Shown here piece by piece: positions 1-64,000 of a stretch of DNA of 64,000 nt; the stretch's first letter is position 1; each line of letters starts with the position of its first letter. Position numbers and translations under genes: made by a program. The notes under the pieces were generated by a model. That model ran no database searches. It worked only from the letters and a program-made list of their open reading frames with translations, and was not told where the DNA came from. This stretch comes from an uncultured Chloroflexia bacterium (GTDB lineage Bacteria; Chloroflexota; Dehalococcoidia; UBA2979): NCBI GenBank assembly GCA_963728205.1, contig CAVSIV010000001.1, positions 1,218,372 through 1,282,371 on the forward strand, given 5' to 3'.

Positions 1-142
1 GTCGTCGCCGACGGACCCGACCGCTGACGTCGTGCGATCCTCGCCCGCCTTCGCACCCCAGGTCGCCAAGATCACCGCGCCCGAGCCCTGGCTGACCGTC
101 GCCGACGTCGTCGCCGCGCTCCCGGGCGGGGTGCCGCGATGA
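1..142 (+). CDS. ECF-type ABC transporter ATP-binding protein, C-terminal fragment
   Basis: Reads VVADGP..ADVVRSSPAFAPQVAKITAPEPWLTVADVVAAL; its stop overlaps the next ATG (ATGA); lies directly before an ECF S-component gene. Confidence 0.6.
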   Translation, partial: SSPTDPTADVVRSSPAFAPQVAKITAPEPWLTVADVVAALPGGVPR

Positions 143-1041
143 CGACCGCCACGCGGCCCGTGGGACCGGCCGCCGACCCGCCGCGATCTGCTCCGACCCC
201 GGTCGGCGCTGGCGGTCGCGCTCGTCTCGGTCGCCGGCGTGGCCGCGTTCGGCTGGCCGCTGCTCGTCGCCACCCGGCTCGGCGCTGGCCCAGGGCGGCC
301 ACGGCTCCGCTGGTCTTCGCCTCTGCTCCCCCTTCTGCTCGCCATCGTCCTCGTCGAGGTCTCCGACGGCGGGCTCGACGTCAAGGCCGTCGCCCTGCTC
401 GGGGTGCTCTCGGCCGTCGGTGCCGCCCTGCGTCCGCTCGGGGCCGGCACCGCGGGCCTGGAGACCGTCTTCTTCCTCCTCGTCCTCGCCGGCCGGGTGT
501 TCGGCGCCGGCTTCGGGTTCGTCCTCGGGGCGACCACCCTGTTCGGCTCGGCCCTGCTCACCGGCGGCGTCGGGCCGTGGCTGCCCTACCAGATGCTCGG
601 GGCCGCCTGGGTCGGGCTGGGTGCGGGCCTGCTTCCGCGAGCCCGGGGCAGGCGGAGATCGCGCTGCTCGCGGGCTACGGGGTGGTCGCCGGGCTCGGCT
701 ACGGCGTCGCCCTCGACTTCGCCTTCTGGCCGTTCACGACGGGGGCGGGGACGCAGCTGTCCTTCGTGCCCGGAGGTCCGGCGGCGGCGAACCTGCACCG
801 GTTCGTCGTGTATGCCGCCAGCACCTCGCTCGGCTGGGACATCGGCCGGGCGGTCACGAACGCCGTTCTCATCGTCCTCACCGGCCGCGCCGTTCTCGGA
901 ACGCTGCGCCGTGCCGCCCGCCGGGCAGCCTTCGCCGGGACCGAGCAGTCGGACACGGGCCTGTGCCAAGATCAGCACCACGGCAGCCTGGCCCGGCCGG
1001 GGACCCGTCGGCGCCGAGCCGCGACACGGGAGCGAGCATGA
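139..1041 (+). CDS. ECF transporter S component (frameshifted)
   Basis: Hydrophobic DVKAVALLGVLSAVGAALRP...GGVGPWLPYQM continues in another frame as DFAFWPF...TSLGWDIGRAVTN. Confidence 0.75.
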   Translation: MTTATRPVGPAADPPRSAPTPVGAGGRARLGRRRGRVRLAAARRHPARRWPRAATAPLVFASAPPSARHRPRRGLRRRARRQGRRPARGALGRRCRPASARGRHRGPGDRLLPPRPRRPGVRRRLRVRPRGDHPVRLGPAHRRRRAVAALPDARGRLGRAGCGPASASPGQAEIALLAGYGVVAGLGYGVALDFAFWPFTTGAGTQLSFVPGGPAAANLHRFVVYAASTSLGWDIGRAVTNAVLIVLTGRAVLGTLRRAARRAAFAGTEQSDTGLCQDQHHGSLARPGTRRRRAATRERA

Positions 1042-1577
1042 GCACCACCGACCTGGACCGCCGCGAGGGGTGGCTGAGCCGCGAGGAGCTCGAGGCGGCC
1101 CGGGGGCAGCTGCCCATCCTCTATGTCGACGCCGTCCCCGTCCGCGTCGGCGCCGACGGAGCGATCACCGCCGTGGGGCTGCTGCTGCGGGTGACCGGCC
1201 ACGGGACGATCCACCGCGAGCTCGTCTCCGGCCGGGTCATGTACCACGAACGGGTCCGGGACGCCCTGCTGCGGCACCTCGAGAAGGACCTCGGCCCGGT
1301 CGCCCTCCCCCAGATCCCCCCGACGCCGCAGCCGTTCACCGTGGCCGAGTACTTCCCCACCCCGGGGATCACCCCGTTCCACGACCCGCGCCAGCATGCG
1401 GTGTCCCTCGCCTTCATCGTCCCGGTGGCCGGCGACTGTGCGCCCCAGCAGGACGCCCTTGAGTTCACCTGGTTCGCGCCGACCGACGCGCTGGACCCCG
1501 TGCTGCTCGCCGAGATGACCGGCGGCCACGGGGTACTGCTCCGCCAGGCCCTGGCCCACGCCGGCGTCGCCATCTAG
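1038..1577 (+). CDS. NUDIX-fold hydrolase (DUF4916-like)
   Basis: MSTTDLD..GWLS..LPILYVDAVPVRV..LVSGRVMYHERVRDALLRHLEKDLG..DPRQHAVSLAF. Confidence 0.75.
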   Translation: MSTTDLDRREGWLSREELEAARGQLPILYVDAVPVRVGADGAITAVGLLLRVTGHGTIHRELVSGRVMYHERVRDALLRHLEKDLGPVALPQIPPTPQPFTVAEYFPTPGITPFHDPRQHAVSLAFIVPVAGDCAPQQDALEFTWFAPTDALDPVLLAEMTGGHGVLLRQALAHAGVAI

Positions 1578-1602
1578 ACCAGCCCGAGGAAGGGGCACCA
1601 CG

Positions 1603-2502
1603 GTGGCCACACCCGAGGACCTCGCCGTCCCCGTCGTCGGAGGGACCCTGGCGGTCTGCCGATGGCCCGGCTCGCCCGACGCCCCCACCGTCCTTGCCGC
1701 GCACGGCATCACCGCCAACGGGATGTCCTTCGCCAAGGTCGCCGAGGCGCTCGATGGGCGGGTCACCCTCCTCGCCCCCGACCTGCGCGGCCGGGCCAGG
1801 AGCGCGGGGCTGCCCGGGCCCTACGGTCTCGCCGCCCATGCCGACGACCTCGTCGCCGTTCTCGACCACCTCGGCCTCGACCGAGCCGTCGTTGCCGGGC
1901 ACTCGATGGGCGGGTTCGTCGCGGCGGTCGCCGCCGTCCGGCACCCTGAGCGAGTCGCCGGGGTGCTGCTCATCGACGGCGGCGTGGCTCTGCGGGTGCC
2001 CGAAGGGGCCGACATCGACGCGATCCTTGAGGCCGTCATCGGCCCCGCGATGACGAGGTTGTCGATGACCTTCGAGAGCAGACAGGCCTACCTCGGGTTC
2101 TTCCGGGGACATCCCGCGCTCGCCGAGCACTGGTCGTCCGCCGTGGAGGACTACGTCCTGCGGGACGTCACCGGCGAACCCCCGGCGCTGCGGTCCTCGT
2201 GCGCGATCGACGCCATCCGCCGGGACGCTACGGACACCCTTCTCGACGAGGACACGGTGACCGCGGTGCACCGGATGTCCTGTCCGGCGACCCTCGTCTG
2301 GGCCGGCCACGGCCTCCTCAACGAGCCGCAGGGCCTCTACGACGACGCCCTGCTCGATGGGGTCGGGCTGGACCGGCAGCGCGTCACCGTCGACTCACTC
2401 CCCGACCTCAACCACTACACGATCGTCCTCGCCGACGAGGGCGCCTCGGCGATCGCGCGCCACATCGAGCGGCTCGTCGACCCCACCCTCATCCGCGGCT
2501 GA
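1603..2502 (+). CDS. Alpha/beta fold hydrolase
   Basis: HGIT, DLRGRA, GHSMGG nucleophile elbow, NHYTI catalytic His. Confidence 0.9.
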   Translation: MATPEDLAVPVVGGTLAVCRWPGSPDAPTVLAAHGITANGMSFAKVAEALDGRVTLLAPDLRGRARSAGLPGPYGLAAHADDLVAVLDHLGLDRAVVAGHSMGGFVAAVAAVRHPERVAGVLLIDGGVALRVPEGADIDAILEAVIGPAMTRLSMTFESRQAYLGFFRGHPALAEHWSSAVEDYVLRDVTGEPPALRSSCAIDAIRRDATDTLLDEDTVTAVHRMSCPATLVWAGHGLLNEPQGLYDDALLDGVGLDRQRVTVDSLPDLNHYTIVLADEGASAIARHIERLVDPTLIRG

Positions 2503-2524
2503 CCGCTGGGCGCGTTGCGAGAGC

Positions 2525-3278
2525 TCAGCCGGTGAACTCGTCCCGGGTGCGCGGGCGGTCGTGGTCCTCGCGCGCCCGCGCCTCCTCCGGCGTCGGCGCG
2601 GTGCCGCCCAGCCGGGCCGGGAGGAACCCGAGGTCCTCCCCGGCCAGCGGCGGGTAGGCCGCCTGCTGGGCGTGGAGCTGGTCGACCATCCGCTGCCGGA
2701 GCACTTCGGTGACCTCGTCGAGGTCGTCCCCCCGCTGCGATCTCGATCGGGGACCCGACGGTGATGTGGATGGGGATGCGGATGCGGCCCAGCTGCTTGG
2801 GGTGGTCCTTCGTCCACACCCGCTGCGACCCCCAGATCGTCGTCGGCAGGATGGGCACGGACGCGAGCTTGGCCATCCGGACCGTTCCGGACTTGAACTC
2901 CTTGAGCTCGAAGGACCGCGAGATCGTCGCCTCGGGGAACACCCCGACGATCTCGCCCGCCCGCAGCGCGTCGACGGCCGCCCGGAACGACGCGGCCCCG
3001 GCTTGCCGGTCGACCGGGATGTGCTTCATCCCGCGCATGAGCGGACCGGCATACCGGTGGCCGAAGATGCTCTCCTTGGCCATGAACCGCACGTACCGGC
3101 GCGAGCGACGAGCCACGAGGCCGGCGTAGGTGAAGTCCATGTACCCCGTGTGGTTGATGGCCATGACGGCGCCACCGGTCCGGGGGACGTTCTCCTCGCC
3201 GAGCATGGTGAACTGCAGCCCCTCGGCGAAGAAGAGCATCCTGGCGACCCCGATGACCGGTCGGTAGACGGGCTCCAT
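2525..3278 (-). CDS. Lysophospholipid/1-acyl-glycerol-3-phosphate acyltransferase (frameshift near 2735)
   Basis: NHTGYMD (HxxxxD), FMAKES and VFPEATIS acyltransferase motifs. Confidence 0.85.
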
Positions 3279-3280
3279 GG

Positions 3281-3311
3281 AGCCAAACCCTACGCTGCCC
3301 GTAGGTTGGCT
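3281..3311. promoter_or_regulatory. Imperfect inverted repeat in the divergent acyltransferase/valS intergenic region
   Basis: agccaaaccctacg-ctgcc-cgtaggttggct; the arms pair apart from two extra homopolymer bases. Confidence 0.45.
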
Positions 3312-3376
3312 TGACGAGCGCCCCCGGGGTGAAACCGATGCTCGGTCGTCCCCGCAGATCTGCGAGGATTCTCCGC

Positions 3377-6016
3377 ATGACCGAACACCTCGCTCCATCC
3401 CGCGCTGCCTCCATCCCGGACCGGCCGTCCCTCGACGGCCTGGAGGAGAAGTGGGGCGCGGTATGGAGCGAGCAGGCGACCTACGCCTTCGACCGCGACG
3501 CGGCCCTGGCCGGCCCGCGGGAGGCCGTGTTCTCGATCGACACCCCGCCGCCGACGGCCAGCGGGTCGCTCCACATGGGGCACGTCTTCTCCTACACGCA
3601 CACGGACTGCATGGCCCGGTACAAGCGGATGGCGGGGTTCAACGTCTTCTACCCCATCGGCTGGGACGACAACGGCCTGCCCACCGAGAAGCGGGTCCAG
3701 AACTTCTACGGAGTCCGCGGCGACGCGACGCTGCACTACGACCCTGCGTTCGTGCCGCCGCACCAGGGCGACGCGACGAGCCTCAAGGCCGCCGACCAGC
3801 TGCCGATCAGCCGCCAGAACTTCATCGAGCTGTGCGACGAGCTCACCGTCAAGGACGAGGAGGCCTTCGAGTCCCTCTTCCGGCGGATGGGCTTCAGCCT
3901 GGACTGGTCGATCTCGTACCGGACGATCGACGACCACTCCCGGGCCACCTCGCAGCAGGCGTTCCTGCGCAACCTCGCCCGCGGCGAGGCGTACCAGGCC
4001 GAGGCTCCGGGACTGTGGGACGTGACTTTCCAGACCGCCGTGGCCCAGGCCGAGCTCGAGGCCCGCGACTACCCCGGCCACTACCACCGGGTCGCCTTCC
4101 ACGGTGCCGACGGCAGCCGGTCCACATCGAGACGACCCGCCCCGAGCTCATCCCGAGCTGCGTGGCCCTCATCGCCCACCCGGACGACGAGCGCTACCAG
4201 CCGCTCTTCGGGACGACGGTGTCGACGCCGCTGTTCGGCGTCGAGGTGCCCGTCGTCGCCCACCCGGCGGCCGAGATGGACAAGGGCGCGGGCATCGCCA
4301 TGTGCTGCACCTTCGGGGACCTCACCGACGTCCTGTGGTGGCGCGAGCTGCAGCTGCCCGACCCGGTCGGTCATCACCCGCGCCGGACGCCTGCAGCAGG
4401 AGGTGCCGGGTGGCTGGCCGGACGGCCGGCGAGGGCCTGTATGCCGCGGAGCTGGCCGGGAAGACCCCGTTCACGCGCCCGCGAGGCGGTCGTCGCGGCC
4501 CTGCGCGAGAGCGGCGACCTCGACGGCGAGCCGACGCCGACCCAGCGCAAGGCGAACTTCTACGAGCGGGGCGAGCAAGCCCCTCGAGATCGTCACCTCG
4601 CGGCAGTGGTACATCCGCAACGGCGGGCGCGAGGTCGACCTCAACGCCACGCTCGTCGGCCGGGGCGAGGAGATCGACTTCCACCCACCGTTCATGCGGT
4701 CCCGCTACGCCAACTGGGTCGCGCGGCCTCAACGGTGACTGGCTCGTCTCGCGGCAGCGCTTCTTCGGGGTCGCGATCCCCGTGTGGTACCCGCTCGACG
4801 CCGACGGTGAGCCGGACTACGACCACCCGATCGTCCCCGCCGAGTCGGACCTCCCCGTCGACCCCGTCGCCGAGGCGCCGCACGGCTACGACGAGTCCCA
4901 GCGCGGCGCCCCGGCGGCTTCATCGGCGACCCTGACGTCCTCGACACGTGGGCGACGTCGTCGCTCAGCCCGCAGATCGCCTCCGGCTGGCGCTCGGGGG
5001 CCGACGCCCAGCCCGACCCGGTCTTCGCCAAGGTCTTCCCGATGGACATGCGCCCGCAGGCGCACGACATCATCCGGACCTGGCTCTTCGCGACGGTGGT
5101 GCGCGCCTTCTTGGAGCACGGCGCCGCACCGTGGACGAACGCGGCGATCAGCGGCTGGATCCTCGACCCCGACCGCAAGAAGATGAGCAAGTCCAAGGGC
5201 AACGTCGTCACCCCCGAGGACGTCGTCAAGGAGCACAGCGCCGACGCGGTGCGCTACTGGGCGGCGAGCGGTCGGCTGGGGACGGACGCGGCATACGACA
5301 TCGGGCAGATGAAGGTGGGCCGGCGGCTGGCCATCAAGATCCTCAACGCGAGCAAGTTCGCCCTGTCCTTCGGTGCGGTCGACGGCGACCTCGCCGCAGC
5401 GGTGACCGAACCGCTCGACAGGTCGCTGCTCGCCGGGCTCGCCGACGTCGTCGACCAGGCGACCGAGGGGTTCGAGGCGTGGGACTACACCCGCAGCCTC
5501 GAGGTGACCGAGACCTACTTCTGGACGTTCTGCGACGACTACCTCGAGCTCGTCAAGGACCGGGCCTATGGCGCCCGCGGCGAGGCCGAGGCTGCCAGCG
5601 CCCGGGCCACCCTGCGCATCGCCCTCGGCGTCCTGCTGCGCCTCCTGGCACCGTTCCTCCCCTACGTCACCGAGGAGGTCTGGTCGTGGTGGCACGACGG
5701 CTCGGTCCACCGGACGACATGGCCGACCCGCACCGAGCTCGACGCCGGCCGCGACGGCGACCCGGAGCTGCTCGTCGCGGTCGGTGAGGCCCTGGCGTCG
5801 ATCCGCAAGGCGAAGTCCGAGGCCAAGCTCGGGATGCGCGCCGAGGTGGCCCGGATCACCGTCATGGGTCCGATGCGAGCGCTCGACGATGTCCGCGCCG
5901 CCGAGGCCGACCTGCGGGCCGCGGGCCGGATCATCGGCCCGGTGACGTACACCGAGGCCGACGCCATCGGCTCGGATGACGTCGAGCTCATCCCGGTCGC
6001 CAAGCCGAGCGCCTGA
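3377..6016 (+). CDS. valS: Valine--tRNA ligase (several apparent frameshifts between 4100 and 4950)
   Basis: [55 protein letters not shown]. Confidence 0.95.
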
Positions 6017-6072
6017 CGGACCGCCGGGTCCGATGGTGACCTGACACTCGATGCCAGGGGCCGGCCGGCCGA

Positions 6073-6774
6073 CTAGGTCGGTGCGGACGCGCGGGAGGGG
6101 CGGGCGATGACCCGTGCCCACGCCGACAGGGCCCCGTGTCGGACCGGCTCGAGGCCGACGGGCTGGACGATCAACCAGGGCGCGTCCCAACCGCCGAGGT
6201 GCAGTCGGCGCTCGACGAGGGCGTTCCGGCGCAGGTGCGTGACAACGCCGTCGGCAGGGTCGTAGACGCAGAGTGTGCGCTCCCCCTCACCCGGCAGCAC
6301 GAGCGTGACATGGCGCGGGAGGCGGGAGTCGCCGACGTAGAGCAGCGCCGGGCTGCCCTCCGCGACGACGAGGCTGAGCCGATCGTAGGCAGCGCCCAGG
6401 GCTTCGACGTCACCGGGCCGGGCCACGGCGATCTCGTAGCGGGTGCCGCCTCTGGACGCTCCTCGCTCGAGCTCGCGCTTGGCACCCCACGGCGCGGTGC
6501 CGAGCCGCCGTGGCCACGGGAGGTTGAGGTGGCCACCCGATGTCAGGACACCGTTGGTGCGGCGCAGCACGAGATGCTCGTATGCGGCGAACCGCTCCTC
6601 CGCGGTCGACGCGGTCGGGGCCCCCGGAGGGTGCGGGCGTCCGGTCACCATCCACGACGCGAAGACCGGGTCGGCAGTCATCCGGGCCACGGTGAGGCAG
6701 GCGGCACCGCAGCTGGTCGGGGTGCGCTGGATCGGGCCCGTGTCACCGACCCGGAGCCGGTAGGGGGTCAGCAC
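6073..6774 (-). CDS. Hypothetical protein with papain/C39-like catalytic pattern
   Basis: QRTPTSCGAACL...PRHVTLV...CVYDP gives Q/C...H...D spacing. Confidence 0.55.
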   Translation of the reverse strand: MLTPYRLRVGDTGPIQRTPTSCGAACLTVARMTADPVFASWMVTGRPHPPGAPTASTAEERFAAYEHLVLRRTNGVLTSGGHLNLPWPRRLGTAPWGAKRELERGASRGGTRYEIAVARPGDVEALGAAYDRLSLVVAEGSPALLYVGDSRLPRHVTLVLPGEGERTLCVYDPADGVVTHLRRNALVERRLHLGGWDAPWLIVQPVGLEPVRHGALSAWARVIARPSRASAPT

Positions 6775-6857
6775 CGTCTCATCGTGTCACGCGCTGGACC
6801 CCGGACCGCAGGCATCCTCGCCACCGATGACCATCGCATCGGAACCGAGCCCCAGCG

Positions 6858-8138
6858 CTATGCGGAGCGCTTGCGGGCGGAGCGCTTGCGGCCCTCGTCG
6901 TCGCGTCGCACGATCGTCGGCAGGACGTTCTTGAGGACGACGTCCTCGGTGATGACGACCTTGGTGATCTCGTCGTCGCTGGGGACGTCGAACATGACCG
7001 GGAGGAGCACCTCCTCCATGATCGCCCGCAACCCGCGGGCTCCGGTGCCACGCGCCATCGCCTGCTCGGCGACGGCGACGATGGCCTCCCGATCGAACTC
7101 GAGCTCGACGCCGTCGATGGCGAACATCTTCTGGTACTGCTTGACCAGGGCGTTGCGCGGCTCGGTGAGGATCGTCACGAGGGCGTCGGTGTCGAGGGGG
7201 CTGACCGTCGTGATGACCGGAAGCCGTCCGATGAACTCGGGGATGAGCCCGAACTTCATCAGGTCCTCGGGCATGGCGTCGTGGATCGACTCGGCCAGGT
7301 CCTTGGGCGTGTGCAGCTCGGAACCGAAGCCGAGGCCCTTCTTGCCGTTGCGGGACTCGACGAGCTTCTCGAGTCCGGCGAACGCACCGCCGACGATGAA
7401 CAGGACGTTCGTCGTGTCGATCTGGATGAACTCCTGGTGGGGGTGCTTGCGGCCGCCCTGTGGAGGGACCGAGGCCGTCGTCCCCTCGAGGATCTTCAGC
7501 AGGGCCTGCTGGACACCCTCGCCGGAGACGTCACGGGTGATCGAGGGGTTCTCCGACTTCCGGGCGATCTTGTCGACCTCGTCGATGTAGATGATCCCGG
7601 TCTCGGCCTTCTTGACGTCGTAGTCGGCGGCCTGGATGAGCTTGAGGAGGATGTTCTCGACGTCCTCACCGACATAGCCGGCCTCGGTCAGCGCCGTCGC
7701 GTCGGCGATGGCGAAGGGGACGTTGAGCATCTTGGCCAGCGTCTGCGCGAGATAGGTCTTGCCACAGCCGGTCGGGCCGATGAGCAGGATGTTCGACTTG
7801 GCGATCTCGACGTGGTCGGGGTCCTTCTTCGCGCCGCCCTCCCCGGCCTGGATCCGCTTGTAGTGGTTGTAGACGGCGACCGACAACGCCTTCTTTGCGA
7901 CGTCCTGACCGATGACGTACTGCTCGAGGAAGTCGAAGATCTCACGGGGCTTGGGCAGCTCGTCGAGACCCAGCTCACCGGACTCGGACAGCTCCTCCTC
8001 GATGATCTCGTTGCACAGGTCGATGCACTCGTCGCAGATGTAGACCCCGGGCCCGGCGATGAGCTTCTTGACCTGCTTCTGGGACTTGCCGCAGAACGAG
8101 CACTTGAGCAGGTCGCTGCTCTCACCCATGCGTGCCAC
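6858..8138 (-). CDS. clpX: ATP-dependent Clp protease ATP-binding subunit ClpX
   Basis: [26 protein letters not shown] zinc finger, [32 protein letters not shown] loop. Confidence 0.98.
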
Positions 8139-8242
8139 GTGCCCGTCCTTCCATCGGTCGAGAGGGGACAACGACCCCGACGGTACCCGGCGCAGGTGGG
8201 TACCGTTGCCATTGAACGCCTCGGGTCACGGGCGAGTCGCGC

Positions 8243-8261
8243 TTGTCCGCTGAGAGCGCAA
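8243..8261 (-). promoter_or_regulatory. Putative ClgR-binding site upstream of clpX
   Basis: GTCCGC-TGAGA-GCG resembles the ClgR motif GTTCGC-N5-GCG. Confidence 0.45.
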
Positions 8262-8429
8262 TGGGCCGATCCCCCCTGATCGGCGGCCGACCTCGGAGCA
8301 GGGCCGGACGACCCGTGTGGCAGCCATCGGCTCCTCAGGGCACGCGCTAGGATTCGCCCTGCCACGGCATAGGAAGTCGACCCCTTCGGAGAGCCGTGAA
8401 AGGCTCTGTCGAACCCGGAGGTCAGCCAG

Positions 8430-9569
8430 GTGTGCCGCGACGCCGAATCCCAGGGGGAGCCCGCGAGACCGTGGACGGTCTCCATCGTCTCGGGAAGCTT
8501 CGGTGCCGGCCATGACGCCGCCGCCCGGGAGATTCGCGCCTGTCTGGCCGAGCACGGCATCCGGGCGGACATCCATGACATCGTCGACCTCCTTCCGCCA
8601 GGGCTGGGCCGGGCCCTCAAGGCCGTCTACCTCCGGCAGCTGCGATCCGTCCCGGCCTCGTGGGGATGGCTGCTCCGCCGACTGGACGGGACCGGTGAGG
8701 GCGGACCCTCCCGCCTGACCCGGCTCATCGCGACCGTGACCGCAGCGGCGAGCCGCCGCATCATCGACGACGTGGCGCGGGGCGCGGACGCCATCGTCTC
8801 GACCCACCCCCTGGCCAGCCAGTCCCTCGGGCAGCTGCGGCTCCGCGGCCTGGTGACCCAACCCGTCTTCACCTACCTCACCGACCTGTCGGTGCACCGG
8901 CTCTGGGTCCACAACGGCGTGAGCGCCCATCTGGCCCTGCATGACGTGGCGGCGGTGGACGCGAGGGACCACGGGGCCCGGATCGTCCACGTCGTGCGCC
9001 CCGCCGTGGCCAGGAGCCTGCGGGAGGTCGCCCCGATCCATGCCGGGCGGGCCATGCTGCGCGTGCGGTTCGGCCTTCCCGCGACGGGCCGCCTCTGCCT
9101 CATCACCGGCGGGTCGGAGGGGGTGGGCGAGCTGGCCGAGACGGCGGCCGACGTCGCCGCGTGCTCCGACCTGCACCCGGTCGTCCTGTGCGGCCACAAC
9201 GACCATCTGCGCCGACGCCTCGAGCACCGCGCCGACGTGACGGCGTTGGGATGGGTCTGCGACATGCCCTCCCTCTTCGCCGCGGTCGACGTCGTCGTCC
9301 AGAACGCCGGTGGGAGCACGTCGCTCGAGGCACTCGCGGCAGGGCTGCCCGTTGTCAGCTACCGGTGCATCCCCGGGCACGGCGAGACGAATGCCGCCGC
9401 TCTCGACCGAGCCGGACTGGCGCCCTGGGTGCGCCGACCGGCCGACCTCTGCGAGGCGCTCCGGACGGTCACCGACGGGCAGACCCCGACGATGCAGGAC
9501 GCGACGCGCCTGCTCCGCGCCTCCAGATGCGTCGGTGCCACGGTCAGCGCCCTGGTGGAGGCCGGGTGA
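8430..9569 (+). CDS. MGDG-synthase/UgtP-like glycosyltransferase
   Basis: SGSFGAGHDAAA, VSTHPLA, YLTDLSVHRLW, GGSEGVG, VLCGHN, NAGGSTSLEA, IPGHGETNA. Confidence 0.88.
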   Translation: MCRDAESQGEPARPWTVSIVSGSFGAGHDAAAREIRACLAEHGIRADIHDIVDLLPPGLGRALKAVYLRQLRSVPASWGWLLRRLDGTGEGGPSRLTRLIATVTAAASRRIIDDVARGADAIVSTHPLASQSLGQLRLRGLVTQPVFTYLTDLSVHRLWVHNGVSAHLALHDVAAVDARDHGARIVHVVRPAVARSLREVAPIHAGRAMLRVRFGLPATGRLCLITGGSEGVGELAETAADVAACSDLHPVVLCGHNDHLRRRLEHRADVTALGWVCDMPSLFAAVDVVVQNAGGSTSLEALAAGLPVVSYRCIPGHGETNAAALDRAGLAPWVRRPADLCEALRTVTDGQTPTMQDATRLLRASRCVGATVSALVEAG

Positions 9570-10312
9570 GCCGGATGCACCGGGGGCCGGTCACACGGCG
9601 GGCAGGTCGGGCGGCGGCCGGGACGGCGGCCGGCCTCGTGGCGGTCCACCTCGGACCGGCCCTGACCTCGCTCGCCCCGCGTCGCCGAGCGGCATTCCTT
9701 CCGTCCCTCTGTGGCCTGAGCCGGACCGGACACCTGGCCCTCACCTTCGACGACGGGCCCGACCCCCGCGGAACTCCGGCGATCCTCGATGCGCTCGACG
9801 TGCATAGCGTCTCGGCGACCTTCTTCGTCCTCGGCGCGTTCGTCGCTCACCATCGGGACATCGTGGCCGAGACGGCCCGGCGGGGGCACGAGGTCGCCGT
9901 CCACGGATGGGACCACGGCAGCACGGTCGGCAAGGCACCGCGCGTCCTCCGGGACGAGCTGGTCCGGACCGCGCAGGTCGTGGCCGAGGTGACCGGCCAG
10001 GCACCGCGGTGGTACCGGCCGCCGTACGGGGTCGAGACCGCATCCTCGCGTCGGGCGGCCCACGCGGCCGGGTTACGGACCGTGCTGTGGACGACGTGGG
10101 GTGTCGACTGGTCACGCCGGGCGACACCGGCCTCGGTCGTTGCGCGGATCCGCCGCGATGCCCACCCCGGCGGGACGGTCCTCCTCCACGACAGCGACCG
10201 CACCTCGGCACCGGGGTCGTGGCGGGTCACCCGGGCGGCGACCGTGGAGCTGCTCGACGGGTGGTCACGGGACGGCATACCCGTCGGCCCGCTCCGCGAC
10301 CACGGCCTCTGA
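9566..10312 (+). CDS. Polysaccharide deacetylase (NodB/CE4)
   Basis: LTFDDGP, ATFFVLG, HEVAVHGWDH, YRPPYG, VLLHD; overlaps the glycosyltransferase stop (alternative ATG at 9575). Confidence 0.9.
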   Translation: MSRMHRGPVTRRAGRAAAGTAAGLVAVHLGPALTSLAPRRRAAFLPSLCGLSRTGHLALTFDDGPDPRGTPAILDALDVHSVSATFFVLGAFVAHHRDIVAETARRGHEVAVHGWDHGSTVGKAPRVLRDELVRTAQVVAEVTGQAPRWYRPPYGVETASSRRAAHAAGLRTVLWTTWGVDWSRRATPASVVARIRRDAHPGGTVLLHDSDRTSAPGSWRVTRAATVELLDGWSRDGIPVGPLRDHGL

Positions 10313-10331
10313 CGAGGCCGACGCCCGCGGC

Positions 10332-10655
10332 TCAGCCGGCGAAGTGGGCCGAGTGCGAGTCGACGACCTCGACGGTGTAGCCGTCGGACATCGCCTCGAT
10401 GAGCACCGCCGCGTGCTGCGCCGACAGCGCCTCGGACAGGCGGACCCCCAGTCGACCGTCCGGCGCCGCGACGAAGCGCAGCCCGTCCGGCGGCAGGTCG
10501 ATCCCGGCGAACGAGGCGATGCTCCGGGCCCGGTCGCGCAGGTGGGCGACGACCACGCCGGAACACATCCCGTCCTCGGGCAGGCCGAGCGCGTCCCCGA
10601 GGTTGGTCGCCGCGGCGAAGACGTCGCTCGACGCGAACCGGTCCACCGGGCTCAC
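10332..10655 (-). CDS. Hypothetical protein (107 aa), translationally coupled to clpP2
   Basis: GTG overlaps the clpP2 TGA (GTGA) after GAGGAG; protein-like composition VSPVDRFASSDVFAAATNLGDALG... Confidence 0.6.
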   Translation of the reverse strand: MSPVDRFASSDVFAAATNLGDALGLPEDGMCSGVVVAHLRDRARSIASFAGIDLPPDGLRFVAAPDGRLGVRLSEALSAQHAAVLIEAMSDGYTVEVVDSHSAHFAG

Positions 10656-11302
10656 TCCTCCTCGGAGGCCTTGCGCGAGGCGAGCACCTCGTCGATGAGG
10701 CCGTACTCCTTGGCCTCGGCGGCCGAGAGGATCTTGTCGCGCTCGATGTCCCTGCGGACGTCTTCGACCGACCGACCGGTGTGCTTGGCGATCGTGGTCT
10801 CGAGCCACCCGCGCATCCGGATGATCTCGTTGGCCGCGATCTCGAGGTCGGAGGCCATGCCGCCGGCCCCCTCCATGGCGGGCTGGTGGATGAGCATGCG
10901 CGAGTTGGGCAGGGCGAACCGCTTCCCCTTGGCGCCGGCGCCGAGGAGGACGGCCGCGGCCGACGCGGCCTGGCCGATGACGAAGGTCTGCACGTCGGGG
11001 CGGATGTACTGCATCGTGTCGTAGATCGCCGTCATCGCGGTGAACGAGCCGCCCGGGCTGTTGATGTACATGAGGATGTCGCGGTCGGGATCCTGGGACT
11101 CGAGCACGATGAGCTGGGCGATGACGTCGTCGGCTGAGGCGTCGTCCACCTGGACCCCGAGGAAGATGATCCGGTCCTCGAAGAGCTTGGTGTAGGGGTC
11201 CTGGCGCTTCATCCCGTAGGACGTCCGCTCCTCGAACTGGGGCAGGATGTAGCGGCTCGACGGGGTCGGCAGGTGCAGGCGGCCGGTGAGGTCTGCGTTC
11301 AT
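10652..11302 (-). CDS. clpP2: ATP-dependent Clp protease proteolytic subunit 2
   Basis: [49 protein letters not shown]. Confidence 0.96.
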   Translation of the reverse strand: MNADLTGRLHLPTPSSRYILPQFEERTSYGMKRQDPYTKLFEDRIIFLGVQVDDASADDVIAQLIVLESQDPDRDILMYINSPGGSFTAMTAIYDTMQYIRPDVQTFVIGQAASAAAVLLGAGAKGKRFALPNSRMLIHQPAMEGAGGMASDLEIAANEIIRMRGWLETTIAKHTGRSVEDVRRDIERDKILSAAEAKEYGLIDEVLASRKASEEE

Positions 11303-11339
11303 CGGGCTGGGGTTCCTTCTGGGGTCGTCGGGTCGCTCG

Positions 11340-11966
11340 TCAGTTCGAGGTCAGGGGGTTCTTGGCACGCGGACCGGCCTGCGTGGACGTCGTGATGACG
11401 TGGTCGACGAAGCCGTACTCCTTGGCCTCCGCGGCGGTGAACCAGCGGTCGCGGTCGGAGTCCTTCTCGATCTGCTCGAGGCTCTGGCCGGTGTGCTCGG
11501 CGATGAGCTGGGCCATCTGCTTCTTGATGTGGAGCAGCTGCTCGGCCTGGATCTTGATGTCGCTGGCGGTGCCCCCGATGCCACCCGACGGCTGATGCAT
11601 CATCACCCGCGCGTGCGGGGTGGCGTAGCGCTTGCCGGGGGTGCCGGCGGACAGGAGGAACTGACCCATCGACGCGGCCATGCCCATCGCGACGGTGGCG
11701 ACGTCGTTGGGCACCCACTGCATCGTGTCGAAGATGGCCATCCCCGCCGTGACCGACCCACCAGGGCTGTTGATGTAGAGCCAGATGTCGGACTCGGGGT
11801 CCTCCGCGGCGAGGAGCAGCATCTGCGCACAGATCGCGTTGGCGTTGTCGTCGCGGACGTCCGAGCCGAGGAAGATGATCCGCTCCTTGAGGAGCCGGTT
11901 GTAGATGTGGTCGTCGAGGCCGAACTGCGGGTTCTCCCCCGCCGCGGTGATCTCGGTGCTGCTCAC
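11340..11966 (-). CDS. clpP1: ATP-dependent Clp protease proteolytic subunit 1
   Basis: [49 protein letters not shown]. Confidence 0.96.
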
Positions 11967-12097
11967 GCTGTCTCGCTCCTTCGATGGCATCGGTGCCGCC
12001 GGCCGGTCCGTCGGCGCGGCATCGGGTGGAGCCGACGCCGTCCGCTGTCAGTGACCCTAACGCGGGGGGTTCCCCGGAAACTCCCCGGCCCCGGGCC

Positions 12098-12116
12098 TGT
12101 TCGCCGTGAGCACAAC
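12098..12116 (-). promoter_or_regulatory. Putative ClgR-binding site upstream of clpP1
   Basis: TGTTCGC-CGTGA-GCACAAC about 40 bp upstream of a TAGGGT -10-like hexamer (12054-12059, minus strand); ClgR activation of clpP1P2 is established in Actinobacteria. Confidence 0.6.
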
Positions 12117-12134
12117 GCGGCCCCGCCGGGTGGG

Positions 12135-13365
12135 TCACCCCTGAGCAGCCACCCGGCCACCGGCCTCCCGCACCGCGGGGAGAACGAGCTGGACGAGCAC
12201 GGCCATCGTGCCCACGGCGAGCAGGGCGTGCAGGACGCCGACGCGGTCGCCGAGGAAGCCGAGGATCGGCGGGCCGGCGATGAAGGCGAAGTAGCCGATC
12301 GTCGCGACGACCGACATCCGCGCCGGGGCGCGGACGGGGTCGTCCGCCGAGGCGCTCATCCCGACCGGGAAGCCGAGGGCGACCCCGAGCCCCCACAGCA
12401 CGGTGCCGGCATACGCGACCGCGACCGGGCCGTAGATCACGAGGAGCGAGCCGACGATGGCCATGCCGAAGCAGCCCGCGGAGCACGGGGACCCGCCCGT
12501 AGCGGTCGAGCACGGTGGTGCCGACGAGCCGACCGAGCGTCATCGAGGACAGGAACGCCGCGAAGGCGAGGACCCCGGCCCAGGCCGGGAGCCGGTGGCC
12601 ATCGACGAAGGCCACCGCCATCCAGTCGTTGGCGGTCCCTTCGGTGAATGCCGCGACGAGGGTGACGACACCGATGAGAAGCGTGCGTGGCTCGAGCCAC
12701 GCCGACCGATGACGTCGTGCTTGGCCGGCCGATGCCGCCGCGGTACTCGCGGCGCCGTCGTCCCCCTCGACGGACCGCGGGAGGAAGAGCCGCAGCGACC
12801 ACCACCCGCCGACGACGACGAGCGCGGCGATGGCGAGAAGATGGACGAGGATGGCGACCCGCGCCCACGACATCACCGATCCGATGAGCGCGCTGACCAC
12901 CGTTCCGGCGCTGAAGGCGGCGTGGAACCGCGGCATGACACTCCGGCCGAGGAGGCGCTCGACGGACGCGGCCTCGAGGTTCATCGCCACGTCCCAGACG
13001 CTGACCCCGATACCGAGGAGAAGCAGCCCGGCTGCGACGACGAGGCGTGAGTGCCAGAGGTCGATGCCGAGGCTGAGGGTGAGCGACCCGGTCGCCGCGA
13101 CGATCATCCCGCCGAGAATGGTCCGCACCACGCCGAACCGGTGGGCGATGCGACCGGCCGACGGAAGGGCGAGCAGCGACCCCAGGGCCGCGGCGAAGAG
13201 CGTGCCGCCGAGCTCGCCCGGGGTGAGATGGAGCTGTGCTTTGGCGTCAGCGATCCGCGACGCCCAGGCGGCGAACTCGATGCCCGCGAGCGCGAAGACC
13301 GCGAAGACCCCGTTGCGTGCGGCGAGGACCGCGGCGCGAGACGGAGCGAGCACCGACATGGGCAT
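12135..13365 (-). CDS. MFS transporter (frameshift near 12475)
   Basis: AAWASRI, WDVAMNLEA, MPRFHAAFSAG, EGTANDW, GPPILGFLGD; many TM segments. Confidence 0.85.
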
Positions 13366-13467
13366 ATTCGATCACCCTGCGCACGTCTAGGAGGGGTTGT
13401 CTCGTCGCCCGCCGCGGGGCGGACGCCTCGACGAGGGTCCACGGCGCGCCGAGGCGCGCCGGGGGGG

Positions 13468-14826
13468 TCAGGCCGAGGTGTCGCCCTCGGGCTCGCCCTC
13501 CGCGTCGACGGCGACCTGGTCCTCGGCGGCCTCCGCATCAGCATCTGCGGCGTCGGTGGACGAGGTGACTGCCTCGCTCAGGTCGATCCGCTCACCGGCG
13601 GTGTCGGTGACGACGGCCGTGTCGAGAACGGCCGCGAGCGCCTTGCGCCGGGCCACCTCGGCGACCATGGACGGGACCTGCCCCTGCTCGTCGATGAGCT
13701 GGGCGAACTGGTTCGGGTCCATGCCGTACTGCTGGGCGCTCATGACGAGGTACTCGATGAGCTCGGTCTGCTCGACCGAGACCTCGAACTTCTCGACGAG
13801 GGCATCGAGGAGGAACTGGGCGCGCAGCGCCTGCCGGGTGTTCTCGTCGACCTCGGCCCGGTGCTCGTCGTCCTCGAGGCGGTCCTCGCCCTCGAGGTGG
13901 CTGTGCACCTCGGCCTCGACGATCCCGTCGGGCACCGGGATCTCGGTGGTCGCGAGGAGGTGCTCGAGCACCTTGTCCCGGGCCTGGAGGGCCTGCCCAC
14001 GCTTCTTGGCCTCGGCCACCTGACGGGCAACGTCGGCCCGCAGCTCGGGGAGGGTGTCGAACTCCGACGCGAGCTGGGCGAAGTCGTCGTCGAGAGCGGG
14101 GAGCTCACGGACCTTGACCGAGCCGACGGTCACGGTGCAGTCGGCGTTCGTGCCCTCGTGGTCACCACCGGCGAGCGGGGCGACGAACTCCTTGGTCTCG
14201 CCGGCGCTCATCCCGACGAGGGCGTCGTCCATCCCCTCGAGCATGGTCCCGGAGCCGACCTCGTAGGAGACGCCGGAGACGGAGTCGATCTCGTCGCCGT
14301 CGATCGCCGCCGAGAGGTCGATGGAGACGAAGTCGCCGGTCTCGACGGGACGCTCGACTCCGGTCAGGGTCCCGAACCGCTCGCGCAGGTCGGTGAGCCG
14401 CTCGTCGATGTCCTCGTCCGTCGCCTCGACGGCGTCGACCGTCACGGCGATGCCAGCGGTCTCGGGGAGGGTGATCTCGGGTCGGACGTCGGTCTCGACG
14501 GTGAACTCGAGCTCCTGGCCGTCCTCGAGCGGAACGGCCGTGACGTCGACCTCGGGGTTGCCGATGGCCCGGATGCCCTCGGTGTCGACGGCCTGGCCGA
14601 AGAATCGCGGCAGGGCGGCGTTGACGGCCTCCTGGACGACAGCCCCGCGACCGACGCGCTGGTCGATGATGCGGGTCGGCACGTGGCCCCGGCGGAAGCC
14701 CGGGACCTGGATCTGCCCCCCGATCGTCGTGTACGCCGCGTCGAGGTCGGCCTTGAGCTCGTCGAACGGCACCTCGACATGGAGCTTGACCCGGGTCGGG
14801 CTGAGGGTCTCGACGGCACTCTTCAC
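13468..14826 (-). CDS. tig: Trigger factor
   Basis: VKSAVETLSPTRVKL, PGFRRG ribosome-binding motif, FKBP-like GDFVSID, LDDDFAQLASEFDT. Confidence 0.96.
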   Translation of the reverse strand: MKSAVETLSPTRVKLHVEVPFDELKADLDAAYTTIGGQIQVPGFRRGHVPTRIIDQRVGRGAVVQEAVNAALPRFFGQAVDTEGIRAIGNPEVDVTAVPLEDGQELEFTVETDVRPEITLPETAGIAVTVDAVEATDEDIDERLTDLRERFGTLTGVERPVETGDFVSIDLSAAIDGDEIDSVSGVSYEVGSGTMLEGMDDALVGMSAGETKEFVAPLAGGDHEGTNADCTVTVGSVKVRELPALDDDFAQLASEFDTLPELRADVARQVAEAKKRGQALQARDKVLEHLLATTEIPVPDGIVEAEVHSHLEGEDRLEDDEHRAEVDENTRQALRAQFLLDALVEKFEVSVEQTELIEYLVMSAQQYGMDPNQFAQLIDEQGQVPSMVAEVARRKALAAVLDTAVVTDTAGERIDLSEAVTSSTDAADADAEAAEDQVAVDAEGEPEGDTSA

Positions 14827-15010
14827 TTCAGGCACTCCGAACTGGCGGTTGGGGTCGGTCTGGGGTTCGGTCCGGCCACCGCGACCCGGGCCGGCCGGTG
14901 ACGAGGGTCCCGGCGCGGCCGGCATACCGGACCTGGGCAGGCACCGGCGCGCTGGCGTGCGACGCGGGAACCATGCTAGCGGGCGGGCCGCCCGAGGCCG
15001 AATCCCTCGT

Positions 15011-15445
15011 CTACCTCGCCGTCGGAGCCCAGCCGCCGTCCAGCCGGGCGGGCGGGTGGGTGCGCCGAGAACGGGCCCGCCCCCATGCACCCACGATGAG
15101 GAGGACGACCGCGGCGAGCGGCCAGATGCCGACGAAGCCGAGGTCGATCCAGCGGGTCACCTCGTTGATCCGACCCTCTCCGGGCCGGGCCGGGTCGACG
15201 AAGACCGTCGTCGGGACGGCAGTGGTGTCGGTGACACTCTGCTGGGGGTTGACGATCGTGTACTGGATGCCGTCCACCGAGTAGTAGACGAGACCGCGCA
15301 CCGATGAGCCCTGGATCTGCCGTCCGGTGAGGAAGACCGTGTCCACGGGCGACTGGAGCTCGAGCAGCAGGGCGAGGACTCCGACGACGAGAAGGACCAG
15401 AGCACCGATGCCGACCGGTCGAGAGACCATGCCTCGGACGACCAT
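15011..15445 (-). CDS. Small membrane protein with two TM segments flanking a beta-rich loop
   Basis: GIGALVLLVVGVLALLL...VYYSVDG...VFVDPARP...LGFVGIWPLAAVVLLIV; start uncertain. Confidence 0.55.
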   Translation of the reverse strand: MVVRGMVSRPVGIGALVLLVVGVLALLLELQSPVDTVFLTGRQIQGSSVRGLVYYSVDGIQYTIVNPQQSVTDTTAVPTTVFVDPARPGEGRINEVTRWIDLGFVGIWPLAAVVLLIVGAWGRARSRRTHPPARLDGGWAPTAR

Positions 15446-15537
15446 GCCTCGGACGATACGACGCGCCGCTGGGAGCACCGCGGTGGCGTCGGTCGCCGGT
15501 CGAGGTCGGGGGACGGGCCGGCGGTACGGTGTCCGGT

Positions 15538-16080
15538 ATGCCGTCCCCCGAGCGTCCGACCGGCACCGTGACCCCGCTGCAGTCCTTCCGGGTCACCATC
15601 GGGTCGGTCATGTCCGGGCTCGTCATCATGGCCGTGGTGTTCACCGCCGTCCTCGGCACGGCGGTGCCGCCGCTGTGGTGGCTGGTCGTCCCCCTCGTGC
15701 TGGGCGTCCTGGCCGAGAGCGCCATCACGACGGCCGGCTATCGGGTGGTGCCGATCCCGCCCGGCGCCGCACCCGAGGAGGCCGCCGGTCCGGCCAGGAT
15801 CCGCTTCCAGCGAAGCGCCGTGGTCCGGATGGCCATCGGTGAGTCCGTCGCGATCGTCTCGATCGTCCTGTCCTTCCTCAGCCGGCCGCAGAGTGTCCTC
15901 ACCTACCTCGTCGGGACGGTGGTCTCACTGGTCCTCCTGGGGCGGCACGTCTGGCCCAGCGCGGGGATGATCGACCGGACCGAGCGAGCCCTCGACGCGT
16001 CGGGCGGTCGATCGCATCTCGCCGACGTGCTCGCCGGTCGCGAGCCTGGGTCGAGCGCCCCGGGCTACGCGCAGCTCTAG
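15538..16080 (+). CDS. Hypothetical membrane protein
   Basis: About four hydrophobic segments; host-like codon usage. Confidence 0.65.
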   Translation: MPSPERPTGTVTPLQSFRVTIGSVMSGLVIMAVVFTAVLGTAVPPLWWLVVPLVLGVLAESAITTAGYRVVPIPPGAAPEEAAGPARIRFQRSAVVRMAIGESVAIVSIVLSFLSRPQSVLTYLVGTVVSLVLLGRHVWPSAGMIDRTERALDASGGRSHLADVLAGREPGSSAPGYAQL

Positions 16081-16098
16081 CCCGTCGCCGGCCGAGGG

Positions 16099-16354
16099 TC
16101 AGGCCGACTGCTCTGGGTCGAGGCGCTCGAGGATCCACGAACGGACGAGCGTCGAGGCCGGCAGGCCGGCGGCTCGTCGGCGACCTGCTGGACCCGGGCG
16201 TACTCCTCCGAGCTGGAGCCGAACCGGGTCACGCGCGGGAGCGGTCACGGTTCGGCCTGGTGAACCGAGCGCCCTCCGGATAGGGGTGGTCCTTAGTCTG
16301 CTCGGACTCCCGACGGAGCCGGTCGGCCAGCTCAGGGTCGATCGTCTTGGCCAT
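16099..16354 (-). CDS. Putative RHH/CopG-like antitoxin (frameshifted)
   Basis: MAKTIDPELADRLRRESEQTKD..RPNR continues across shifts to EEYARVQQVA..GLPASTLVRSWILERL; overlaps the upstream toxin-like gene. Confidence 0.6.
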
Positions 16355-16661
16355 CGTCACTCCCTTCTGTGTAATCGGGAAGGTCGTGCCCCGAGGCCGG
16401 CCAGGCGTTGAGGCCATGGAGGTCGCCGTCGAGGTCGCGGTAGGCGGTGACGACGAGAACCCGTCCGGCGCTCGTCGACTCTCCGATGAAACGTGAAGCC
16501 CCGATCCGGGACTTGGCATCTGGCTCGAACGCCACCAGGTCCGGGTCCGACAGCACCTCCTCGGTCCACTCGGGTTGGATGTTGATTCCGCCGGGGCAGC
16601 GGTCTGCTCTGCTTCGGATGTAGGTCGAGGAGACTTCATCCCAGTAGATCGGACCTGGCAT
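16332..16661 (-). CDS. Putative BrnT/RelE-fold toxin
   Basis: 109 aa; IYWDE...EEVLSDP...SRFIGES..GRVLVV..YR...NAWPA resembles BrnT-like toxins. Confidence 0.55.
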   Translation of the reverse strand: MPGPIYWDEVSSTYIRSRADRCPGGINIQPEWTEEVLSDPDLVAFEPDAKSRIGASRFIGESTSAGRVLVVTAYRDLDGDLHGLNAWPASGHDLPDYTEGSDDGQDDRP

Positions 16662-16738
16662 GGCTCACCGAATTACGCCGTAGTACGTCCAGGAGGTTGG
16701 ACGCGTGCGCCGTAGCTCCGGAGTCCGTTACCGCACGG

Positions 16739-16775
16739 ATCGCGGCATGGTCGGACGCCAGCCCCGACAACGGTC
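16739..16775 (+). repeat. Island boundary repeat, copy A
   Basis: atcgcggcatggtcggacgccagccccgacaacggtc. Confidence 0.8.
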
Positions 16776-16801
16776 GGGTGGAAGATCGGATGCGGTCGCG
16801 C

Positions 16802-17146
16802 TCAGCCGGGCGCCGGGCGCTCGGCGTCGACCGGGAGGCCCGCGATGCCGGTTGCGGTCACCAGGCGCAGTCGCTGGACGTCGACGCTCGTGACGTAGTC
16901 GTCAACGCGGTCGAGGAAGTACCGGGTCGTGGTCTGCGACTCGTGCTCGGCCAGGGCATCTTCGCTCGTGTAGAGCTCGTAGAAGATGCGGACGTCGGGC
17001 TCACCAGCGAGCGCGTGCACCGCGTAGGCCAACGTGCGGGGCTCGTGGGCGGCGATCCCCGCCACCGTGTCGCGCATCAACGCGTCGAACGCCTCGGCTC
17101 GCCCGGGCCTGAGCGCGAATCGGACCACCAAGCCGAACTGGGACAT
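16802..17146 (-). CDS. Antibiotic biosynthesis monooxygenase (ABM) family protein
   Basis: VVRFALRPG..EAF..EPRTLAY...FYELY...ALAEH; RBS GAGGAG. Confidence 0.85.
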   Translation of the reverse strand: MSQFGLVVRFALRPGRAEAFDALMRDTVAGIAAHEPRTLAYAVHALAGEPDVRIFYELYTSEDALAEHESQTTTRYFLDRVDDYVTSVDVQRLRLVTATGIAGLPVDAERPAPG

Positions 17147-17403
17147 CTGCTCCTCCTCGGTACGAGCAGACCCTCCCACGTCGGGGACTCCGGCACGGTG
17201 AGAATGGAGGCCGCCGCGCCGTCCAGGTCGGCACCCCGCGAGGCCGAACATCCCCGGCGAGGACCGAGGTCGGCAGTCGCGCGGCGCCGCCCCTCAGGTT
17301 CGGCACGCCGAAGCGCACCTACGTTCAGCCGTCCAAGGCAACTCCCGCCTAGCGCCGGGTCAACCCTGCGCGAGTGGAGATCAGCGCTGAGAACACCCGC
17401 GCG

Positions 17404-17442
17404 ATCCGCGGCATAAGAGGACGCTAGCGCCGACAGCGGCAT
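17404..17442 (+). repeat. Island boundary repeat, copy B
   Basis: atccgcggcataagaggacgctagcgccgacagcggcat; a further partial copy gacagcggcatttgggacg at 17471-17489. Confidence 0.8.
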
Positions 17443-17811
17443 GACCGTGCAACGGTATGCCGCCATGCCGGACAGCGGCATTTGGGACGTTCGGTGCGTC
17501 CGCAACCGATGCCCGATCTACCGTCCGGGGCGGGGCCTCGGTCCTATCGTGGTTCCGGACTCGACTCCCAGCAACGCGGCGCCAGCGGTTCGGCGCCGCG
17601 AGAGGTCGATGACGAGCCGAGGGCCCGGAGGTGGGGACGGCCGGCTGGAACACTCGGGTCGTGGACACGAGCGAGTGCCAAGACTGCGGCCACAGCCTCT
17701 CGGCTCACGGACCTGTCGCGTGCGCGGTCTGCTCGGCGGAGGAAAGTCGCGGAGAGCGAGCCATCGGCCACGTCTGTGGACTGACCCCCATCGATCCGAC
17801 CCGTCCAAGTG

Positions 17812-18045
17812 ATGAGCCGCGACGAGCAGACGGTTGCCATGTTCCTGTCCTTGCAGCGGCAATGGGGCCTGAATCTCGTGGTCATGGTTGCCTGTGCCGC
17901 CGTGTCGGGCTGCTCTACCTCTTCGATCCCGACCTCTCGTCCACCTGGTCTCGCGCAGCAGCGATCATCGTCCTTGTTGCTGGTCTTCTCGTCCTCACTG
18001 TGGCGACCGCTCGCTCACTCATCGAGCAGGGTGCAACATCAGTAG
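17812..18045 (+). pseudogene. Small membrane protein, frameshifted or fragmentary
   Basis: QWGLNLVVMVACAAV followed in another frame by GLLYLFD..AAAIIVLVAGLLVLTVA. Confidence 0.35.
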
Positions 18046-18080
18046 TGACACACCTCAACACTCGATTAGGGGTGAGTGTG

Positions 18081-18758
18081 ATGAAGGTGCCCACCAAAGG
18101 ACGGGCGTTGCTGAGCAGCGTGGTCGTCGTGCTGGCTGTGGCCACGGGGTGCTCGGCCGAGCCTGGAGTTTCCGATGACTACCAACGCCTCGAGCAGCAA
18201 TATTTCGAAGCGCAGGAGGAGGTCGCAGGGCTCGAGCAGGCGCTCGCCGCTTCGGCGGGCGTCGAGTTCACCGCCCTGCCCAAGAACGTCGTCAAGGTCT
18301 ACGGCGAGTACGCAGGATGTCTACCGAGGGTGCATGGGGAGGAGTCCCCAGACGGGATCAAGGTCTACAGCGGCGGGTTCTCGTGCCCGGGTGTGAGGTA
18401 CTCGGATCCACGCCTCAACGGTGATGTGGAGTTGACGCTGATCGGGGCGCGCTATGTCGACTACCTGCCGAACTCGAACATCCCCGAGACCGCGCGCTTC
18501 GAGTTCACCGCCGTGCTGACCACCAATGACGGTGAGCGGTGGAGTGGCGATGGATTCGGTGTCGACCTGTACGACGGCGAAGGAAAGATCCACACCGTGT
18601 ACTACAACGAGCTCGCGGGCAAGGGCAAGTATGACGGGTTGGTCTATCGCGAGTGGGCGATGCAGCAGCCCAGGGTGTACGACGGCACCGCGACAACGCT
18701 CTACGACGGGTATTTCGCCTCGGGGTGGATCGAGCAGATCCCGTCGACAGGTTCCTGA
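18081..18758 (+). CDS. Hypothetical lipoprotein
   Basis: Signal peptide ending in lipobox-like VATGC, short coiled coil YQRLEQQYFEAQEEVAGLEQAL, then a beta-rich domain. Confidence 0.7.
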   Translation: MKVPTKGRALLSSVVVVLAVATGCSAEPGVSDDYQRLEQQYFEAQEEVAGLEQALAASAGVEFTALPKNVVKVYGEYAGCLPRVHGEESPDGIKVYSGGFSCPGVRYSDPRLNGDVELTLIGARYVDYLPNSNIPETARFEFTAVLTTNDGERWSGDGFGVDLYDGEGKIHTVYYNELAGKGKYDGLVYREWAMQQPRVYDGTATTLYDGYFASGWIEQIPSTGS

Positions 18759-18866
18759 CCCCAGATCCGGGTGGCGCGTGGATAGCAGGGCCGGTGATGT
18801 CACCGTCGGCGACCCCGGGGCAAGGTCCGGTTCGGAGTGCGGGCTGCCGGTGGAGGTGGGGTCTGG

Positions 18867-19060
18867 TGGTGGTCGCGCTTCCCACCCCTGAGGATCTGGC
18901 CGAGATCCTGGCCTGTTCCCCGCAGGTGGTGGACACGGCCGCGGGGCCGATGGAGTATGCCGAGGCAGGGGAGGGCTCACCGTTGCTGTTCACCCACGGC
19001 GACATGAGCGCGCACATCGATTTGGCTTCGGCCTGCGGTCTGGGTGCAGCAAAGGCCTGA
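18867..19060 (+). pseudogene. Alpha/beta hydrolase N-terminal fragment
   Basis: VVDTAAGPMEYAEAGEGSPLLFTHG then an early stop. Confidence 0.5.
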
Positions 19061-19344
19061 GCGTGGTCGATGTGAGGACAGTGCAGCCGCGGCATCCGTG
19101 GGAGCTCGCCTTACCCTCGTATCGACTCATCTCCGGAGCGCTGGCGCTTGGAAGGCCTCTGGGTGTGCGGTCTGTTCTCGAACGTCGAGGTGGTGACGAC
19201 GAGGAGACTGTCGTGGCTCGCTACAACGATCTGATGGCGGTCATTCAGGGAGTCCTCCTGGGTCACGGACGATGTCCTAGCCCGCCTGCGCACGCTGGAA
19301 GCCGAAGATCCAGCGGCGGGCCGCCGCTGTGGGAGTCGGTGGTG

Positions 19345-19671
19345 ATGAGTAGCGGGGCCGCTGACGATGAACGGGTGATCGAGGCCTCACGCCGAGTTTG
19401 GGAAACCCTCGGACCGAACGCCTACGCAGTGCAGTTCAAGGCTCGCCCGCAGACCTGGCGAGGGTTTGTCGAGGGCCGCGGTTGGCTGGTGCTTGGCATG
19501 GCTGGCCTCGTGGTGATCGCGATCTTGGCGGATGAGGTCAACCAGCGATGGGGCTGGTACTGGCTCTTGGTGTTCCCTTGTTCATCGCGTGGCCGGCGCT
19601 GCTCTACATCGCCTTCAGGCGCAGGTATCGCGATCTTGAAGCGCGGGGTGGCAAGGAGCTTCCGCACCTGA
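19345..19671 (+). CDS. Small two-TM hypothetical protein (frameshifted)
   Basis: MSSGAADDERVIEASRRVW..WLVLGMAGLVVIAIL..WGWYWLLVFP continuing as LFIAWPALLYIAFRRRY. Confidence 0.5.
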   Translation: MSSGAADDERVIEASRRVWETLGPNAYAVQFKARPQTWRGFVEGRGWLVLGMAGLVVIAILADEVNQRWGWYWLLVFPCSSRGRRCSTSPSGAGIAILKRGVARSFRT

Positions 19672-19683
19672 ACCCCCTGACTC

Positions 19684-19702
19684 ATCGCGGCATGGTCGGA
19701 CG
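19684..19702 (+). repeat. Island boundary repeat, copy C (left half only)
   Basis: atcgcggcatggtcggacg, identical to the start of copy A, joined directly to antitoxin sequence. Confidence 0.75.
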
Positions 19703-19797
19703 AGGCGCACCGCCTGTCGGTGCTTGTGGCGGCCGCTGACCGCGCGAGTGACGACATGGAGTTCGTCGAGGCCGTCTCCGACGACTGGCCCGAATGA
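19699..19797 (+). pseudogene. MazE-like (DUF3018-type) antitoxin, C-terminal remnant
   Basis: DEAHRLSVLVAAADRASDDMEFVEAVSDDWPE*; ATGA overlap with the toxin; in-frame stop upstream at 19678 and no N-terminal half. Confidence 0.6.
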
Positions 19798-20120
19798 GAC
19801 GCGGCGACATCATCACCGTGGCCGATGGCGTCTATGCGAACAAGCCTCGGCCGGCGTTGATCGTCCAGGACGACCGGTTCGACGCGAGCGCGTCGCTGAC
19901 CGTGTGCCCCTTCACGAGCACGGAGACCGACGCGCCGCTGCTGCGGGTGCCGGTCACCGCTGACGAAGGGAACGGCTTGGACCAGGACGGCTTCTTGATG
20001 GTCGACAAGATCACCACGGTGCGCAGGGGCAATGCCCACGCAGTGATCGGGAGGCTGGAGGCCGCGACGTTGGTCGAGTTCGAGAGGCGCCTCCTCGTCT
20101 TCCTCGGCTTCGGCGACTGA
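19794..20120 (+). CDS. PemK/MazF family toxin
   Basis: MRRGDI...KPRPALIVQDD...TVCPFTS...LMVDKITTV...IGRL. Confidence 0.9.
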   Translation: MRRGDIITVADGVYANKPRPALIVQDDRFDASASLTVCPFTSTETDAPLLRVPVTADEGNGLDQDGFLMVDKITTVRRGNAHAVIGRLEAATLVEFERRLLVFLGFGD

Positions 20121-20129
20121 ACGCACCGC

Positions 20130-20166
20130 TCCGCGGCATGGTCGGACGCTAGCGCCGACAGCGGCA
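20130..20166 (+). repeat. Island boundary repeat, copy D
   Basis: tccgcggcatggtcggacgctagcgccgacagcggca, about 10 bp after the mazF stop. Confidence 0.8.
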
Positions 20167-20168
20167 AA

Positions 20169-20425
20169 TCAGGAGCGAGTCAGGCGCTGGCTTCCCCATC
20201 CGTCGTAGTCGCGGCCTGGCCACTGCTGGGCGACGCCTTCGACGAACACCCGAGCATCGCGTACCGCTTCTGGGCTCGTAACCGCGCCGTGCCGCTCAGC
20301 GACGACGACCCACTCGGGTCCACCTGTCGCAAGAACTCTGCAACGTCCTGCAGGTCCCACCCCGCAGCCTCCACGACCTCAGCTGCTCCGCGCGCGCCCG
20401 CCTCGTCGGCGAAGGACAGGTAGTG
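20169..20425 (-). pseudogene. RraB-like (ribonuclease E inhibitor) domain fragment
   Basis: HYLSFADEAGARGAAEVVEAAGW..WVVVAER..DYDGW; 5' end missing and one frameshift. Confidence 0.55.
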
Positions 20426-20554
20426 CGCGCGGCGCGGATCGACCGGCACGCCACCGATGATCGGTCCCGGGTCCTCGCCGACCGCCTCGACGCCCTCGTC
20501 CGCGAGCTGAGCCGAGGCATGGAGCAGCGGCTGGCACCGAACCCCTATCGCTGA
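20423..20554 (+). mobile_element. Degenerate tyrosine integrase C-terminal remnant next to the tRNA-Gly 3' end
   Basis: VRAARIDRHATDDRSRVLADRLDALV resembles the recalled actinobacterial integrase tail RAALIYQHAT..RDR.IADRLDAL. Confidence 0.55.
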
Positions 20555-20636
20555 CAGATCGCACGCGACGGGCTCAGGCGGTGGGTGGCGGAGAGGCATC
20601 AGGGGTCCGGCAGGCCTCTGACCTGCGGTGCTGCGA

Positions 20637-20710
20637 TGGAGCGGGTGACGGGAATCGAACCCGCATGGCCAGCTTGGAAGGCTGGGGCTCTGCCATTGAG
20701 CTACACCCGC
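20637..20710 (-). tRNA. tRNA-Gly(TCC)
   Basis: gcgggtgtagctcaatggcagagc-cccagccTTCCaagctgg-..gggttcgattccc..cgctCCA cloverleaf with encoded CCA. Confidence 0.97.
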
Positions 20711-20830
20711 GTGCTCCCCTCCACCGGCGACCGTCGTCGGCGGGCCGAGAGCAGGCGCTAGCCTAGTGGCCGCTGTCGCGGGACCCGAAATCCTCCCCGC
20801 ACCGGGCGTATGCCGGGTGTCCGGGCGCCG

Positions 20831-20907
20831 CGGGGTATGGCGCAGTTTGGTAGCGCGTCCGCTTTGGGAGCGGAAGGCCGCCGGTTCAAATCCGGCTACC
20901 CCGACCA
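20831..20907 (+). tRNA. tRNA-Pro(TGG)
   Basis: cggggtatggcgcagtttggtagcgcg-tccgcttTGGgagcgga-..ggttcaaatcc..ccccgaCCA. Confidence 0.97.
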
Positions 20908-20949
20908 TCCCTGCCCACCCGCGCCCGCGCCCTCCGCGCGGAGGAACGC

Positions 20950-21614
20950 TTACGGACGCAGGACGGCCCGCAGATCGGTGATCGCCCGCCCGGCCGCGAT
21001 GCCCTTGGCCTCGAAGCCGTCGACCGGCCGCCAGCCGGGACGCTCCCCTCGTGGACCTCCCACCGCTGGTGCGCAGCCAGCGCGTGCCGGACGTGCGCGG
21101 CATACGGCGCATGGTCGGTGGCGACGAGCAGCCGGCCGCCCGGTTCGAGACGGGAGGCGAGCAGGTCGAGGGTGTGCTGCTGGATGAAGCGTCGCTTGGC
21201 GTGCCGCTTCTTCGGCCACGGGTCGGGGAAGAACAGGTGGACGGCCGCCAGGGACGCCGCCGGCAGCCGCTCCCGGAGCAGCGGCAGCGCGTCGTCGGGC
21301 TCCACCCACAGGTTCGCCACGCGGGCGGCCTCGGCGGCCGCGAGCATCCGGGCCACCCCGGGGACGTGGACCTCGACGGCGAGCAGATCGACGTGAGGGT
21401 GGGCGGCGGCATACGCGATGGCGGCCGCCCCATGCCCGGACCCGATCTCGAGGACGACGGGGGCCACCCGGCCGAACGCCTGTTCTGGGTGCAGCACCCC
21501 GGCCGGGATCCGGCGAGCGGGCAACAGGGTCGCGATCCGCTCCTCGGTCAGCGCAGAGGTGCGCCAGCGCGGGGTGAAGGTGCGCACGCCGGCGTGGGTG
21601 GCGAGGTCGGACAT
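20950..21614 (-). CDS. trmB: tRNA (guanine-N7)-methyltransferase (frameshift near 21045)
   Basis: LEIGSGHG, AVEVHVPG, FFPDPWPKKRHAKRR, ATDHAPYA, FEAKG. Confidence 0.92.
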
Positions 21615-21827
21615 GACCGACCAGGGTACGCAGCGTTCTGCCCCGCCCCAAGCCCACGTTCGTCCACCGGCGCCGTCGACGCCCTGAGCCCCGGGTCCGT
21701 CCCCAGCCGGGGCCGGGGAGATCGCTCGTCAGCCCGGACCATGTCCCTGGCGAGGACGAAGGGTCCCTGATCCGGCGGGACAGGGGTGCTGGCCGCAGGC
21801 TGGTGGGTGACCGGGCGAGGCGAGGGG

Positions 21828-22933
21828 TCAGAGCCGCTGGATGGTGAAGGCCGCGCGGTCGTCCATCCGACCCGAGCGGGCCGAACGGCACACGGCCTCG
21901 GCCATCCCCGCCCCACCGCTCACCATGACCTGGCTCGCCACGCCGAGCATCCGGTCGATGCCGATGTCGAGGTCGTACTCCCGCGACTCGACGACCCCGT
22001 CGGTGTAGAAGAGCAGCGCGTCGCCCGGCTGGAGCCGTCCGGACGCCCGAGGGAAGAACACCCGGTCCATCACCCCGAGCAGCGGCCCTTGGGTGCCGAC
22101 CATCTCCCACGTCGCCGTGCCGGCGTGGTAGTGCCCCGGCGCCGGGTGTCCGGCGAGCCCGATGCTGTAGGACCCGGTGTCGAGGTCGATGTCGAGGTGG
22201 GCAGCCGTGGCGAAACCCTCACCCCATCGCTGACGGATGAGGAACGAGTTCGCGGCGCTGAGGAACGAGAAGGCCCCGACCGAGCCGAGGATGCCGCTCA
22301 GGGCCCCGGAGAGGAGCAACGAGCGAGCACCGGCCCCCCGGCCCTTGCCGCTGACGTCGACGACCGCGACCTCGAGCCGCTTCTTGTCCGGGCTGAGCGA
22401 GGTGACCATGAAGTCGCCCGAGAAGGCATCCCCGTTGGCCGACTGCAGCGCGGCCTCCGCCAGCCAGCCCTCCGGCAGCTCGGGCAGCGTGCCGTTGCGC
22501 TGGATCCGGTCCCGCAGGTCCACGAGCAGGTTGTCCCCGGTGAACCCCTGGGTGCCGAGCCTCGCGCGTGACCGGCCGATGAGATACATGAAGACCATCA
22601 CCGTGCCGAGGGCGAGCGGCGAGAGGAAGAAGGGGTCGCTCGTGGACGGGAACAGCAGGGACCTGACGACGACGACTCCGGCGATCGGGGTGCAGAGGAC
22701 GAGCAGCCGAGGCACGGTGAGGACAACCCGGCGAGGACGATGATCGGCGCGAAGGCGGCCACCGGGATCTGCGCGGGGAAGGCGAGGACGAAGAGCGAGA
22801 CGAACGCCGTCGCTGCCAGCAGGAGGATGAACTGGACGAGGTCGGACTCGCGCAGCATCGAGTTCGTGCCCAGCCACCGGCGCACTTGAGTGCGCCGACG
22901 CCGGCGCACCACGACGCTGACGTTGGTCTCCAC
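21828..22933 (-). CDS. Membrane PP2C/SpoIIE-family phosphatase (frameshift near 22725)
   Basis: N-terminal TM segments; SGDF, VDVSGKG, FATA, AGHP, YTDGVVE, DDRA. Confidence 0.88.
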
Positions 22934-23092
22934 TGCCCCACCCTTGACAGTCCGGTTGTTCCTGCCCAGCGTAGGGCCTGACCCGAGGGGCCGATGCCGA
23001 GACGGGGAAACCGGCAGGGCCCGGCCACTCACCAGCACAAACGCCTGTCGCGACCGTTCGGTTCCGCCCGGCATGGGGGCCGGACCGGTGCG

Positions 23093-23560
23093 CTACGGCA
23101 CCTCCGGGGCGACCCCCTCGGCCTCGTAGCGGCTGACCATGTCGATCCTCCGTTGGTGTCGACCGTCCCCGCTGAAGGGGGTCGAGAGGAAGACCGAGGC
23201 GATCGAGCGCCCCTCCTCGAGGGTGTTCATCCGGCCCCCGATCGAGAGGACCTGGGCATCGTTGTGCTCACGGGCCAGCCGGGCCAACTCGTCGTTGTAG
23301 CACAGGGCCGCCCGGATCCCCCTGACCTTGTTGGCGGCCATCTGCTCACCGTTACCCGAGCCACCGAGGACAATGCCGAACGAGCCCGGGTCCGCGGCGA
23401 CCGCTCGGGCTGCGGCGAGGACGAAAACCGGGTAGTCGTCCTGCGGGTCCAGCTCGTGCGGTCCGTGGTTGACGACCTCGTGCCCCTGCTCCTCCAGGTA
23501 GCCGACGAGGTCGACGAGCATCTCGTATGCCGCATGGTCGCCGCCGATGTGTACGCGCAC
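23093..23560 (-). CDS. rpiB: Ribose-5-phosphate isomerase B
   Basis: GGDHAA, DDYP, GGSGNGEQMAANKV, AREHNDAQ, RHQRRI. Confidence 0.95.
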   Translation of the reverse strand: MRVHIGGDHAAYEMLVDLVGYLEEQGHEVVNHGPHELDPQDDYPVFVLAAARAVAADPGSFGIVLGGSGNGEQMAANKVRGIRAALCYNDELARLAREHNDAQVLSIGGRMNTLEEGRSIASVFLSTPFSGDGRHQRRIDMVSRYEAEGVAPEVP

Positions 23561-23575
23561 GGGTGCGTCCTTCCG

Positions 23576-24197
23576 TCAGTCGAACTGGGGCCCCACGACA
23601 CGGGACCGCTTGAGCTCGTAGAACCCCTTGGTTCCGGCGACGAGCACGCACCCGTCCCACAGCCGTCCCGCCGCCTCACCGCGTGGGGCGGGCGTGACGA
23701 CGGGCCCGAAGAACGCCGTCCCGTCCACGGCGATCGTCGGCGTTCCGACGTCGTCGCCCACGAGGTCGATCGCTCGCTGATGGCTGGCGCGCAGGGCCGC
23801 ATCGTGGGCGTCGGTCGTCGCGGCCGCCGCCAACTCGGCCGGCAGTGCGACCTCGGCGAGTGACTCGGCGATGACCGCGTCGAGGTCCGTGCGCCCGTCG
23901 GGATGGATCCGGGTGCCGAGCGCGTCGTAGAGCGGCTTGGCCACCTCCGGTCCGTGCGCCTCGATCGCCGCGATGACGACGCGGACCGGCCCCCAGGCCC
24001 GGTCGAGGAAGGCACGGTAGTCCGGGTTCAGGTCCCGCCCCTCGTTGAGCACGGCCAGGCTCATGACCGACCACGTGACGTGCACGGGACGGACCTGCTC
24101 GACCTCGGTCATCCAGCGCGACGCCATCCACGCCCAGGGGCACAGCGGGTCGAACCAGAACTCGGCCTCGTGGACGTCGGCGGAGGTGGACGGCATA
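23576..24197 (-). CDS. DsbA-like mycothiol-dependent reductase (Rv2466c-like)
   Basis: [30 protein letters not shown]; positioned between rpiB and pepN. Confidence 0.88.
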
Positions 24198-24367
24198 CGG
24201 ACCATCCTGCCACCGCCTCCCGTGCCCCCACGCCGTGGTCCGCCACATGCGAGGATGGGCGGGACCCCGGGTCGGGCCTGCCGCCCGGGTCAGCCCCCTG
24301 CCACGAGCGGGACCCGCTGCACGACGGCGACCCGCGCCCCAGCCGACCTGCCAGCAAGGAGACCCCC

Positions 24368-26917
<2,550 letters not shown>

Positions 26918-26945
26918 GTAGCCACCGACCCGACCCAAGGACGGC

Positions 26946-27884
26946 ATGCGCATCCTCATCGAGACCCTGACCACGACCCCGATGGCCCTGCTCAGCACGA
27001 CCTCCTGGGCGGCGGTCGGCGACTGGCTGCTCACCGACGGGCTGCGGATCCTCGCAACCGTCGTCATCGCCTTCATCGTCCGCTGGCTGCTCCACCGGTT
27101 CGTCTCCCGGATGGTCACGATGATGACCGCGAGGTCGGCCCGACGCGACGACGAGCTCAACCGAGCGGGCCGCATGCTCGCCGGGATGTCGGAGACGACC
27201 CATGAGCGCTACATCCAACGGATGACGACGCTCGGCTCGCTGCTTCGCTCGATCACCACCTTCGTCGTCTTCGGGATCACGGCGCTCACCGTGATGGCCC
27301 TCCTCGGCATCCCGCTCGCCCCGCTGCTCGCCTCGGCCGGGGTCGGCGGGGTGGCCCTCGGCTTCGGGGCGCAGAGCCTCGTCAAGGACTTCCTGTCCGG
27401 CATCTTCATGATCATCGAGGACCAGTACGGCGTCGGCGATGTCATCGACACCGGCCAGGCGAGCGGCGTCGTCCAAGAGGTCTCGCTGCGTATCACCCGG
27501 CTCCGCGACATCAACGGCGTGACGTGGTACATCCGCAACGGCGAGATCGCCCGGATCGGCAACATGACCAAGGGCAGCTCCAACGCCGTCGTCGACATCC
27601 CCGTCGCCTACAACGAGGACCTCGACAAGGTCCTGGGGGTCATCACCCAGGTGACGGTCGACTTCGCCAAGGACCCCGACTGGGCCGACAAGCTCATCGA
27701 GGCACCCAGCGTCCTCGGGGTCGAGAAGATGGTCGGCGCGATGATGACGATCCGGGTGCTCGCCCCGTGTGCCCCGGGGCAGAACTGGGCGATCCAGCGA
27801 GAGCTGCGCCAGCGGGCGAAGATCGCCCTCGATGCGGCCGGGGTGAAGGCCCCGCCCGTCTTCCCCGGGAGCGGTCAGCCGTGA
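26946..27884 (+). CDS. Small-conductance mechanosensitive channel
   Basis: [44 protein letters not shown]. Confidence 0.92.
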
Positions 27885-28285
27885 GCCTCTACGACGCAGT
27901 GGGTGGGGCGCCGACCTTCGCCGCCCTCGTCCGCGGGTTCTACGCCGGCGTTCGCGCCGACCCCGAGCTGCGCGCGCTCTATCCCGAGGAGGACCTCGGC
28001 CCGGCGGAGCGCCGGCTGCGGATGTTCCTCGAGCAGTACTTCGGTGGGCCTGCGGCATACTCCGCCGAGCGCGGCCACCCCCGGCTGCGGATGCGCCATG
28101 CTCCCTTCCCCGTCTCCGAGGACATGCGGGACCGGTGGCTGCGCCACATGCTCGGCTCGCTCGACGCGCTCGGCCTCCCGGCGGAGCAGGACCACGCGAT
28201 GCGCGACTACTTCGAGCGCGCCGCGCACATGATGGTCAACACGTGGACCTCCCCGCCGGGGGGTTTGGCCGCGCCCCAGCCATAG
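27881..28285 (+). CDS. glbO: Group 2 truncated hemoglobin
   Basis: [35 protein letters not shown]. Confidence 0.92.
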
Positions 28286-28299
28286 GGAAGGCTGTTCCG

Positions 28300-30072
28300 G
28301 TGACTCTCAGCACCCCGGACACGCCTCCAGCCCCGGTCGACGAGCCGATCCACCGGGCCGAGCCCGACGACGCACCCTGGTGGCGGCATGCCGTCATCTA
28401 CCAGGTCTACCCGCGCAGCTGGGCCGACAGCGACGGCGACGGGGTGGGCGACCTGCCGGGGATCACCGCCCGACTGCCCTACCTCCGCGATCTCGGCGTC
28501 GACGCGATCTGGCTCAGCCCCTTCTACGTCTCACCGATGAACGACGCCGGCTACGACGTCGCCGACTACCGGGCTGTCGACCCGCTCTTCGGTCGGCTCG
28601 CCGACGCCGACACCCTCGTCGCCACGGCGCACGACCTCGGCCTGCGGGTTCTCGTCGACCTCGTGCCGAACCACTCGAGCAGCGAGCATCCGTGGTTCCG
28701 GGCCGCGCTCGCCGCCGCACCGGGCAGTCCGGAGCGGGCCCGCTACATCTTCCGCGACGGGCGCGGCGAGCACGGCGAGCTCCCGCCGAACAACTGGCCG
28801 TCGGTCTTCGGCGGGCGGGGCTGGAGCCGGGTCACCGAGGCCGACGGCTCCCCCGGCCAGTGGTACCTGCACATCTTCGACACGACCCAGCCGGACTACG
28901 ACTGGACCAACCCCGAGGTCCGTGCGGAGTTCCTCTCGATCATCGGGTTCTGGGTCGAGCGGGGTGTCGACGGCTTCCGGGTCGACGTCGCCCACGGCCT
29001 GGTCAAGGAGGACGGGCTGCCGGACTGGGTCGGTGGTCCGATCGGCCAGGGCGCGATCCATGCCGACGAGGGTGAGGAGGGCGAGGAGCCCGCGCGGCTG
29101 CACGACGCGGACCCGGCCACCCATCCGCCGATGTGGAACCAGCCCGGCGTCCATGAGATCTACCGGGCCTGGCGCGAGCTGCTCGACTCCTTCGGCGAGC
29201 CCGAGCGGATCCTGTGCGCCGAGGCGTGGGTGCGGCCCGCGGCCCGGCTCGCCGAGTACGTCCGACCCGACGAGATGCACCAGGCGTTCAACTTCCCGTT
29301 CCTCGACACCCACTGGTACGCCGACCGCCTCCACCGGGTCATCGAGGAGTCGTATGCCGCGACCGACGCTGTGGGTGCTCCGACGACCTGGGTGCTGTCC
29401 AACCACGACGTCGTCCGGCACGTCTCCCGGCTCGGCCTCGACCAGGCGCTGCCGCGCCCCAACGGCATCCGGGCGGACGACCCGCAGCCCGACCTCGAGC
29501 TCGGGCTGCGCCGTGCCCGCGCCGCGACGACCGTCATGCTCGGGCTGCCCGGCGGCGCCTACCTCTACCAGGGAGAGGAGCTCGGGCTGCCCGAAGCGAC
29601 CGACCTTCCCGACGAGGTCCGTCAGGACCCGACGTTCCATCGCACCCACGGGGCGCAGACCGGGCGCGACGGCTGCCGGGTGCCGATGCCGTGGGTCAGC
29701 GACGCGCCGTCCTTCGGGTTCGGCCCGAGCGAGCGGACCTGGCTGCCGCAGCCGGCCGGCTATGCAGACCTCGCCGTCGACCAGCAGGACGGTGTCGAGG
29801 GCTCGACGCTCGAGCTGTACCGGTCACTGCTCGCCACCCGGCGGGCCGAGCACCTCGGTCACGGCGCCCTCCATCGACACGCCCTGGCCTGCGACACCGT
29901 CCTCGCCGTCGTCAACGCCTCGGGCGACGGGTCACGCCGCACCCTCGTCCTGGCCAACCTCGGCACCGACCCGGTCACGCTCCCCGACGGCGCTGTCGTC
30001 ATGCTCACCTCCGGGCCACTGACCGACGAGGGCGCGGTCCCGATCGACACCGCGGTGTGGGCGCGGCTCTGA
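28300..30072 (+). CDS. GH13 alpha-glucosidase
   Basis: WWRHAVIYQVYPRS, DLVPNH, GFRVDVAH, AEAW, NHD, YQGEELG, RDGCRVP. Confidence 0.93.
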   Translation: MTLSTPDTPPAPVDEPIHRAEPDDAPWWRHAVIYQVYPRSWADSDGDGVGDLPGITARLPYLRDLGVDAIWLSPFYVSPMNDAGYDVADYRAVDPLFGRLADADTLVATAHDLGLRVLVDLVPNHSSSEHPWFRAALAAAPGSPERARYIFRDGRGEHGELPPNNWPSVFGGRGWSRVTEADGSPGQWYLHIFDTTQPDYDWTNPEVRAEFLSIIGFWVERGVDGFRVDVAHGLVKEDGLPDWVGGPIGQGAIHADEGEEGEEPARLHDADPATHPPMWNQPGVHEIYRAWRELLDSFGEPERILCAEAWVRPAARLAEYVRPDEMHQAFNFPFLDTHWYADRLHRVIEESYAATDAVGAPTTWVLSNHDVVRHVSRLGLDQALPRPNGIRADDPQPDLELGLRRARAATTVMLGLPGGAYLYQGEELGLPEATDLPDEVRQDPTFHRTHGAQTGRDGCRVPMPWVSDAPSFGFGPSERTWLPQPAGYADLAVDQQDGVEGSTLELYRSLLATRRAEHLGHGALHRHALACDTVLAVVNASGDGSRRTLVLANLGTDPVTLPDGAVVMLTSGPLTDEGAVPIDTAVWARL

Positions 30073-30083
30073 GAACCGGACCG

Positions 30084-30884
30084 ATGATCGCGGCGGACTT
30101 CCCCTACCTGTCCACCGGACTGCCGATCGCCATGGCCCACCGCGGTGGCGCGGCGTACGGTCCCAATGCCGGCCGGGAGAACACGATGGCGGCCTTCCGC
30201 GCCGCCGTGGCCCTCGGCTACCGCTACCTCGAGACCGACGTCCACGCCACGGCGGACGGACGGGTCGTGGCGTTCCACGACTCGCGCCTCGACCGGGTCA
30301 CCGACGCGACCGGTGCCATCGCCGACCTCCCGTATGCCGCCGTCGCGCAGGCCCGGGTCGGTGGCACCGAGCCGGTGCCGCTCCTCGCGGAGCTGCTCGA
30401 CTCACTGCCCGAGACCTTCGTCAACATCGACGTCAAGGCCGACCAGGCGCTCGGGCCGACGATCGAGGAGATCCGCCGGCTCGGGGTCCTGGACCGGGTC
30501 TGTGTCGGCTCGTTCTCCGAGCACCGGTTACGGGCGGCCCGCCGGGCCCTCGGGCCGCGGCTGGCGACCGCCGCCGGCCCGGTGGGGACCTACGCGCTGC
30601 GGCTCACCCCTGCGCGGCTGTCCCGCCTCCTGCACTCCCCCGCCCCGGTGCTCCAGGTCCCCTCCGAACACCGCGTCCTCGGCAGGCTGGTCCGCGTCGT
30701 GACGCCCGCCCTGCTGCAGACCGCCCACGCGCTCGGCAAGCAGGTTCATGTCTGGTTCCACGACTGGAGCCGCGAGGACGCGACCGAGATGCACCGGCTG
30801 CTCGACCTCGGGGTCGACGGCCTCGTCACCGACCACATCGACGTCCTCGCCGACGTGCTGGCCGACCGCGGGACGCCGCTCTGA
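30084..30884 (+). CDS. Glycerophosphodiester phosphodiesterase
   Basis: AHRGG, ENTMAAF, ETDVH.T.DG, FHD..L.RVT, NIDVK, GVDGLVTD. Confidence 0.92.
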   Translation: MIAADFPYLSTGLPIAMAHRGGAAYGPNAGRENTMAAFRAAVALGYRYLETDVHATADGRVVAFHDSRLDRVTDATGAIADLPYAAVAQARVGGTEPVPLLAELLDSLPETFVNIDVKADQALGPTIEEIRRLGVLDRVCVGSFSEHRLRAARRALGPRLATAAGPVGTYALRLTPARLSRLLHSPAPVLQVPSEHRVLGRLVRVVTPALLQTAHALGKQVHVWFHDWSREDATEMHRLLDLGVDGLVTDHIDVLADVLADRGTPL

Positions 30885-30960
30885 GGACCCGGTGACCCGC
30901 CGGTCCCGTCGCGGGCGGGCCGATTCGTCGGGCGCGGGGCGAGCGGCTACGGTGCTGGAC

Positions 30961-32349
30961 GTGACGGAGCGGACCGAGGTGGCGGCCCGCGGCCCGCTGT
31001 CCGCGCCGTACACCCCGGTCACCGTGTCGATGCTCGTCCTCGTCACGATCGTCGCCTTCGAGGCGCTCGCCGTGTCGACGGCCATGCCCAGCGTGGCTGC
31101 CTCGCTCCACGCGGTCCGGTCCTATGGGCTGGCCTTCTCGGTCATGCTGACGACACAGCTGCTCGGGATCGTCCTCGCCGGGGTGTGGGCGGACCGGTCC
31201 GGACCACTGCCCGGCACCGTCGCCGGCCAGGTGCTCTTCGGGATCGGGTCGGCGACCTGCGGCCTGTCGACCCGGCTCGACGTCTTCCTCACCGGGCGGG
31301 CGCTGACCGGCCTCGGGGGTGGGCTCCTCGTCGTCATGCTCTATGTCATCGCAGGGCGGGCGTTCCCCGCGGCACTGCGACCGCGGCTGTTCAGCCTCCT
31401 GTCGGCGGCCTGGGTCCTCCCGGCGCTGGTCGGCCCGCCGATCGCGGCGTGGCTCACCCATGTGTGGACGTGGCGGCTGGTGTTCTGGGTCGTCGTCGTG
31501 CCGGTCGTGCTCACCCTCGGGACGGTGAACCACCTGCGGGGCCGGATCGGGTCCTCCCACGGCGATGCCGCGGTCAGCGGCCGGGACCACCGCACCCACG
31601 TCCGGGTGGCCTGGGCCGGGGTCGGGATCTCGCTCGCGACGGGGGCGATCCAGTTCGGGACCTATGACCTCGTCATCCGGTGGTCGCCGCGAACGGTCCT
31701 CGGGCTCCTCGGGCTCGCCGGCCTCGCCGTCACCGCTCCGATGCTCGTGCCGATCGGCACCTGGCGGATGGCGCGCGGCATCCCCTCGGTCATGCTCGCC
31801 CGGGCCCTGTTCAGCGCCTCGTTCGCCGGGGCCGTCAGCTATGTCCCGCTCATGCTCGTCAGCGAACGCGGGACATCCCTCGGCTACGCCGGGCTCATCG
31901 TCGCGGTGGGGTCCCTCGGCTGGGCGGCCGGTGCATGGGTGCAGGGCCTGCCGCGGTATGCCGCGCGCCGGGAGTCCCTCGTCTACGGGGGCGCCGTCCT
32001 CCTCCTCGCTGGGATGGGGCTCCTGGCGCTGGACGCGTGGTTGGCCTGGCCCACCTGGGTCACCGGCCCGGCGTTCGTGTTCGCGGGCCTGGCCATGGGG
32101 CTCGGGGTCACCTCGACGACGGTGCTCGTCCTTGCCCTCAGCCCGGTCGAGGAGCACGGCGAGCACTCCTCCTCGATCCAGCTCGCCGACGTCCTCGGGG
32201 GGGTGATGGGGGTGGCCACCGCCACGGCGATCTTCGCGGCGCTGCACACGTCGGCCGGTCAGGACAGTGGTGTCTACGCCCTCATCTTCGCCGCGCTCGC
32301 GGCGAGCGGGGCCATAGCGGTCCCGGCCGGTCTGCGGATCAGGACCTGA
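30961..32349 (+). CDS. MFS transporter
   Basis: AFEALAVSTAMP, WADRSG, GRALTGLGGG, AWVLPALVGP, WRLVF. Confidence 0.88.
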   Translation: MTERTEVAARGPLSAPYTPVTVSMLVLVTIVAFEALAVSTAMPSVAASLHAVRSYGLAFSVMLTTQLLGIVLAGVWADRSGPLPGTVAGQVLFGIGSATCGLSTRLDVFLTGRALTGLGGGLLVVMLYVIAGRAFPAALRPRLFSLLSAAWVLPALVGPPIAAWLTHVWTWRLVFWVVVVPVVLTLGTVNHLRGRIGSSHGDAAVSGRDHRTHVRVAWAGVGISLATGAIQFGTYDLVIRWSPRTVLGLLGLAGLAVTAPMLVPIGTWRMARGIPSVMLARALFSASFAGAVSYVPLMLVSERGTSLGYAGLIVAVGSLGWAAGAWVQGLPRYAARRESLVYGGAVLLLAGMGLLALDAWLAWPTWVTGPAFVFAGLAMGLGVTSTTVLVLALSPVEEHGEHSSSIQLADVLGGVMGVATATAIFAALHTSAGQDSGVYALIFAALAASGAIAVPAGLRIRT

Positions 32350-32968
32350 GCGCCCGACGGACCAGGCGCCAGGCGGCATACCCGGCGATCGGCGCGACGA
32401 TGTGCGGCAGCACCCACAGCCCTCCACCGGGGTCGTGCCCGGTCGGGCTGACGACGATGTCGACGTCACCACCGTCCTGCCTTCTCGTCGGCAGGGCGAT
32501 GATGCGGACGACCGGTCTGCCCGCCAGGTGCTCGCGAAGGCGCTCATCGCTGAGCCTGACCGGGTTGACCCCCTCGAAGAGGGTGGCGAAACCGGCGTTG
32601 CGCGCCACGGCGACGGCACCTCGCAGAGCCTCGTCCTCGTCCTCGACGACCTCGGCCAGGCCGGTGATCGTCCGACCCGGCAGCTGGAGCGTCACCTGGG
32701 GGTGGTCACGGAGGTTGGCCAGCCAGTCCGTCCGTGCGCCGAACCCCGCGAGGAGGTAGACCGAGCCGTCGAGGATGGCGTAGTTGAGCGGCGTGCGGCG
32801 CTCCTGCCCCGTCCGGCGCCCCGTCGTCGTGAGGACGGCGAGGTAGCCCACGACCGGGCTCGACACCCACGGCCCGACGGGACTTCGCAGCATCGGGACC
32901 ATGGCCCTGTTGAACCGGCCGAAGGCCACGCGCAGACCCTCCCGCGCCCCCCGGGCGGTCGTGCTCAC
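32339..32968 (-). CDS. Deazaflavin (F420)-dependent nitroreductase family protein
   Basis: LTTTGRRTG..RRTPL, GFG...DWLANL..HP. Confidence 0.85.
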   Translation of the reverse strand: MSTTARGAREGLRVAFGRFNRAMVPMLRSPVGPWVSSPVVGYLAVLTTTGRRTGQERRTPLNYAILDGSVYLLAGFGARTDWLANLRDHPQVTLQLPGRTITGLAEVVEDEDEALRGAVAVARNAGFATLFEGVNPVRLSDERLREHLAGRPVVRIIALPTRRQDGGDVDIVVSPTGHDPGGGLWVLPHIVAPIAGYAAWRLVRRALRS

Positions 32969-33450
32969 GACTCCCCTCCGCGGGCCTCGCGCCGGTGCCA
33001 GCGCAGCGGGGCCGGGTCACCGAGATGGCCGGCCAGCGCGGCCCGGACCTCGGACTCGAGCCGCCGTGGACGGGCGGCCGCGAAGTCGTAGAGGACGAGC
33101 CCGGTCTCGGCGACGGCATACAGGGCGGTTCCGACGTCCTCGGGGTCGCGGACGACGTAGCCGAGATCGAACCCCGCGCCGCCGATCCCGGTCACCCACA
33201 TGTCGACCTCGATCGGCGCATGCCGGTAGGTGAGCGGCGCGCGGTACTCGATCTCGTGCCGCGACACGATGACGCCCTCGTCGAGCAGCGACCGGGTCTG
33301 ACCGAACCACTCCCGGAAGCCGATGACCCGGGCATCCTCGAGGAGCCGGAGGTACTGGACGTTGTTGACATGGCCGTAGGCGTCCATGTCGCTCCAGCGC
33401 AGCGGGACCTGGACGCGGTACGGCCGGGGGCTGCTCTGGGCGGGATCCAT
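32965..33450 (-). CDS. Hotdog-fold acyl-CoA thioesterase (4HBT/YbgC-like)
   Basis: LRWSDMDAYGHVNNVQY...EDAR, EYRAPL. Confidence 0.9.
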   Translation of the reverse strand: MDPAQSSPRPYRVQVPLRWSDMDAYGHVNNVQYLRLLEDARVIGFREWFGQTRSLLDEGVIVSRHEIEYRAPLTYRHAPIEVDMWVTGIGGAGFDLGYVVRDPEDVGTALYAVAETGLVLYDFAAARPRRLESEVRAALAGHLGDPAPLRWHRREARGGES

Positions 33451-33505
33451 GGGGCCAGTGTGTCAGGGCCGGGTGAAACCGTCGGGTCGCGCCTAGGGTG
33501 GCGGT

Positions 33506-34859
33506 GTGCCCCTCGACCCGCGCACCGCAGCCCACCTCGACCATCTGCTCGCCACCGCCCAGCAGCGACGGGCGCGCGCCCTCACTCGTCGCCGGCCTCG
33601 TCCGGAGCGGCTCGCTCGTCTGGCACGGGGCGGCGGGCACCCTCGACGGGCGGGCCCCGGGCACCCCGGCCGACGACGACACCCAGTACCGGATGGGGTC
33701 GATCACCAAGACGTTCGTCGGCGTCTGCGTCATGCGGCTGCGCGACGCCGGGCGGCTGTCCCTCACCGACCGGCTCGAGGAGCACGTGCCCGGGTCGTCC
33801 CTCGGGGAGGCCACGATCGAGCAGCTCCTCTCGCACGCGGGCGGGGTCCAGGCGGAGACGCCCGGGCCATGGTGGGAGCGCACCCCCGGCGGCGACTGGG
33901 ACGCCCTCGTCGCCTCGCCTGTCGTCCAGCGGTTCCGCGGCGGTCGGCGGTTCCACTACAGCAACGTCGGGTATGCCGCCCTCGGCCGGCTTCTCGAGGT
34001 CCGGCACGGGCGAGCGTGGTACGACGTCGTCCGGCCGAGCTGCTCGAGCCGCTCGGGATGACCCGGACGACGACCCGACCGACCGGGCAGGGCGGCAGCA
34101 GGACGGGCGGTGCATCCGTTCGCCGACGTCCTGATGCCCGAGCCGGAGCACGATGCCGGCGCGATGGCCCCCGCCGGGCAGCTGTGGAGCACCGTGCGCG
34201 ACCTGGCCCGATGGGCGGCGTTCCTCGGCGGGGACACCGCCGGGCTGCTCGCCACCGACACCCTCGCCGAGATGGTCGAGCCGCACCACGTCGTCGACGA
34301 ACCCGGTCAGCCGTGGACGACGGCCCATGGCCTGGGCTGGCAGGTCTGGAACGTCGGCGGGATCCGGTATGCCGGTCACGGCGGGTCGATGCCCGGCTTC
34401 CTCGCCGCGCTCCGGGTCCGGCTGGACTCCGGCGACGGGGTCGTCACGATGCGCAACGCAACAGCGGCGCCGCCGACCCGGCACTCGCCGAGGACCTTCT
34501 CACGCGCTCGGCGACCTCGAGCCCCGCCGGTCGCGCCGTGGTCCGCCGACGGCGACCCGGGCCTGCTCGACGTCCTCGGCATCTGGCACTGGGGGCCGAC
34601 GGCGGAGATCGCTCGCCTCGAGGCCGGACACCTCGTGCTCGGCGAGCCGGGCGTGCGACGCGGGTCCCGGTTCGCCCGGGTCGGGGCCGACGAGTGGGTC
34701 GGCCTCGACGGCTACTACACCGGGGAGCCACTGCGGGTCGTCCGGCATCGCGACGGCACGGTGTCGCACCTCGACCTCGCATCGTTCCGGTTCACCCGGA
34801 CGCCGTACGACCCGTCGGCCGACATCCCCGGCGGGGTCGACGAGGACGGCTGGCGCTAG
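33506..34859 (+). CDS. Serine hydrolase, beta-lactamase/PBP-like (frameshifted)
   Basis: GSITK (SxxK), LLSHAGG, YSN, HGGSMPG. Confidence 0.85.
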
Positions 34860-34921
34860 CGGCCCGTCCTCGACGTCACCGGCTTCACGCCGTGTCGGCG
34901 GCACGGCATACGGTGGCGGGG

Positions 34922-37099
34922 ATGCCGACCACCGACCCGCCGCCGTGACCGCCGCCGGCCGCCGCCCGCGCACGCGGACCTCGCCGACCGCGCCGGCGCG
35001 GCGCTGCGCCGGCTCGTCGGCGACCCGGACGCCGCCTTCCGCGACGGGCCAGCTCGAGGCGGTCGAGCGCGCTCGTCGAGCGGCGGCGCCCGGGTGCTCG
35101 TCGTCCAGCGCACCGGCTGGGGGAAGTCGGCCGTCTACTTCGTCGCGACCGCGCTGCGCCGGGCCGAGGGCGCCGGGCCGACCGCTCATCGTCTCGCCGC
35201 TGCTCGCGCTCATGCGCGACCAGATCGCCGCCGCCGAGCGGGCCGGCATCCGCGCCGTGACGATGAACTCGGCGAACGCCGACGGAGTGGGACGACGTGC
35301 GGGCGGCCCTCGCCGCCGACGAGGTCGACGTGCTGCTCGTCAGCCCCGAGCGGCTGAACAACCCGCGATTCCGCGACGAGCAGCTGCCCGACCTCGCTGC
35401 GGCGCTGCGGGCTGCTCGTCGTCGACGAGGCGCACTGCATCAGCGACTGGGGCCACGACTTCCGGCCCGACTACCGGCGGATCCGCGACCTGCTGATCGG
35501 CCTGCCCCGAGGCGTGCCGGTGCTGGCGACGACGGCGACCGCCAACGCCCGGGTCGTCGACGACGTCGTCGAGCAGCTCGGGCGTCGGGCGGCGCGCGCG
35601 GTGCGGACGATCCGCGGCGGCTGGCCCGCGACTCGCCTGCGCCTGGGCGTGCGCCGCCGCTGCCGCCCGACGCAGCGGCTCGGCTGGCTGCTCGCCCACC
35701 TCGGCGACCTGCCCGGCAGCGGCATCGTCTACACCCTGACCGTCGCGGCCGCCGAGGACGTCGCCGGCGCGCTGCGCCGACGCCGGGCACGACGTGGCGC
35801 GCCTACACCGGGCGCACCGACCCGGCCGAGCGTGAGCGAGCTCGAGGCGGCGCTGCGCGACCAACGAGGTCAAGGCGCTGGTGGCCACCTCGGCCCTGGG
35901 CATGGGGTTCGACAAGCCCGACCTCGGGTTCGTCGTCCACCTCGGGGCGCCGTCGTCGCCGGTCGCCTACTACCAGCAGGTCGGGCCGCGCCGGGCGGGC
36001 GACCGAGCGCGCCGACGTGCTGCTGCTGCCGGGCCCGGAGGACCGCGACATCTGGCGCTACTTCGCCACCGCGTCGATGCCCCGCGCAGGACCAGGCCGA
36101 CGCCGTGCTGGCGGCCCTGGCGGAGGCGGCGACGGCCGCTGTCGACCGCGGCGCTCGAGACCGTGGTCGACGTGCGCCGGACCCGGCTCGAGCTGCTGCT
36201 CAAGGTGCTCGACGTCGACGGCGCCGTGTCGCCGGGTCTCCGGCGGGTGGGTGCGCACCGGGCAGCGAGTGGGTCTACGACGCGCGAGCGTTACGCGCGG
36301 GTGGCCCGGGCCCGCGCGCGGACGAGCAGCCGCTCATGCTCGCCTACGAGCGCGCCGGACGGCTGCCGGATGGCGCTTCTCCAGGGCTACCTCGACGACC
36401 CGACGGCGACCGCCCTGCGGGCGGTGCGACGTCTGCGCCGGCACCTGGTTCCCGACCGACGGTGCCCGGCGCGGGTCGTCGGCGCGGCCCAGGACCGGCT
36501 CGCCCGGGTCGGCGTCCCGATCGAGCCACGGGCGCAGTGGCCGACGCGGGATGTCCCGGCTCGGGGTCGCCGTGGCGGGCCGCATCCCCGCCGACGAGGC
36601 GATGTCCCCCGGGCGGGCGCTCGCCCGGCTCACCGACCTCGGCTGGGGCCAGCGGCTGCGCGAGGTGCTGCGCGGGCGACACCCCCGCGTCGACCGAGCT
36701 CTCGACGCCTGCGTCAGGGTGCTCGCCGAGTGGGACTGGGCGCGAGCGACCGGTCGGCGTCGTTGCCATGCCGTCGCGGCGGCATCCCGAGCTCGTCGCC
36801 TCGCTCGCCGCCGGTCTCGCGCAGGTCGGCCGGCTGCCCCTTCTCGGCACCGTGTCCCTCGAGCCGCGGTGGGCCGACCGGCGAACCGGGCGGCAACAGC
36901 GCCTTCCGGCTCGCCGGGGTCTGGGACCGGTTCGCCGTCGGCGCGGACCTCGCCGCCGCGCTCGCACGGCTCGACGGGCCGGTGCTGCTCGTCGACGACC
37001 TCGTCGACTCCCGCTGGACGGTCACCGTCGCGGCCCGGATGCTGCGGGTCGGCCGGGGCTCGCGCCGTCCTCCCCTTCGCCCTGGCCACGGCAGGTTGA
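34922..37099 (+). CDS. RecQ-family helicase with C-terminal PRTase-like domain (many frameshifts)
   Basis: VQRTGWGKS, VSPLLALM, SPERL, VDEAHCISDWGHDFRPDY, ATSALGMGFDKPD, CxxC, LLVDDLVDSRWT. Confidence 0.88.
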
Positions 37100-37160
37100 G
37101 GACGGAGGACCTCGATGGCCCACCCGCCGCGGACGGCGCAGCGGCACTAGGGTGCGAGGC

Positions 37161-38141
37161 GTGACCAGTGACGCCGCGGACCCACCCGTCGACCGGATCG
37201 CCGAGCTGCTCGACGTCCTCGACCTCACCGAGGTCGGCACCGCCCGGGCCGACGTGCGTCCCGTCATCAGCGCGACGGGCGTGACGCTTGCGGACGCCGA
37301 GCCGGCCGATGTCTTCGCCGAGGACATCACGGTCTTCATCGGCCAGAGCCAGAAGATGCCGCACGGGCGGGTCTTCGGCGGCCAGGTTCTCGCCCAGGGC
37401 GTCATCGCGGCCGGCCGGACCGTCATGGCCGAGCCGGACGCGCCGGTCCGGGTGCTGCACTCGCTGCACGCCTACTTCATGCGTCCGGGCGACGACACCA
37501 GGCCGATCCACTTCTCCGTCGAGCGGATGCGCGACGGGCGGTCCTTCTCCACCCGTCGGGTCCACGCCATCCAGCACGACAAGCCGATCCTGTCGATGAT
37601 CGCGTCGTTCCAGGAGCCGGCGGGCGGCCTCGATCACCAGGACCCGATGCCGTCGGTGCCCGGGCCGGACGGGCTGGCGTCGCTCGCCGACGCCTTCGCC
37701 GGGATCGACCACCCCGGAGCGAAGCACCTGGCCGAGGGCCGGGCCATCGAGCAGCGACACGTCGAGGGCAACCTCTATCTGTCGCCCGGGGCCGACCAGG
37801 TCGCCCGCCAGCACGTGTGGCTCCGCGCGATCGGCCGGCTGCCCGACGACCCGCTCATCCACCAGGCGGTGCTCGCCTACGCGTCGGACTACTCGTTGCT
37901 CGAGCCGGTGATCCGCCGGCACGGGATCACCTGGACCGACCCTCGGCTGCGTCCGGCGAGCCTCGACCACTCGATGTGGTTCCACCGTCCGGGTCGGGCC
38001 GACGACTGGATCCTCTACGCCTCCCAGTCGCCGTCAGCGCAGGGTGGTCGCGGTCTGGGCCTCGGGACGATGTATGCCGCAGACGGTCGCCTCGTCGCGA
38101 CCGTCGCGCAGGAGGGCATGCTGCGGATCCGCCACAGCTGA
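37161..38141 (+). CDS. tesB: Acyl-CoA thioesterase II
   Basis: GRVFGGQV, HSLHAYF.RPG, RDGRSF, YASD, SLDHSMWFH, QEG. Confidence 0.93.
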   Translation: MTSDAADPPVDRIAELLDVLDLTEVGTARADVRPVISATGVTLADAEPADVFAEDITVFIGQSQKMPHGRVFGGQVLAQGVIAAGRTVMAEPDAPVRVLHSLHAYFMRPGDDTRPIHFSVERMRDGRSFSTRRVHAIQHDKPILSMIASFQEPAGGLDHQDPMPSVPGPDGLASLADAFAGIDHPGAKHLAEGRAIEQRHVEGNLYLSPGADQVARQHVWLRAIGRLPDDPLIHQAVLAYASDYSLLEPVIRRHGITWTDPRLRPASLDHSMWFHRPGRADDWILYASQSPSAQGGRGLGLGTMYAADGRLVATVAQEGMLRIRHS

Positions 38142-38223
38142 GGAGCCGCCGCGTGGGCCCGGCCCTCACAGGTAGACCGGGTGCCCGCCGCCCGACCAGG
38201 GCGGCGGGGTGGGGCGGACCGGG

Positions 38224-38553
38224 TCAGATGAGGACCGGCGGGGTCACCTTCAGCCGGGCCGACACATCCCGGTCCGGACCCGATGGCCCGGCCACCGCGA
38301 ATCTCGCCCCGGCCTCCGTGACGAGGTGGTGCACCTCGGTCAGCAGTGCGATCGACTCGAGGACGAGCTCAGCGCGGGTGAGGTCGGCAACGACCACCGA
38401 CGGCCGGGCCTCGAGGGCCTGCTCGAGGCTGCACCGACAGGAGTCCGTCGTCGCGGCGTCGACCGGTCCGACGAGGGTGATGACGGCCGCATCCGCCAAC
38501 AGCCGAACCCGTGGGGCGGCGGCCGGGGAGACAAGGGCGGGATCGCTCGACAA
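38224..38553 (-). CDS. STAS domain anti-sigma-factor antagonist-like protein
   Basis: VITLVGPVDAAT...VVVADLT...SIALL...AGARFAVA; TTG start after GGAGG. Confidence 0.7.
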   Translation of the reverse strand: MSSDPALVSPAAAPRVRLLADAAVITLVGPVDAATTDSCRCSLEQALEARPSVVVADLTRAELVLESIALLTEVHHLVTEAGARFAVAGPSGPDRDVSARLKVTPPVLI

Positions 38554-38606
38554 CTGACCTCCTGTGCTGTCACCCCACCATGCCGTGGCCGGCTTGCCGT
38601 CGACGA

Positions 38607-38620
38607 GGGACCGAAGTCCC
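38607..38620. promoter_or_regulatory. DosR/DevR-box-like site
   Basis: GGGAC-CGA-AGTCCC versus the DosR core GGGAC-TWW-AGTCCC, 54 bp upstream of the STAS gene. Confidence 0.6.
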
Positions 38621-38747
38621 GGCATCGGTCGACACATGACGGACGACCGGCGCCGAGGTCGGCTCAGGTGGTGTCGCCACCACCGGGGCCGCTCGGCCTG
38701 GCTCCGGTCGCTCGACGTGCCCCACCCGGAGCACGGCGCCGCTCGGG

Positions 38748-39160
38748 CTACCCGGGAGACCCCACGAGCAGGTTGATGTCCCATGGATCTGCCCTCTCGT
38801 CCGCGCCCGGGAGGGATCCCTCGTCGGCGGACGGGATGAAGCCCTGCATCGCCGCCCAGAGCAGCGCGCGAACCCGGTCGCGTTCGACGCTGGTCGCCGG
38901 GGCCGACCCGTCGTCGGCGAGACGAGCCGCAGACCCGGTCCCGCCGCCGCCCGCGGCGCGATGAGGAACCCGAACGGCCCGGCTCCTGCGGGCTCGGGAT
39001 ACAGGTTCACCTGGACCGCCCCGAAGGTTCGCACGACCACGGCGGGCCGTGGCTGGCGTGCGCCCAGGCGGACCGCGCCTCGCGACGGCGCCGGCCGAGG
39101 CCCCGAGGATCGCCGACTCGCCAGGTCCGTGGGTTGGACCACATCCGTGGGCTGGACCAT
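38748..39160 (-). CDS. Hypothetical protein (probably frameshifted near 38940)
   Basis: GGAGG RBS; VVVRTFGAVQVNLYPEP..PFGFLI, then in another frame ERDRVRALLWAAMQGFIP. Confidence 0.35.
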
Positions 39161-39285
39161 GTCCCCCTCCCCGCTGACTCGATCCTGTGCATCGTCCGTC
39201 GATCGTGCCCGGCGCTGGAGCCGCCCACCAGGGAAGGAGGTCCCGGGTGCGAGCATCGAACCGGTTCCGGCGCTTCGGGCCGGCC

Positions 39286-39317
39286 GGCACCTTCGGACCA
39301 GCCGGGACCTTCGACCC
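39286..39317. promoter_or_regulatory. Tandem DosR-box-like sites
   Basis: ggcaccttcggacc and gggaccttcgaccc at an 18-bp period. Confidence 0.4.
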
Positions 39318-39560
39318 TGGTGGCCCGATGGCGGCGGCTCCTATCGTCGGCAGCGCCGGATCGCTGAGGTTCGTGATGTCCACGGGGTCGGTCACGTCCA
39401 TCGCCATCGGGTTGAACGGCGGGCCTGTGATGTCAGGAGGCACCAGGGGGCGGGCTCGCCGTTCGCCGATCCGGACCCAGCGCGTCCCGGACCCGCCCGA
39501 CCCGTGCCGAGGCATCGGCGACGCCGAGGGACGGCGCACGGGGCCGACGAGGCCGAGGAA

Positions 39561-40236
39561 CTACCGCGGCGGCCGTTCGCCCCTGACCGCGAACACGGCG
39601 GCCTGGGTCCGCCGGGTGAAGCCGAGCTTGCCGAGGATCTGCGTGACGTGGTTCTTCACCGTCTTCTCGCTGTTCCCGAGCCGGTCGCCGATCTGCCTGT
39701 TGGTCAGTCCTTCGGCGATGAGATCGAGGATGCGACGTTCCTGGGGGGTCAACGTCGACAGGCGTGGGTCACCCGAGGCAGGGTCCTCTCGGTCCAGGAG
39801 TTCCGCGACGGCGTGGCTGTCGATGAGCATCTCCGCCGCGACCCGGCGCAGTGAGGTGGCGAGGTCATCGCTGCGGATCTGCTTGAGCACGAACCCCGCG
39901 GCACCGGCGAGGACCGCTGACAGACGTGCCTCGTCATCGTCGTAGGTCGTGACCATGACCGCTCGGATGCGCGGGTCGCGGGCCCGCACCCGGCGGCATA
40001 CCTCGATGCCCGACCCGTCGGGCAGGCGCACATCGAGCAGCGCGACGTCGGGACGCAACGCGGGGATCCGGCGGATCGCCTCGCGGGCAGAGGCGGACTC
40101 CCCGACGACGAGGAACCCTCCCGCGGAGAGAAAGCAGCTCGCGTAGGCCTCGCCGGACCATCTCGTGGTCGTCGAGGAGGAAGACCCGGATCGGAGGGGA
40201 GGTGGCCCCCGGGGCAACGGTGGTCGCGCTCACCAC
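39561..40236 (-). CDS. DosR/DevR-like NarL-family response regulator (frameshift near 40130)
   Basis: IRVFLLDDHEMVRRGL, PDVALLDVRLPDGSGIEVCR, LTPQERRIL..GLTNRQI..EKTVKNHV..KLG..RRTQAAV. Confidence 0.9.
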
Positions 40237-40374
40237 GCTCCATCTCCCTCCTCGACCGTCCTGACAGGATAGGGGGCCGGGGTGGGCAGGTGGGCGTGGC
40301 CTTCGCGGTTGGTGCTCGCGATGCCGTTGATGACCTGGGCGGGATCGCCATGTGGGCAGGGTGGGTGGTCCGGG

Positions 40375-40782
40375 TCACCGTCGCCGGCCGGCGTCCCGGC
40401 CGAGGGCTCCCAGGGCAGCCGGGACGGTGGGGTAGGTGGGGTAGAGCGGCGCGACCCTGGTCCGCTCGAGCACATCATGGTCACCGGGTGTGAGCCCGGC
40501 GAGAACGAGGGCCACACCGGCACGGGCGGTCCGACGGCGGATCAGCCCCAACAGCCCGATCGTGAACGGCGACAGGTCGAGGTCGGTCAGGTCGGCGATG
40601 ATCACCCGGGGCCGGCCCACGAGGGCGATCTCGACGGCCGTCAGGGCGGCTTCGACGCAGGCCCCCGAGGGGACAACCGTCGGGCGGTCCGTCGTGCCGG
40701 TGAGGGTCAGCACTGTCGACTCGCCGAGGCCGCGCACGGAGGCGCTGAGTGCTTCGGGCGCGTGGCCGGCGTGGACGGACAT
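40375..40782 (-). CDS. STAS domain protein
   Basis: TVLTLTG..VIIADLTDL..IGLL..RR...GVALVLAG...VLE.T..LYPTYPTVPAAL. Confidence 0.75.
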   Translation of the reverse strand: MSVHAGHAPEALSASVRGLGESTVLTLTGTTDRPTVVPSGACVEAALTAVEIALVGRPRVIIADLTDLDLSPFTIGLLGLIRRRTARAGVALVLAGLTPGDHDVLERTRVAPLYPTYPTVPAALGALGRDAGRRR

Positions 40783-40841
40783 GATCGACCTCCCTGGCGC
40801 TGCTCGTCATCGACCCTGGCCGTCGTCGCGCGGATGTTCCA

Positions 40842-40855
40842 GGGGATTAGGTCCC
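40842..40855. promoter_or_regulatory. DosR-box-like site
   Basis: Minus strand GGGACCTAATCCCC, 60 bp upstream of the second STAS gene. Confidence 0.4.
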
Positions 40856-40909
40856 GGGCCGGCGCCGGCACCGCAGACCCGACGGACCCGCCACCAGCGC
40901 CCTCGGCCC

Positions 40910-43172
40910 CTATCCGTCGCCGCGATCGTCGTCGGGTAGCGGGCACGACCACACCAGATGGGTCCCGCCGTTCTCACCGCGGGTCAGCCGGGTCGTGCCA
41001 TGGCGCGCGGCGGCACGGTGCTCGATGTTGGCGATCCCATAACCGCGGGGCGGCGGGGGGGGAGGCCGATGCCATCGTCGTCCACGATGAGGACGAGCTG
41101 GTTGTCCTGCAGGGCGATCATGACGCGGGTGTGCCTCGCGCCGGCGTGCCGGGCGACGTTGGCCAGGGCCTCGCGCAGGACGCTGACGACATCGGCCGCC
41201 ACGACGCCGGGCACCCGGTCCACCGGTCCGTCGACAACAAGCTCCGGTTCGTGTCCGAGGAGCCGGCTCGCCTCGGACACGAGGTCGTGCACGACGCGGT
41301 CCAGGGGGGCCCGCTCGGGTCCGGCGCGCAGCTCGAAGACGATGCGCCGCAGCCTCCGAACGGCCTCCTCGAGCTGGGTGACCCAGTCCAGGGCACGGGC
41401 CCGGTCGGCCTGGCCGGCCTGATCCGCCCCGGCGGAGATCTGCATCCCCACGGCGATGATGTCCTGGATGACCGAGTCGTGCAGGTCACGGGCAATGCGC
41501 TGTCTGTCCTCCAGCAGTTCCAGGCGCTGCTGGTCCACCCGGACCTGGGCGAGGCGGAAGGCCAGCCGCGCCTGGGTGGCGAACCGGGCGAGCCGGTCGA
41601 CATCGTCCTCGGTGAAGGGTGGCCGGCCCCGTGCCCCGACGACCGCGAGCACCCCCAGGCTCCGTGGGTCCTTCTTGCTGAACGGCGCCATGGCGATCGG
41701 TCCGAGGGCCGAGGCCAGCGGCTCGGGGGTTCCCGCCGGAGGAGCAGCCAGGGCCGTCGGTGTGTCCGGGAGCCGAACGCTGAGGGACAGGTCCTCGTTC
41801 ACGTCGATCCGGCCGTCCGAGATCGGCGCGACTTGTCGCCGACGGCCGCACCCAACCGAACCGCACTGCCCGGGCCACTGACGCGCAGCAGCAGGACCGC
41901 GCCTTCCGCGTCGACGATACGCGCGGAGCACGCGGCGATCTGGTGGAGCAGCTCGGCCTCGGGGACGTCCGCCAGGACCGCCTTCGCGATGTCGGCGACG
42001 CAGCCGCTGAGGACCGCATCCCGCTCCCGCTGGGCCTGTCGCACCATCCGCTCGGTGACGTCGACGAAGTGGGCGATGGCCAATGGCCCCGGCACCCCGG
42101 GGAGCTCGAAGGCGGCGATACGGGCTTCGGCCCAGACGGTGGCTCCATCGACGAGGTAGCGCCTCAGATCGGCCTGCCGCGTCCGCGTCGACGAGGCCAT
42201 CTCGATGAACCGCTCGGTCCTGGCCGACCGGTCCTCGGGGAAGGTGAACCTCTCGAGGCTGCTGCCGATCAGGTCCGCGACGCTGCAGCCGAACATCTCG
42301 GCCAGGGACTGGTTGGCCATGATGATGGTCGGGCCGGCGTTCGGCGACAGGGCGAGAACGCTGGCCCCGACCGGGGCCTGCTCGAAGGTGGTCCGGAACG
42401 CCTCCTCGCTCGCACGAAGCTGCTCCTCCCGGTCCAGGCGGTCGCGCAGGTCCCGGGCCACGGCCACAACGTGCCGTGATCCGTCCGCATCGGTCACCAG
42501 GCACTGATGCATCTCCACGGGGATCCGTTCGCCGGACCTGCCGTGCAGCATGTCGTCGACGAACGGCGAGGAGAGCTCCCGGCCCGTCGGCGCGTCAGCC
42601 ACCGCGGGGCCGGCCGCGGCCATGGCCCGGGTCATCGCTGTGGAGATCGGGCCGCCGACGAGCTCCTCAGGGGTGTATCCCGTCAGTGTGGTCAGCGCCT
42701 CGTTGGCGTACTCGACCTGGGATGTCGTCGCGTCGGTGACGACGACCGCATCCGGGACGAGATCGAGCATCGTCATCAGCCAGGTCCGCTCGCGCTCGAG
42801 TGCATGCCGGCGGGTGGCATCCCGGACCGCCGCCACCGTCATGGTCCGGCCGTCGATCCGGGCAGGTGCCAGCGCGATCTCCACGACGCACTCCGAGCCG
42901 TCCCGCCTCCGCAGGCGCAGATCCGCGCCATCGCCCATCAACCGGGACCGGGGGGCCAGCCGGTAGGCACGGTGCAGCTCGGCATGCCCCTGCCGAAGGT
43001 CCTCCGGCACGAGGATCTCGGCCGGCCGGCCGACGAGCTCGTGCGCGCGGTAGCCCGACAGCTCCTCGAGCCGGGCGTTGACATAGGTCGTCAGCCCCTG
43101 GCCGTCCGTCACCAGCACTCCGTCCGGCGATGCGTCCACGATCGCCCGGTACACCCCGGCAATGGGCTCCAT
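40910..43172 (-). CDS. PAS-PAS-PAS-GAF sensor histidine kinase, HisKA_3 (DosS/DosT-like); frameshifts near 41830 and 41020
   Basis: Three PAS repeats (SPDGV..N, VPDAV..N, APVG..N), GAF-like FTEDD..FA.QA, EDRQRIARDLHDSVIQ, REALANVARHA, DDGIG, GYGIANI. Confidence 0.88.
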
Positions 43173-43282
43173 CTGACACTCGTACACCCGCGGGCGTACG
43201 GGGGCCTGGTGGCGTGGGGGAGATCACGATGACCGCGGGAACGCCGACCGGGCTCTGGACGGTTCCGGCGTAGCCTGGATGC

Positions 43283-44857
43283 ATGGGCCGGGCCGCGGGC
43301 TCGTCGGGCTCGTCGATCGGGACGTCGCCGACCGGCGTCGGGGTGGCGCCGGAGGGCGAGCCGTATGCCGCGGTCAAGGAGACACACACGAGTGTCGTGC
43401 TGCTGATGGGCGGGCGCGCCTACAAGGTCAAGAAGCCGGTGGCCCTCCCGTTCCTCGACTTCTCGACCCGAGCGGCCCGGATGACCGACTGCCTTCGCGA
43501 GGTCGAGCTCAACGCTCGCATCGCCCCCGACGTCTATCTCGGGGTCGACGAGCTCATGCCGGTGACCGGGCGCACGGGCGATGCCGGGGAGCCCGTCGTC
43601 GTCATGCGCCGGATGCCCGAGGCCCGTCGGCTCAGTGGGCTGCTCGCGGACCCCGCGCACCGCGAGGAGGCCAGACGGTGCGTGGTGGACACGGCCCGGC
43701 AGATCGCGGCCTTCCACGCCGGCCTGCCGCCGGTCGAGGGTCACGACCTCGTGGGGACCATGGCGGCGCTGTGGTGGGAGGGCCGGGACCAGACCCGGGT
43801 GTTCGAGGACGGTCCCCTCGACCGGGAGGGCCTCGACGAGACCTATGGTCTGGCCGCCGAGTACCTCGCAGGCAGGTCCGACCTGCTGCGTTCTCGCGAG
43901 CGCGCGGGACTGGTCCGGGACGGGCACGGCGACCTGCTGACCGAGGACATCTTCTGGCTCGACGACGGGGCGAGGATCCTCGACTGCCTCGAGTTCGACC
44001 GGCGGCTGCGGGTCGGGGACGTCCTCCTCGACATCGCCTTCCTCGCCATGGACCTCACGCTGCGCGGGGCCGGGGACCTCGCCCGGCTCGCCATCGACCA
44101 CTACCGGGAGCTCGACGCCGAGAGCCACCCCCGCAGCCTGGAGCATCACTATGTCGCGTACCGGGCCTGGGTCCGCGCGAAGGTCGAGTGCCTGCGTGGC
44201 CTCAGCGGCGACCTCGCCGCCCCCGACCGCGCGGTCGCGGCGCTGGCCCTGGCCCGGCGTGAGCTCCGCGCCGGGCGGGTCCATCTCGTCGCCGTCGGAG
44301 GCCTTCCGGCCACCGGGAAGTCCACCCTCGCCGGCCGTCTCGTCGACACCGACGACCGCGACTGGGTGCTGCTGTCCTCGGACGAGATCCGCAAGGGGCA
44401 GGCCGGCATGCCCGCCACCTCCAGCGCGCGGAGCCCGTTCGGCACCGGCATCTACGACGAGCGCCACACCGAAGCGGCCTATGCCGAGCTGCTCCGCCGA
44501 GCCGCCACCGCGCTCGACCGTGGCCTGTGTGTCGTCCTCGACGCATCGTGGACCTCGAGCATGCACCGCGCCGGTGCGGCGGTCCTGGCGCAGGCGCACG
44601 ATGCCACCTACACCCCGGTCCACTGCGTCGCACCCGAGCAGGTATGCCGCGCGCGGCTCGGTATCCGCCAGGTCGACCTCGGCACATCGGACGCCACCGT
44701 GGAGGTGTACCAGCGGATGGCCGCGCAGGCCGATCCGTGGCCCGAGGCACTCGAGGTCGACACGACCCAGCCGGCCCAGGCCTGCGCCGCCCGAATCCTC
44801 GATGCCCTCGAGGGACAGCCGGTCCCTCCACGTCATGGGCCGATCGCTCCCGGGTGA
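43283..44857 (+). CDS. Aminoglycoside-phosphotransferase-like + AAA_33 kinase fusion (Rv2004c-like)
   Basis: ETHTS, AYKVKKPV.L.FLDFS, RDGHGDL, LDCLEF, GGLPATGKST, SSDEIRK, GIY, SDAT. Confidence 0.9.
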   Translation: MGRAAGSSGSSIGTSPTGVGVAPEGEPYAAVKETHTSVVLLMGGRAYKVKKPVALPFLDFSTRAARMTDCLREVELNARIAPDVYLGVDELMPVTGRTGDAGEPVVVMRRMPEARRLSGLLADPAHREEARRCVVDTARQIAAFHAGLPPVEGHDLVGTMAALWWEGRDQTRVFEDGPLDREGLDETYGLAAEYLAGRSDLLRSRERAGLVRDGHGDLLTEDIFWLDDGARILDCLEFDRRLRVGDVLLDIAFLAMDLTLRGAGDLARLAIDHYRELDAESHPRSLEHHYVAYRAWVRAKVECLRGLSGDLAAPDRAVAALALARRELRAGRVHLVAVGGLPATGKSTLAGRLVDTDDRDWVLLSSDEIRKGQAGMPATSSARSPFGTGIYDERHTEAAYAELLRRAATALDRGLCVVLDASWTSSMHRAGAAVLAQAHDATYTPVHCVAPEQVCRARLGIRQVDLGTSDATVEVYQRMAAQADPWPEALEVDTTQPAQACAARILDALEGQPVPPRHGPIAPG

Positions 44858-44910
44858 CCCCAGGGTGACCCGGTGAGCCTCCGGTGGCCCCCGGCGCACC
44901 TCGAGCCGGG

Positions 44911-45288
44911 TCAGGGCAGCAGGTAGTCCACCGTCACGGCGTGGTGCCCCTCGGTGATCGTCAGGTCGACCGTCCCGGTCAGGCCGACCAGCGCCCCCTC
45001 CCCCGATCCCGGCACGATCTCGTAGCGCAGCAGCTGCTCACCACCGGACATCGTCCCGAACTGCTGGAACGCGAACGTGCCCTCGCGGCCGTCGAGGGTG
45101 CCCGTGAACGTCTCGAGGGCGACGTACCCCGCCGTTCCGCTCGCCGGGTCACCCGCCGTGAGCATGACGCCACGGCTGCTCCCGCGCAGGCCACCGGCCC
45201 ATGTCTTGACGATGTCGAACCGTCCGGCGCCGGCGAGAACGGGGTCACCGGGGGTGAGGTCGACGGTGAACGTCGCGGTCGTCTGCAT
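44911..45288 (-). CDS. DUF3224 family protein
   Basis: KTWAGGL.G.S, AGYVALETFTGTLDGREGTF..Q, IVPGSG.G.L.GLTG. Confidence 0.85.
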   Translation of the reverse strand: MQTTATFTVDLTPGDPVLAGAGRFDIVKTWAGGLRGSSRGVMLTAGDPASGTAGYVALETFTGTLDGREGTFAFQQFGTMSGGEQLLRYEIVPGSGEGALVGLTGTVDLTITEGHHAVTVDYLLP

Positions 45289-45298
45289 GGGGCGAACG

Positions 45299-47132
45299 CT
45301 AGCCCGAGGGTCGGACACCGCCGGCGGCGAGGACGGCGGCGGAGGCGGCGGGAAGGCGCACCACCCGGCGACCCGGCTCGTCGACGAGCGCGGTCGCGTC
45401 GGCGTCCCAGGCGAGGAGGACCTCGACCACGTCCGCTCCCACGGGCACCACCTGGTCGGCCGGACCGAGGTTCGCCGCGACGACGAGGTCGCGATGCTGC
45501 ATGACGACCCACCCGGCCGACTCGTCGACCGCCACGGAGACGTCGGCCAACCGGGTGGCACCGTCGAGGTGGGACCGGCGCAGCCGCATGAGGGCGGCAT
45601 ACCAGCGCAGCATCCGGACATGCGGGCCGTCACCCAGCTCCGACCAGGGCAGCACGCTCCGGTCGCGGGTCGCCGGGTCCTGAGGGTCGGGCACCTCGGC
45701 GGCCGACCAGCCGTGCGAGGCGAACTCCGCGCGCCGCCCCGCGCGCACCGCCTCGGCCAGCTGGGGGTCGGTGAAGCTCGTGAAGAACTGCCACGGCGAT
45801 GAGGCGGCCCACTCCTCACCCATGAAGATCATCGGGGTGCCCGCCCAGAGCACATAGAGCGCGGCCCCGGCCGCCTGCCGCCCGGGGCCGGCCAAGGCGG
45901 AGATCCGGTCGCCGAACGCCCGGTTGCCGACCTGGTCATGGGTCTGCAGATAGCCGAGAAGGCGCCGCGCGTCGAGCGTCGAGCGGTCGACCGGCGCACC
46001 CCACACCGACCCCCGGAAGCTCGACCAGCGCCCGTCGTGGAGGAACCCACCGGTGAGCACCGTGGCGAGGACCCCGAGCGGGCCGAGCCCAGGCGCGGCA
46101 GGGCTGGAGCCCGCGAAGTCGGCGTAGTACCCCTGGTCCTCCCCGGTCAGGACGACGTGCAGCGCATGGTGGACGTCGTCGTCCCACTGCGCCGTCATCC
46201 CCCGCCCCCCGTCGGCCGGTGGCGTCACCATCGACACGTCGTTGAGATCGCTCTCGGCGATCAGCCCGAGCGGTCGGCCGAGCTCGGCCGCCAGGACCGC
46301 CACCGCGTCCGACAGCTCCTCGAGGAGATGCTCGTCGCTCTCGTCGTGGAGCTCGTGGACGGCGTCGAGCCGCAGCGCGTCGACATGGAAGTCGCGCAGC
46401 CAGCGCAGGGCGTTGTCGATGACGAAGGTGCGGACCTCGGAGTTGAACCGGGCGTCGAGGTTGACCGCCGGACCCCACGGCGTCTCGTGCTCGTCGGTGA
46501 AGTACGGCCCGAACCGGGCCAGATAGTTGCCGCTCGGCCCGAGGTGGTTGTGGACGACGTCGAGGCACACGCCCAGCCCACGCCCGTGGCACGCATCGAC
46601 GAACCGCTGGAACGCGGCGGGACCGCCGTAGCCGTCGTGGACGGCATAGAGGTCGACCCCGTCGTAGCCCCAGCCCCCACCGGCCGGGGAACCCGGCCAG
46701 GGGCATGACCTCGACGAGGTCGACGCCGAGGTGGGCAAGGTGGTCGAGCCGCCCGATCGCCGCGTCGAGGGTGCCCTCGGGCGTGAAGGTCCCCACGTGC
46801 AGCTCGTAGACCACCCCGCCGAGAAGACCACGTCCGCCGCGCACCCCGGCCCAGTCGCCGTCGGTCCAGGCGAAGGCGCCGGGATCGAAGGTCCGGCTCG
46901 GCCCGTCCACACCGTGCGGCTGCCAGGCACTACGGGGGTCGGGGATCGGTGGCTCCGCGCCGTCGAGGACGAAGGCGTAGTCGAGGACCGGGTATGCCGC
47001 CTCGTCATCGCCGGCCCACCGCCACCAGCCTCCGCCGTCAGGGGTCATCGGCTCGCGGCGCCGGGGACCTCCCGGCTCGCCGACCTCGACCTCCACCTTG
47101 CGGTGGCTCGGAGCCCAGACGCGGATCGTCAT
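45299..47132 (-). CDS. treZ: Malto-oligosyltrehalose trehalohydrolase (frameshift near 46680)
   Basis: [60 protein letters not shown]. Confidence 0.93.
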
Positions 47133-49637
47133 GTGCGGACCAGGAGGGCCACCGGCAGGTCGCCCAGGACGTCGGACACGAGGATGCCGTCCGCGGCGGC
47201 CCCCGGGCCGGCGACGTCGCGACCGGAGAGAGCGTCGCGCCACGGCCGGTCGGCAGGGCGAGCCGGGCACCCGCCCCAGCCGCCGGACCGGGTCAGCCGC
47301 GAGGCGAACCGGGTGACGACGCGTGACCGCCTGCGGGCCGGACGCGTCTCCGCGGGCGAAGGCGAGGGCGTGCTCGCTCCCGGACGGCACGGCGGCATAC
47401 GTCGCGTGCTCCCCGACGAACCAGCGCGGGGTGCTCCCGCCGCAGCCGCGAGCGCCCGCGAGGTGACGAGAAGCTTCTCGTCGTCGAGATCCGCCGGCGG
47501 CTCGCCACGGTCGAGCCGCCCGAGCCGGGCCACCCGGTCGGCGTAGTCGACGGCGCGGCGGTTGTCCGGGTCGACGAGGGTGAGGGTGACCAGCTCGGTG
47601 CCCTGGTAGACGTCGGGGACGCCGGGCATCGTCAGCTGGACGAGCTTCTGGGCGAGGACCGCGGCCCGGGTGCTCGGGGCGCTGTCCTCGGCCCACCTGG
47701 TCAGGTGTGCCACGACGTCGGGATCGGCGAGTGAGCGCCGTCGCGAAGGACGTCACCGCGTCCTCGTATGCCGCGTCCCCGTCGACCCAGGCCGTGTGCA
47801 CCTTGGCCTCGCGGACGGCCTTGAGGAGGTAGTCGGTGAGCCGCTCGGCCTCGATGGGCCAGGTCCCGACGAGGGTCTGCCAGACGAGGTACTCGGTGGG
47901 CGGGTCGACCTGCTCGCGGTCGATGAGGGGCGCCGAGCCGGCTCGCCTCGAGCACCCACGGGCTCCCAGTCCCGCGCGCGCTCGGCGAGCACGGCACAGA
48001 CGGGCACGGACGTCCTCGGATCGCTTGGTGTCGTGGGTCGACAGGGTCGTCATCGACGACCGGCCAGCTCGCCAACCGACGGGCGCGCGCTCGATGTGGA
48101 ACGCGTCGACACCCATCGACAGCTCCTCGGGGTGGCCGCCGACCTCGTTGGCGCCCGCCAGCCGCCACCAGCGGTAGAAGGCGGTGTCCTCGATGCCCTT
48201 GGCCATGACCGGACCACACGTCTGCTGGAAGCGGACGACGAGTTCGGCGAGCACATCGTCCGACGTGCGGGTCACGCCGCGACAACTGGTCCTCGCCGAG
48301 GAGCGAGCAGCTCGACGTCGGCCAGCGGCTCGTGGTCGGTCGAGTCGAGGCGTCGACCCGGGCGCGAGCCACGGCGTCGCGCAGGACGGCGACCTGCTCG
48401 GGCGGGGCGGGCTCGCCCGGGACGAGGTAGGCGCGGTACCGGTCCATCGAGACGAGCAGCGGCGGCGAGGCAGCGGCGGTAGGCGACGAGGTCCGCGTCC
48501 GGCCGCAGCCGGCCGACGAGCCGGAGGAGCCGGTCGACCTCCGCACTGAGCGACGGTGTCGACGACGTCGCGCTTCGCCGCCGGTGACGACCGCGGCGAG
48601 CTCGGGCGCCGCGGGGTCGTGCCGTTGCCACAGCCCGGTCGAGGACGGCCACCCCGTCGGGTCGGTGAGGACCTGCTGGACGCGCAGCAGCGCGTCGTAG
48701 CCCGTCGTGCCGGCACATCGCCATGCGGTCGGGCAGCTCCTCGCCCGCGCGCAAGGATCTTCTCGGCGACGACCCAGGCGCCGCCGGTGACCTGCGGCGA
48801 GCCGGTCGAGGTAGCCCCCGGGATCGGCCAGCCCGTCGGGATGGTCGATGCGCAACCCGTCGATCGATCCCTCTCGGCAGCAGGTCGATGAGAAGCGCGT
48901 GGGTCGCCTCGAAGACGTGGTGCTTCTCGACGCGGCACGGCGATGAGCGAGGTGACGTCGAAGAACCGGCGGTAGTTCAGCCAGGACTCGCCCGCTGCGC
49001 CAGCCGGCCAACCGGTAGCCCTGGGCCGCCATGAGATCGGCCAGGTCGAGCGCCTCGGTCCCCGGGCGCACCGGGAACTCGTGGTCGTAGTAGCGCAGCA
49101 CGGTCTCGTCATGCCGCACCACCGTCGTCGGACCAGCGGCGAGCTCGCCGTTGGCGAGGACGACGTCGAGCGGGCTGGCCGAGGACCGGCATGAGGATCC
49201 GGCCGTCGTCCACGTCCCAGTCGATGTCGAACCACGGGGCGTAGGGCGAGTCCTGGCCGTACTTGAGCAGGGACCACAGGGCCGCGTTGACATGGGCCGG
49301 GGTCGGCACGGCCATGTGGTTGGGGACGACGTCGACGACGAGGCCGAGGCCCGCCTCGCGAGCGGCCGCCGCCAGTCGGTCGAAGCCCGCGAGACCGCCG
49401 GCCTCGGCGCTGAGCCGGTTGTGGTCGACGACGTCGTAGCCGTGGACCGAGCCCGGAGTCGCCTGGAGGATGGGCGAGAGGTAGAGGTGGCTCACCCCGA
49501 GCGAGGCGAGGTATGCCGGCCTGCTCCGCGGCCGCCCCGAAGCCGAAGCCGCCGTGCACCTGGAGCCGGTAGGTCGCGCGTGGGCACGACCCGCCCGGAC
49601 CGGGGCGATGGGTGGAGCGATCTGCGGGGTCCGGCAT
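47129..49637 (-). CDS. treY: Malto-oligosyltrehalose synthase (many frameshifts)
   Basis: [76 protein letters not shown]. Confidence 0.92.
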
Positions 49638-49639
49638 AC

Positions 49640-51866
49640 GGTCAGCTCCTCGGCGATGAGGTCGTCCGCGTGGTCCGGGCGGTCGGCCGGGGCGACGGTG
49701 TCCTGGGTCGTGGCGAGCACCGGAGGCTCGGGACGCTCGGCCTCGTCGCGCGGATGGCGCAGCACGAGCAGCGATCGGGACTCGACGACGACGTCGGCCC
49801 CCGCCTCGTACCAGGTCGGGTCGAGCAGGTCGGGCGCGGTGTCGACCTCGGTCCTCCACCAGTCGCCCCACTCGGGCGGACGGCAGCACGAACGGCTGGG
49901 TCTCGGCCGCGGCGTTGTAGAGGACGAGGAAGTCGTCGTCGACGATCGCCTGGCCCCGGGCGTCGGGCTCGGGGATCGCCTCACCGTTGAGGAAGACCAT
50001 GATCGGTGCGGGCGGCCGCGTCGGCCCAGTCCTGCTCGGTCATCGACTCGGCCGCCGGGGTGAACCAGTGGATGTCGCCGAGGGAGGACTCGCCCGCCGT
50101 GCTCGGCGCTCCCGGCGAAGAACCGCCGCCGCCGGAAGACCGGGTGGCTGCGCCGGAGCCGGACGAGGCCCCGGGTGAACTCGAGCAGGGCCTTCTCGTC
50201 GGCGCCGAGATCCCAGTCGACCCAGGAGGTCGCGTTGTCCTGGCAGTAGACGTTGTTGTTGCCGCGCTGGGTCCGGCACAGCTCGTCGCCGTGAGCGATC
50301 ATCGGCACGCCCTGGCTGACCATCAGCGTCGTGAGGAAGTTCTTCTGCTGTCGCAACCGGAGGTCGTTGATCTCCCTGTCGTCGGTCGGGCCCTCGGCCC
50401 CGCAGTTCCACGACCGGTTGTAGCTCTCGCCGTCGCGGCCGTCCTCTCCGTTGGCCTCGTTGTGCTTGTCGTTGTAGGACACGAGGTCGCGCAGCGTGAA
50501 GCCGTCGTGGGCGGTGATGAAGTTGATCGAGGCGATGCGGCTTGCGGCCGCTGTGCTCGTAGAGGTCGGAGGAGCCGGTGATGCCGGGAGGCGAACTCGC
50601 CGAGGCGTGGACGGCTCGCCCCGCCAGAAGTCCCGCACCGTGTCGCGGTACTTGCCGTTCCACTCCGTCCACAGCGGCGGGAAGTTGCCCGACCTGGTAG
50701 CCGCCGTCGCCGACATCCCACGGCTCGGCGATGAGCTTGACCTGGGAGATCACGGGGTCCTGCTGGATGAGGTCGAAGAACGCCGACAGCTTGTCGACCT
50801 CGTGGAACTGGCGGGCCAGGGTGGCGGCGAGGTCGAACCGGAACCCGTCGACGTGCATCTCGGTCACCCAGTAGCGCAGGCTGTCCATGATGAGCTGCAG
50901 CACGTGCGGATTGCGCATGAGCAGGCTGTTCCCGGTGCCCGTCGTGTCGTAGTAGTGCTCCTTGTGGTCGTCGACGAGCCGGTAGTAGGACGGCGTTGTC
51001 GATGCCCCGGAAGCAGATGCGTCGGGCCCAGCTCGTTGCCCTCGGCCGTGTGGTTGTAGACGACGTCGAGGATGACCTCGATGTCGGCCTCGTGGAGGGC
51101 CTTGACCATCGCCTTGAACTCGGTGACCTGCTGGCCACGCTGGCCGCGGGCGTAGCCGTTGTGCGGGGCGAGGAAGCCGATCGTGTTGTAGCCCCAGTAG
51201 TTGCGACAGGCCCTTGGCCTGCAGCGAGGTGTCCTGGACGAACTGGTGGACCGGCATGAGCTCGATGGCCGTGACGCCGAGCTCGGTGAGGTGGTCGATG
51301 ATCGGCCGGGTGGCCGATGGCCTCGTAGGTGCCGCGGATCTCCTCGCGGGATGTCCGGGTGGGTCATCGTCAGGCCCTTGACGTGGGCCTCGTAGATGAC
51401 GCTCTCGTGGTACCCGTGCCGAGGCGGGCGGTCGTGGCCCCAGTCGAAGTAGGGGCTGGTGACGACGCCGAGCAGCGTCTTACCGAGGCTGTCGTCGGTG
51501 TTGACGCTTCGTCGGGTCCTCGAAGTCGTAGGCGAAGAGCGCCGGGTCGTTCTCGATCTGGCCCTCGATGGCCTTGGCGTATGGGTCGAGGAGCAGCTTG
51601 TTCGGCGTCGCAGCGGTGCCCGTTGCTCGGGCTCGTAGGGCCCGTGGACCCGGTAGCCGTAGCGCTGCCCGGGCGAAGACCCGGGGACGTAGCCGTGCCA
51701 GACGAAGCCGTCGACCTCGGGGAGGTCGAGCGCGCGTCTCGGCGCCGTCGTCGTCGATGAGGCACAGCTCGACCCGGTCGGCGACCTCGGAGAACAGCGC
51801 GAAGTTGACCCCGCTGCCGTCATACGTCGCCCCGAGGGGGTATGCCGTTCCAGGCCAGATCTCCAT
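49640..51866 (-). CDS. glgX: Glycogen debranching enzyme (many frameshifts; 3' end approximate)
   Basis: [71 protein letters not shown]. Confidence 0.93.
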
Positions 51867-52059
51867 GGCCGCCTTCCGCTGCGCCGGGGGTCTCCGGCCT
51901 CCAGTGTGGTCCAGGCACGCCGATCTGGCGTGGGTGGGGACCACGCCGTCCCCACCGTGGCGCACGTCTCGGACGGCGCCGGTGCGCCGGCCCTGGGCTG
52001 GTCTAGGGTCGGCACCACCTGAACGTCCAACCTATCGAAGAACGGAGAGGATCCGGACA

Positions 52060-52815
52060 GTGAGCACTCAGCGAGTTGCCATCGTGACGGGTGCGGCCCG
52101 TGGGATCGGTGCGGCGACCGCCGCCCGGCTGGCCGCCGACGGAGACGCCGTGGCCGTCTTCGACCTCGACGAGAGCGCCTGCGAGGCGGTCGCCGGGACG
52201 ATCCGTGCGGCCGGCGGCCGGGCCATCGGCGTCGGGGTCGACGTCTCGGACGCCGACCAGGTCGCCGCCGGCGTGGCCCGGGTCGCCGAGGAGCTCGGTC
52301 CACCGGTCATCCTCGTCAACAACGCGGGCATCATCCGGGACAACCTCATCTTCAAGATGACCGAGGAGGACTGGGACGCCGTGATGAACGTCCATCTCAA
52401 GGGGGCGTTCCTCATGACCCGGGCCTGCCAGAGCTTCATGACCGCGGAGAAGTACGGGCGGATCGTCAACCTCTCCTCCTCCTCGGCGCAGGGCAACCGG
52501 GGCCAGGTCAACTACTCGGCCGCCAAGGCGGGCATGCAGGGGTTCACGAAGACCCTCGCCATCGAGCTCGGCAAGTTCGGGGTGACCGCGAACGCCGTCG
52601 CGCCCGGCTTCATCCAGACCGACATGACCCGCGCGACGGCGGAGCGGCTCGGGGTGCCCTTCGAGGACTTCATCGAGTTCTCGGCGAAGCAGATCCCCGT
52701 CCAGCGGGTCGGCCAGCCGGCCGACATCGCCGCGACGATCAGCTTCCTGTGCTCCGAGGAGGCGGGGTTCGTGTCCGGCCAGGTCATCTACGTCGCCGGC
52801 GGCCCGCTCGACTGA
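52060..52815 (+). CDS. fabG: 3-oxoacyl-ACP reductase (SDR)
   Basis: [39 protein letters not shown]. Confidence 0.85.
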
Positions 52816-52850
52816 CCCGGCTCGCTGGACCGCCCGCCGACGCGCGCGCG

Positions 52851-53334
52851 CTACGGGCGGGGCGCAGCGCGAGCATGGGCAGGTCCTCGACGAGACGCCG
52901 ACGGCCCGAGTCGGAGCCGTCGTAGCGCCACCCGAGCAGCCAGGACAGGACCGGACGGAAGAGCGGCATAGCGAACCGGTGCGGCGTTCGTAGTCGACGA
53001 ACACCGCCAGGGCCTCATCGCGGTCGAGGACCCGGTATGCCGCACGCCGGGGCCCGGAGCCGAAGTCAACGTACGTCGGCCCTCCGGCGGTGACATTGCG
53101 GAACCAGTCCGCACCCGGACCGAAGCCGGAGACGACGACGGCCTCACCGGTGCCCGTGTCGTAGCGGACGACCTCGACGACGACGTGGAACTCACGCCCG
53201 GACCTGCGGCCGGTGTGGGTGATCCGGACGAACCGGTGGCCGAGCAGCCGGCCGGCGCCGACGGCATACAGCCGGTTCGGGAGGAGGAATGTCGCGTGCA
53301 GCCACGCCGGGAGGTGCTCCGCGCTGCTGGCCAT
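52851..53334 (-). CDS. Deazaflavin-dependent nitroreductase family protein (frameshifted; end approximate)
   Basis: LLGHRF..ITHTGRRSG, VVEVV, SGFG..ADWFRN, YERR. Confidence 0.8.
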
Positions 53335-53365
53335 GCCCCCATCCCAGCAAAACATATCCCCGGTG

Positions 53366-53680
53366 ATGTGGTGCCCGAGGACTGACGTGCCGACGGTCGT
53401 GGCATTGCAGGCGGCGGGGCCCGTCACCATCGTGGATGTGCGCGAGCCGGACGAATGGCGTGGCGGGCACATTGCCGGGGCAGTGCATATCCCCCTCGGT
53501 GACCTGGCCCGGCGGGCGGGCGAGGTTGACGCCAGTGGACCAGTGGTGACGGTCTGCCGGAGTGGTCGGCGCAGCCTCGACGCCGTGCGCATCCTGCAGG
53601 CGGCGGGGGCGGAAGACGTCAAGAGCATGGCTGGCGGCATGATCGCCTGGCAGGAAGCCGGGCGACCGATCGCCCGGTAG
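53366..53680 (+). CDS. Rhodanese-like domain protein (5' end uncertain)
   Basis: VDVREPDEW..GHIAGAVHIPL, CRSGRRS, GGMIAW. Confidence 0.88.
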   Translation: MWCPRTDVPTVVALQAAGPVTIVDVREPDEWRGGHIAGAVHIPLGDLARRAGEVDASGPVVTVCRSGRRSLDAVRILQAAGAEDVKSMAGGMIAWQEAGRPIAR

Positions 53681-53816
53681 CGCGCCGTCTGACATCACCG
53701 GTTCGAGCACATCCGGCACCTTCGACGGGGCGCCGGGTGATTCCCCGTGTCCGCCATCTCGCCTACACTGACCCCCACGACCGATCAGTGACTGATGATG
53801 GAGGACGACGCGACCA

Positions 53817-54587
53817 ATGGATGTGCGGCTCGACGGAAAGGTGGCCCTGATTACGGGCGCCGACAGTGGCATCGGCCAGGGTATGGCCCTTGAATTTGCG
53901 CGCAGTGGGGCCGATGTTGCGGTGCACTACTACTCCGATCTGGCGGGGGCTGAAGAGACGGCCGCCCAGGTCCGGGCGGCGGGCCAGCGGGCGTTGGTGC
54001 TGCAGGCCGATGTCGGCGACTACGCGGCGGTGGGCCGGATGTTCGACCAGTTCGATGCCGAGTTCGGCCATATCGACATCATGGTCAATAACGCGGCCAG
54101 GGTGGCGGCGGCGCCACCGCCGAAATGTCCCCGCCGACTTCGACCGGGTGATGAAGACCAACCTGTACGGGCCGTTCTACTGCACCCAGCAGGCGGTGCG
54201 GCGGATGCTGGCACGAAACCGGGGCGGGCGGGATGATTCACATCACCTCGGTGCACGAAGAGCAGTGCGGACCCGGCGGGGCCTACAGCGTCTCCAAGGG
54301 CGCCCTCCGCAACCTGATGCGCTCGCAGGCCAACGAACTTGGGCGATTCGGGATCACGGTCAACGGGATCGCACCGGGGATGATCGTCACCCCCATGAAC
54401 TGGCAGGCGAAGGAAGATGCCGAGAGTCGAGGCCGCCGCCGCGGCCCAGATTCCGGTCCGCCGCTGTGGATACCCGGACGACATCGCAAACATGGCTACC
54501 TTCCTGGCTTCCGACCTGGCGGGGTATTGCCACGGCTCGACCTTCTTCGTCGACGGCGGCTGGATGCTCACCTACCCTCCGGTCTGA
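53817..54587 (+). CDS. SDR oxidoreductase, glucose-1-dehydrogenase-like (frameshifted)
   Basis: TGADSGIG, VNNA, SVHE, YSVSK, NGIAPGMI.TPMN, FVDGG. Confidence 0.85.
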
Positions 54588-54740
54588 GATCGATAATTCA
54601 CCGGCAGGAACTGCGGGAGCCGGCACCTTTGAGCCAGGACCAGGGCGAGAGCATTCAGGTCTGGACGAAAGGTGAGCCCGCTCACGGAACGTGGACGGTG
54701 CCCCAGCGGCTGCCAATGCAGTCGGAAAGGAGAACCAACC

Positions 54741-55810
54741 ATGCATCTGTACACCGGTGGCTACACCACTCCGCCGAACGGCCGCGCCCCAGGCATCGGC
54801 ATCTTCACCTTCGAACCCGACACCGGGGTCATTTCCCACCTTGGCTGGGCCGAAGGAGTCGTCAATCCGTCGTACATCACCGCCAGCTCCGATGGTCGCT
54901 TCCTCTATGCCGTCACCGAGGGCGATGGCGAAGGGAAAGTGGTGGCTTTTGCGCGGGACGCGGCGACCGGTGCCCTGACCGAACTCAACCGGCAGCTCTC
55001 CGAGGGCAACGGTCCCTGTTATGTCTCAATCGATCGCTCCGGGCGGTTCCTGCTGGTCGCCAACTACGGCAGTGGCTCGGTGGCTGCGTTGCCGATCCAG
55101 CCCGATGGCTCCCTGGGCGATGCCACCGGCGTGGTGCAGCAGGAAGGGACCAGCATCAACCCCGACCGGCAGGAAGGACCGCACGCCCACATGATCCTGT
55201 CGTCACCGGATGGCGCGTTCGTCTTCGCGACCGACCTCGGGGCCGACAGGATCTTCGGCTACACGCTGGATCAGGACACCGGCTGGCTGATTCCGGCGGA
55301 AGAGGCCGGTGGTGTGGCTGTGCCCGGCGCTGGCCCACGGCATTTCGCCTTCTCGCCCGATGGCGCCACGGTCTACGTGATCAACGAGCTGGACAACACG
55401 CTCGGGGTGTACAGCTACAACACGGAGACCGGGGCATTCACCTCGCGACAGGTGCCTGCCGACGCTGCCAGCCGATTTCGATGGCGGCAGTTCGTGCGCG
55501 CATGTGCTGGTGTCGCCGGATGGTCGGTACGTCTACGGATCGAACCGGGGCCATGATTCCATCGCGATCTTCCGGGTGGATCCCGACACCGGCGAGGTGA
55601 CGCCGGAAGAGATCGTGACGGCTGGTGGCAAGAATCCGCGTAACTTCGCGCTGAGCCCGGACGCTGATGCTCGCTGTCCTGATGGTGGCGAACATGGGGA
55701 CCGACAACGTGGTCGTCTGGCCGCGCTATGTCGAAAGTGGATTGCCGGAAGGCGACGGGGCTTCGTACGACATCCCGTCGGCCTGCTGCCTGCTCTTCGT
55801 CGGGGAGTGA
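54741..55810 (+). CDS. Lactonase family protein (6-phosphogluconolactonase-like; frameshifted)
   Basis: YTGGYT, NPSY, PCYV, ANY.SGS, RQEGPHAH, DLGAD, GAGPRH, NEL, SNRGHDSI, PRNF. Confidence 0.9.
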
Positions 55811-56690
55811 CCGCACCGCTGCAGGTGCCGGAATCGTTCCGGGCGATGCCGCGTTGGTGGCACGAGGGTGAGGCGTGGCTCGATGGCCTGCCCGACCTCG
55901 TCGCCATCTGTTGCGAGCGATGGCACCTGGCAGATCGATGGCGGCCCTGGCATGGTTCCAACGCGCTCGTCGTGCCCGTCTTGCGCGAGGGCGTGCCGCT
56001 GGCTCTCCGTCTCAACCCGCCTGGTCCGGATGTCGCGGCCACGGCCCGCGCCCTGGATTCTGGCGGGGGCACGGCGTCGTTGACCTGATCGAGGCCGACC
56101 TGGACGCGGGGTGCGTTGTTGCTCCAGCGGCTTGATGGGGGCCGGACGCTGGACCAGGACCCTCTGCGAGGCGATCCCGGAGCTCGGCGCCCTTGTGCGA
56201 CGGCTGGCGATTCCGGCCCCGCCGATGTGACGTCCACCAATGACATCGTGCCGACCGAGTTGAGGCGATGCCGGGGCGTGGGAGCGGCTGGGATGTCCGT
56301 TTCCCCGCGCCACCCTCGATGGGTGCTGGCCCTGGCCCCAACCCTGATGACGACTCGATGCTGGCGGTCAATGGCGACCTGCATGGCGAGCAGGTGCTGG
56401 GGGGGCCGGACGGCGACCTGGGTGGTGGTCGATCCCGTGCTGCTTCGTGGCGACCCGGCCTACGACCTGGCCCGCGTGCTCTGGACCCGCCTCGATGAGA
56501 TGGCCGATGACGACGAGATTCGTCACTGGCTCGACGTGTTAGCTAATGCGGCCGGGATCGACCTCGTCCATGCTCGGCACTGGGTGGTGTTTCGCACGGC
56601 CAGCTACTGGCTATGGGGGCTCTCCCACGGTCTCACCGAAGACCCGGCGCGGTGCGAACGTCTGCTCAATGCCATCGACCATGAAGGCGG
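55807..56690 (+). CDS. APH(6)-like aminoglycoside/hydroxyurea phosphotransferase family protein (frameshifted)
   Basis: GEAWLDGLP.LV...CERWHL, LVVPV, LL.RL, NGDLHGEQVL, VVDP...GDPAYDL. Confidence 0.65.
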
Positions 56691-56769
56691 ACGCGGAACT
56701 GTCCAGCCGGGACGGCATACTTCCGGGCGTACGTACGCATCATTCGCTTCGGAAGAGAGGACGTTTTCC

Positions 56770-57310
56770 ATGTCGTCATCCCGCGCTGTCGTCGATTCGC
56801 TGGTCCGGCAACTGGACCACACGCTGGAAGAGACGGCCGAGGAATTCGGGTTCGACCATTGGCATTCGATCATCTGGAACCTCCACAACGTGCGGCCCGG
56901 CGACTGGGATGCCATGCCGCCGGGCGGTGGCCGGTCCATCGGCGAGCTCGTGCCGCACATCGGCATCTGCTACCTGATGTATGGAAACCAGGCCTTCGGT
57001 GATCGGTCGCGGCAATGGGGTGATGGCCAGATCGATGGTGGCCCGCGTCCGGAGACGCAGGAGGAGTGGATCGCCTGGCTGCGTGCTTCGCACAAGATCT
57101 TCCGCGACTAGCGTGGCGGCCCTCACCGACGACCAACTGGACGATCTGGTCTACGCGCCGTGGGGTGACCAGCTGCCGGCCTTCCGCATCGTGGAACTCA
57201 TGATTCAGCACGGTACCTACCACTGCGGGGAGATCAACCACATTCGGGCCCTGCTCCAGGGAAACGACGACTGGGATCATCAGGACATGGGCCGCGACGA
57301 ATCGTCCTGA
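56770..57310 (+). CDS. DinB family protein (frameshift near 57105)
   Basis: WHS...RSIGELV.HI...MIQHGTYH.GEINHIR metal-binding His pattern. Confidence 0.8.
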
Positions 57311-57432
57311 TCGACCTTCCGCTGTGGCAACTTGGTAACCTGAATGCCGATGACGGGATCGGCTCAGGCCGATCGGTGAAGACGCCCCTGACTGGTCACA
57401 CGAGATCGGTCAGGGGCTCTTCTGGTCTTGTA

Positions 57433-57451
57433 ATATAAGTATGGATTATAT
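57433..57451. promoter_or_regulatory. AT-rich palindrome, probable ArsR operator
   Basis: ATATAA-N7-TTATAT immediately upstream of the ArsR start. Confidence 0.55.
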
Positions 57452-57460
57452 ACTGGCCGC

Positions 57461-57835
57461 ATGCACGCGCTTGACGTTCTCGGCGACCCGGTTCGCCGCC
57501 GCATCCTCGAACTCCTGCTGGCCCTGGGGGAATCTCCCGCCGGGGCGATCACCGATGTGATTCGCGCTGAAACCGGGATTTCCCAGCCGGCCGTGTCGCA
57601 GCATCTGCGCCTGCTTCGTGAAGAGGAGTTCGTTGAGATGCGGCCGCGCGGGGACCCGGCGGCTGTACGAATTGCATCCAAGGCGTTCGACTCGGTCAAC
57701 GCCTGGCTCGCGCCGTTCCACGATCAGTGGGTGTCATCGCTGGCCGCGCTGGGGACCGAGATTGCGCGGGGCAAGCGCCAGCGTCGGGAAGACGTTGTCG
57801 ACCGCACAGTCTCACAGCGAAAGGAATCTGCATGA
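57461..57835 (+). CDS. ArsR/SmtB family transcriptional regulator
   Basis: LGDPVRRRILELL, ISQPAVSQHLRLLRE, LGTEIARGKR. Confidence 0.9.
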   Translation: MHALDVLGDPVRRRILELLLALGESPAGAITDVIRAETGISQPAVSQHLRLLREEEFVEMRPRGDPAAVRIASKAFDSVNAWLAPFHDQWVSSLAALGTEIARGKRQRREDVVDRTVSQRKESA

Positions 57836-58473
57836 CCCACATCGATTTCGCCGCGCACCTCGCCGCCATCTCCCGCAAGGTGGTGGTGGAGACGGTCGAG
57901 GGCATGGAATTGCGCACGGTGGTCATCCGCCAGCCCTATCCGACTACCGTCGAGGACCTGTGGGGGGCCTGTACCACCTCCGAGCGGCTGGCGCGTGGTT
58001 CATGCCGGTCTCTGGCGACCTGGCGGTGGGTGGACAGTACCAGTTCGAGGGGAATGCCGGAGGCACTATCCAGGAATGTCGTGCGCCAGAGTTCCTGCGG
58101 GCGTCGTGGGAATTCGAGGATCGGGTGTCCTGGGTGGAACTGCGGTTCACTCCGGCTGGGAACAGTGCCCTGCTGGAGCTTCGCCACATTTCTCCGCTGA
58201 CTGACTTCTGGACGCAATACGGGCCGGGAGCCGTGGGACTGGGCTGGGATCTCGGACTTGAGTGGACTGACCGGCTACCTGCAGGAAGGCGAGGGTTTCG
58301 ACCGGGCGGCGGCCGAAGCGGCGGCGATGGGGCCAGAAGGGATGCAGGCGCTCATCACCAGCGCCGAGGCCTGGCACGACGCGGCAGTGGCCGGTGGGGA
58401 AGATCCGGTTTGGGCGAGGGAGGCGACGCAGCGCACCATCGCTGCATATACGGGCACCGAAGCCGGGTCCTGA
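57832..58473 (+). CDS. SRPBCC/Aha1-like protein (frameshifted)
   Basis: EDLW.ACT..ERL..WFMPVSGDL..GG.YQFEGNAGG.I, YGPGAVGLGWD. Confidence 0.85.
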
Positions 58474-58493
58474 TCGTCCTCCCGGCGCGATCA

Positions 58494-58530
58494 GCGAAGG
58501 GCGAACCTGAAACTCAGGTTCGCCCTTCGC
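58494..58530. terminator. Perfect 17-bp hairpin between convergent genes
   Basis: gcgaagggcgaacctga-aac-tcaggttcgcccttcgc. Confidence 0.75.
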
Positions 58531-58545
58531 CAGCGTCTGGAGCGG

Positions 58546-60240
58546 TTAACAGGTGGAGGTGGCCGCCAGGCCGTCCCAGCGATCCTGCGTCCACTGGATC
58601 AACTCTGGGACCAGCGCGGAGCCTGGCTTCCACGAGTGGCATGTGGTCCAGCCCCTCGTAGGTGCGGTACTCCAGTTCGGTTCCCATTGCGCACCGCTCC
58701 TGCACGTAACTGGCCTGGGCGTCGGGATGAATCAGCTGGTCGGCCAGGCCCTGCCCGATGAACAGGGGGACGTCGATCGGGCCGAGCGGCACGTTCTGCT
58801 CCAGGTACGGTCCCATGGGGCCATCAAGCGGATTTCCGTCCCAGATGTTCGCTCCCAGCACTACGGCGGAGCCGAGGGAAACGACCATGGCGGGTTCGTG
58901 CAGACAGCGGTAGGCGATTTCCTTCACCAGCACCTGGCTGCGGGGGAGCACCACCTCGTTGTAGGTCACGTTGGGATAGATCTGACTGTACGCCTCAAGC
59001 ACGTACGCCCCGAACAGCGAGCCAACCGGAGGGTCAGCAGGCTTCGATCAAGGCCGGCAGGTTGGCGGCGGGGGCCATGGCGGCGACCGCGATCACGCCG
59101 ACATCGGGGGCGTAGGTCGGGGCCAATTGGCCTGTCCACAGGGCGGCGTGGCCGCCCTGGGAGTGACCCCAGACCACCGTTTCGGTGCTGAGGGAGATGT
59201 CATCCAGTTGCCGTGCCGCGCGGGTGGCGTCCAGCACCGAACGCGCTTCCCCTTCCCCGATGAGGTAGGGGTGAGGTCCGGCGGTGCCGAGCCCCGCGTA
59301 ATCGGTGACGACCACCGCCCATCCCTGCTGCACCACCGCCTCGTCGATCAGGTAATTTGCATCGCTCACGAATGTGCCGTGGCAGGACGCAGGAGGGATG
59401 GAAGCCGGAGGTGCCATGCGCCCAGGTGATGACCGGGAGAGGTTCGGCGGCGGGGGTCAGACGGAACCATCACGACGCCGCTGGCGACCGCCGGAATTCC
59501 TTCGTCACGGGTGGTGGTGTACAGGATGCGCCAGGCCTGGGCCCCCTCCGGAATGGAACCGGTGAAGGGTTCGGCGCGGAGGAGTTGGCCAGGTTCGGCG
59601 GGTAGATCAGCCGGAGGATCGTAGAAATCGTCGGGCTCGGGGATTCGGCCCGGAGCCACCCACCGGTGGCGAGCAGGGCGACTGCCAGCACGGTCAACGC
59701 ACCAGCGCCGACGGTGCGCAATTTTCCCCAGGCGCGGGATTCCGCTTGCCGGTGGGGGTTCAGCAGGAAGGAGATGCCGAGCGGTAAGCAGGTAGATACC
59801 CAGCGCCAGGGTAGCGGCGAGGATCGAGACCTCGGCCCAGACGATGAGGGCAATCCCGGCGACGGTCAGGGCGATGTTGACCAGGATCGGACCCCACGGA
59901 CGAGGTTTGTGCCTCAGGTCGAGCAGCAGGCAGATGGCTCCAGAGCCGAGCAAGCCGATGCCGACCAGCCTCGACAGTATGCTGAAGGGGTGATCGGACC
60001 AGAAGGCGGCCGCGATGCCGACCACGAGCCAGACGCCGCCAACCACCTGCCACGGTCGTCCGGAGCGGCTAGCAAGACCAGCATGCCGGCCGCGAGTGCG
60101 CCCGCCGCGACGGCCACCACCAGGGCATTGCGGGAGACCAGGGGTGAAGCGATGGCCAGCACCCCCAGTCCTACCGTCAGCAGCCCAAGCAGTATTGGCC
60201 AGGGGCCAGACGGAACCCTGTGTTGATGTGCCGCAGTCAT
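58546..60240 (-). CDS. Membrane-anchored secretory lipase (LIP family; frameshifted)
   Basis: N-terminal TM region, then AWRILYTT, VVTDYAGLGT, GHSQGG, GQG.AD, GLDH. Confidence 0.82.
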
Positions 60241-60659
60241 TGCGTTCTCCCCCATTCCCCTGCGGAGTCGTGCGTCCTGCACGAACCTGCCCATCCCGAG
60301 GGCGGATTGCGCAGGTATCCACGACCCGGTCAGTGTGCCATCTCCCCGCGAAATATGGTTCGATCGAGTAGCCGAACATCAATATGGCGCACGGCGCGAT
60401 TGAGGATGCAGTTGGGAGCCGTGCCCAATTGGACGCTGTTTGCGGGGATGTGCGATCGCCACGTTTCAGAAACAGCGCCGGACCGCGCACGTTTGCCCCG
60501 AATTCGGCGGATGATGGTTGGGCGATGCGCACAGGGGCGAATGAGGCAAATGTCGCGCCTGTATTGACATTCATGAATGGTGACCGCGATGATCACCACG
60601 TCACAGCAGCAATTGCGTTGGGTCCTGAACGACATTCGTAGTTCGCTCTGGAGGTCCCG

Positions 60660-62060
60660 GCGGTCGATAATCCTCGTGCTCGTCAGTTGTTCAACGATGC
60701 CCTGAGTGGGCGCAGCAATCGTCGTGACATCCTTCGTCGCGCCGCCGCCATCGGCATCAGCGCCCCGGTTGCCATGTCCCTCGCCAGTCTCGGTTCCACC
60801 CGTCATGCGCTGGCCGCCACCGAAGGCGCCCTCACGGTCACCTACTACGACTGGATCCTAACCTCCACCCGTCGCTCAACGCCGTGAACGAGATTTCGAC
60901 AAGCCTACCCGCTGAAGGCGGAAGTGGCTCCGACCCAGGGGTTCGGCATCGATCGGTTCGTGCGGAAGCCCGCGATCGGCACCTCCACCTGGGACATGTA
61001 CATCGGCGTGACGCCGTTCCTCGAAATGATGCAGCTGGCTGATTCCGGCGCCATCGAGCCGTGGGATCCGTATCTTCCGGAAGGCTTCCTGGACGACCTC
61101 CCGCAGTCGATCCGGGCTGAAGGCACCTACAACGACCAGTTCTACATCTGGCCGTTCCTGCTCGACATCATCGTCCAGGCCTGGAATGCTGACCATCGTC
61201 GAGAAGGCCGGCCTCGATCCGGCCGGTGCCCCGACGACCTGGGACGAGTTGATCGCCAACGCCAAGACGGTCATGGATCGCGGCGCGGCGCCATTCGGTG
61301 TCGTCCTTCGACTTCCACGCCTGGCGCTCACTGATCCCGATCACGCACTCCATCAGCACCGATGTCTACGAGCCGGAAACCGGTCTCTTCATGTGGAACA
61401 GCGATGCTGCGGTGCAGGCGCTGGAGATCATGAAGCAGATGATGGAGCTGGCGAACCCCGACGTGCTGAACGAAGGCACCACCGACGCGGCGTCGACCGG
61501 ACCCCGGACGATGACGGCCTTCCAGCAGCGGCTGTGCGCTACTACATCAAGTACCAGAACGCGCCGATGCGCTTCGCCGCCACCTGGCCCGATCCGACCA
61601 AGCTGCGATGGCGGCCCTGCCGGTGCAGGAAGGCGGCGCGGGCGGCACGGTCTTCTGGGATACCGGCGCGGTGCTGTTCAAGAACGGCGCGAACAAGCAA
61701 CAGGCGGCGGACTACTATGACCGCTCTCACCACCGACCAGCGGATCTGGCAGGAGTCGGTGGCGGGCAATCCCGAGAAGGCGTCCCGGCCGTGGGCCAGC
61801 TGCCGGTCTGCAACTCGATCTGGGAAGAGTACAGGGCCAGCACCGCCGGAGTGGCTGACCGGCCAATCCGTGGGCCAACGACGATCTGGGATCAGCCTGC
61901 CGAACGCCAGCGCCATCGCCCCGACGCAAGCTCGCCATCACCCAGTTCAACGTGGCCGCCCCTTCTACTCCGCTTACCTGAGCGGCGAGAGGACGGATGC
62001 GAAGACAGCGCTGACCGAGGCGTACGACGCGGTGAAGGCGGAAGTGCGCCAAGGTCACAA
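60660..62060 (+). CDS. Sugar ABC transporter substrate-binding protein with Tat signal (many frameshifts; ends approximate)
   Basis: SNRRDILRRAAAIG twin-arginine signal, WDMYIGVTPF, PTTWDEL..NA, GGTVFW. Confidence 0.75.
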
Positions 62061-62088
62061 CACCTCCCGCTCGCCATCCGATCCGAGC

Positions 62089-62117
62089 GGGAGCCAGGCG
62101 GTCTCCGCCTGGCTCCC
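62089..62117 (+). terminator. Intergenic hairpin after the binding-protein gene
   Basis: gggagccaggcgg-tct-ccgcctggctccc. Confidence 0.55.
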
Positions 62118-62217
62118 ATCGGCAGGAACTTGCCGTCGACATCAGATGGCTGACGCCGTGACGGGCCACCTTCTGCTATAGTCAACGAACCACACAATCT
62201 TTCCTGGGGGCATATCC

Positions 62218-63172
62218 ATGGCGGCTACGACACCCACGGCGCCGCGTCGACCATGGCCTCCGAGGTCGGCGAAGCCTCGGGAACTGGGCTTTTCTTGTTC
62301 CCGCGGTCGCTTTTTTCCTGCTCTGGCAGCTCTGGCCGATCGTCCGGTCGCCTGGATCGCGTTTACCGATTTCCGTTATCCTCGATCTCAGCTCGACCGG
62401 TTAACGTCACTCGGGTTGCCCCCAGTTCGTTGGGCTTTCCAAATTTCTCGCGAAGTCTTGCAGGACGATCTGCTCTGGCAGGGGCTGCAAGCGGGCCTTC
62501 CTCTTTACCCTGCTCTTCGTGCCGGCATGATCCTGATCCCGATGGTGCTCGCCACGCTGGTCGACCGGGTGAGCAGTACCCGGTCGCGACCACCTACCGA
62601 TCATCCTGCTGATTCCGGCAATGATTCCCGGGCCGCTGATCTTCGTGCTCTGGAAGTGGATGTACGATCCGGTACATCGGCCCGATCAACTACTTCCTGG
62701 TCGATGTACCGGGCTGTTCACGATTCGCACCGCCCCAATGGCTCGGCGATCCCAGCCTGGTCTTCCTCTCGCTGGCCATCATGGAATGGTGGTGGGGCCT
62801 CGGCTATCACACCATGTTCTTCCTCGCCGGCATGGCCACCGATTCCGCGCGATCTCTCGATGCGGCCCGCCTCGACGGCGCCGGGGAATTCCGGCTCTGG
62901 GTCAATATCGTGATTCCGCGCCTGCTGCCGATAATGCTGGTGCTGGTGGTGCTCCGCTTCGGGATCGGCCATGGCCGTGATCGATGAATACCTGATCATG
63001 GGCGCCTTCGACCGGACCGGCCCGACCTATACCTGGACCGTTTACATGTGGGAAACCGCCTTCTCAGGGCGACTGGCGCCAGGGGTACGCCGCCGCGATT
63101 GGCTGGATCGGCGCGCTCGCCATGCTGGTGGTGGTCATCGGCATGTTCTATCTCTTCCGCTCGCGCGACTAG
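62218..63172 (+). CDS. Sugar ABC transporter permease (frameshifted)
   Basis: LWKWMY, EWWWGLGY..FFLAG, DAARLDGA (EAA loop), IVIPRL. Confidence 0.8.
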
Positions 63173-63220
63173 GCATACCGGATCCGTTCCAGCGCACACG
63201 AGGCAGCACGAGGAAGCAAC

Positions 63221-64000
63221 ATGGCTGTTCAGGTGGCACACGACCACAAACCGTTGCCGGTGGAAAACCAAGGAAGAGATCGCAGCTGGCTATCGCCCGA
63301 GACGGCGGCACTGGCCGTTCTGGACGATCGTCCGGCACTGGTCACTGATCCTCTCTGCTTCATCGTGCTGCTGCCGCTCGCCTGGGTGATCCTGCTGTCC
63401 GTCAAATCGTTGCCGGAGGCGAACCAGAACGGATCTGGCCCCAGGCCTTCGATTTCGGGCACTATGGCTACGCCTGGGACAAGATCCCACGCTGCGCCAG
63501 AACTACCTGAACAGCATCTCTGGTGACGGTCCTGACGGTCATTGCGACACCGTCGGCGCCGTGCTGGGCTGGCTACGCGCTGGTCTTCCTGCGCGCGCCC
63601 GGCAAAGTCGATCGTCATCGCCCTGCTTCGTGGCGTCGATGTTCTTCCCCACCCGGGTCACGGCCTTCATCGGCATCTGCCAGCTCCAGCGGGAGCTGGG
63701 GCTGATCAACAAAGCCTGGGGGCTCGATCTTCCCCTACACCGCGCTCAGCGATCGCGATTTCGGTTTTCGTCATGCGCGGCGTCTTCCAGACCGTTCCGA
63801 AGGATCTGCTCGATTCCGCCAAGATCGACGGCGCCGGGCCTTTGCGGACCTGCTCGGCATCATGCTGCCGATCGTCCGCAACGGCATCGTGGTGGTGATC
63901 ATCATCAACTTCGTGGCCGCCTGGGGCGAATACCTGCTGGCCAGCCGCCTGATGAACGAGCAGGCGCAATGGACGCTGCCGGTCGTTCTGGCCTCCGCCT
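63221..64000 (+). CDS. Sugar ABC transporter permease, partial (frameshifted)
   Basis: PLAWVILLSVK, AGYAL, MRGVF.TVP..L.DSAKIDGA, AWGEYL. Confidence 0.8.

What the first reader, a model, noticed from the sequence alone, without database searches (positions are those of the whole stretch)
810..53269. Highly iterated non-palindromic octamer GTATGCCG/CGGCATAC imposed across coding frames
Seen: 39 exact copies by hand count in positions 1-53300, about one per 1.4 kb. GTATGCCG starts at 810, 4439, 15536, 17455, 18955, 20808, 23525, 25840, 29352, 30332, 31956, 33971, 34367, 38072, 43363, 44642, 46992, 47766, 49511, 51840 and 53035. CGGCATAC starts at 3047, 5289, 10273, 12407, 14920, 21098, 21407, 24191, 26355, 28053, 32374, 33114, 34904, 39994, 45595, 47393, 49632 and 53262. 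Assuming about 72% GC, a zero-order model predicts about 2 copies. The 21:18 split shows no strand bias. The motif occurs in different frames and uses codons this genome otherwise avoids: TAT-GCC (pepN L-Y-A), GCA-TAC (valS A-A-Y), GGC-ATA (deacetylase G-I) and GTA-TGC (regulator V-C). It also overlaps three probable start codons (GT-ATG-CCG). I found none in clpX, clpP1, clpP2 or tig. Known parallels are cyanobacterial HIP1 and the Neisseria/Pasteurellaceae DNA uptake sequences. Inference: a DNA-level signal, such as an uptake sequence, a methyltransferase/repair-driven motif or a nucleoid-protein site, that I cannot name for Actinobacteria.
Basis: partly seen in the sequence, partly recalled or inferred. 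Interest (0 to 1): 0.85.

Follow-up and report, generated by a model that had tools for sequence, protein, structure and literature searches.

The report
Hyperabundant strand-aware octamer in Dermatophilaceae
An eight-letter DNA word is written thousands of times across the genomes of one family of actinobacteria, much as DNA uptake sequences are in Neisseria and Haemophilus, which hints at an unrecognised system of DNA exchange in these soil and wastewater bacteria.

Summary
All 39 listed copies are real and there is a 40th, against about 1.4 expected. The excess survives a synonymous-codon null: 25 copies in called CDS against 2.8. The assembly is a Chloroflexota MAG, and the window lies in one of two actinobacterial (Dermatophilaceae) blocks joined to contig ends. 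In that family GTATGCCG is genome-wide: 79 of 151 genomes carry at least 900 copies and 53 carry fewer than 100. Complete isolate genomes are among the carriers. Sister lineages use GGATGCCG or GAATGCCG, and Janibacter uses C-GAAGGGGG. The word shows no replichore polarity, avoids clpX and clpP, is conserved at orthologous sites, and forms convergent pairs at the base of terminator-like hairpins. A new finding is that same-strand copies exclude each other over about 0.8–1.5 kb, while opposite-strand copies are independent. My best reading (0.45) is a DUS/USS-like word spread by biased DNA exchange and read strand-specifically. RecC, Vsr, ComEC, TadE and FtsK-family genes do not track it. I found no publication on it. 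This scan met the same word before on another genome (e1-5205920).

The parts
810..817 (+). GTATGCCG copy; antisense to called ORF, read as A-A-Y (GCG-GCA-TAC)
3047..3054 (-). copy; antisense, P-A-Y
4439..4446 (+). copy; sense, V-C-R
5289..5296 (-). copy in valS-like ORF (tRNA-synt_1/Anticodon_1); antisense, A-A-Y
10273..10280 (-). copy; no ORF called
12407..12414 (-). copy; sense, A-Y-A-G
14920..14927 (-). copy 97 nt upstream of the aligned start of tig, in frame GGT-ATG-CCG (possible start codon)
15536..15543 (+). copy; antisense, T-A-Y
17455..17462 (+). copy; no ORF called
18955..18962 (+). copy; no ORF called
20808..20815 (+). copy 16 nt upstream of a tRNA gene (20831-20904)
21098..21105 (-). 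copy; sense, P-Y-A-A
21407..21414 (-). copy; sense, A-Y-A-A
23525..23532 (+). copy; antisense, A-A-Y
24191..24198 (-). copy in pepN-like ORF; antisense, R-H-T
25840..25847 (+). copy in pepN-like ORF; sense, L-Y-A-A
26355..26362 (-). copy in pepN-like ORF; antisense, T-A-Y
28053..28060 (-). copy in alpha-amylase-family ORF; antisense, G-I
29352..29359 (+). copy in alpha-amylase-family ORF; sense, S-Y-A-A
30332..30339 (+). copy; antisense, G-I
31956..31963 (+). copy; sense, R-Y-A-A
32374..32381 (-). copy; sense, G-Y-A-A
33114..33121 (-). copy; sense, L-Y-A-V
33971..33978 (+). copy; sense, G-Y-A-A
34367..34374 (+). copy; sense, R-Y-A-G
34904..34911 (-). copy; no ORF called
38072..38079 (+). copy; no ORF called
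39994..40001 (-). copy; sense, V-C-R
43363..43370 (+). copy; sense, P-Y-A-A
44642..44649 (+). copy; sense, V-C-R
45595..45602 (-). copy; sense, W-Y-A-A
46992..46999 (+). copy; antisense, R-H-T
47393..47400 (-). copy; sense, R-M-P
47766..47773 (+). copy; no ORF called
49511..49518 (+). copy; antisense, P-A-Y
49632..49639 (-). copy; sense, V-C-R
51840..51847 (+). copy in short-chain dehydrogenase ORF; sense, G-Y-A-V
53035..53042 (+). copy; no ORF called
53262..53269 (-). copy; antisense, T-A-Y
56713..56720 (-).
6858..8225 (-). clpX, free of the word (a second, 61%-identical clpX lies elsewhere on the contig)
10652..12047 (-). two clpP genes, free of the word
13471..14823 (-). tig (trigger factor), free of the word; used to find relatives
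56721..64000 (.). word-free, lower-GC (0.64) tail of the contig

Best explanation
GTATGCCG is the Dermatophilaceae counterpart of a DNA uptake sequence. It is a short self-recognition word that accumulates by molecular drive. DNA carrying the word is preferentially passed on during DNA exchange between relatives, most likely natural transformation, so point mutations that create the word spread wherever they do little harm to proteins.

Shown here: hyperabundance, spread by point substitution, conservation of sites, dialects that follow phylogeny, avoidance of constrained genes, recruitment into hairpin stems, absence of polarity, and exclusion between copies on the same strand.

Inferred:
- The selective agent is biased uptake or integration of DNA.
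- The word is read on one strand or directionally. One copy then 'covers' about 1 kb of its own strand, so a second same-strand copy nearby gains nothing, while a copy on the other strand is an independent unit.
- A recognition protein whose specificity drifts between lineages explains the G(T/G/A)ATGCCG dialects and the unrelated Janibacter word.

The word looks local in this assembly because the window is Dermatophilaceae DNA joined to a Chloroflexota contig.
For: - Abundance: 40 against 1.4 in the window. Whole-genome counts against the reversed-word control are 2652 vs 116 (complete Knoellia genome), 2737 vs 135, 5422 vs 159 and 1376 vs 97. 79 of 151 family genomes carry at least 900 copies.
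- DNA-level: synonymous-codon shuffles give 2.8 against 25 observed in the window, and 7.5 against 102 in Knoellia. TAT:TAC in context is 12:1 and 52:5, against 0:6 in word-free relatives.
- Made by point changes and then kept: orthologous positions without the word carry CTACGCCG, GTACGCCG or GTGTGCCG. In 16 of 18 genome pairs the motif columns are more conserved than the flanks. Within Knoellia 9/10, 12/13 and 9/10 aligned sites are kept at about 85% identity.
- Perfect copies dominate: 812, with one-off variants in the tens.
- Dialects: GGATGCCG or GAATGCCG are high in 11 of 151 genomes, and 3 of those hold both words. Janibacter/Marihabitans use C-GAAGGGGG with the same layout. Word classes need 13 changes on the Tig tree against 37 for shuffled labels.
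- No polarity: 267:262 over 40 samples around the chromosome; 87:90 and 139:132 in samples of opposite gene orientation.
- Avoids constrained genes: clpX 0, clpP 0.06 and tig 0.19 per kb, against 0.88 elsewhere.
- Convergent pairs under 60 bp are 5.4x expected and form the base of hairpins whose inner stems differ by species, many just 3' of tig.
- The DUS/USS literature reports the same set of traits. I read passages only: Frye 2013, PMC3630211; Findlay & Redfield 2009, PMC2817400; Bakkali 2007, PMC1939737.
- Import machinery is present: ComEC in 151 of 151 genomes and TadE pseudopilins in 5 of 5.
Against: - No member of this family is known to me to be naturally transformable (recalled; none turned up in the listings).
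- No sequence-specific uptake is known in any Gram-positive or actinobacterial organism (recalled).
- ComEC and TadE are just as present in word-free genomes, so they do not explain presence or absence. I found no gene that tracks the word.
- In H. influenzae, uptake is reported to be independent of the orientation of the uptake sequence (Bakkali 2007 passages). The strictly same-strand exclusion seen here is not predicted by the classical surface-receptor model and fits a single-strand reader such as a Chi-recognising nuclease at least as well.
- Every line of support is a parallel of pattern. No uptake, binding or recombination was measured.
Confidence: 0.45

Rival explanations
1. A Chi-like signal. 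The word is read on one DNA strand by an end-processing helicase-nuclease (AdnAB/AddAB type). This switches the enzyme from degradation to RecA loading. Incoming or broken self DNA that carries the word is therefore rescued and recombined, which also creates a drive.
For: - It is a non-palindromic 8-mer like E. coli Chi (recalled).
- The same-strand-only exclusion over 0.8-1.5 kb, with full independence of the opposite strand, is what a single-strand, direction-dependent reader predicts.
- The word differs between related genera.
- Janibacter, which uses a different, G-rich word, is the only one of 5 genomes with RecC.
Against: - There is no replichore polarity: 87:90 and 139:132 in oppositely oriented regions. 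Known Chi sites are co-oriented with replication (recalled).
- RecC is absent from 4 of 5 genomes, including the complete Knoellia genome.
- The 20-70-fold excess far exceeds that of known Chi (recalled).
- Terminator-type inverted pairs and single-letter dialects are DUS/USS traits, not Chi traits.
- AdnAB/AddAB presence was not tested here.
Confidence: 0.2
2. A loading or recognition site for an FtsK/SpoIIIE/TraB-type double-strand DNA translocase used in actinomycete-style conjugation. Chromosomal segments that carry the word are pumped preferentially into recipients.
For: - KOPS, SRS and plasmid TRS words are also oriented, non-palindromic 8-mers (recalled).
- Orientation dependence fits the same-strand exclusion.
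- Janibacter's GAAGGGGG resembles the G-rich KOPS/SRS words (the resemblance is recalled).
- All 5 genomes carry several FtsK-family genes, including small ones of 468-681 aa.
Against: - FtsK-family gene content does not separate word-bearing from word-free genomes.
- There is no polarity toward a terminus, so this is not FtsK/KOPS itself.
- Known TRS are clustered in plasmid clt loci and are not hyperabundant in chromosomes (recalled).
- Many family members are cocci or rods, not mycelial (recalled).
Confidence: 0.1
3. A binding site of a sequence-specific nucleoid-associated or chromosome-organising protein, kept by selection for chromosome structure.
For: - The distribution is genome-wide and fairly even: 0.15-0.95 per kb in 40 samples.
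- Spacing is more even than random in 2 of 3 data sets (CV 0.72 and 0.81).
- A structural role has been proposed for quasi-periodic HIP1 (passages of PMC13756078).
Against: - Selection on each of thousands of sites would be extremely weak (population-genetic argument, recalled from the USS literature).
- A dsDNA-binding architectural protein does not obviously explain why only same-strand copies exclude each other.
- It also does not explain why hairpin stems are preferred.
- No candidate protein was identified.
Confidence: 0.1
4. A by-product of a DNA methyltransferase with very-short-patch-type repair, or of another sequence-biased repair process, that converts near-cognate sites into the word.
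For: - HIP1 is recognised by methylases (abstract passage of PMC13756078).
- The common synonymous precursors GTACGCCG (0.6x) and GTATGCGG (0.4x) are depleted in word-rich DNA.
Against: - Vsr is present in both word-free genomes tested and absent from the GG-dialect genome.
- VSP repair acts at one position, whereas orthologous ancestors differ from the word at several positions.
- No single neighbouring word could supply the copies.
- Restriction-modification specificities are usually strain-variable (recalled), whereas the word is stable across genera.
Confidence: 0.04
5. An artefact: adapter contamination, or systematic basecalling error at a modified site.
For: - The octamer is part of the Illumina P7 adapter, which is why 5,232 papers contain it.
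- The host assembly is a chimeric MAG.
Against: - Copies share no flanks beyond position +9.
- They lie in frame in conserved genes and are conserved at orthologous positions across independently sequenced genomes, including complete isolate chromosomes.
- No one-letter neighbour is depleted enough to be the source.
Confidence: 0.01

Closest known systems
DNA uptake sequences of Neisseriaceae (DUS and its eight dialects; receptor ComP)
   Same: - Thousands of copies per genome, about 1 per 0.7-3 kb.
- Equal numbers on both strands.
- Dialects that differ by single letters around a shared core and follow phylogeny.
- Family members without any word, and genomes holding two dialects at once.
- Inverted pairs at terminator-like hairpins.
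- Copies inside genes in tolerated frames.
(Frye 2013 passages.)
   Different: - The host is an actinobacterium with no known competence.
- The word is 8 bp (9 with the T/C at +9), against 10-12 bp for DUS.
- No ComP-type receptor was sought or found.
- Same-strand exclusion over about 1 kb has not, to my knowledge, been described for DUS, and I could not test it on Neisseria genomes here.
- Function is untested.
Uptake signal sequences of Pasteurellaceae (Hin-type and Apl-type USS)
   Same: [quoted passage not shown]
- Rarer in highly conserved genes, with strong reading-frame bias and enrichment of the encoded peptides, explained by molecular drive (Findlay & Redfield 2009 passages).
   Different: - Uptake in H. 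influenzae is reported as independent of USS orientation, whereas here the two orientations behave as separate units.
- I saw no AT-rich flanking segments here.
- The genome is 70% GC.
Chi sites (RecBCD/AddAB recombination hotspots)
   Same: - Non-palindromic and of 8-mer size.
- Read on one strand and direction-dependent (recalled; Bianco & Kowalczykowski 1997 appears in the reference list seen).
- Species-specific words.
   Different: - No co-orientation with replication.
- RecC is absent from 4 of 5 genomes.
- The excess is an order of magnitude larger.
- Hairpin pairs are present.
HIP1 (GCGATCGC) of cyanobacteria
   Same: A hyperabundant octamer, conserved in coding and non-coding DNA and quasi-periodic. 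It has recently been proposed as a broad uptake sequence (passages of PMC13756078).
   Different: HIP1 is a palindrome recognised by methylases, and one word is shared across a phylum. Here the word is asymmetric, strand-aware and lineage-specific, with dialects.
KOPS / SRS / plasmid TRS (FtsK, SpoIIIE and TraB recognition words)
   Same: Oriented, non-palindromic 8-mers read by a DNA motor (recalled). Janibacter's GAAGGGGG looks similar.
   Different: KOPS and SRS are polarised toward the terminus, and TRS are clustered in clt loci (recalled). Here there is no polarity and the spread is genome-wide and even.

Membership tests
DUS/USS-type DNA uptake sequence | Short word present in hundreds to thousands of copies, far above compositional expectation | tested here: met
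   For example 2652 vs 116 (control) in a complete genome, and 812 vs 5 copies in word-rich vs word-free relatives.
DUS/USS-type DNA uptake sequence | [quoted passage not shown] | tested here: met
   (267:262; 87:90 and 139:132 in regions of opposite gene orientation). The replichore was inferred from gene orientation, not from a mapped origin.
DUS/USS-type DNA uptake sequence | Copies inside genes in a few tolerated frames; rarer in highly conserved genes | tested here: met
   (Y-A and A-Y frames dominate; clxP-region densities: clpX 0 and clpP 0.06 vs 0.88 per kb elsewhere).
DUS/USS-type DNA uptake sequence | Inverted pairs forming terminator-like stem-loops | tested here: met
   (convergent pairs under 60 bp are 5.4x expected; loops peak at 18-19 and 24-25 nt; many lie just 3' of tig). 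Termination itself was not tested.
DUS/USS-type DNA uptake sequence | Lineage-specific dialects congruent with phylogeny | tested here: met
   (GT, GG, GA and Janibacter words; 13 changes vs 37 for shuffled labels). The tree is single-gene FastTree only.
DUS/USS-type DNA uptake sequence | Competent cells preferentially take up or are transformed by DNA carrying the word | not testable with these tools
   Needs uptake or transformation assays in isolates.
DUS/USS-type DNA uptake sequence | Host has DNA-import machinery and a sequence-specific receptor | tested here: inconclusive
   ComEC in 151 of 151 genomes and TadE in 5 of 5, but both are equally present in word-free genomes. No receptor candidate was found, and ComP or ComN homologues were not searched.
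Chi (RecBCD/AddAB hotspot) | Cognate RecBCD-type enzyme present | tested here: not met
   RecC (PF04257) found in 1 of 5 genomes, and absent from the complete Knoellia genome. AddAB/AdnAB were not tested.
Chi (RecBCD/AddAB hotspot) | Co-orientation with the direction of replication | tested here: not met
Chi (RecBCD/AddAB hotspot) | Strand-specific, direction-dependent action | tested here: inconclusive
   Same-strand-only exclusion is compatible with this, but it is a distribution pattern, not an activity.
KOPS/SRS (FtsK/SpoIIIE guide words) | Polarity switching at origin and terminus | tested here: not met
HIP1-type highly iterated palindrome | Palindromic word that is a methyltransferase site | tested here: not met
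   The word is not a palindrome (sequence itself). Methylation was not testable.
VSP-repair-driven word | Presence tracks a Vsr endonuclease, and the excess comes from one T-to-C position | tested here: not met
   Vsr found in 4 of 5 genomes, including both word-free ones, and absent from the GG-dialect genome. Ancestral states differ from the word at several positions.

The most novel reading that the evidence does not exclude
Dermatophilaceae possess the first sequence-specific DNA-exchange system known in Gram-positive bacteria. Its recognition factor reads an 8-9-nt word on a single DNA strand during import or integration. It has diversified into at least four specificities: GTATGCCG, GGATGCCG, GAATGCCG and C-GAAGGGGG. 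It leaves a quantitative footprint, same-strand exclusion over about 1 kb, that measures the length of DNA 'covered' by one recognition event. This would imply frequent natural transformation in soil and wastewater actinobacteria, including the main phosphorus-removing lineage Ca. Phosphoribacter.
Probability: 0.35. Interest if true: 0.9.

Novelty: new variant of a known kind. Interest (0 to 1): 0.8.

Why it matters
Uptake-sequence-like words are textbook cases in only two proteobacterial families, with HIP1 of cyanobacteria still debated. A third, independent case would matter in several ways.

- **Generality:** a case in high-GC Gram-positive bacteria, with its own dialects, would show that the phenomenon is general.
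- **A testable prediction:** it predicts unsuspected natural transformation, or another biased DNA exchange, in Knoellia, Terrabacter, Pedococcus, Janibacter and the wastewater phosphorus accumulators.
- **A route to the recognition protein:** the dialects, which vary at position 2, give a handle for finding it by covariation.
- **A new observable:** the same-strand exclusion rule could discriminate surface dsDNA receptors from single-strand readers, and it can be checked at once in Neisseria, Haemophilus and E. coli.
- **A practical marker:** word density (about 0.7 per kb against 0.016) is a sharp marker for detecting chimeric contigs and foreign islands, as in this MAG.

Tried and rejected
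1. My first reading after one search was a local cluster of binding sites marking a chromosomal macrodomain. I dropped it when the block proved compositionally foreign, carried a duplicate clpX and matched Dermatophilaceae.
2. One-letter conversion or basecalling artefact: no neighbouring word is depleted enough to be the source.
3. Adapter contamination: the literature hits are the Illumina P7 adapter, but the copies share no flanks.
4. RecBCD-type Chi: RecC found in 1 of 5 genomes, and no polarity.
5. Vsr/VSP repair: no correlation.
6. ComEC as a correlate: it looked promising, because it is fragmented in word-free Phycicoccus HDW14. However, it is intact in the other word-free genome and present in 151 of 151. 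TadE and FtsK-family content do not discriminate either.
7. Junction check with public reads: one run with a 0.06 share of words. laid only contigs 90-95% alike, and all listed pieces lie on the actinobacterial side. Nothing bridges the junction, so there is no verdict on misassembly versus real insertion.
8. The literature search for spacing or orientation rules of USS, DUS and Chi returned nothing relevant.
9. Pfam on ORFs of the window's word-free tail gave no hits or partial hits. Rfam found only two tRNAs.
10. The first polarity test assumed the Knoellia record starts at the origin, which it does not. I replaced it with spaced sampling.
11. Technical failures: wrong frame; time limit; killed. 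These were redone as (FastTree instead of IQ-TREE).

Full report
**1. The observation**

That makes 40 copies. The expectation from 100 dinucleotide-preserving shuffles is 1.37 (largest 5).

The excess is not a codon effect. I shuffled synonymous codons within the 30 ORFs that my GC3-based caller accepts. The shuffles give 2.83 +/- 1.63 copies (max 8 in 200 shuffles) against 25 observed. In the context G_TAY_GCCG the rare codon TAT beats TAC 12:1.

The copies share no flanks except that position +9 is almost never A. All six reading frames are used. Tyr-Ala (13 copies) and, on the other strand, Ala-Tyr (8 copies) are the commonest.

**2. The word is not a property of the assembly the window sits in**

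The whole assembly (4.13 Mb, 6 contigs) has only 135 copies. Of these, 53 lie in C1:1,206,981-1,275,084 and 17 in the last 85 kb of C6. That is 75.7 per 100 kb against 1.64 elsewhere.

Those two contig ends are the strongest compositional outliers of the assembly: ranks 1, 2, 3 and 6 of 114 tiles, with CGCGCG five-fold depleted. A 6-mer likelihood classifier finds exactly two actinobacterium-like blocks, C1 from about 1,206,250 to the end and C6 from about 1,765,500 to the end. At each boundary the score flips within 300 bp.

The window's clpX is a second copy, 61% identical to the one at C1:909,299. It is 60-66% identical to the single clpX of each of the assembly's 12 taxonomic relatives searched. 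It is 82-95% identical (median 89%) to clpX in 50 Dermatophilaceae loci. Trigger factor is 84% identical to that of an uncultured Actinomycetota MAG and 75-79% to Knoellia.

Earlier notes of this scan call the assembly Chloroflexota. Its listed contamination is 5.6%. So the window is Dermatophilaceae DNA joined to a Chloroflexota contig. This is most likely a chimeric join, although public reads could not settle it.

**3. In Dermatophilaceae the word is genome-wide**

Counts per roughly 21-kb tig locus are 13-18 in Knoellia, 9-13 in Terrabacter, 10-13 in Pedococcus and 31-35 in the Ca. Phosphoribacter group. They are 0 in Janibacter and in several Phycicoccus and Nostocoides genomes.

Whole-genome counts, against the reversed-word control:

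| Genome | Word | Control |
|---|---|---|
| Knoellia locipacati (complete) | 2652 | 116 |
| MAG nearest the window | 2737 | 135 |
| Ca. Phosphoribacter baldrii | 5422 | 159 |
| Pedococcus | 1376 | 97 |
| Phycicoccus sp. HDW14 | 25 | 12 |

In 151 family genomes (at least 90% complete), my tally's table is 79 genomes with at least 900 copies, 19 with 100-899 and 53 below 100.

Because complete isolate genomes carry the word, it is not a MAG or basecalling artefact. The only 'literature' for the letters is the Illumina P7 adapter.

**4. Dialects**

The commonest over-represented 8-mer differs by lineage. It is GGATGCCG in one clade (for example 23 against 3.1 expected in L011) and GAATGCCG in L033 (18 against 0.9). 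In Janibacter and Marihabitans it is C-GAAGGGGG (13-26 against about 1.5).

These other words also use both strands equally, alternate strands and form convergent close pairs.

Across the 151 genomes, G(A/G)ATGCCG is high (2,318-4,238 copies) in 11. Three of these (G036, G129, G163) also hold 1,025-1,410 copies of the GT word.

On a FastTree of trigger factor (81 rows), the classes need 13 changes against 37.1 for shuffled labels. The Janibacter word is one clade (support 99). Eight of the nine GG rows sit in one 10-row clade. The window is sister to L001. This is a single-gene quick tree and should be read cautiously.

**5. How copies arise and persist**

Where one genome has the word and its relative does not, the orthologous letters are ordinary high-GC variants such as CTACGCCG, GTACGCCG or GTGTGCCG. 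Copies are therefore made by point substitutions, often more than one.

Once made, they are kept. In 16 of 18 genome pairs the eight motif columns are more conserved than the +/-30-bp flanks. Within Knoellia 9/10, 12/13 and 9/10 aligned sites are shared at about 85% nucleotide identity, where neutral retention of an 8-mer would be about 27%. The window and L001 share only 1 of 6 aligned sites, so there is turnover at greater distance.

Perfect copies dominate: 812 in 1.125 Mb of word-rich DNA, against 5 in 304 kb of word-free relatives. Rare one-off variants are mildly raised (CTATGCCG 33 against 0). The common synonymous precursors are depleted (GTACGCCG 0.6x, GTATGCGG 0.4x).

The word avoids constrained genes. 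Over 29 loci the densities are clpX 0 per kb (0 in 31 kb), clpP 0.06 and tig 0.19, against 0.88 elsewhere.

**6. Strand behaviour**

There is no polarity. Over 40 samples (800 kb) spread around the complete Knoellia chromosome the count is 267:262. In the 12 samples with more than 60% of coding on + it is 87:90. In the 21 samples with less than 40% it is 139:132. The replichore was inferred from gene orientation, which switches near 1.5 and 3.5 Mb.

Density is fairly even, 0.15-0.95 per kb. The two sparsest samples have almost no high-GC3 ORFs, so they are probably foreign or atypical DNA.

Neighbouring copies prefer opposite strands: 513 of 738 adjacent pairs (69.5%, binomial p about 1e-26). 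In the window it is 23 of 39. Pair-correlation analysis shows two components (31 sequences, 752 sites).

- **Convergent close pairs.** GTATGCCG...CGGCATAC pairs under 60 bp apart are 5.4x expected. They form the base of longer hairpins whose inner stems differ between species. Loops peak at 18-19 and 24-25 nt. Many lie immediately 3' of tig, so they look like intrinsic terminators.
- **Same-strand exclusion.** Observed/expected for same-strand pairs is 0.17, 0.38, 0.41, 0.43 and 0.55 up to 1 kb, 0.73 at 1-1.5 kb and 1.0 beyond. Opposite-strand pairs stay at about 1 at all distances above 60 bp, which serves as an internal control.

The rule replicates in independent data. In Ca. Phosphoribacter (607 sites in 400 kb) same-strand observed/expected is 0.15-0.72 up to 800 bp and 0.95-1.08 beyond, with 403 of 606 strand switches. 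In 20 new Knoellia samples it is 0.24-0.48 between 60 bp and 1 kb, with 167 of 241 switches. In the 0-60 bp bin of those new samples it was 0.96, on 5 pairs.

The exclusion range shrinks as density rises. So the two orientations act as independent units, and one copy makes a second same-strand copy nearby superfluous. This points to recognition on one strand or in one direction.

**7. Candidate genes**

I tested five genomes: Knoellia (GT), two word-free genomes, Janibacter, and a GG-dialect MAG.

| Gene family | Result |
|---|---|
| RecC | Only in Janibacter |
| Vsr | In 4 of 5, including both word-free genomes; absent from the GG genome |
| TadE pseudopilins | In all 5 |
| FtsK family | Several in all 5, without a distinguishing pattern |
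| ComEC | In all 5, but fragmented (145 + 488 aa) in word-free Phycicoccus HDW14 |

Across the family, ComEC is present in 151 of 151 genomes and nearly always as one full-length match. Import machinery therefore exists, but nothing tested explains who has the word.

**8. Comparison with what is known**

I read passages, not whole papers.

- **Frye et al. 2013 (PMC3630211)** describe eight DUS dialects of 2,245-5,918 copies. They differ by single letters around a core and are congruent with phylogeny. Some family members lack DUS, one genome holds two dialects, and inverted pairs sit at terminators.
- **Findlay & Redfield 2009 (PMC2817400)** report fewer uptake sequences in highly conserved genes, strong frame bias and a molecular-drive model.
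- **A 2026 paper (PMC13756078)** proposes HIP1 as a broad uptake sequence.

Every distributional trait of DUS/USS that I could test is met here. The differences are the host phylum, the strand-specific exclusion and the complete lack of functional data.

Searches for a prior report found none. One search used uptake sequence / Actinobacteria / natural transformation / overrepresented. One search used the family and genus names with octamer or uptake sequence. These searches cover only the open-access library. An earlier agent of this scan noted the same word at about 45x in another actinobacterial genome and also compared it to DUS (e1-5205920). That is not independent evidence.

**9. Verdict**

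The feature is real, strong and DNA-level. The best-supported mechanism is DUS/USS-like molecular drive through biased DNA exchange, read strand-specifically (0.45).

The rivals are a Chi-like single-strand signal (0.2), a conjugative translocase word (0.1), a nucleoid-protein site (0.1), methylation or repair (0.04) and an artefact (0.01).

I class it as a new variant of a known kind.

Noticed in passing
G000 C1:~1,206,250-1,282,371 (contains the whole window) and C6:~1,765,500-1,872,144: The assembly is chimeric. Two actinobacterium-like blocks sit at the 3' ends of the two largest contigs of a Chloroflexota MAG. They share no sequence with each other (blastn).
   Followed up: yes
G000 C6:1,765,500-1,872,144: The second foreign block has far fewer GT copies (17 in 107 kb) and 35 GGATGCCG. 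It may come from a different Dermatophilaceae donor than the window.
   Followed up: partly
L055, L056, L062, L064, L066-L069 (Janibacter, Marihabitans): An unrelated hyperabundant word, C-GAAGGGGG, shows the same balanced strands and convergent close pairs. It resembles the G-rich KOPS/SRS words but is not polar within the loci. Janibacter is also the only one of 5 genomes with RecC.
   Followed up: partly
G036, G129, G163 (family survey): Three genomes carry both the GT word (1,025-1,410 copies) and the G(A/G) word (2,318-3,659 copies). They may be transitional, or have dual specificity.
   Followed up: no
G023:C1:894,550-895,259 (Phycicoccus sp. HDW14): ComEC is split into open frames of 145 and 488 aa in this word-free complete genome, against 915-1020 aa in the other four genomes.
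   Followed up: partly
window 56,721-64,000: The contig tail is word-free, has lower GC (0.64), and its ORFs give no Pfam hits or only partial ones. It may be an island, or poorly polished sequence at the contig end.
   Followed up: partly
window 20,640-20,904: Two divergently oriented tRNA genes. A copy of the word lies 16 nt upstream of the + strand one.
   Followed up: no
L005, L007, L012, L023, L024, L035, L036, L059: The palindrome AATCGATT recurs in several loci (count of 4 over both strands, which is two sites, against about 0 expected). These include word-free and GG-dialect loci, near tig/clpP. It may be a conserved operator.
   Followed up: no
L045: A count of 32 for the 8-mer CCCCCCCC/GGGGGGGG (overlapping matches, both strands) in one 21-kb locus of a long-read MAG. 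This is probably homopolymer-rich sequence or an assembly artefact.
   Followed up: no
L101:442-574 (G000 C1:1,201,442-1,201,574): A repeat of at least 100 letters, flagged by read laying, in the Chloroflexota part just before the junction.
   Followed up: no
literature: The octamer is contained in the Illumina P7 adapter. Genomes with thousands of genuine copies could in principle confuse very permissive adapter-matching.
   Followed up: no
G021 samples at 1,020,001-1,040,000 and 2,280,001-2,300,000: The two Knoellia samples with the fewest copies (4 and 3) also have almost no high-GC3 ORFs. They are likely islands or rRNA/atypical regions that lack the word.
   Followed up: no

Follow-up and report, generated by a model that had tools for sequence, protein, structure and literature searches.

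The window is the whole 64,000-nucleotide stretch of DNA that was analyzed, and it contains a patch between tig and a tRNA-Gly gene whose G+C content is that of foreign DNA. The patch and its genes are as follows:

15100..20636, no strand: whole patch, tig to tRNA-Gly, G+C 61–67% vs ~72% in the flanks
16229..16661, minus strand: possible toxin-antitoxin pair, a 109-aa BrnT-like ORF (16332–16661) and a 41-aa ORF (16229–16354), no Pfam match
16805..17146, minus strand: ABM-family monooxygenase gene, sole gene between repeat copies 1 and 2 (PF03992, E 2.8e-07)
18081..18758, plus strand: ORF with lipoprotein-like signal, from the ORF list, no Pfam or NCBIfam family above cut-off
19063..19671, plus strand: two-TM ORF, from the ORF list, no Pfam or NCBIfam family
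19720..19797, plus strand: antitoxin gene remnant, ~25 C-terminal codons in frame, read from the sequence
19794..20120, plus strand: mazF/pemK toxin gene (PF02452, PemK/MazF, E 3.7e-18)
20169..20560, minus strand: ORF in two frames (frameshift or sequencing error), no Pfam or NCBIfam match at E up to 5
20637..20710, minus strand: tRNA-Gly (TCC), 3' end facing the patch

Two of the gene names proposed in an earlier note on this DNA are supported by Pfam, ABM (PF03992) and PemK/MazF (PF02452), whereas its "RraB-like", lipoprotein, and membrane proteins find no Pfam or NCBIfam support; the first of these names refers to the two-frame ORF at 20169–20560. The stop of the antitoxin remnant overlaps the mazF start, and its 25 aa match no family. 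The second toxin-antitoxin locus named in the earlier note is kept here as a possible pair: the 109-aa ORF has a language-model atlas lead to BrnT_toxin/DUF4258 clusters (score 0.91), which is the sole basis for calling it BrnT-like, and the 41-aa ORF matches RHH_3 at E 0.19. A search of 15000–21500 with the Rfam 15 covariance models returned two tRNAs only, with no match to the repeat described below at E up to 5.

A 34-bp Repeat in Direct Orientation

The repeat is a 28-nt unit, GCGGCATGGTCGGACGCYAGCKCCGACA, together with the GCGGCA that opens a next unit, giving 34 bp in all. As had been reported, it is present in direct orientation; the window holds three full copies and one left half at 19684, all on the plus strand:

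16739..16775, plus strand: copy 1 (34-nt site 16742–16775), covariance model 51.0 bits
17404..17441, plus strand: copy 2 (34-nt site 17408–17441), covariance model 48.7 bits
17434..17482, plus strand: adjoining double hairpin of GCGGCAT words, a second unit type, DNA fold −19.1 kcal/mol
19684..19702, plus strand: copy 3, left half only, 19 nt identical to 16739–16757
20127..20166, plus strand: copy 4, which has the consensus form plus a short CGCTCC extension on its left (34-nt site 20133–20166), covariance model 62.4 bits

The repeat is confirmed to be real and non-random. A 36-nt consensus matches exactly at 20131–20166 and has 0 matches in 100 shuffles, and the right 22-mer has exact matches at 17420 and 20145 (0 expected). 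Exact matches to the left 17-mer lie at 16741, 19686, and 20132; with up to three mismatches, only one more is gained (15435, minus strand) against a chance mean of 1.95, so that loose matches are expected by chance and the signal rests on the exact ones. Repeat finding returned a 40-nt family (16736–16775, 17402–17441, and 20127–20166) and a 19-nt exact pair (16739–16757 and 19684–19702).

Copy 4 is identical over its 34 nt to copies in loci L003, L008, L027, and L028. Copy 1 has diverged from it by 6 substitutions, with CA at its center and C at the variable arm position, and copy 2 has AAGA in place of the left-arm GGTC and shares its right 22 nt with copy 4. The half copy (11.8 bits, E 4.6 with the covariance model) is cut near the palindrome center and fused to the middle of the antitoxin gene. 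The proximity of copies to gene ends, claimed previously, holds: the mazF stop is followed by a copy after 10 nt and that of ORF 19063–19671 after 12 nt, a copy lies 2 nt from the stop of the minus-strand ORF 20169–20360, and copy 1 is 26 nt away from the ABM stop and 80 nt upstream of where the BrnT-like ORF starts. Two weak partial copies on the earlier list are undetected by the covariance model; the one at 17471 is part of the separate adjoining double hairpin, and the one at 19087 lies inside the two-TM ORF and a stretch common to other contigs from 19060. CTAG is indeed a rare word, at 0.11 of expectation in the window's genome. The earlier note had not seen the repeat outside the patch, and we likewise found no further copy in the window or the 4,125,032-base assembly, at up to 8 substitutions or with the covariance model; this profile scan shows that the repeat, unlike an ordinary REP, is not spread over the core intergenic DNA.

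In palindrome form, the repeat has two 6-bp inverted arms, GTCGGA and TCCGAC, flanking a 7-bp center that holds one of its two variable positions; the two show no clear covariation. The predicted fold has a 5+2-bp stem, one bulged base, and weak outer pairing of the GCGGC words. In stability, this hairpin does not exceed shuffled sequences (z +0.16 and −0.33 as DNA, −0.2 to −1.9 as RNA; +0.9 to −1.9 overall). The adjoining double hairpin has z −5.4, with 0/200 shuffles equally stable. A scan of 15000–21000 gave one terminator-like site, at 16561 and off the repeats, and no T-run terminator was found at the repeats, although a terminator consisting of a hairpin alone is possible. Since the repeats lack a T-run terminator and have a fold of ordinary stability, it appears to be the letters of the repeat, rather than its structure, that are under selection.

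Occurrence in Other Genomes and Metagenomes

The repeat recurs nearly identically in 9 other Actinomycetota genomes from several orders and in ~10 metagenome contigs, with 1–4 copies. The 25 copies from the window, the 9 other genomes, and the metagenome contigs align gap-free with a mean column identity of 94%; positions 8–11 and 28–34, which the search pattern left free, are likewise conserved, and the flanks have nothing in common beyond a few bases. Five other genomes carry 1–3 copies each, none was found in the 40 listed relatives or in 60 other genomes of the genus of G041, and no genome searched exceeds 4. The distribution is sporadic and of low copy number. Where copies are clustered (4 in the window, 3 in G041, 2 in L004, and two arrays in L027), all adjacent pairs are co-oriented (7/7). 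A single small gene is enclosed by two copies in three loci, namely, ABM in the window (spacing 666 nt), DinB/MST in L042 (648 nt), and a 91-aa small acidic ORF in L027.

The neighbors of the repeat are unrelated small accessory genes, which are typical cassette cargo: glyoxalase (5 ORFs), GNAT (3), cupin (2), DinB/MST (2 loci, which are views of one gene), Imm5, PIN-FitA, YoeB, MazF, and ABM. Toxin-antitoxin genes are near it in four loci (the window, L004, L012, and L041), and insertion sequences of the IS21, IS110, ISL3, and IS256 families lie beside it. The same gene family was not seen twice in the same position relative to the repeat.

The repeat also enters larger combinations, with tandem runs of the 28-nt unit in L002, L027, and L028 and mixtures with other GCGGCAT-type units in L027, L028, L045, and the window (17434–17482). 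We counted these against a cassette site, as they look more satellite- or BIME-like than expected of a recombination site. They bear on the main alternative, which we consider possible, although well short of an even chance, in which the repeat would be a REP/BIME-like palindromic unit imported passively with foreign DNA, one of a hairpin-unit family with a GCGGCATG linker. Such a unit would be abundant in some uncultured actinobacterial lineage and would act as a post-gene RNA-end or terminator hairpin or be selfish DNA. Like REPs and BIMEs with their RAYTs (REPINs), the repeat is an imperfect, short palindrome whose 5' foot bears a fixed word, lies after genes, and is combined with other short units into mosaics and tandem runs. 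The mosaic itself, in which tandem 28-nt runs, a 24–25-nt "unit B", and the double hairpin all open with GCGGCA(T), argues for this origin, as do gene stops within 40 nt (8/27 sites on the 3' side and 5/27 on the 5' side, with a crude ORF caller), other tandem hairpin repeat families containing GGCGGCATG in the window's own assembly, and 7 Y1_Tnp-like matches there. The copy number and arrangement argue against it. In the account of Nunvar et al. (2010), REPs usually number more than 100 in a genome, and in BIMEs their orientation alternates, whereas here no searched genome exceeds 4 copies and neighboring copies and tandem units are all direct. The copies in the own 4.1-Mb assembly (3 full and a half) all lie in one 3.4-kb patch, and the element is missing from the core intergenic DNA of that genome. 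REPINs are described in the RAREFAN preprint as mostly inherited vertically with a single RAYT, whereas the present repeat is sporadic across orders and 4/5 of its carriers have no Y1 enzyme. The lack of a T-run terminator and the unexceptional fold also speak against this alternative.

Breakpoints in Contigs from Other Studies

Likeness to the DNA of other organisms starts and stops at the repeat, which is the outcome for which the earlier note had proposed a breakpoint comparison. The ABM segment (16784–17398) recurs alone, at ~98–99% likeness, in contigs of 608–689 nt from runs of four studies, and contigs of 608, 617, and 689 nt (three studies) stop at repeats; short-read assembly breaks off at repeats of any kind, so such ends are in part produced by the assembly itself. 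Two X5 contigs run leftward of 16771 into differing sequence, again opening CCGCGGCA, and five X5 contigs have differing flanks before 20133. In an X5 contig of 1243 nt with a mazEF homologue, the match to the window (mazE'F) is confined to 19701–20127, the interval exactly bounded by the half copy and copy 4, and beyond it the contig differs from the window on either side. X2 and X5 contigs match the window from 19060 on, including the two-TM gene, and in an X5 contig a full repeat stands 8 letters after this gene, in the place of the window's half copy. Many contigs of run X9 contain the 17436–17480 piece; their flanks differ, and loose ends lie at 17436, 17470, 17479, and 17481. No circle or empty site was observed.

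We note that most of these facts would also follow if a REP-like unit underwent homologous recombination or recombination provoked by its hairpin. Borders would then coincide through homologous recombination, slippage, or breakage at short repeats and hairpins, not through enzyme recognition; the differing flanks around the 17436–17480 piece and before 20133 are consistent with this, and the break in copy 3 near the hairpin tip fits a hairpin-provoked deletion. We favor the view that the repeat probably marks where gene modules are cut and joined.

Search for an Enzyme

The intact linked recombinase that the earlier note proposed to look for did not appear. PF00589 has 4 matches in the window's genome, all elsewhere than on the window's contig, and Y1 transposases (PF01797) are missing from 4/5 repeat-bearing genomes, with 0 matches in G041–G044 and the 7 matches of the own genome all without flanking repeats. 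The integrase remnant claimed at the tRNA end likewise has no Pfam or NCBIfam support, and no integrase-like ORF was found in the patch. Among ~20 loci, tyrosine recombinases occur near the repeat only in L007 and L043. As no enzyme common to the repeat-bearing loci was found, we infer rather than observe the "system" in a capture system.

An insertion-sequence origin was also considered. No IS or MITE present here was found to end in the repeat: nowhere else in the window's genome does any part of the patch occur again, and the IS21 copies near the repeat in L042 and L045 have no matching ends. With insertion sequences of four families beside the repeat, none is its owner.

The tRNA-Gly gene and the scattered integrases suggest another possibility, which we regard as unlikely: small integrative elements may have inserted one after another at a single spot beside tRNA-Gly (accretion), and the copies may be what is left of their att sites. 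A tyrosine integrase would have used each copy as its core site, with the GTCGGA/TCCGAC arms around a 7-bp overlap, and the genes between copies would be leftovers of elements that lost their integrase. The two 6-bp arms around a 7-bp center holding one variable position have the expected form, the patch abuts the tRNA-Gly 3' end, the L012 repeat lies ~550 nt from a 49-nt tRNA-Gly 3'-part fragment with no whole tRNA there, and the L007 and L043 integrases lie within 1.4–7 kb of the repeat. However, the repeat is not a copy of the tRNA-Gly 3' end, as the two share no more than a 7-nt word, located in the left extension of copy 4, and modules of 0.4–0.7 kb are far below the size of integrative elements. 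The two integrases are unrelated (26% identical), most loci have none, and the L043 site is internal, beside a relaxase gene, not at an element end.

The same relaxase gene, of the TrwC type and ~350 nt downstream of the L043 site, bears on a further proposal, which we consider quite improbable, that the repeat is a binding site for a mobile-DNA protein (an operator, partition, or transfer site; oriT-like, clt-like, or a toxin-antitoxin operator) with no joining role. Direct GCGGCA words flanking a palindrome and strict letter conservation fit protein recognition, and toxin-antitoxin genes are near in the four loci named above. Against this, a relaxase is present in only 1 of ~20 loci, the sites are placed behind genes and not in promoters, with unrelated genes as neighbors, and binding alone leaves the end of likeness at the site unexplained.

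Comparison with Known Recombination Sites

Integron attC arrays and CALINs, which are attC clusters without an integrase, share with the present arrays co-oriented sites just after small, unrelated, mostly promoterless accessory genes that include toxin-antitoxin pairs, an imperfect palindrome (here with an unpaired base in the predicted fold), and arrays with no nearby integrase and often with IS alongside; co-orientation was found here in 7/7 pairs, and single-gene modules in the window, L042, and L027. Of CALINs, 38% have a neighboring IS and half are in genomes without IntI, and the same survey reports no complete integrons in Actinobacteria (Cury et al. 2016, PMC4889954). The present sites differ in that, as the earlier note stated, the inverted RYYYAAC/GTTRRRY pair of attC is missing from the 25-copy alignment, where the flanks are direct GCGGCA words with no AAC/GTT pair, and no IntI was found with PF00589. 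Moreover, attC sites are longer, and what is conserved in them is the structure, not the sequence, whereas the present site is 28–34 nt and letter-conserved.

Vibrio cholerae repeats (VCR) are ~120 nt long, with >100 in one array next to intI in a chromosomal super-integron, and were first described as a REP-like repeat and later recognized as a recombination site. Here too a highly uniform repeat lies between small genes of unknown function and toxin-antitoxin genes, but no large array or enzyme was seen for it. The pdif modules of Acinetobacter plasmids are Xer-dependent gene modules, flanked in inverted orientation by dif-like sites that are served by host enzymes in trans. They resemble the present arrays in their small modules, including toxin-antitoxin pairs, bounded by one short site in differing contexts, whereas the present copies are direct and G+C-rich; no dif-like site was found in the own 89%-complete assembly with dif search patterns. 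The ends of IS200/IS605 elements, and of their gene-less derivatives, are similar bulged hairpins in direct, not inverted, orientation, recognized on one strand. In the present loci, however, one hairpin is common to neighboring modules rather than one per element end, no tnpA or tnpB lies between or beside copies, and 4/5 carriers are without a Y1 enzyme.

A Candidate Cassette-Junction Site

Our best explanation, to which we give somewhat less than an even chance on the sequence evidence, is that the array in the window is an orphan in decay, made of copies of a new cassette-junction or recombination site. The 34-bp site would mark junctions of small, independently traveling gene modules in horizontally acquired Actinomycetota DNA. 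We counted for it the foreign G+C of the patch and its place at the 3' end of a tRNA gene and, besides the unit mixing discussed above, counted against it the missing linked recombinase, a hairpin stability equal to that of shuffles, and variable positions without clear covariation. The gene-capture reading of the earlier note gains from the breakpoints, the co-orientation, and the recurrence across orders and loses its integrase remnant and any linked or common enzyme.

The sequence data show the conserved letters, the sporadic occurrence in few copies, the co-orientation, the modules of one gene, and the start and end of likeness at the repeat; from these we infer site-specific joining, circle formation, and the existence of an enzyme. 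Most likely, a sequence-specific recombinase acting in trans would recognize the repeat and carry out crossover there. Crossover between two copies in the same orientation would free the intervening gene as a circle with one copy, and recombination of this circle with any resident copy would insert it, building co-oriented arrays of unrelated small genes. In the window, such an array would have decayed, with copy 1 drifted, copy 2 deprived of its left arm, copy 3 broken near the palindrome center and fused to the truncated antitoxin gene, and copy 4 intact.

It is possible, though doubtful, that the site belongs to an undescribed Actinomycetota gene-cassette capture system as a short, sequence-conserved counterpart of attC. 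If so, its GCGGC words would form the outer part, followed inward by a small internal loop and then by a stem that carries one extrahelical base. The large arrays and the recombinase would reside in uncultured soil and peat actinobacteria, whose arrays short-read assemblies would shatter into one-cassette contigs, and from there cassettes would escape to other orders, forming small orphan arrays of the kind found in the window.

Repeat Copies in the Patch

The short repeat is real, nonrandom, and hitherto undescribed, and it marks the seams between modules in the accessory DNA of actinobacteria. In the window it is confined to a patch of small accessory genes in a core chromosomal stretch whose gene order is valS, clpX, clpP2, clpP1, tig, patch, tRNA-Gly, tRNA-Pro, trmB, PP2C phosphatase, rpiB, and pepN. 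The patch (∼15100-20636) has a G+C content of 61-67%, against ∼72% alongside, and contains the following features.

16332-16661, 109-aa ORF, BrnT-like by an Atlas lead only
16742-16775 (+), repeat copy 1
16805-17146 (-), ABM gene
17408-17441 (+), repeat copy 2
19063-19671 (+), ORF named two-TM
19684-19702 (+), repeat copy 3, a left half
19794-20120 (+), mazF
20133-20166 (+), repeat copy 4

The repeat is present as the earlier note described it. The 36-nt consensus is matched exactly at 20131-20166 (0 in 100 shuffles); exact copies of its left 17 nt also start at 16741 and 19686, and one of its right 22 nt starts at 17420. A repeat search yields a 40-nt family with members at 16736-16775, 17402-17441, and 20127-20166, along with a 19-nt identity between 16739-16757 and 19684-19702, and every copy in the window lies on the + strand. 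That the repeat had not been noticed outside the patch was borne out by scans of the whole assembly (4,125,032 bases), in which the only full copies at ≤8 substitutions are the patch's three, and a covariance model returns these three at 62.4, 51.0, and 48.7 bits with no other match in the genome. The same model did not detect the weak copies proposed at 17471 and 19087. The word CTAG is indeed rare in this genome, at 0.11 of expectation.

Among the patch ORFs, family matches support the ABM gene and mazF alone; the ORFs named lipoprotein, two-TM, and RraB-like match no family. An integrase remnant had been proposed at the tRNA end; no patch ORF matches an integrase family, and the four PF00589 matches in the genome are all on contigs other than that of the window. 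We consider it unlikely that the copies are att remnants of elements serially integrated at tRNA-Gly. The antitoxin gene upstream of mazF is cut down to ∼25 C-terminal codons, and by our reading of the sequence its break point is the end of the half copy at 19702/19703; copy 3 is broken near the palindrome center.

Several genes of the window are split into adjacent frames, namely valS (3311-4735 and 5042-6013), a beta-lactamase-fold gene (33498-34058 and 34110-34856), and the ORF adjoining copy 4 (20169-20560). Such splits may come from frameshift errors in a long-read assembly and need not be genuine pseudogenes.

The Repeat Unit and Its Fold

Copies elsewhere define the unit as 28 nt, GCGGCATGGTCGGACGCYAGCKCCGACA, and the trailing GCGGCA in the consensus first proposed is the beginning of a next unit. 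Exact tandem units occur at three loci elsewhere, L002 (2 units), L027 (3 and 2), and L028, and other short units starting with GCGGCA(T) often adjoin the repeat unit, before or after it. A 24-25-nt unit of this GCGGCA(T) type is present in L027, L028, and L045, and in the window the stretch 17434-17482 is a strong double hairpin of the same type (DNA fold z -5.4). Such tandem arrangement and the mixing with other unit types resemble a satellite or BIME-type repeat, which counts against a recombination site and in favor of the main rival explanation, that the repeat is a palindromic unit family, abundant in some uncultured lineage and passively imported, with seams made by homologous or hairpin-provoked recombination. 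A classical REP is opposed by the few copies per genome throughout, the direct orientation, and the sporadic distribution. We regard the palindromic-unit account as possible rather than probable.

Two positions of the unit are free (C/T/A at the center, position 18, and G/T/C in the right arm, position 22), and all four common combinations were found. The palindrome symmetry is real, and its predicted stability is ordinary for its G+C (DNA z +0.16/-0.33; RNA z +0.9 to -1.9). Because the stability is ordinary, no T-run terminator occurs at the repeats, and an Rfam scan of 15000-21500 returned tRNAs only with no match at the repeats, the conserved feature is the letters and not the fold. Covariation was rejected as support: the G/T/C position changes the bulged base, but uncompensated variants disrupt pairs in L009 and L033.

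One copy, at L009:4001-4034 (= L041:19872-19905), has AC in place of GT at unit positions 9-10. Since the second unit type, at window 17434-17461, carries the same AC letters, this copy may be a hybrid of the two.

Distribution

With six positions of the search pattern left free, the site was found in 9 genomes of the species collection at 11 loci (three overlapping in one genome). The carriers are Ornithinicoccus halotolerans, Tessaracoccus massiliensis, a Pseudonocardiales MAG, a Jatrophihabitans MAG, and five MAGs titled uncultured Actinomycetota. The same search of metagenomes gave 14 loci, of which three (L029, L032, and L034) were dropped as chance matches, being internal to Mur-ligase and NMT1-type genes and having no 3' GCGGCA tail; all other counts leave these out. 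Two further loci, L022 and L025, are one sequence (97.5%). At ≤3 mismatches the copy numbers in five genomes are 3, 2 (tandem), 1, 1, and 1, and with the covariance model L004 gains a second copy and the repeat-bearing genome G044 gains one on a different contig.

The site was not found in 60 further genomes from the genus to which G041, another carrier, belongs, nor in 40 listed relatives of the window's genome. The latter result is weak evidence, since the window trigger factor shares only 29-34% identity with its counterparts in genomes listed under the same genus or family; the bin may be mixed (its contamination rating is 5.6%), or else the contig is not akin to the listed relatives. A synteny check against the DNA of 12 relatives matched the window at the tRNAs only. 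The contig itself carries two trigger-factor genes, at window 13468-15090 and C1:907074-908078, which are mutually 31% identical.

Viral contigs gave 0 matches, and phage records gave short, chance-level matches only. Plasmid matches were likewise rejected as chance (best E 0.07-0.2); a single match was examined, and it falls within a CDS on a Mycolicibacterium plasmid.

Gene Context at Other Loci

The loci share essentially nothing outside the repeat. A Pfam scan of 91 neighboring ORFs identified glyoxalase, GNAT, DinB/MST, cupin, TetR, MarR, and isochorismatase genes, together with an Imm5-like gene, a PIN gene with a FitA-like antitoxin, and YoeB. Transposases of the IS256, IS21, ISL3, and IS110 types were also among them, and a single tyrosine integrase was found in L007 and a single TrwC relaxase in L008. 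A pure protein-binding site, e.g., one that is oriT-like, is in our judgment quite unlikely.

Adjacent copies are co-oriented in 7/7 pairs (three in the window, two in G041, and one each in L004 and L027), and at three loci a single small gene lies between two copies.

Single genes enclosed by two repeat copies
Window: ABM
L042: DinB/MST, a 648-nt module; the next gene, a glyoxalase, again ends 36 nt after a copy
L027: 91-aa ORF

Some copies also lie close to gene ends. On the 3' side of the repeat an opposite-strand gene ends ≤40 nt away at 8/27 sites, and on the 5' side a same-strand gene does so at 5/27, counts for which ORFs were called crudely by third-position G+C and small genes were missed. 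Reading the flanks by eye adds 3'-side stops at window copy 4, L003, L021, L022/L025, and the second L027 array.

Three of these loci carry other features of note. In L042 (Tessaracoccus), ∼3-5 kb past the repeat array, an ABC-F type ATPase gene and, next to it, an rRNA adenine dimethylase-family gene (7353-9161 and 9597-10454) are followed by tRNA-Ala (11423-11496). Adjoining the repeat in L012 (4036-4791) are a YoeB toxin gene without its first ∼20 profile positions and an Lsr2-type DNA-binding segment; this locus, which has a 49-nt fragment of the 3' part of tRNA-Gly and no whole tRNA, looks like a decayed tRNA-Gly island. The G044 locus (L043:8596-13572 and L044:4234-5850) carries a phage-type integrase followed by a row of two or three tyrosine recombinase genes in a recombinase-trio-like arrangement, with a TrwC relaxase downstream and, farther on, an ORF of the thiol-activated cytolysin family.

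Likeness Borders in Metagenome Contigs

The earlier note had asked whether breakpoints coincide with the repeat. We compared window 15000-21000 with Logan contigs from four runs of four studies (X1, X2, X5, and X9); since the best share of the window's sampled words in any run is 0.11, and no run contains the window's own organism, contigs of other organisms were used. The match to their DNA does start and stop at the repeat. The ABM segment recurs at ∼98-99% likeness in contigs that measure 608 nt in X2 (16793-17398), 617 nt in X5 (16784-17398), and 689 nt in X9 (16742-17414), and partly in X1, and these contigs end at repeats. Two X5 contigs run left of 16771 into nonwindow letters that begin again with CCGCGGCA and continue into a different unit.

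A further X5 contig carries the two-TM gene (19060-19676), then 8 letters (8 similar ones in the window), and then a full repeat, which was aligned to copy 4. Because a full repeat stands at that place, the half copy in the window is a truncated full site. Another X5 contig, of 1243 nt, matches at 86% over 19701-20127 only, that is, between the half copy and copy 4, and continues for 165 and 651 nt into sequence unlike the window; therefore, a related mazEF with a longer antitoxin side exists elsewhere without these repeats. Differing flanks were found in several contigs, before 20133 (five contigs of X5) and around 17436-17481 (X9). Contig ends at repeats are partly an assembly effect; the X5 joint and the 1243-nt contig that runs on are not.

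Summed depth in X5 is 138.6 for the ABM segment, 58.7 for the two-TM segment, and next to none for 17613-19019, values that cannot rank genes or show absence. A joint 17443 -> 20132 (side 24) in X9 and joints that go back were rejected as deletions, tandem units being the simplest explanation instead.

Proposed Recombination at the Repeat

The occurrence of the repeat is sporadic, low-copy, clustered, and co-oriented, in foreign-looking DNA, and its letters are conserved across orders in unrelated flanks. Given the conserved letters, this sporadic, low-copy, and co-oriented occurrence, the single-gene modules, and the likeness borders there, the simplest mechanism would be that an enzyme supplied in trans recombines DNA site-specifically at the repeat, a preference that we hold tentatively and somewhat short of an even call. 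Excision between two direct copies would yield a circle with one copy; such a circle could enter at any resident copy, and co-oriented arrays would grow in this way. The window array would then be an orphan in decay, and the break in copy 3 could stem from an aberrant event at the crossover point or from a hairpin-provoked deletion. Joining at the repeat is supported; its site specificity, the circles, and the enzyme we infer.

Against recombination, the fold is unremarkable and no enzyme is linked to the repeat. A shared integrase was discarded as a candidate, as the enzymes of L007 and L043 are 26% identical. A RAYT/IS200 link was also rejected: the Y1 genes of the window's genome are not flanked by the repeat, and the four other carriers scanned are without Y1. 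The unit was further considered as abutted TG...CA IS ends with a 6-bp spacer, an idea that was dropped because neither L042 nor L045 has matching IS21 ends. A scan with dif-like patterns gave no credible dif site in the window's assembly.

Relation to Known Systems

We class the repeat with cassette-junction or palindromic-unit repeats. Closest in layout are the attC sites of CALIN-type orphan arrays; the repeat differs from attC in having no inverted core motifs, as the note had claimed, in being much shorter and conserved in sequence, and in lacking IntI. REP/BIME elements are alike in form, but the repeat differs from them in copy number, orientation, linked RAYT, and inheritance. Like pdif modules, it bounds small modules by one short site; its copies are direct. 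Actinobacteria are reported to lack complete integrons (Cury et al. 2016, PMC4889954). Literature on integrons or attC in Actinobacteria gave no description of the repeat, and a 10-letter word of it led to unrelated papers only; supplements of the papers cited here may list actinobacterial attC-like or CALIN hits relevant to its novelty.

A site conserved letter for letter across orders, at module seams, offers a concrete handle on gene shuffling in Actinobacteria, a phylum in which little is understood of how the numerous small accessory and toxin-antitoxin genes are shuffled. If it is a recombination site, cassette capture would have been invented independently a second time; if it is a REP-like unit, it would represent an unusual horizontal spread of such a unit at low copy number.

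Other Repeats and Y1-Like Frames in the Assembly

Weak Y1_Tnp (PF01797) matches fall in several open frames of 190-310 aa with an HVH-type motif. Judged from these matches, the frames may be RAYT-like domesticated transposases; the studied repeat flanks none of them.

C1:1108762-1109613, HVH-motif frame
C6:1380587-1381429, HVH-motif frame
C6:509472-510404, HVH-motif frame
C6:783685-784539, HVH-motif frame
C6:1622686-1623264, HVH-motif frame

A tandem array of ∼114-nt units (C6:175300-175960) lies directly beside an IS200-like Y1 transposase ORF (C6:175961-176416). Other tandem hairpin repeat families in the assembly are built around GGCGGCATG / CATGCCGCC.

C6:821787-822065, hairpin family
C6:653150-653327, hairpin family
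C6:642310-642425, hairpin family
C6:713860-713948, hairpin family
C4:31283-31387, hairpin family

One of these families has a 27-nt unit in at least 10 tandem copies. They share the word GCGGCATG with the studied repeat and are otherwise different.
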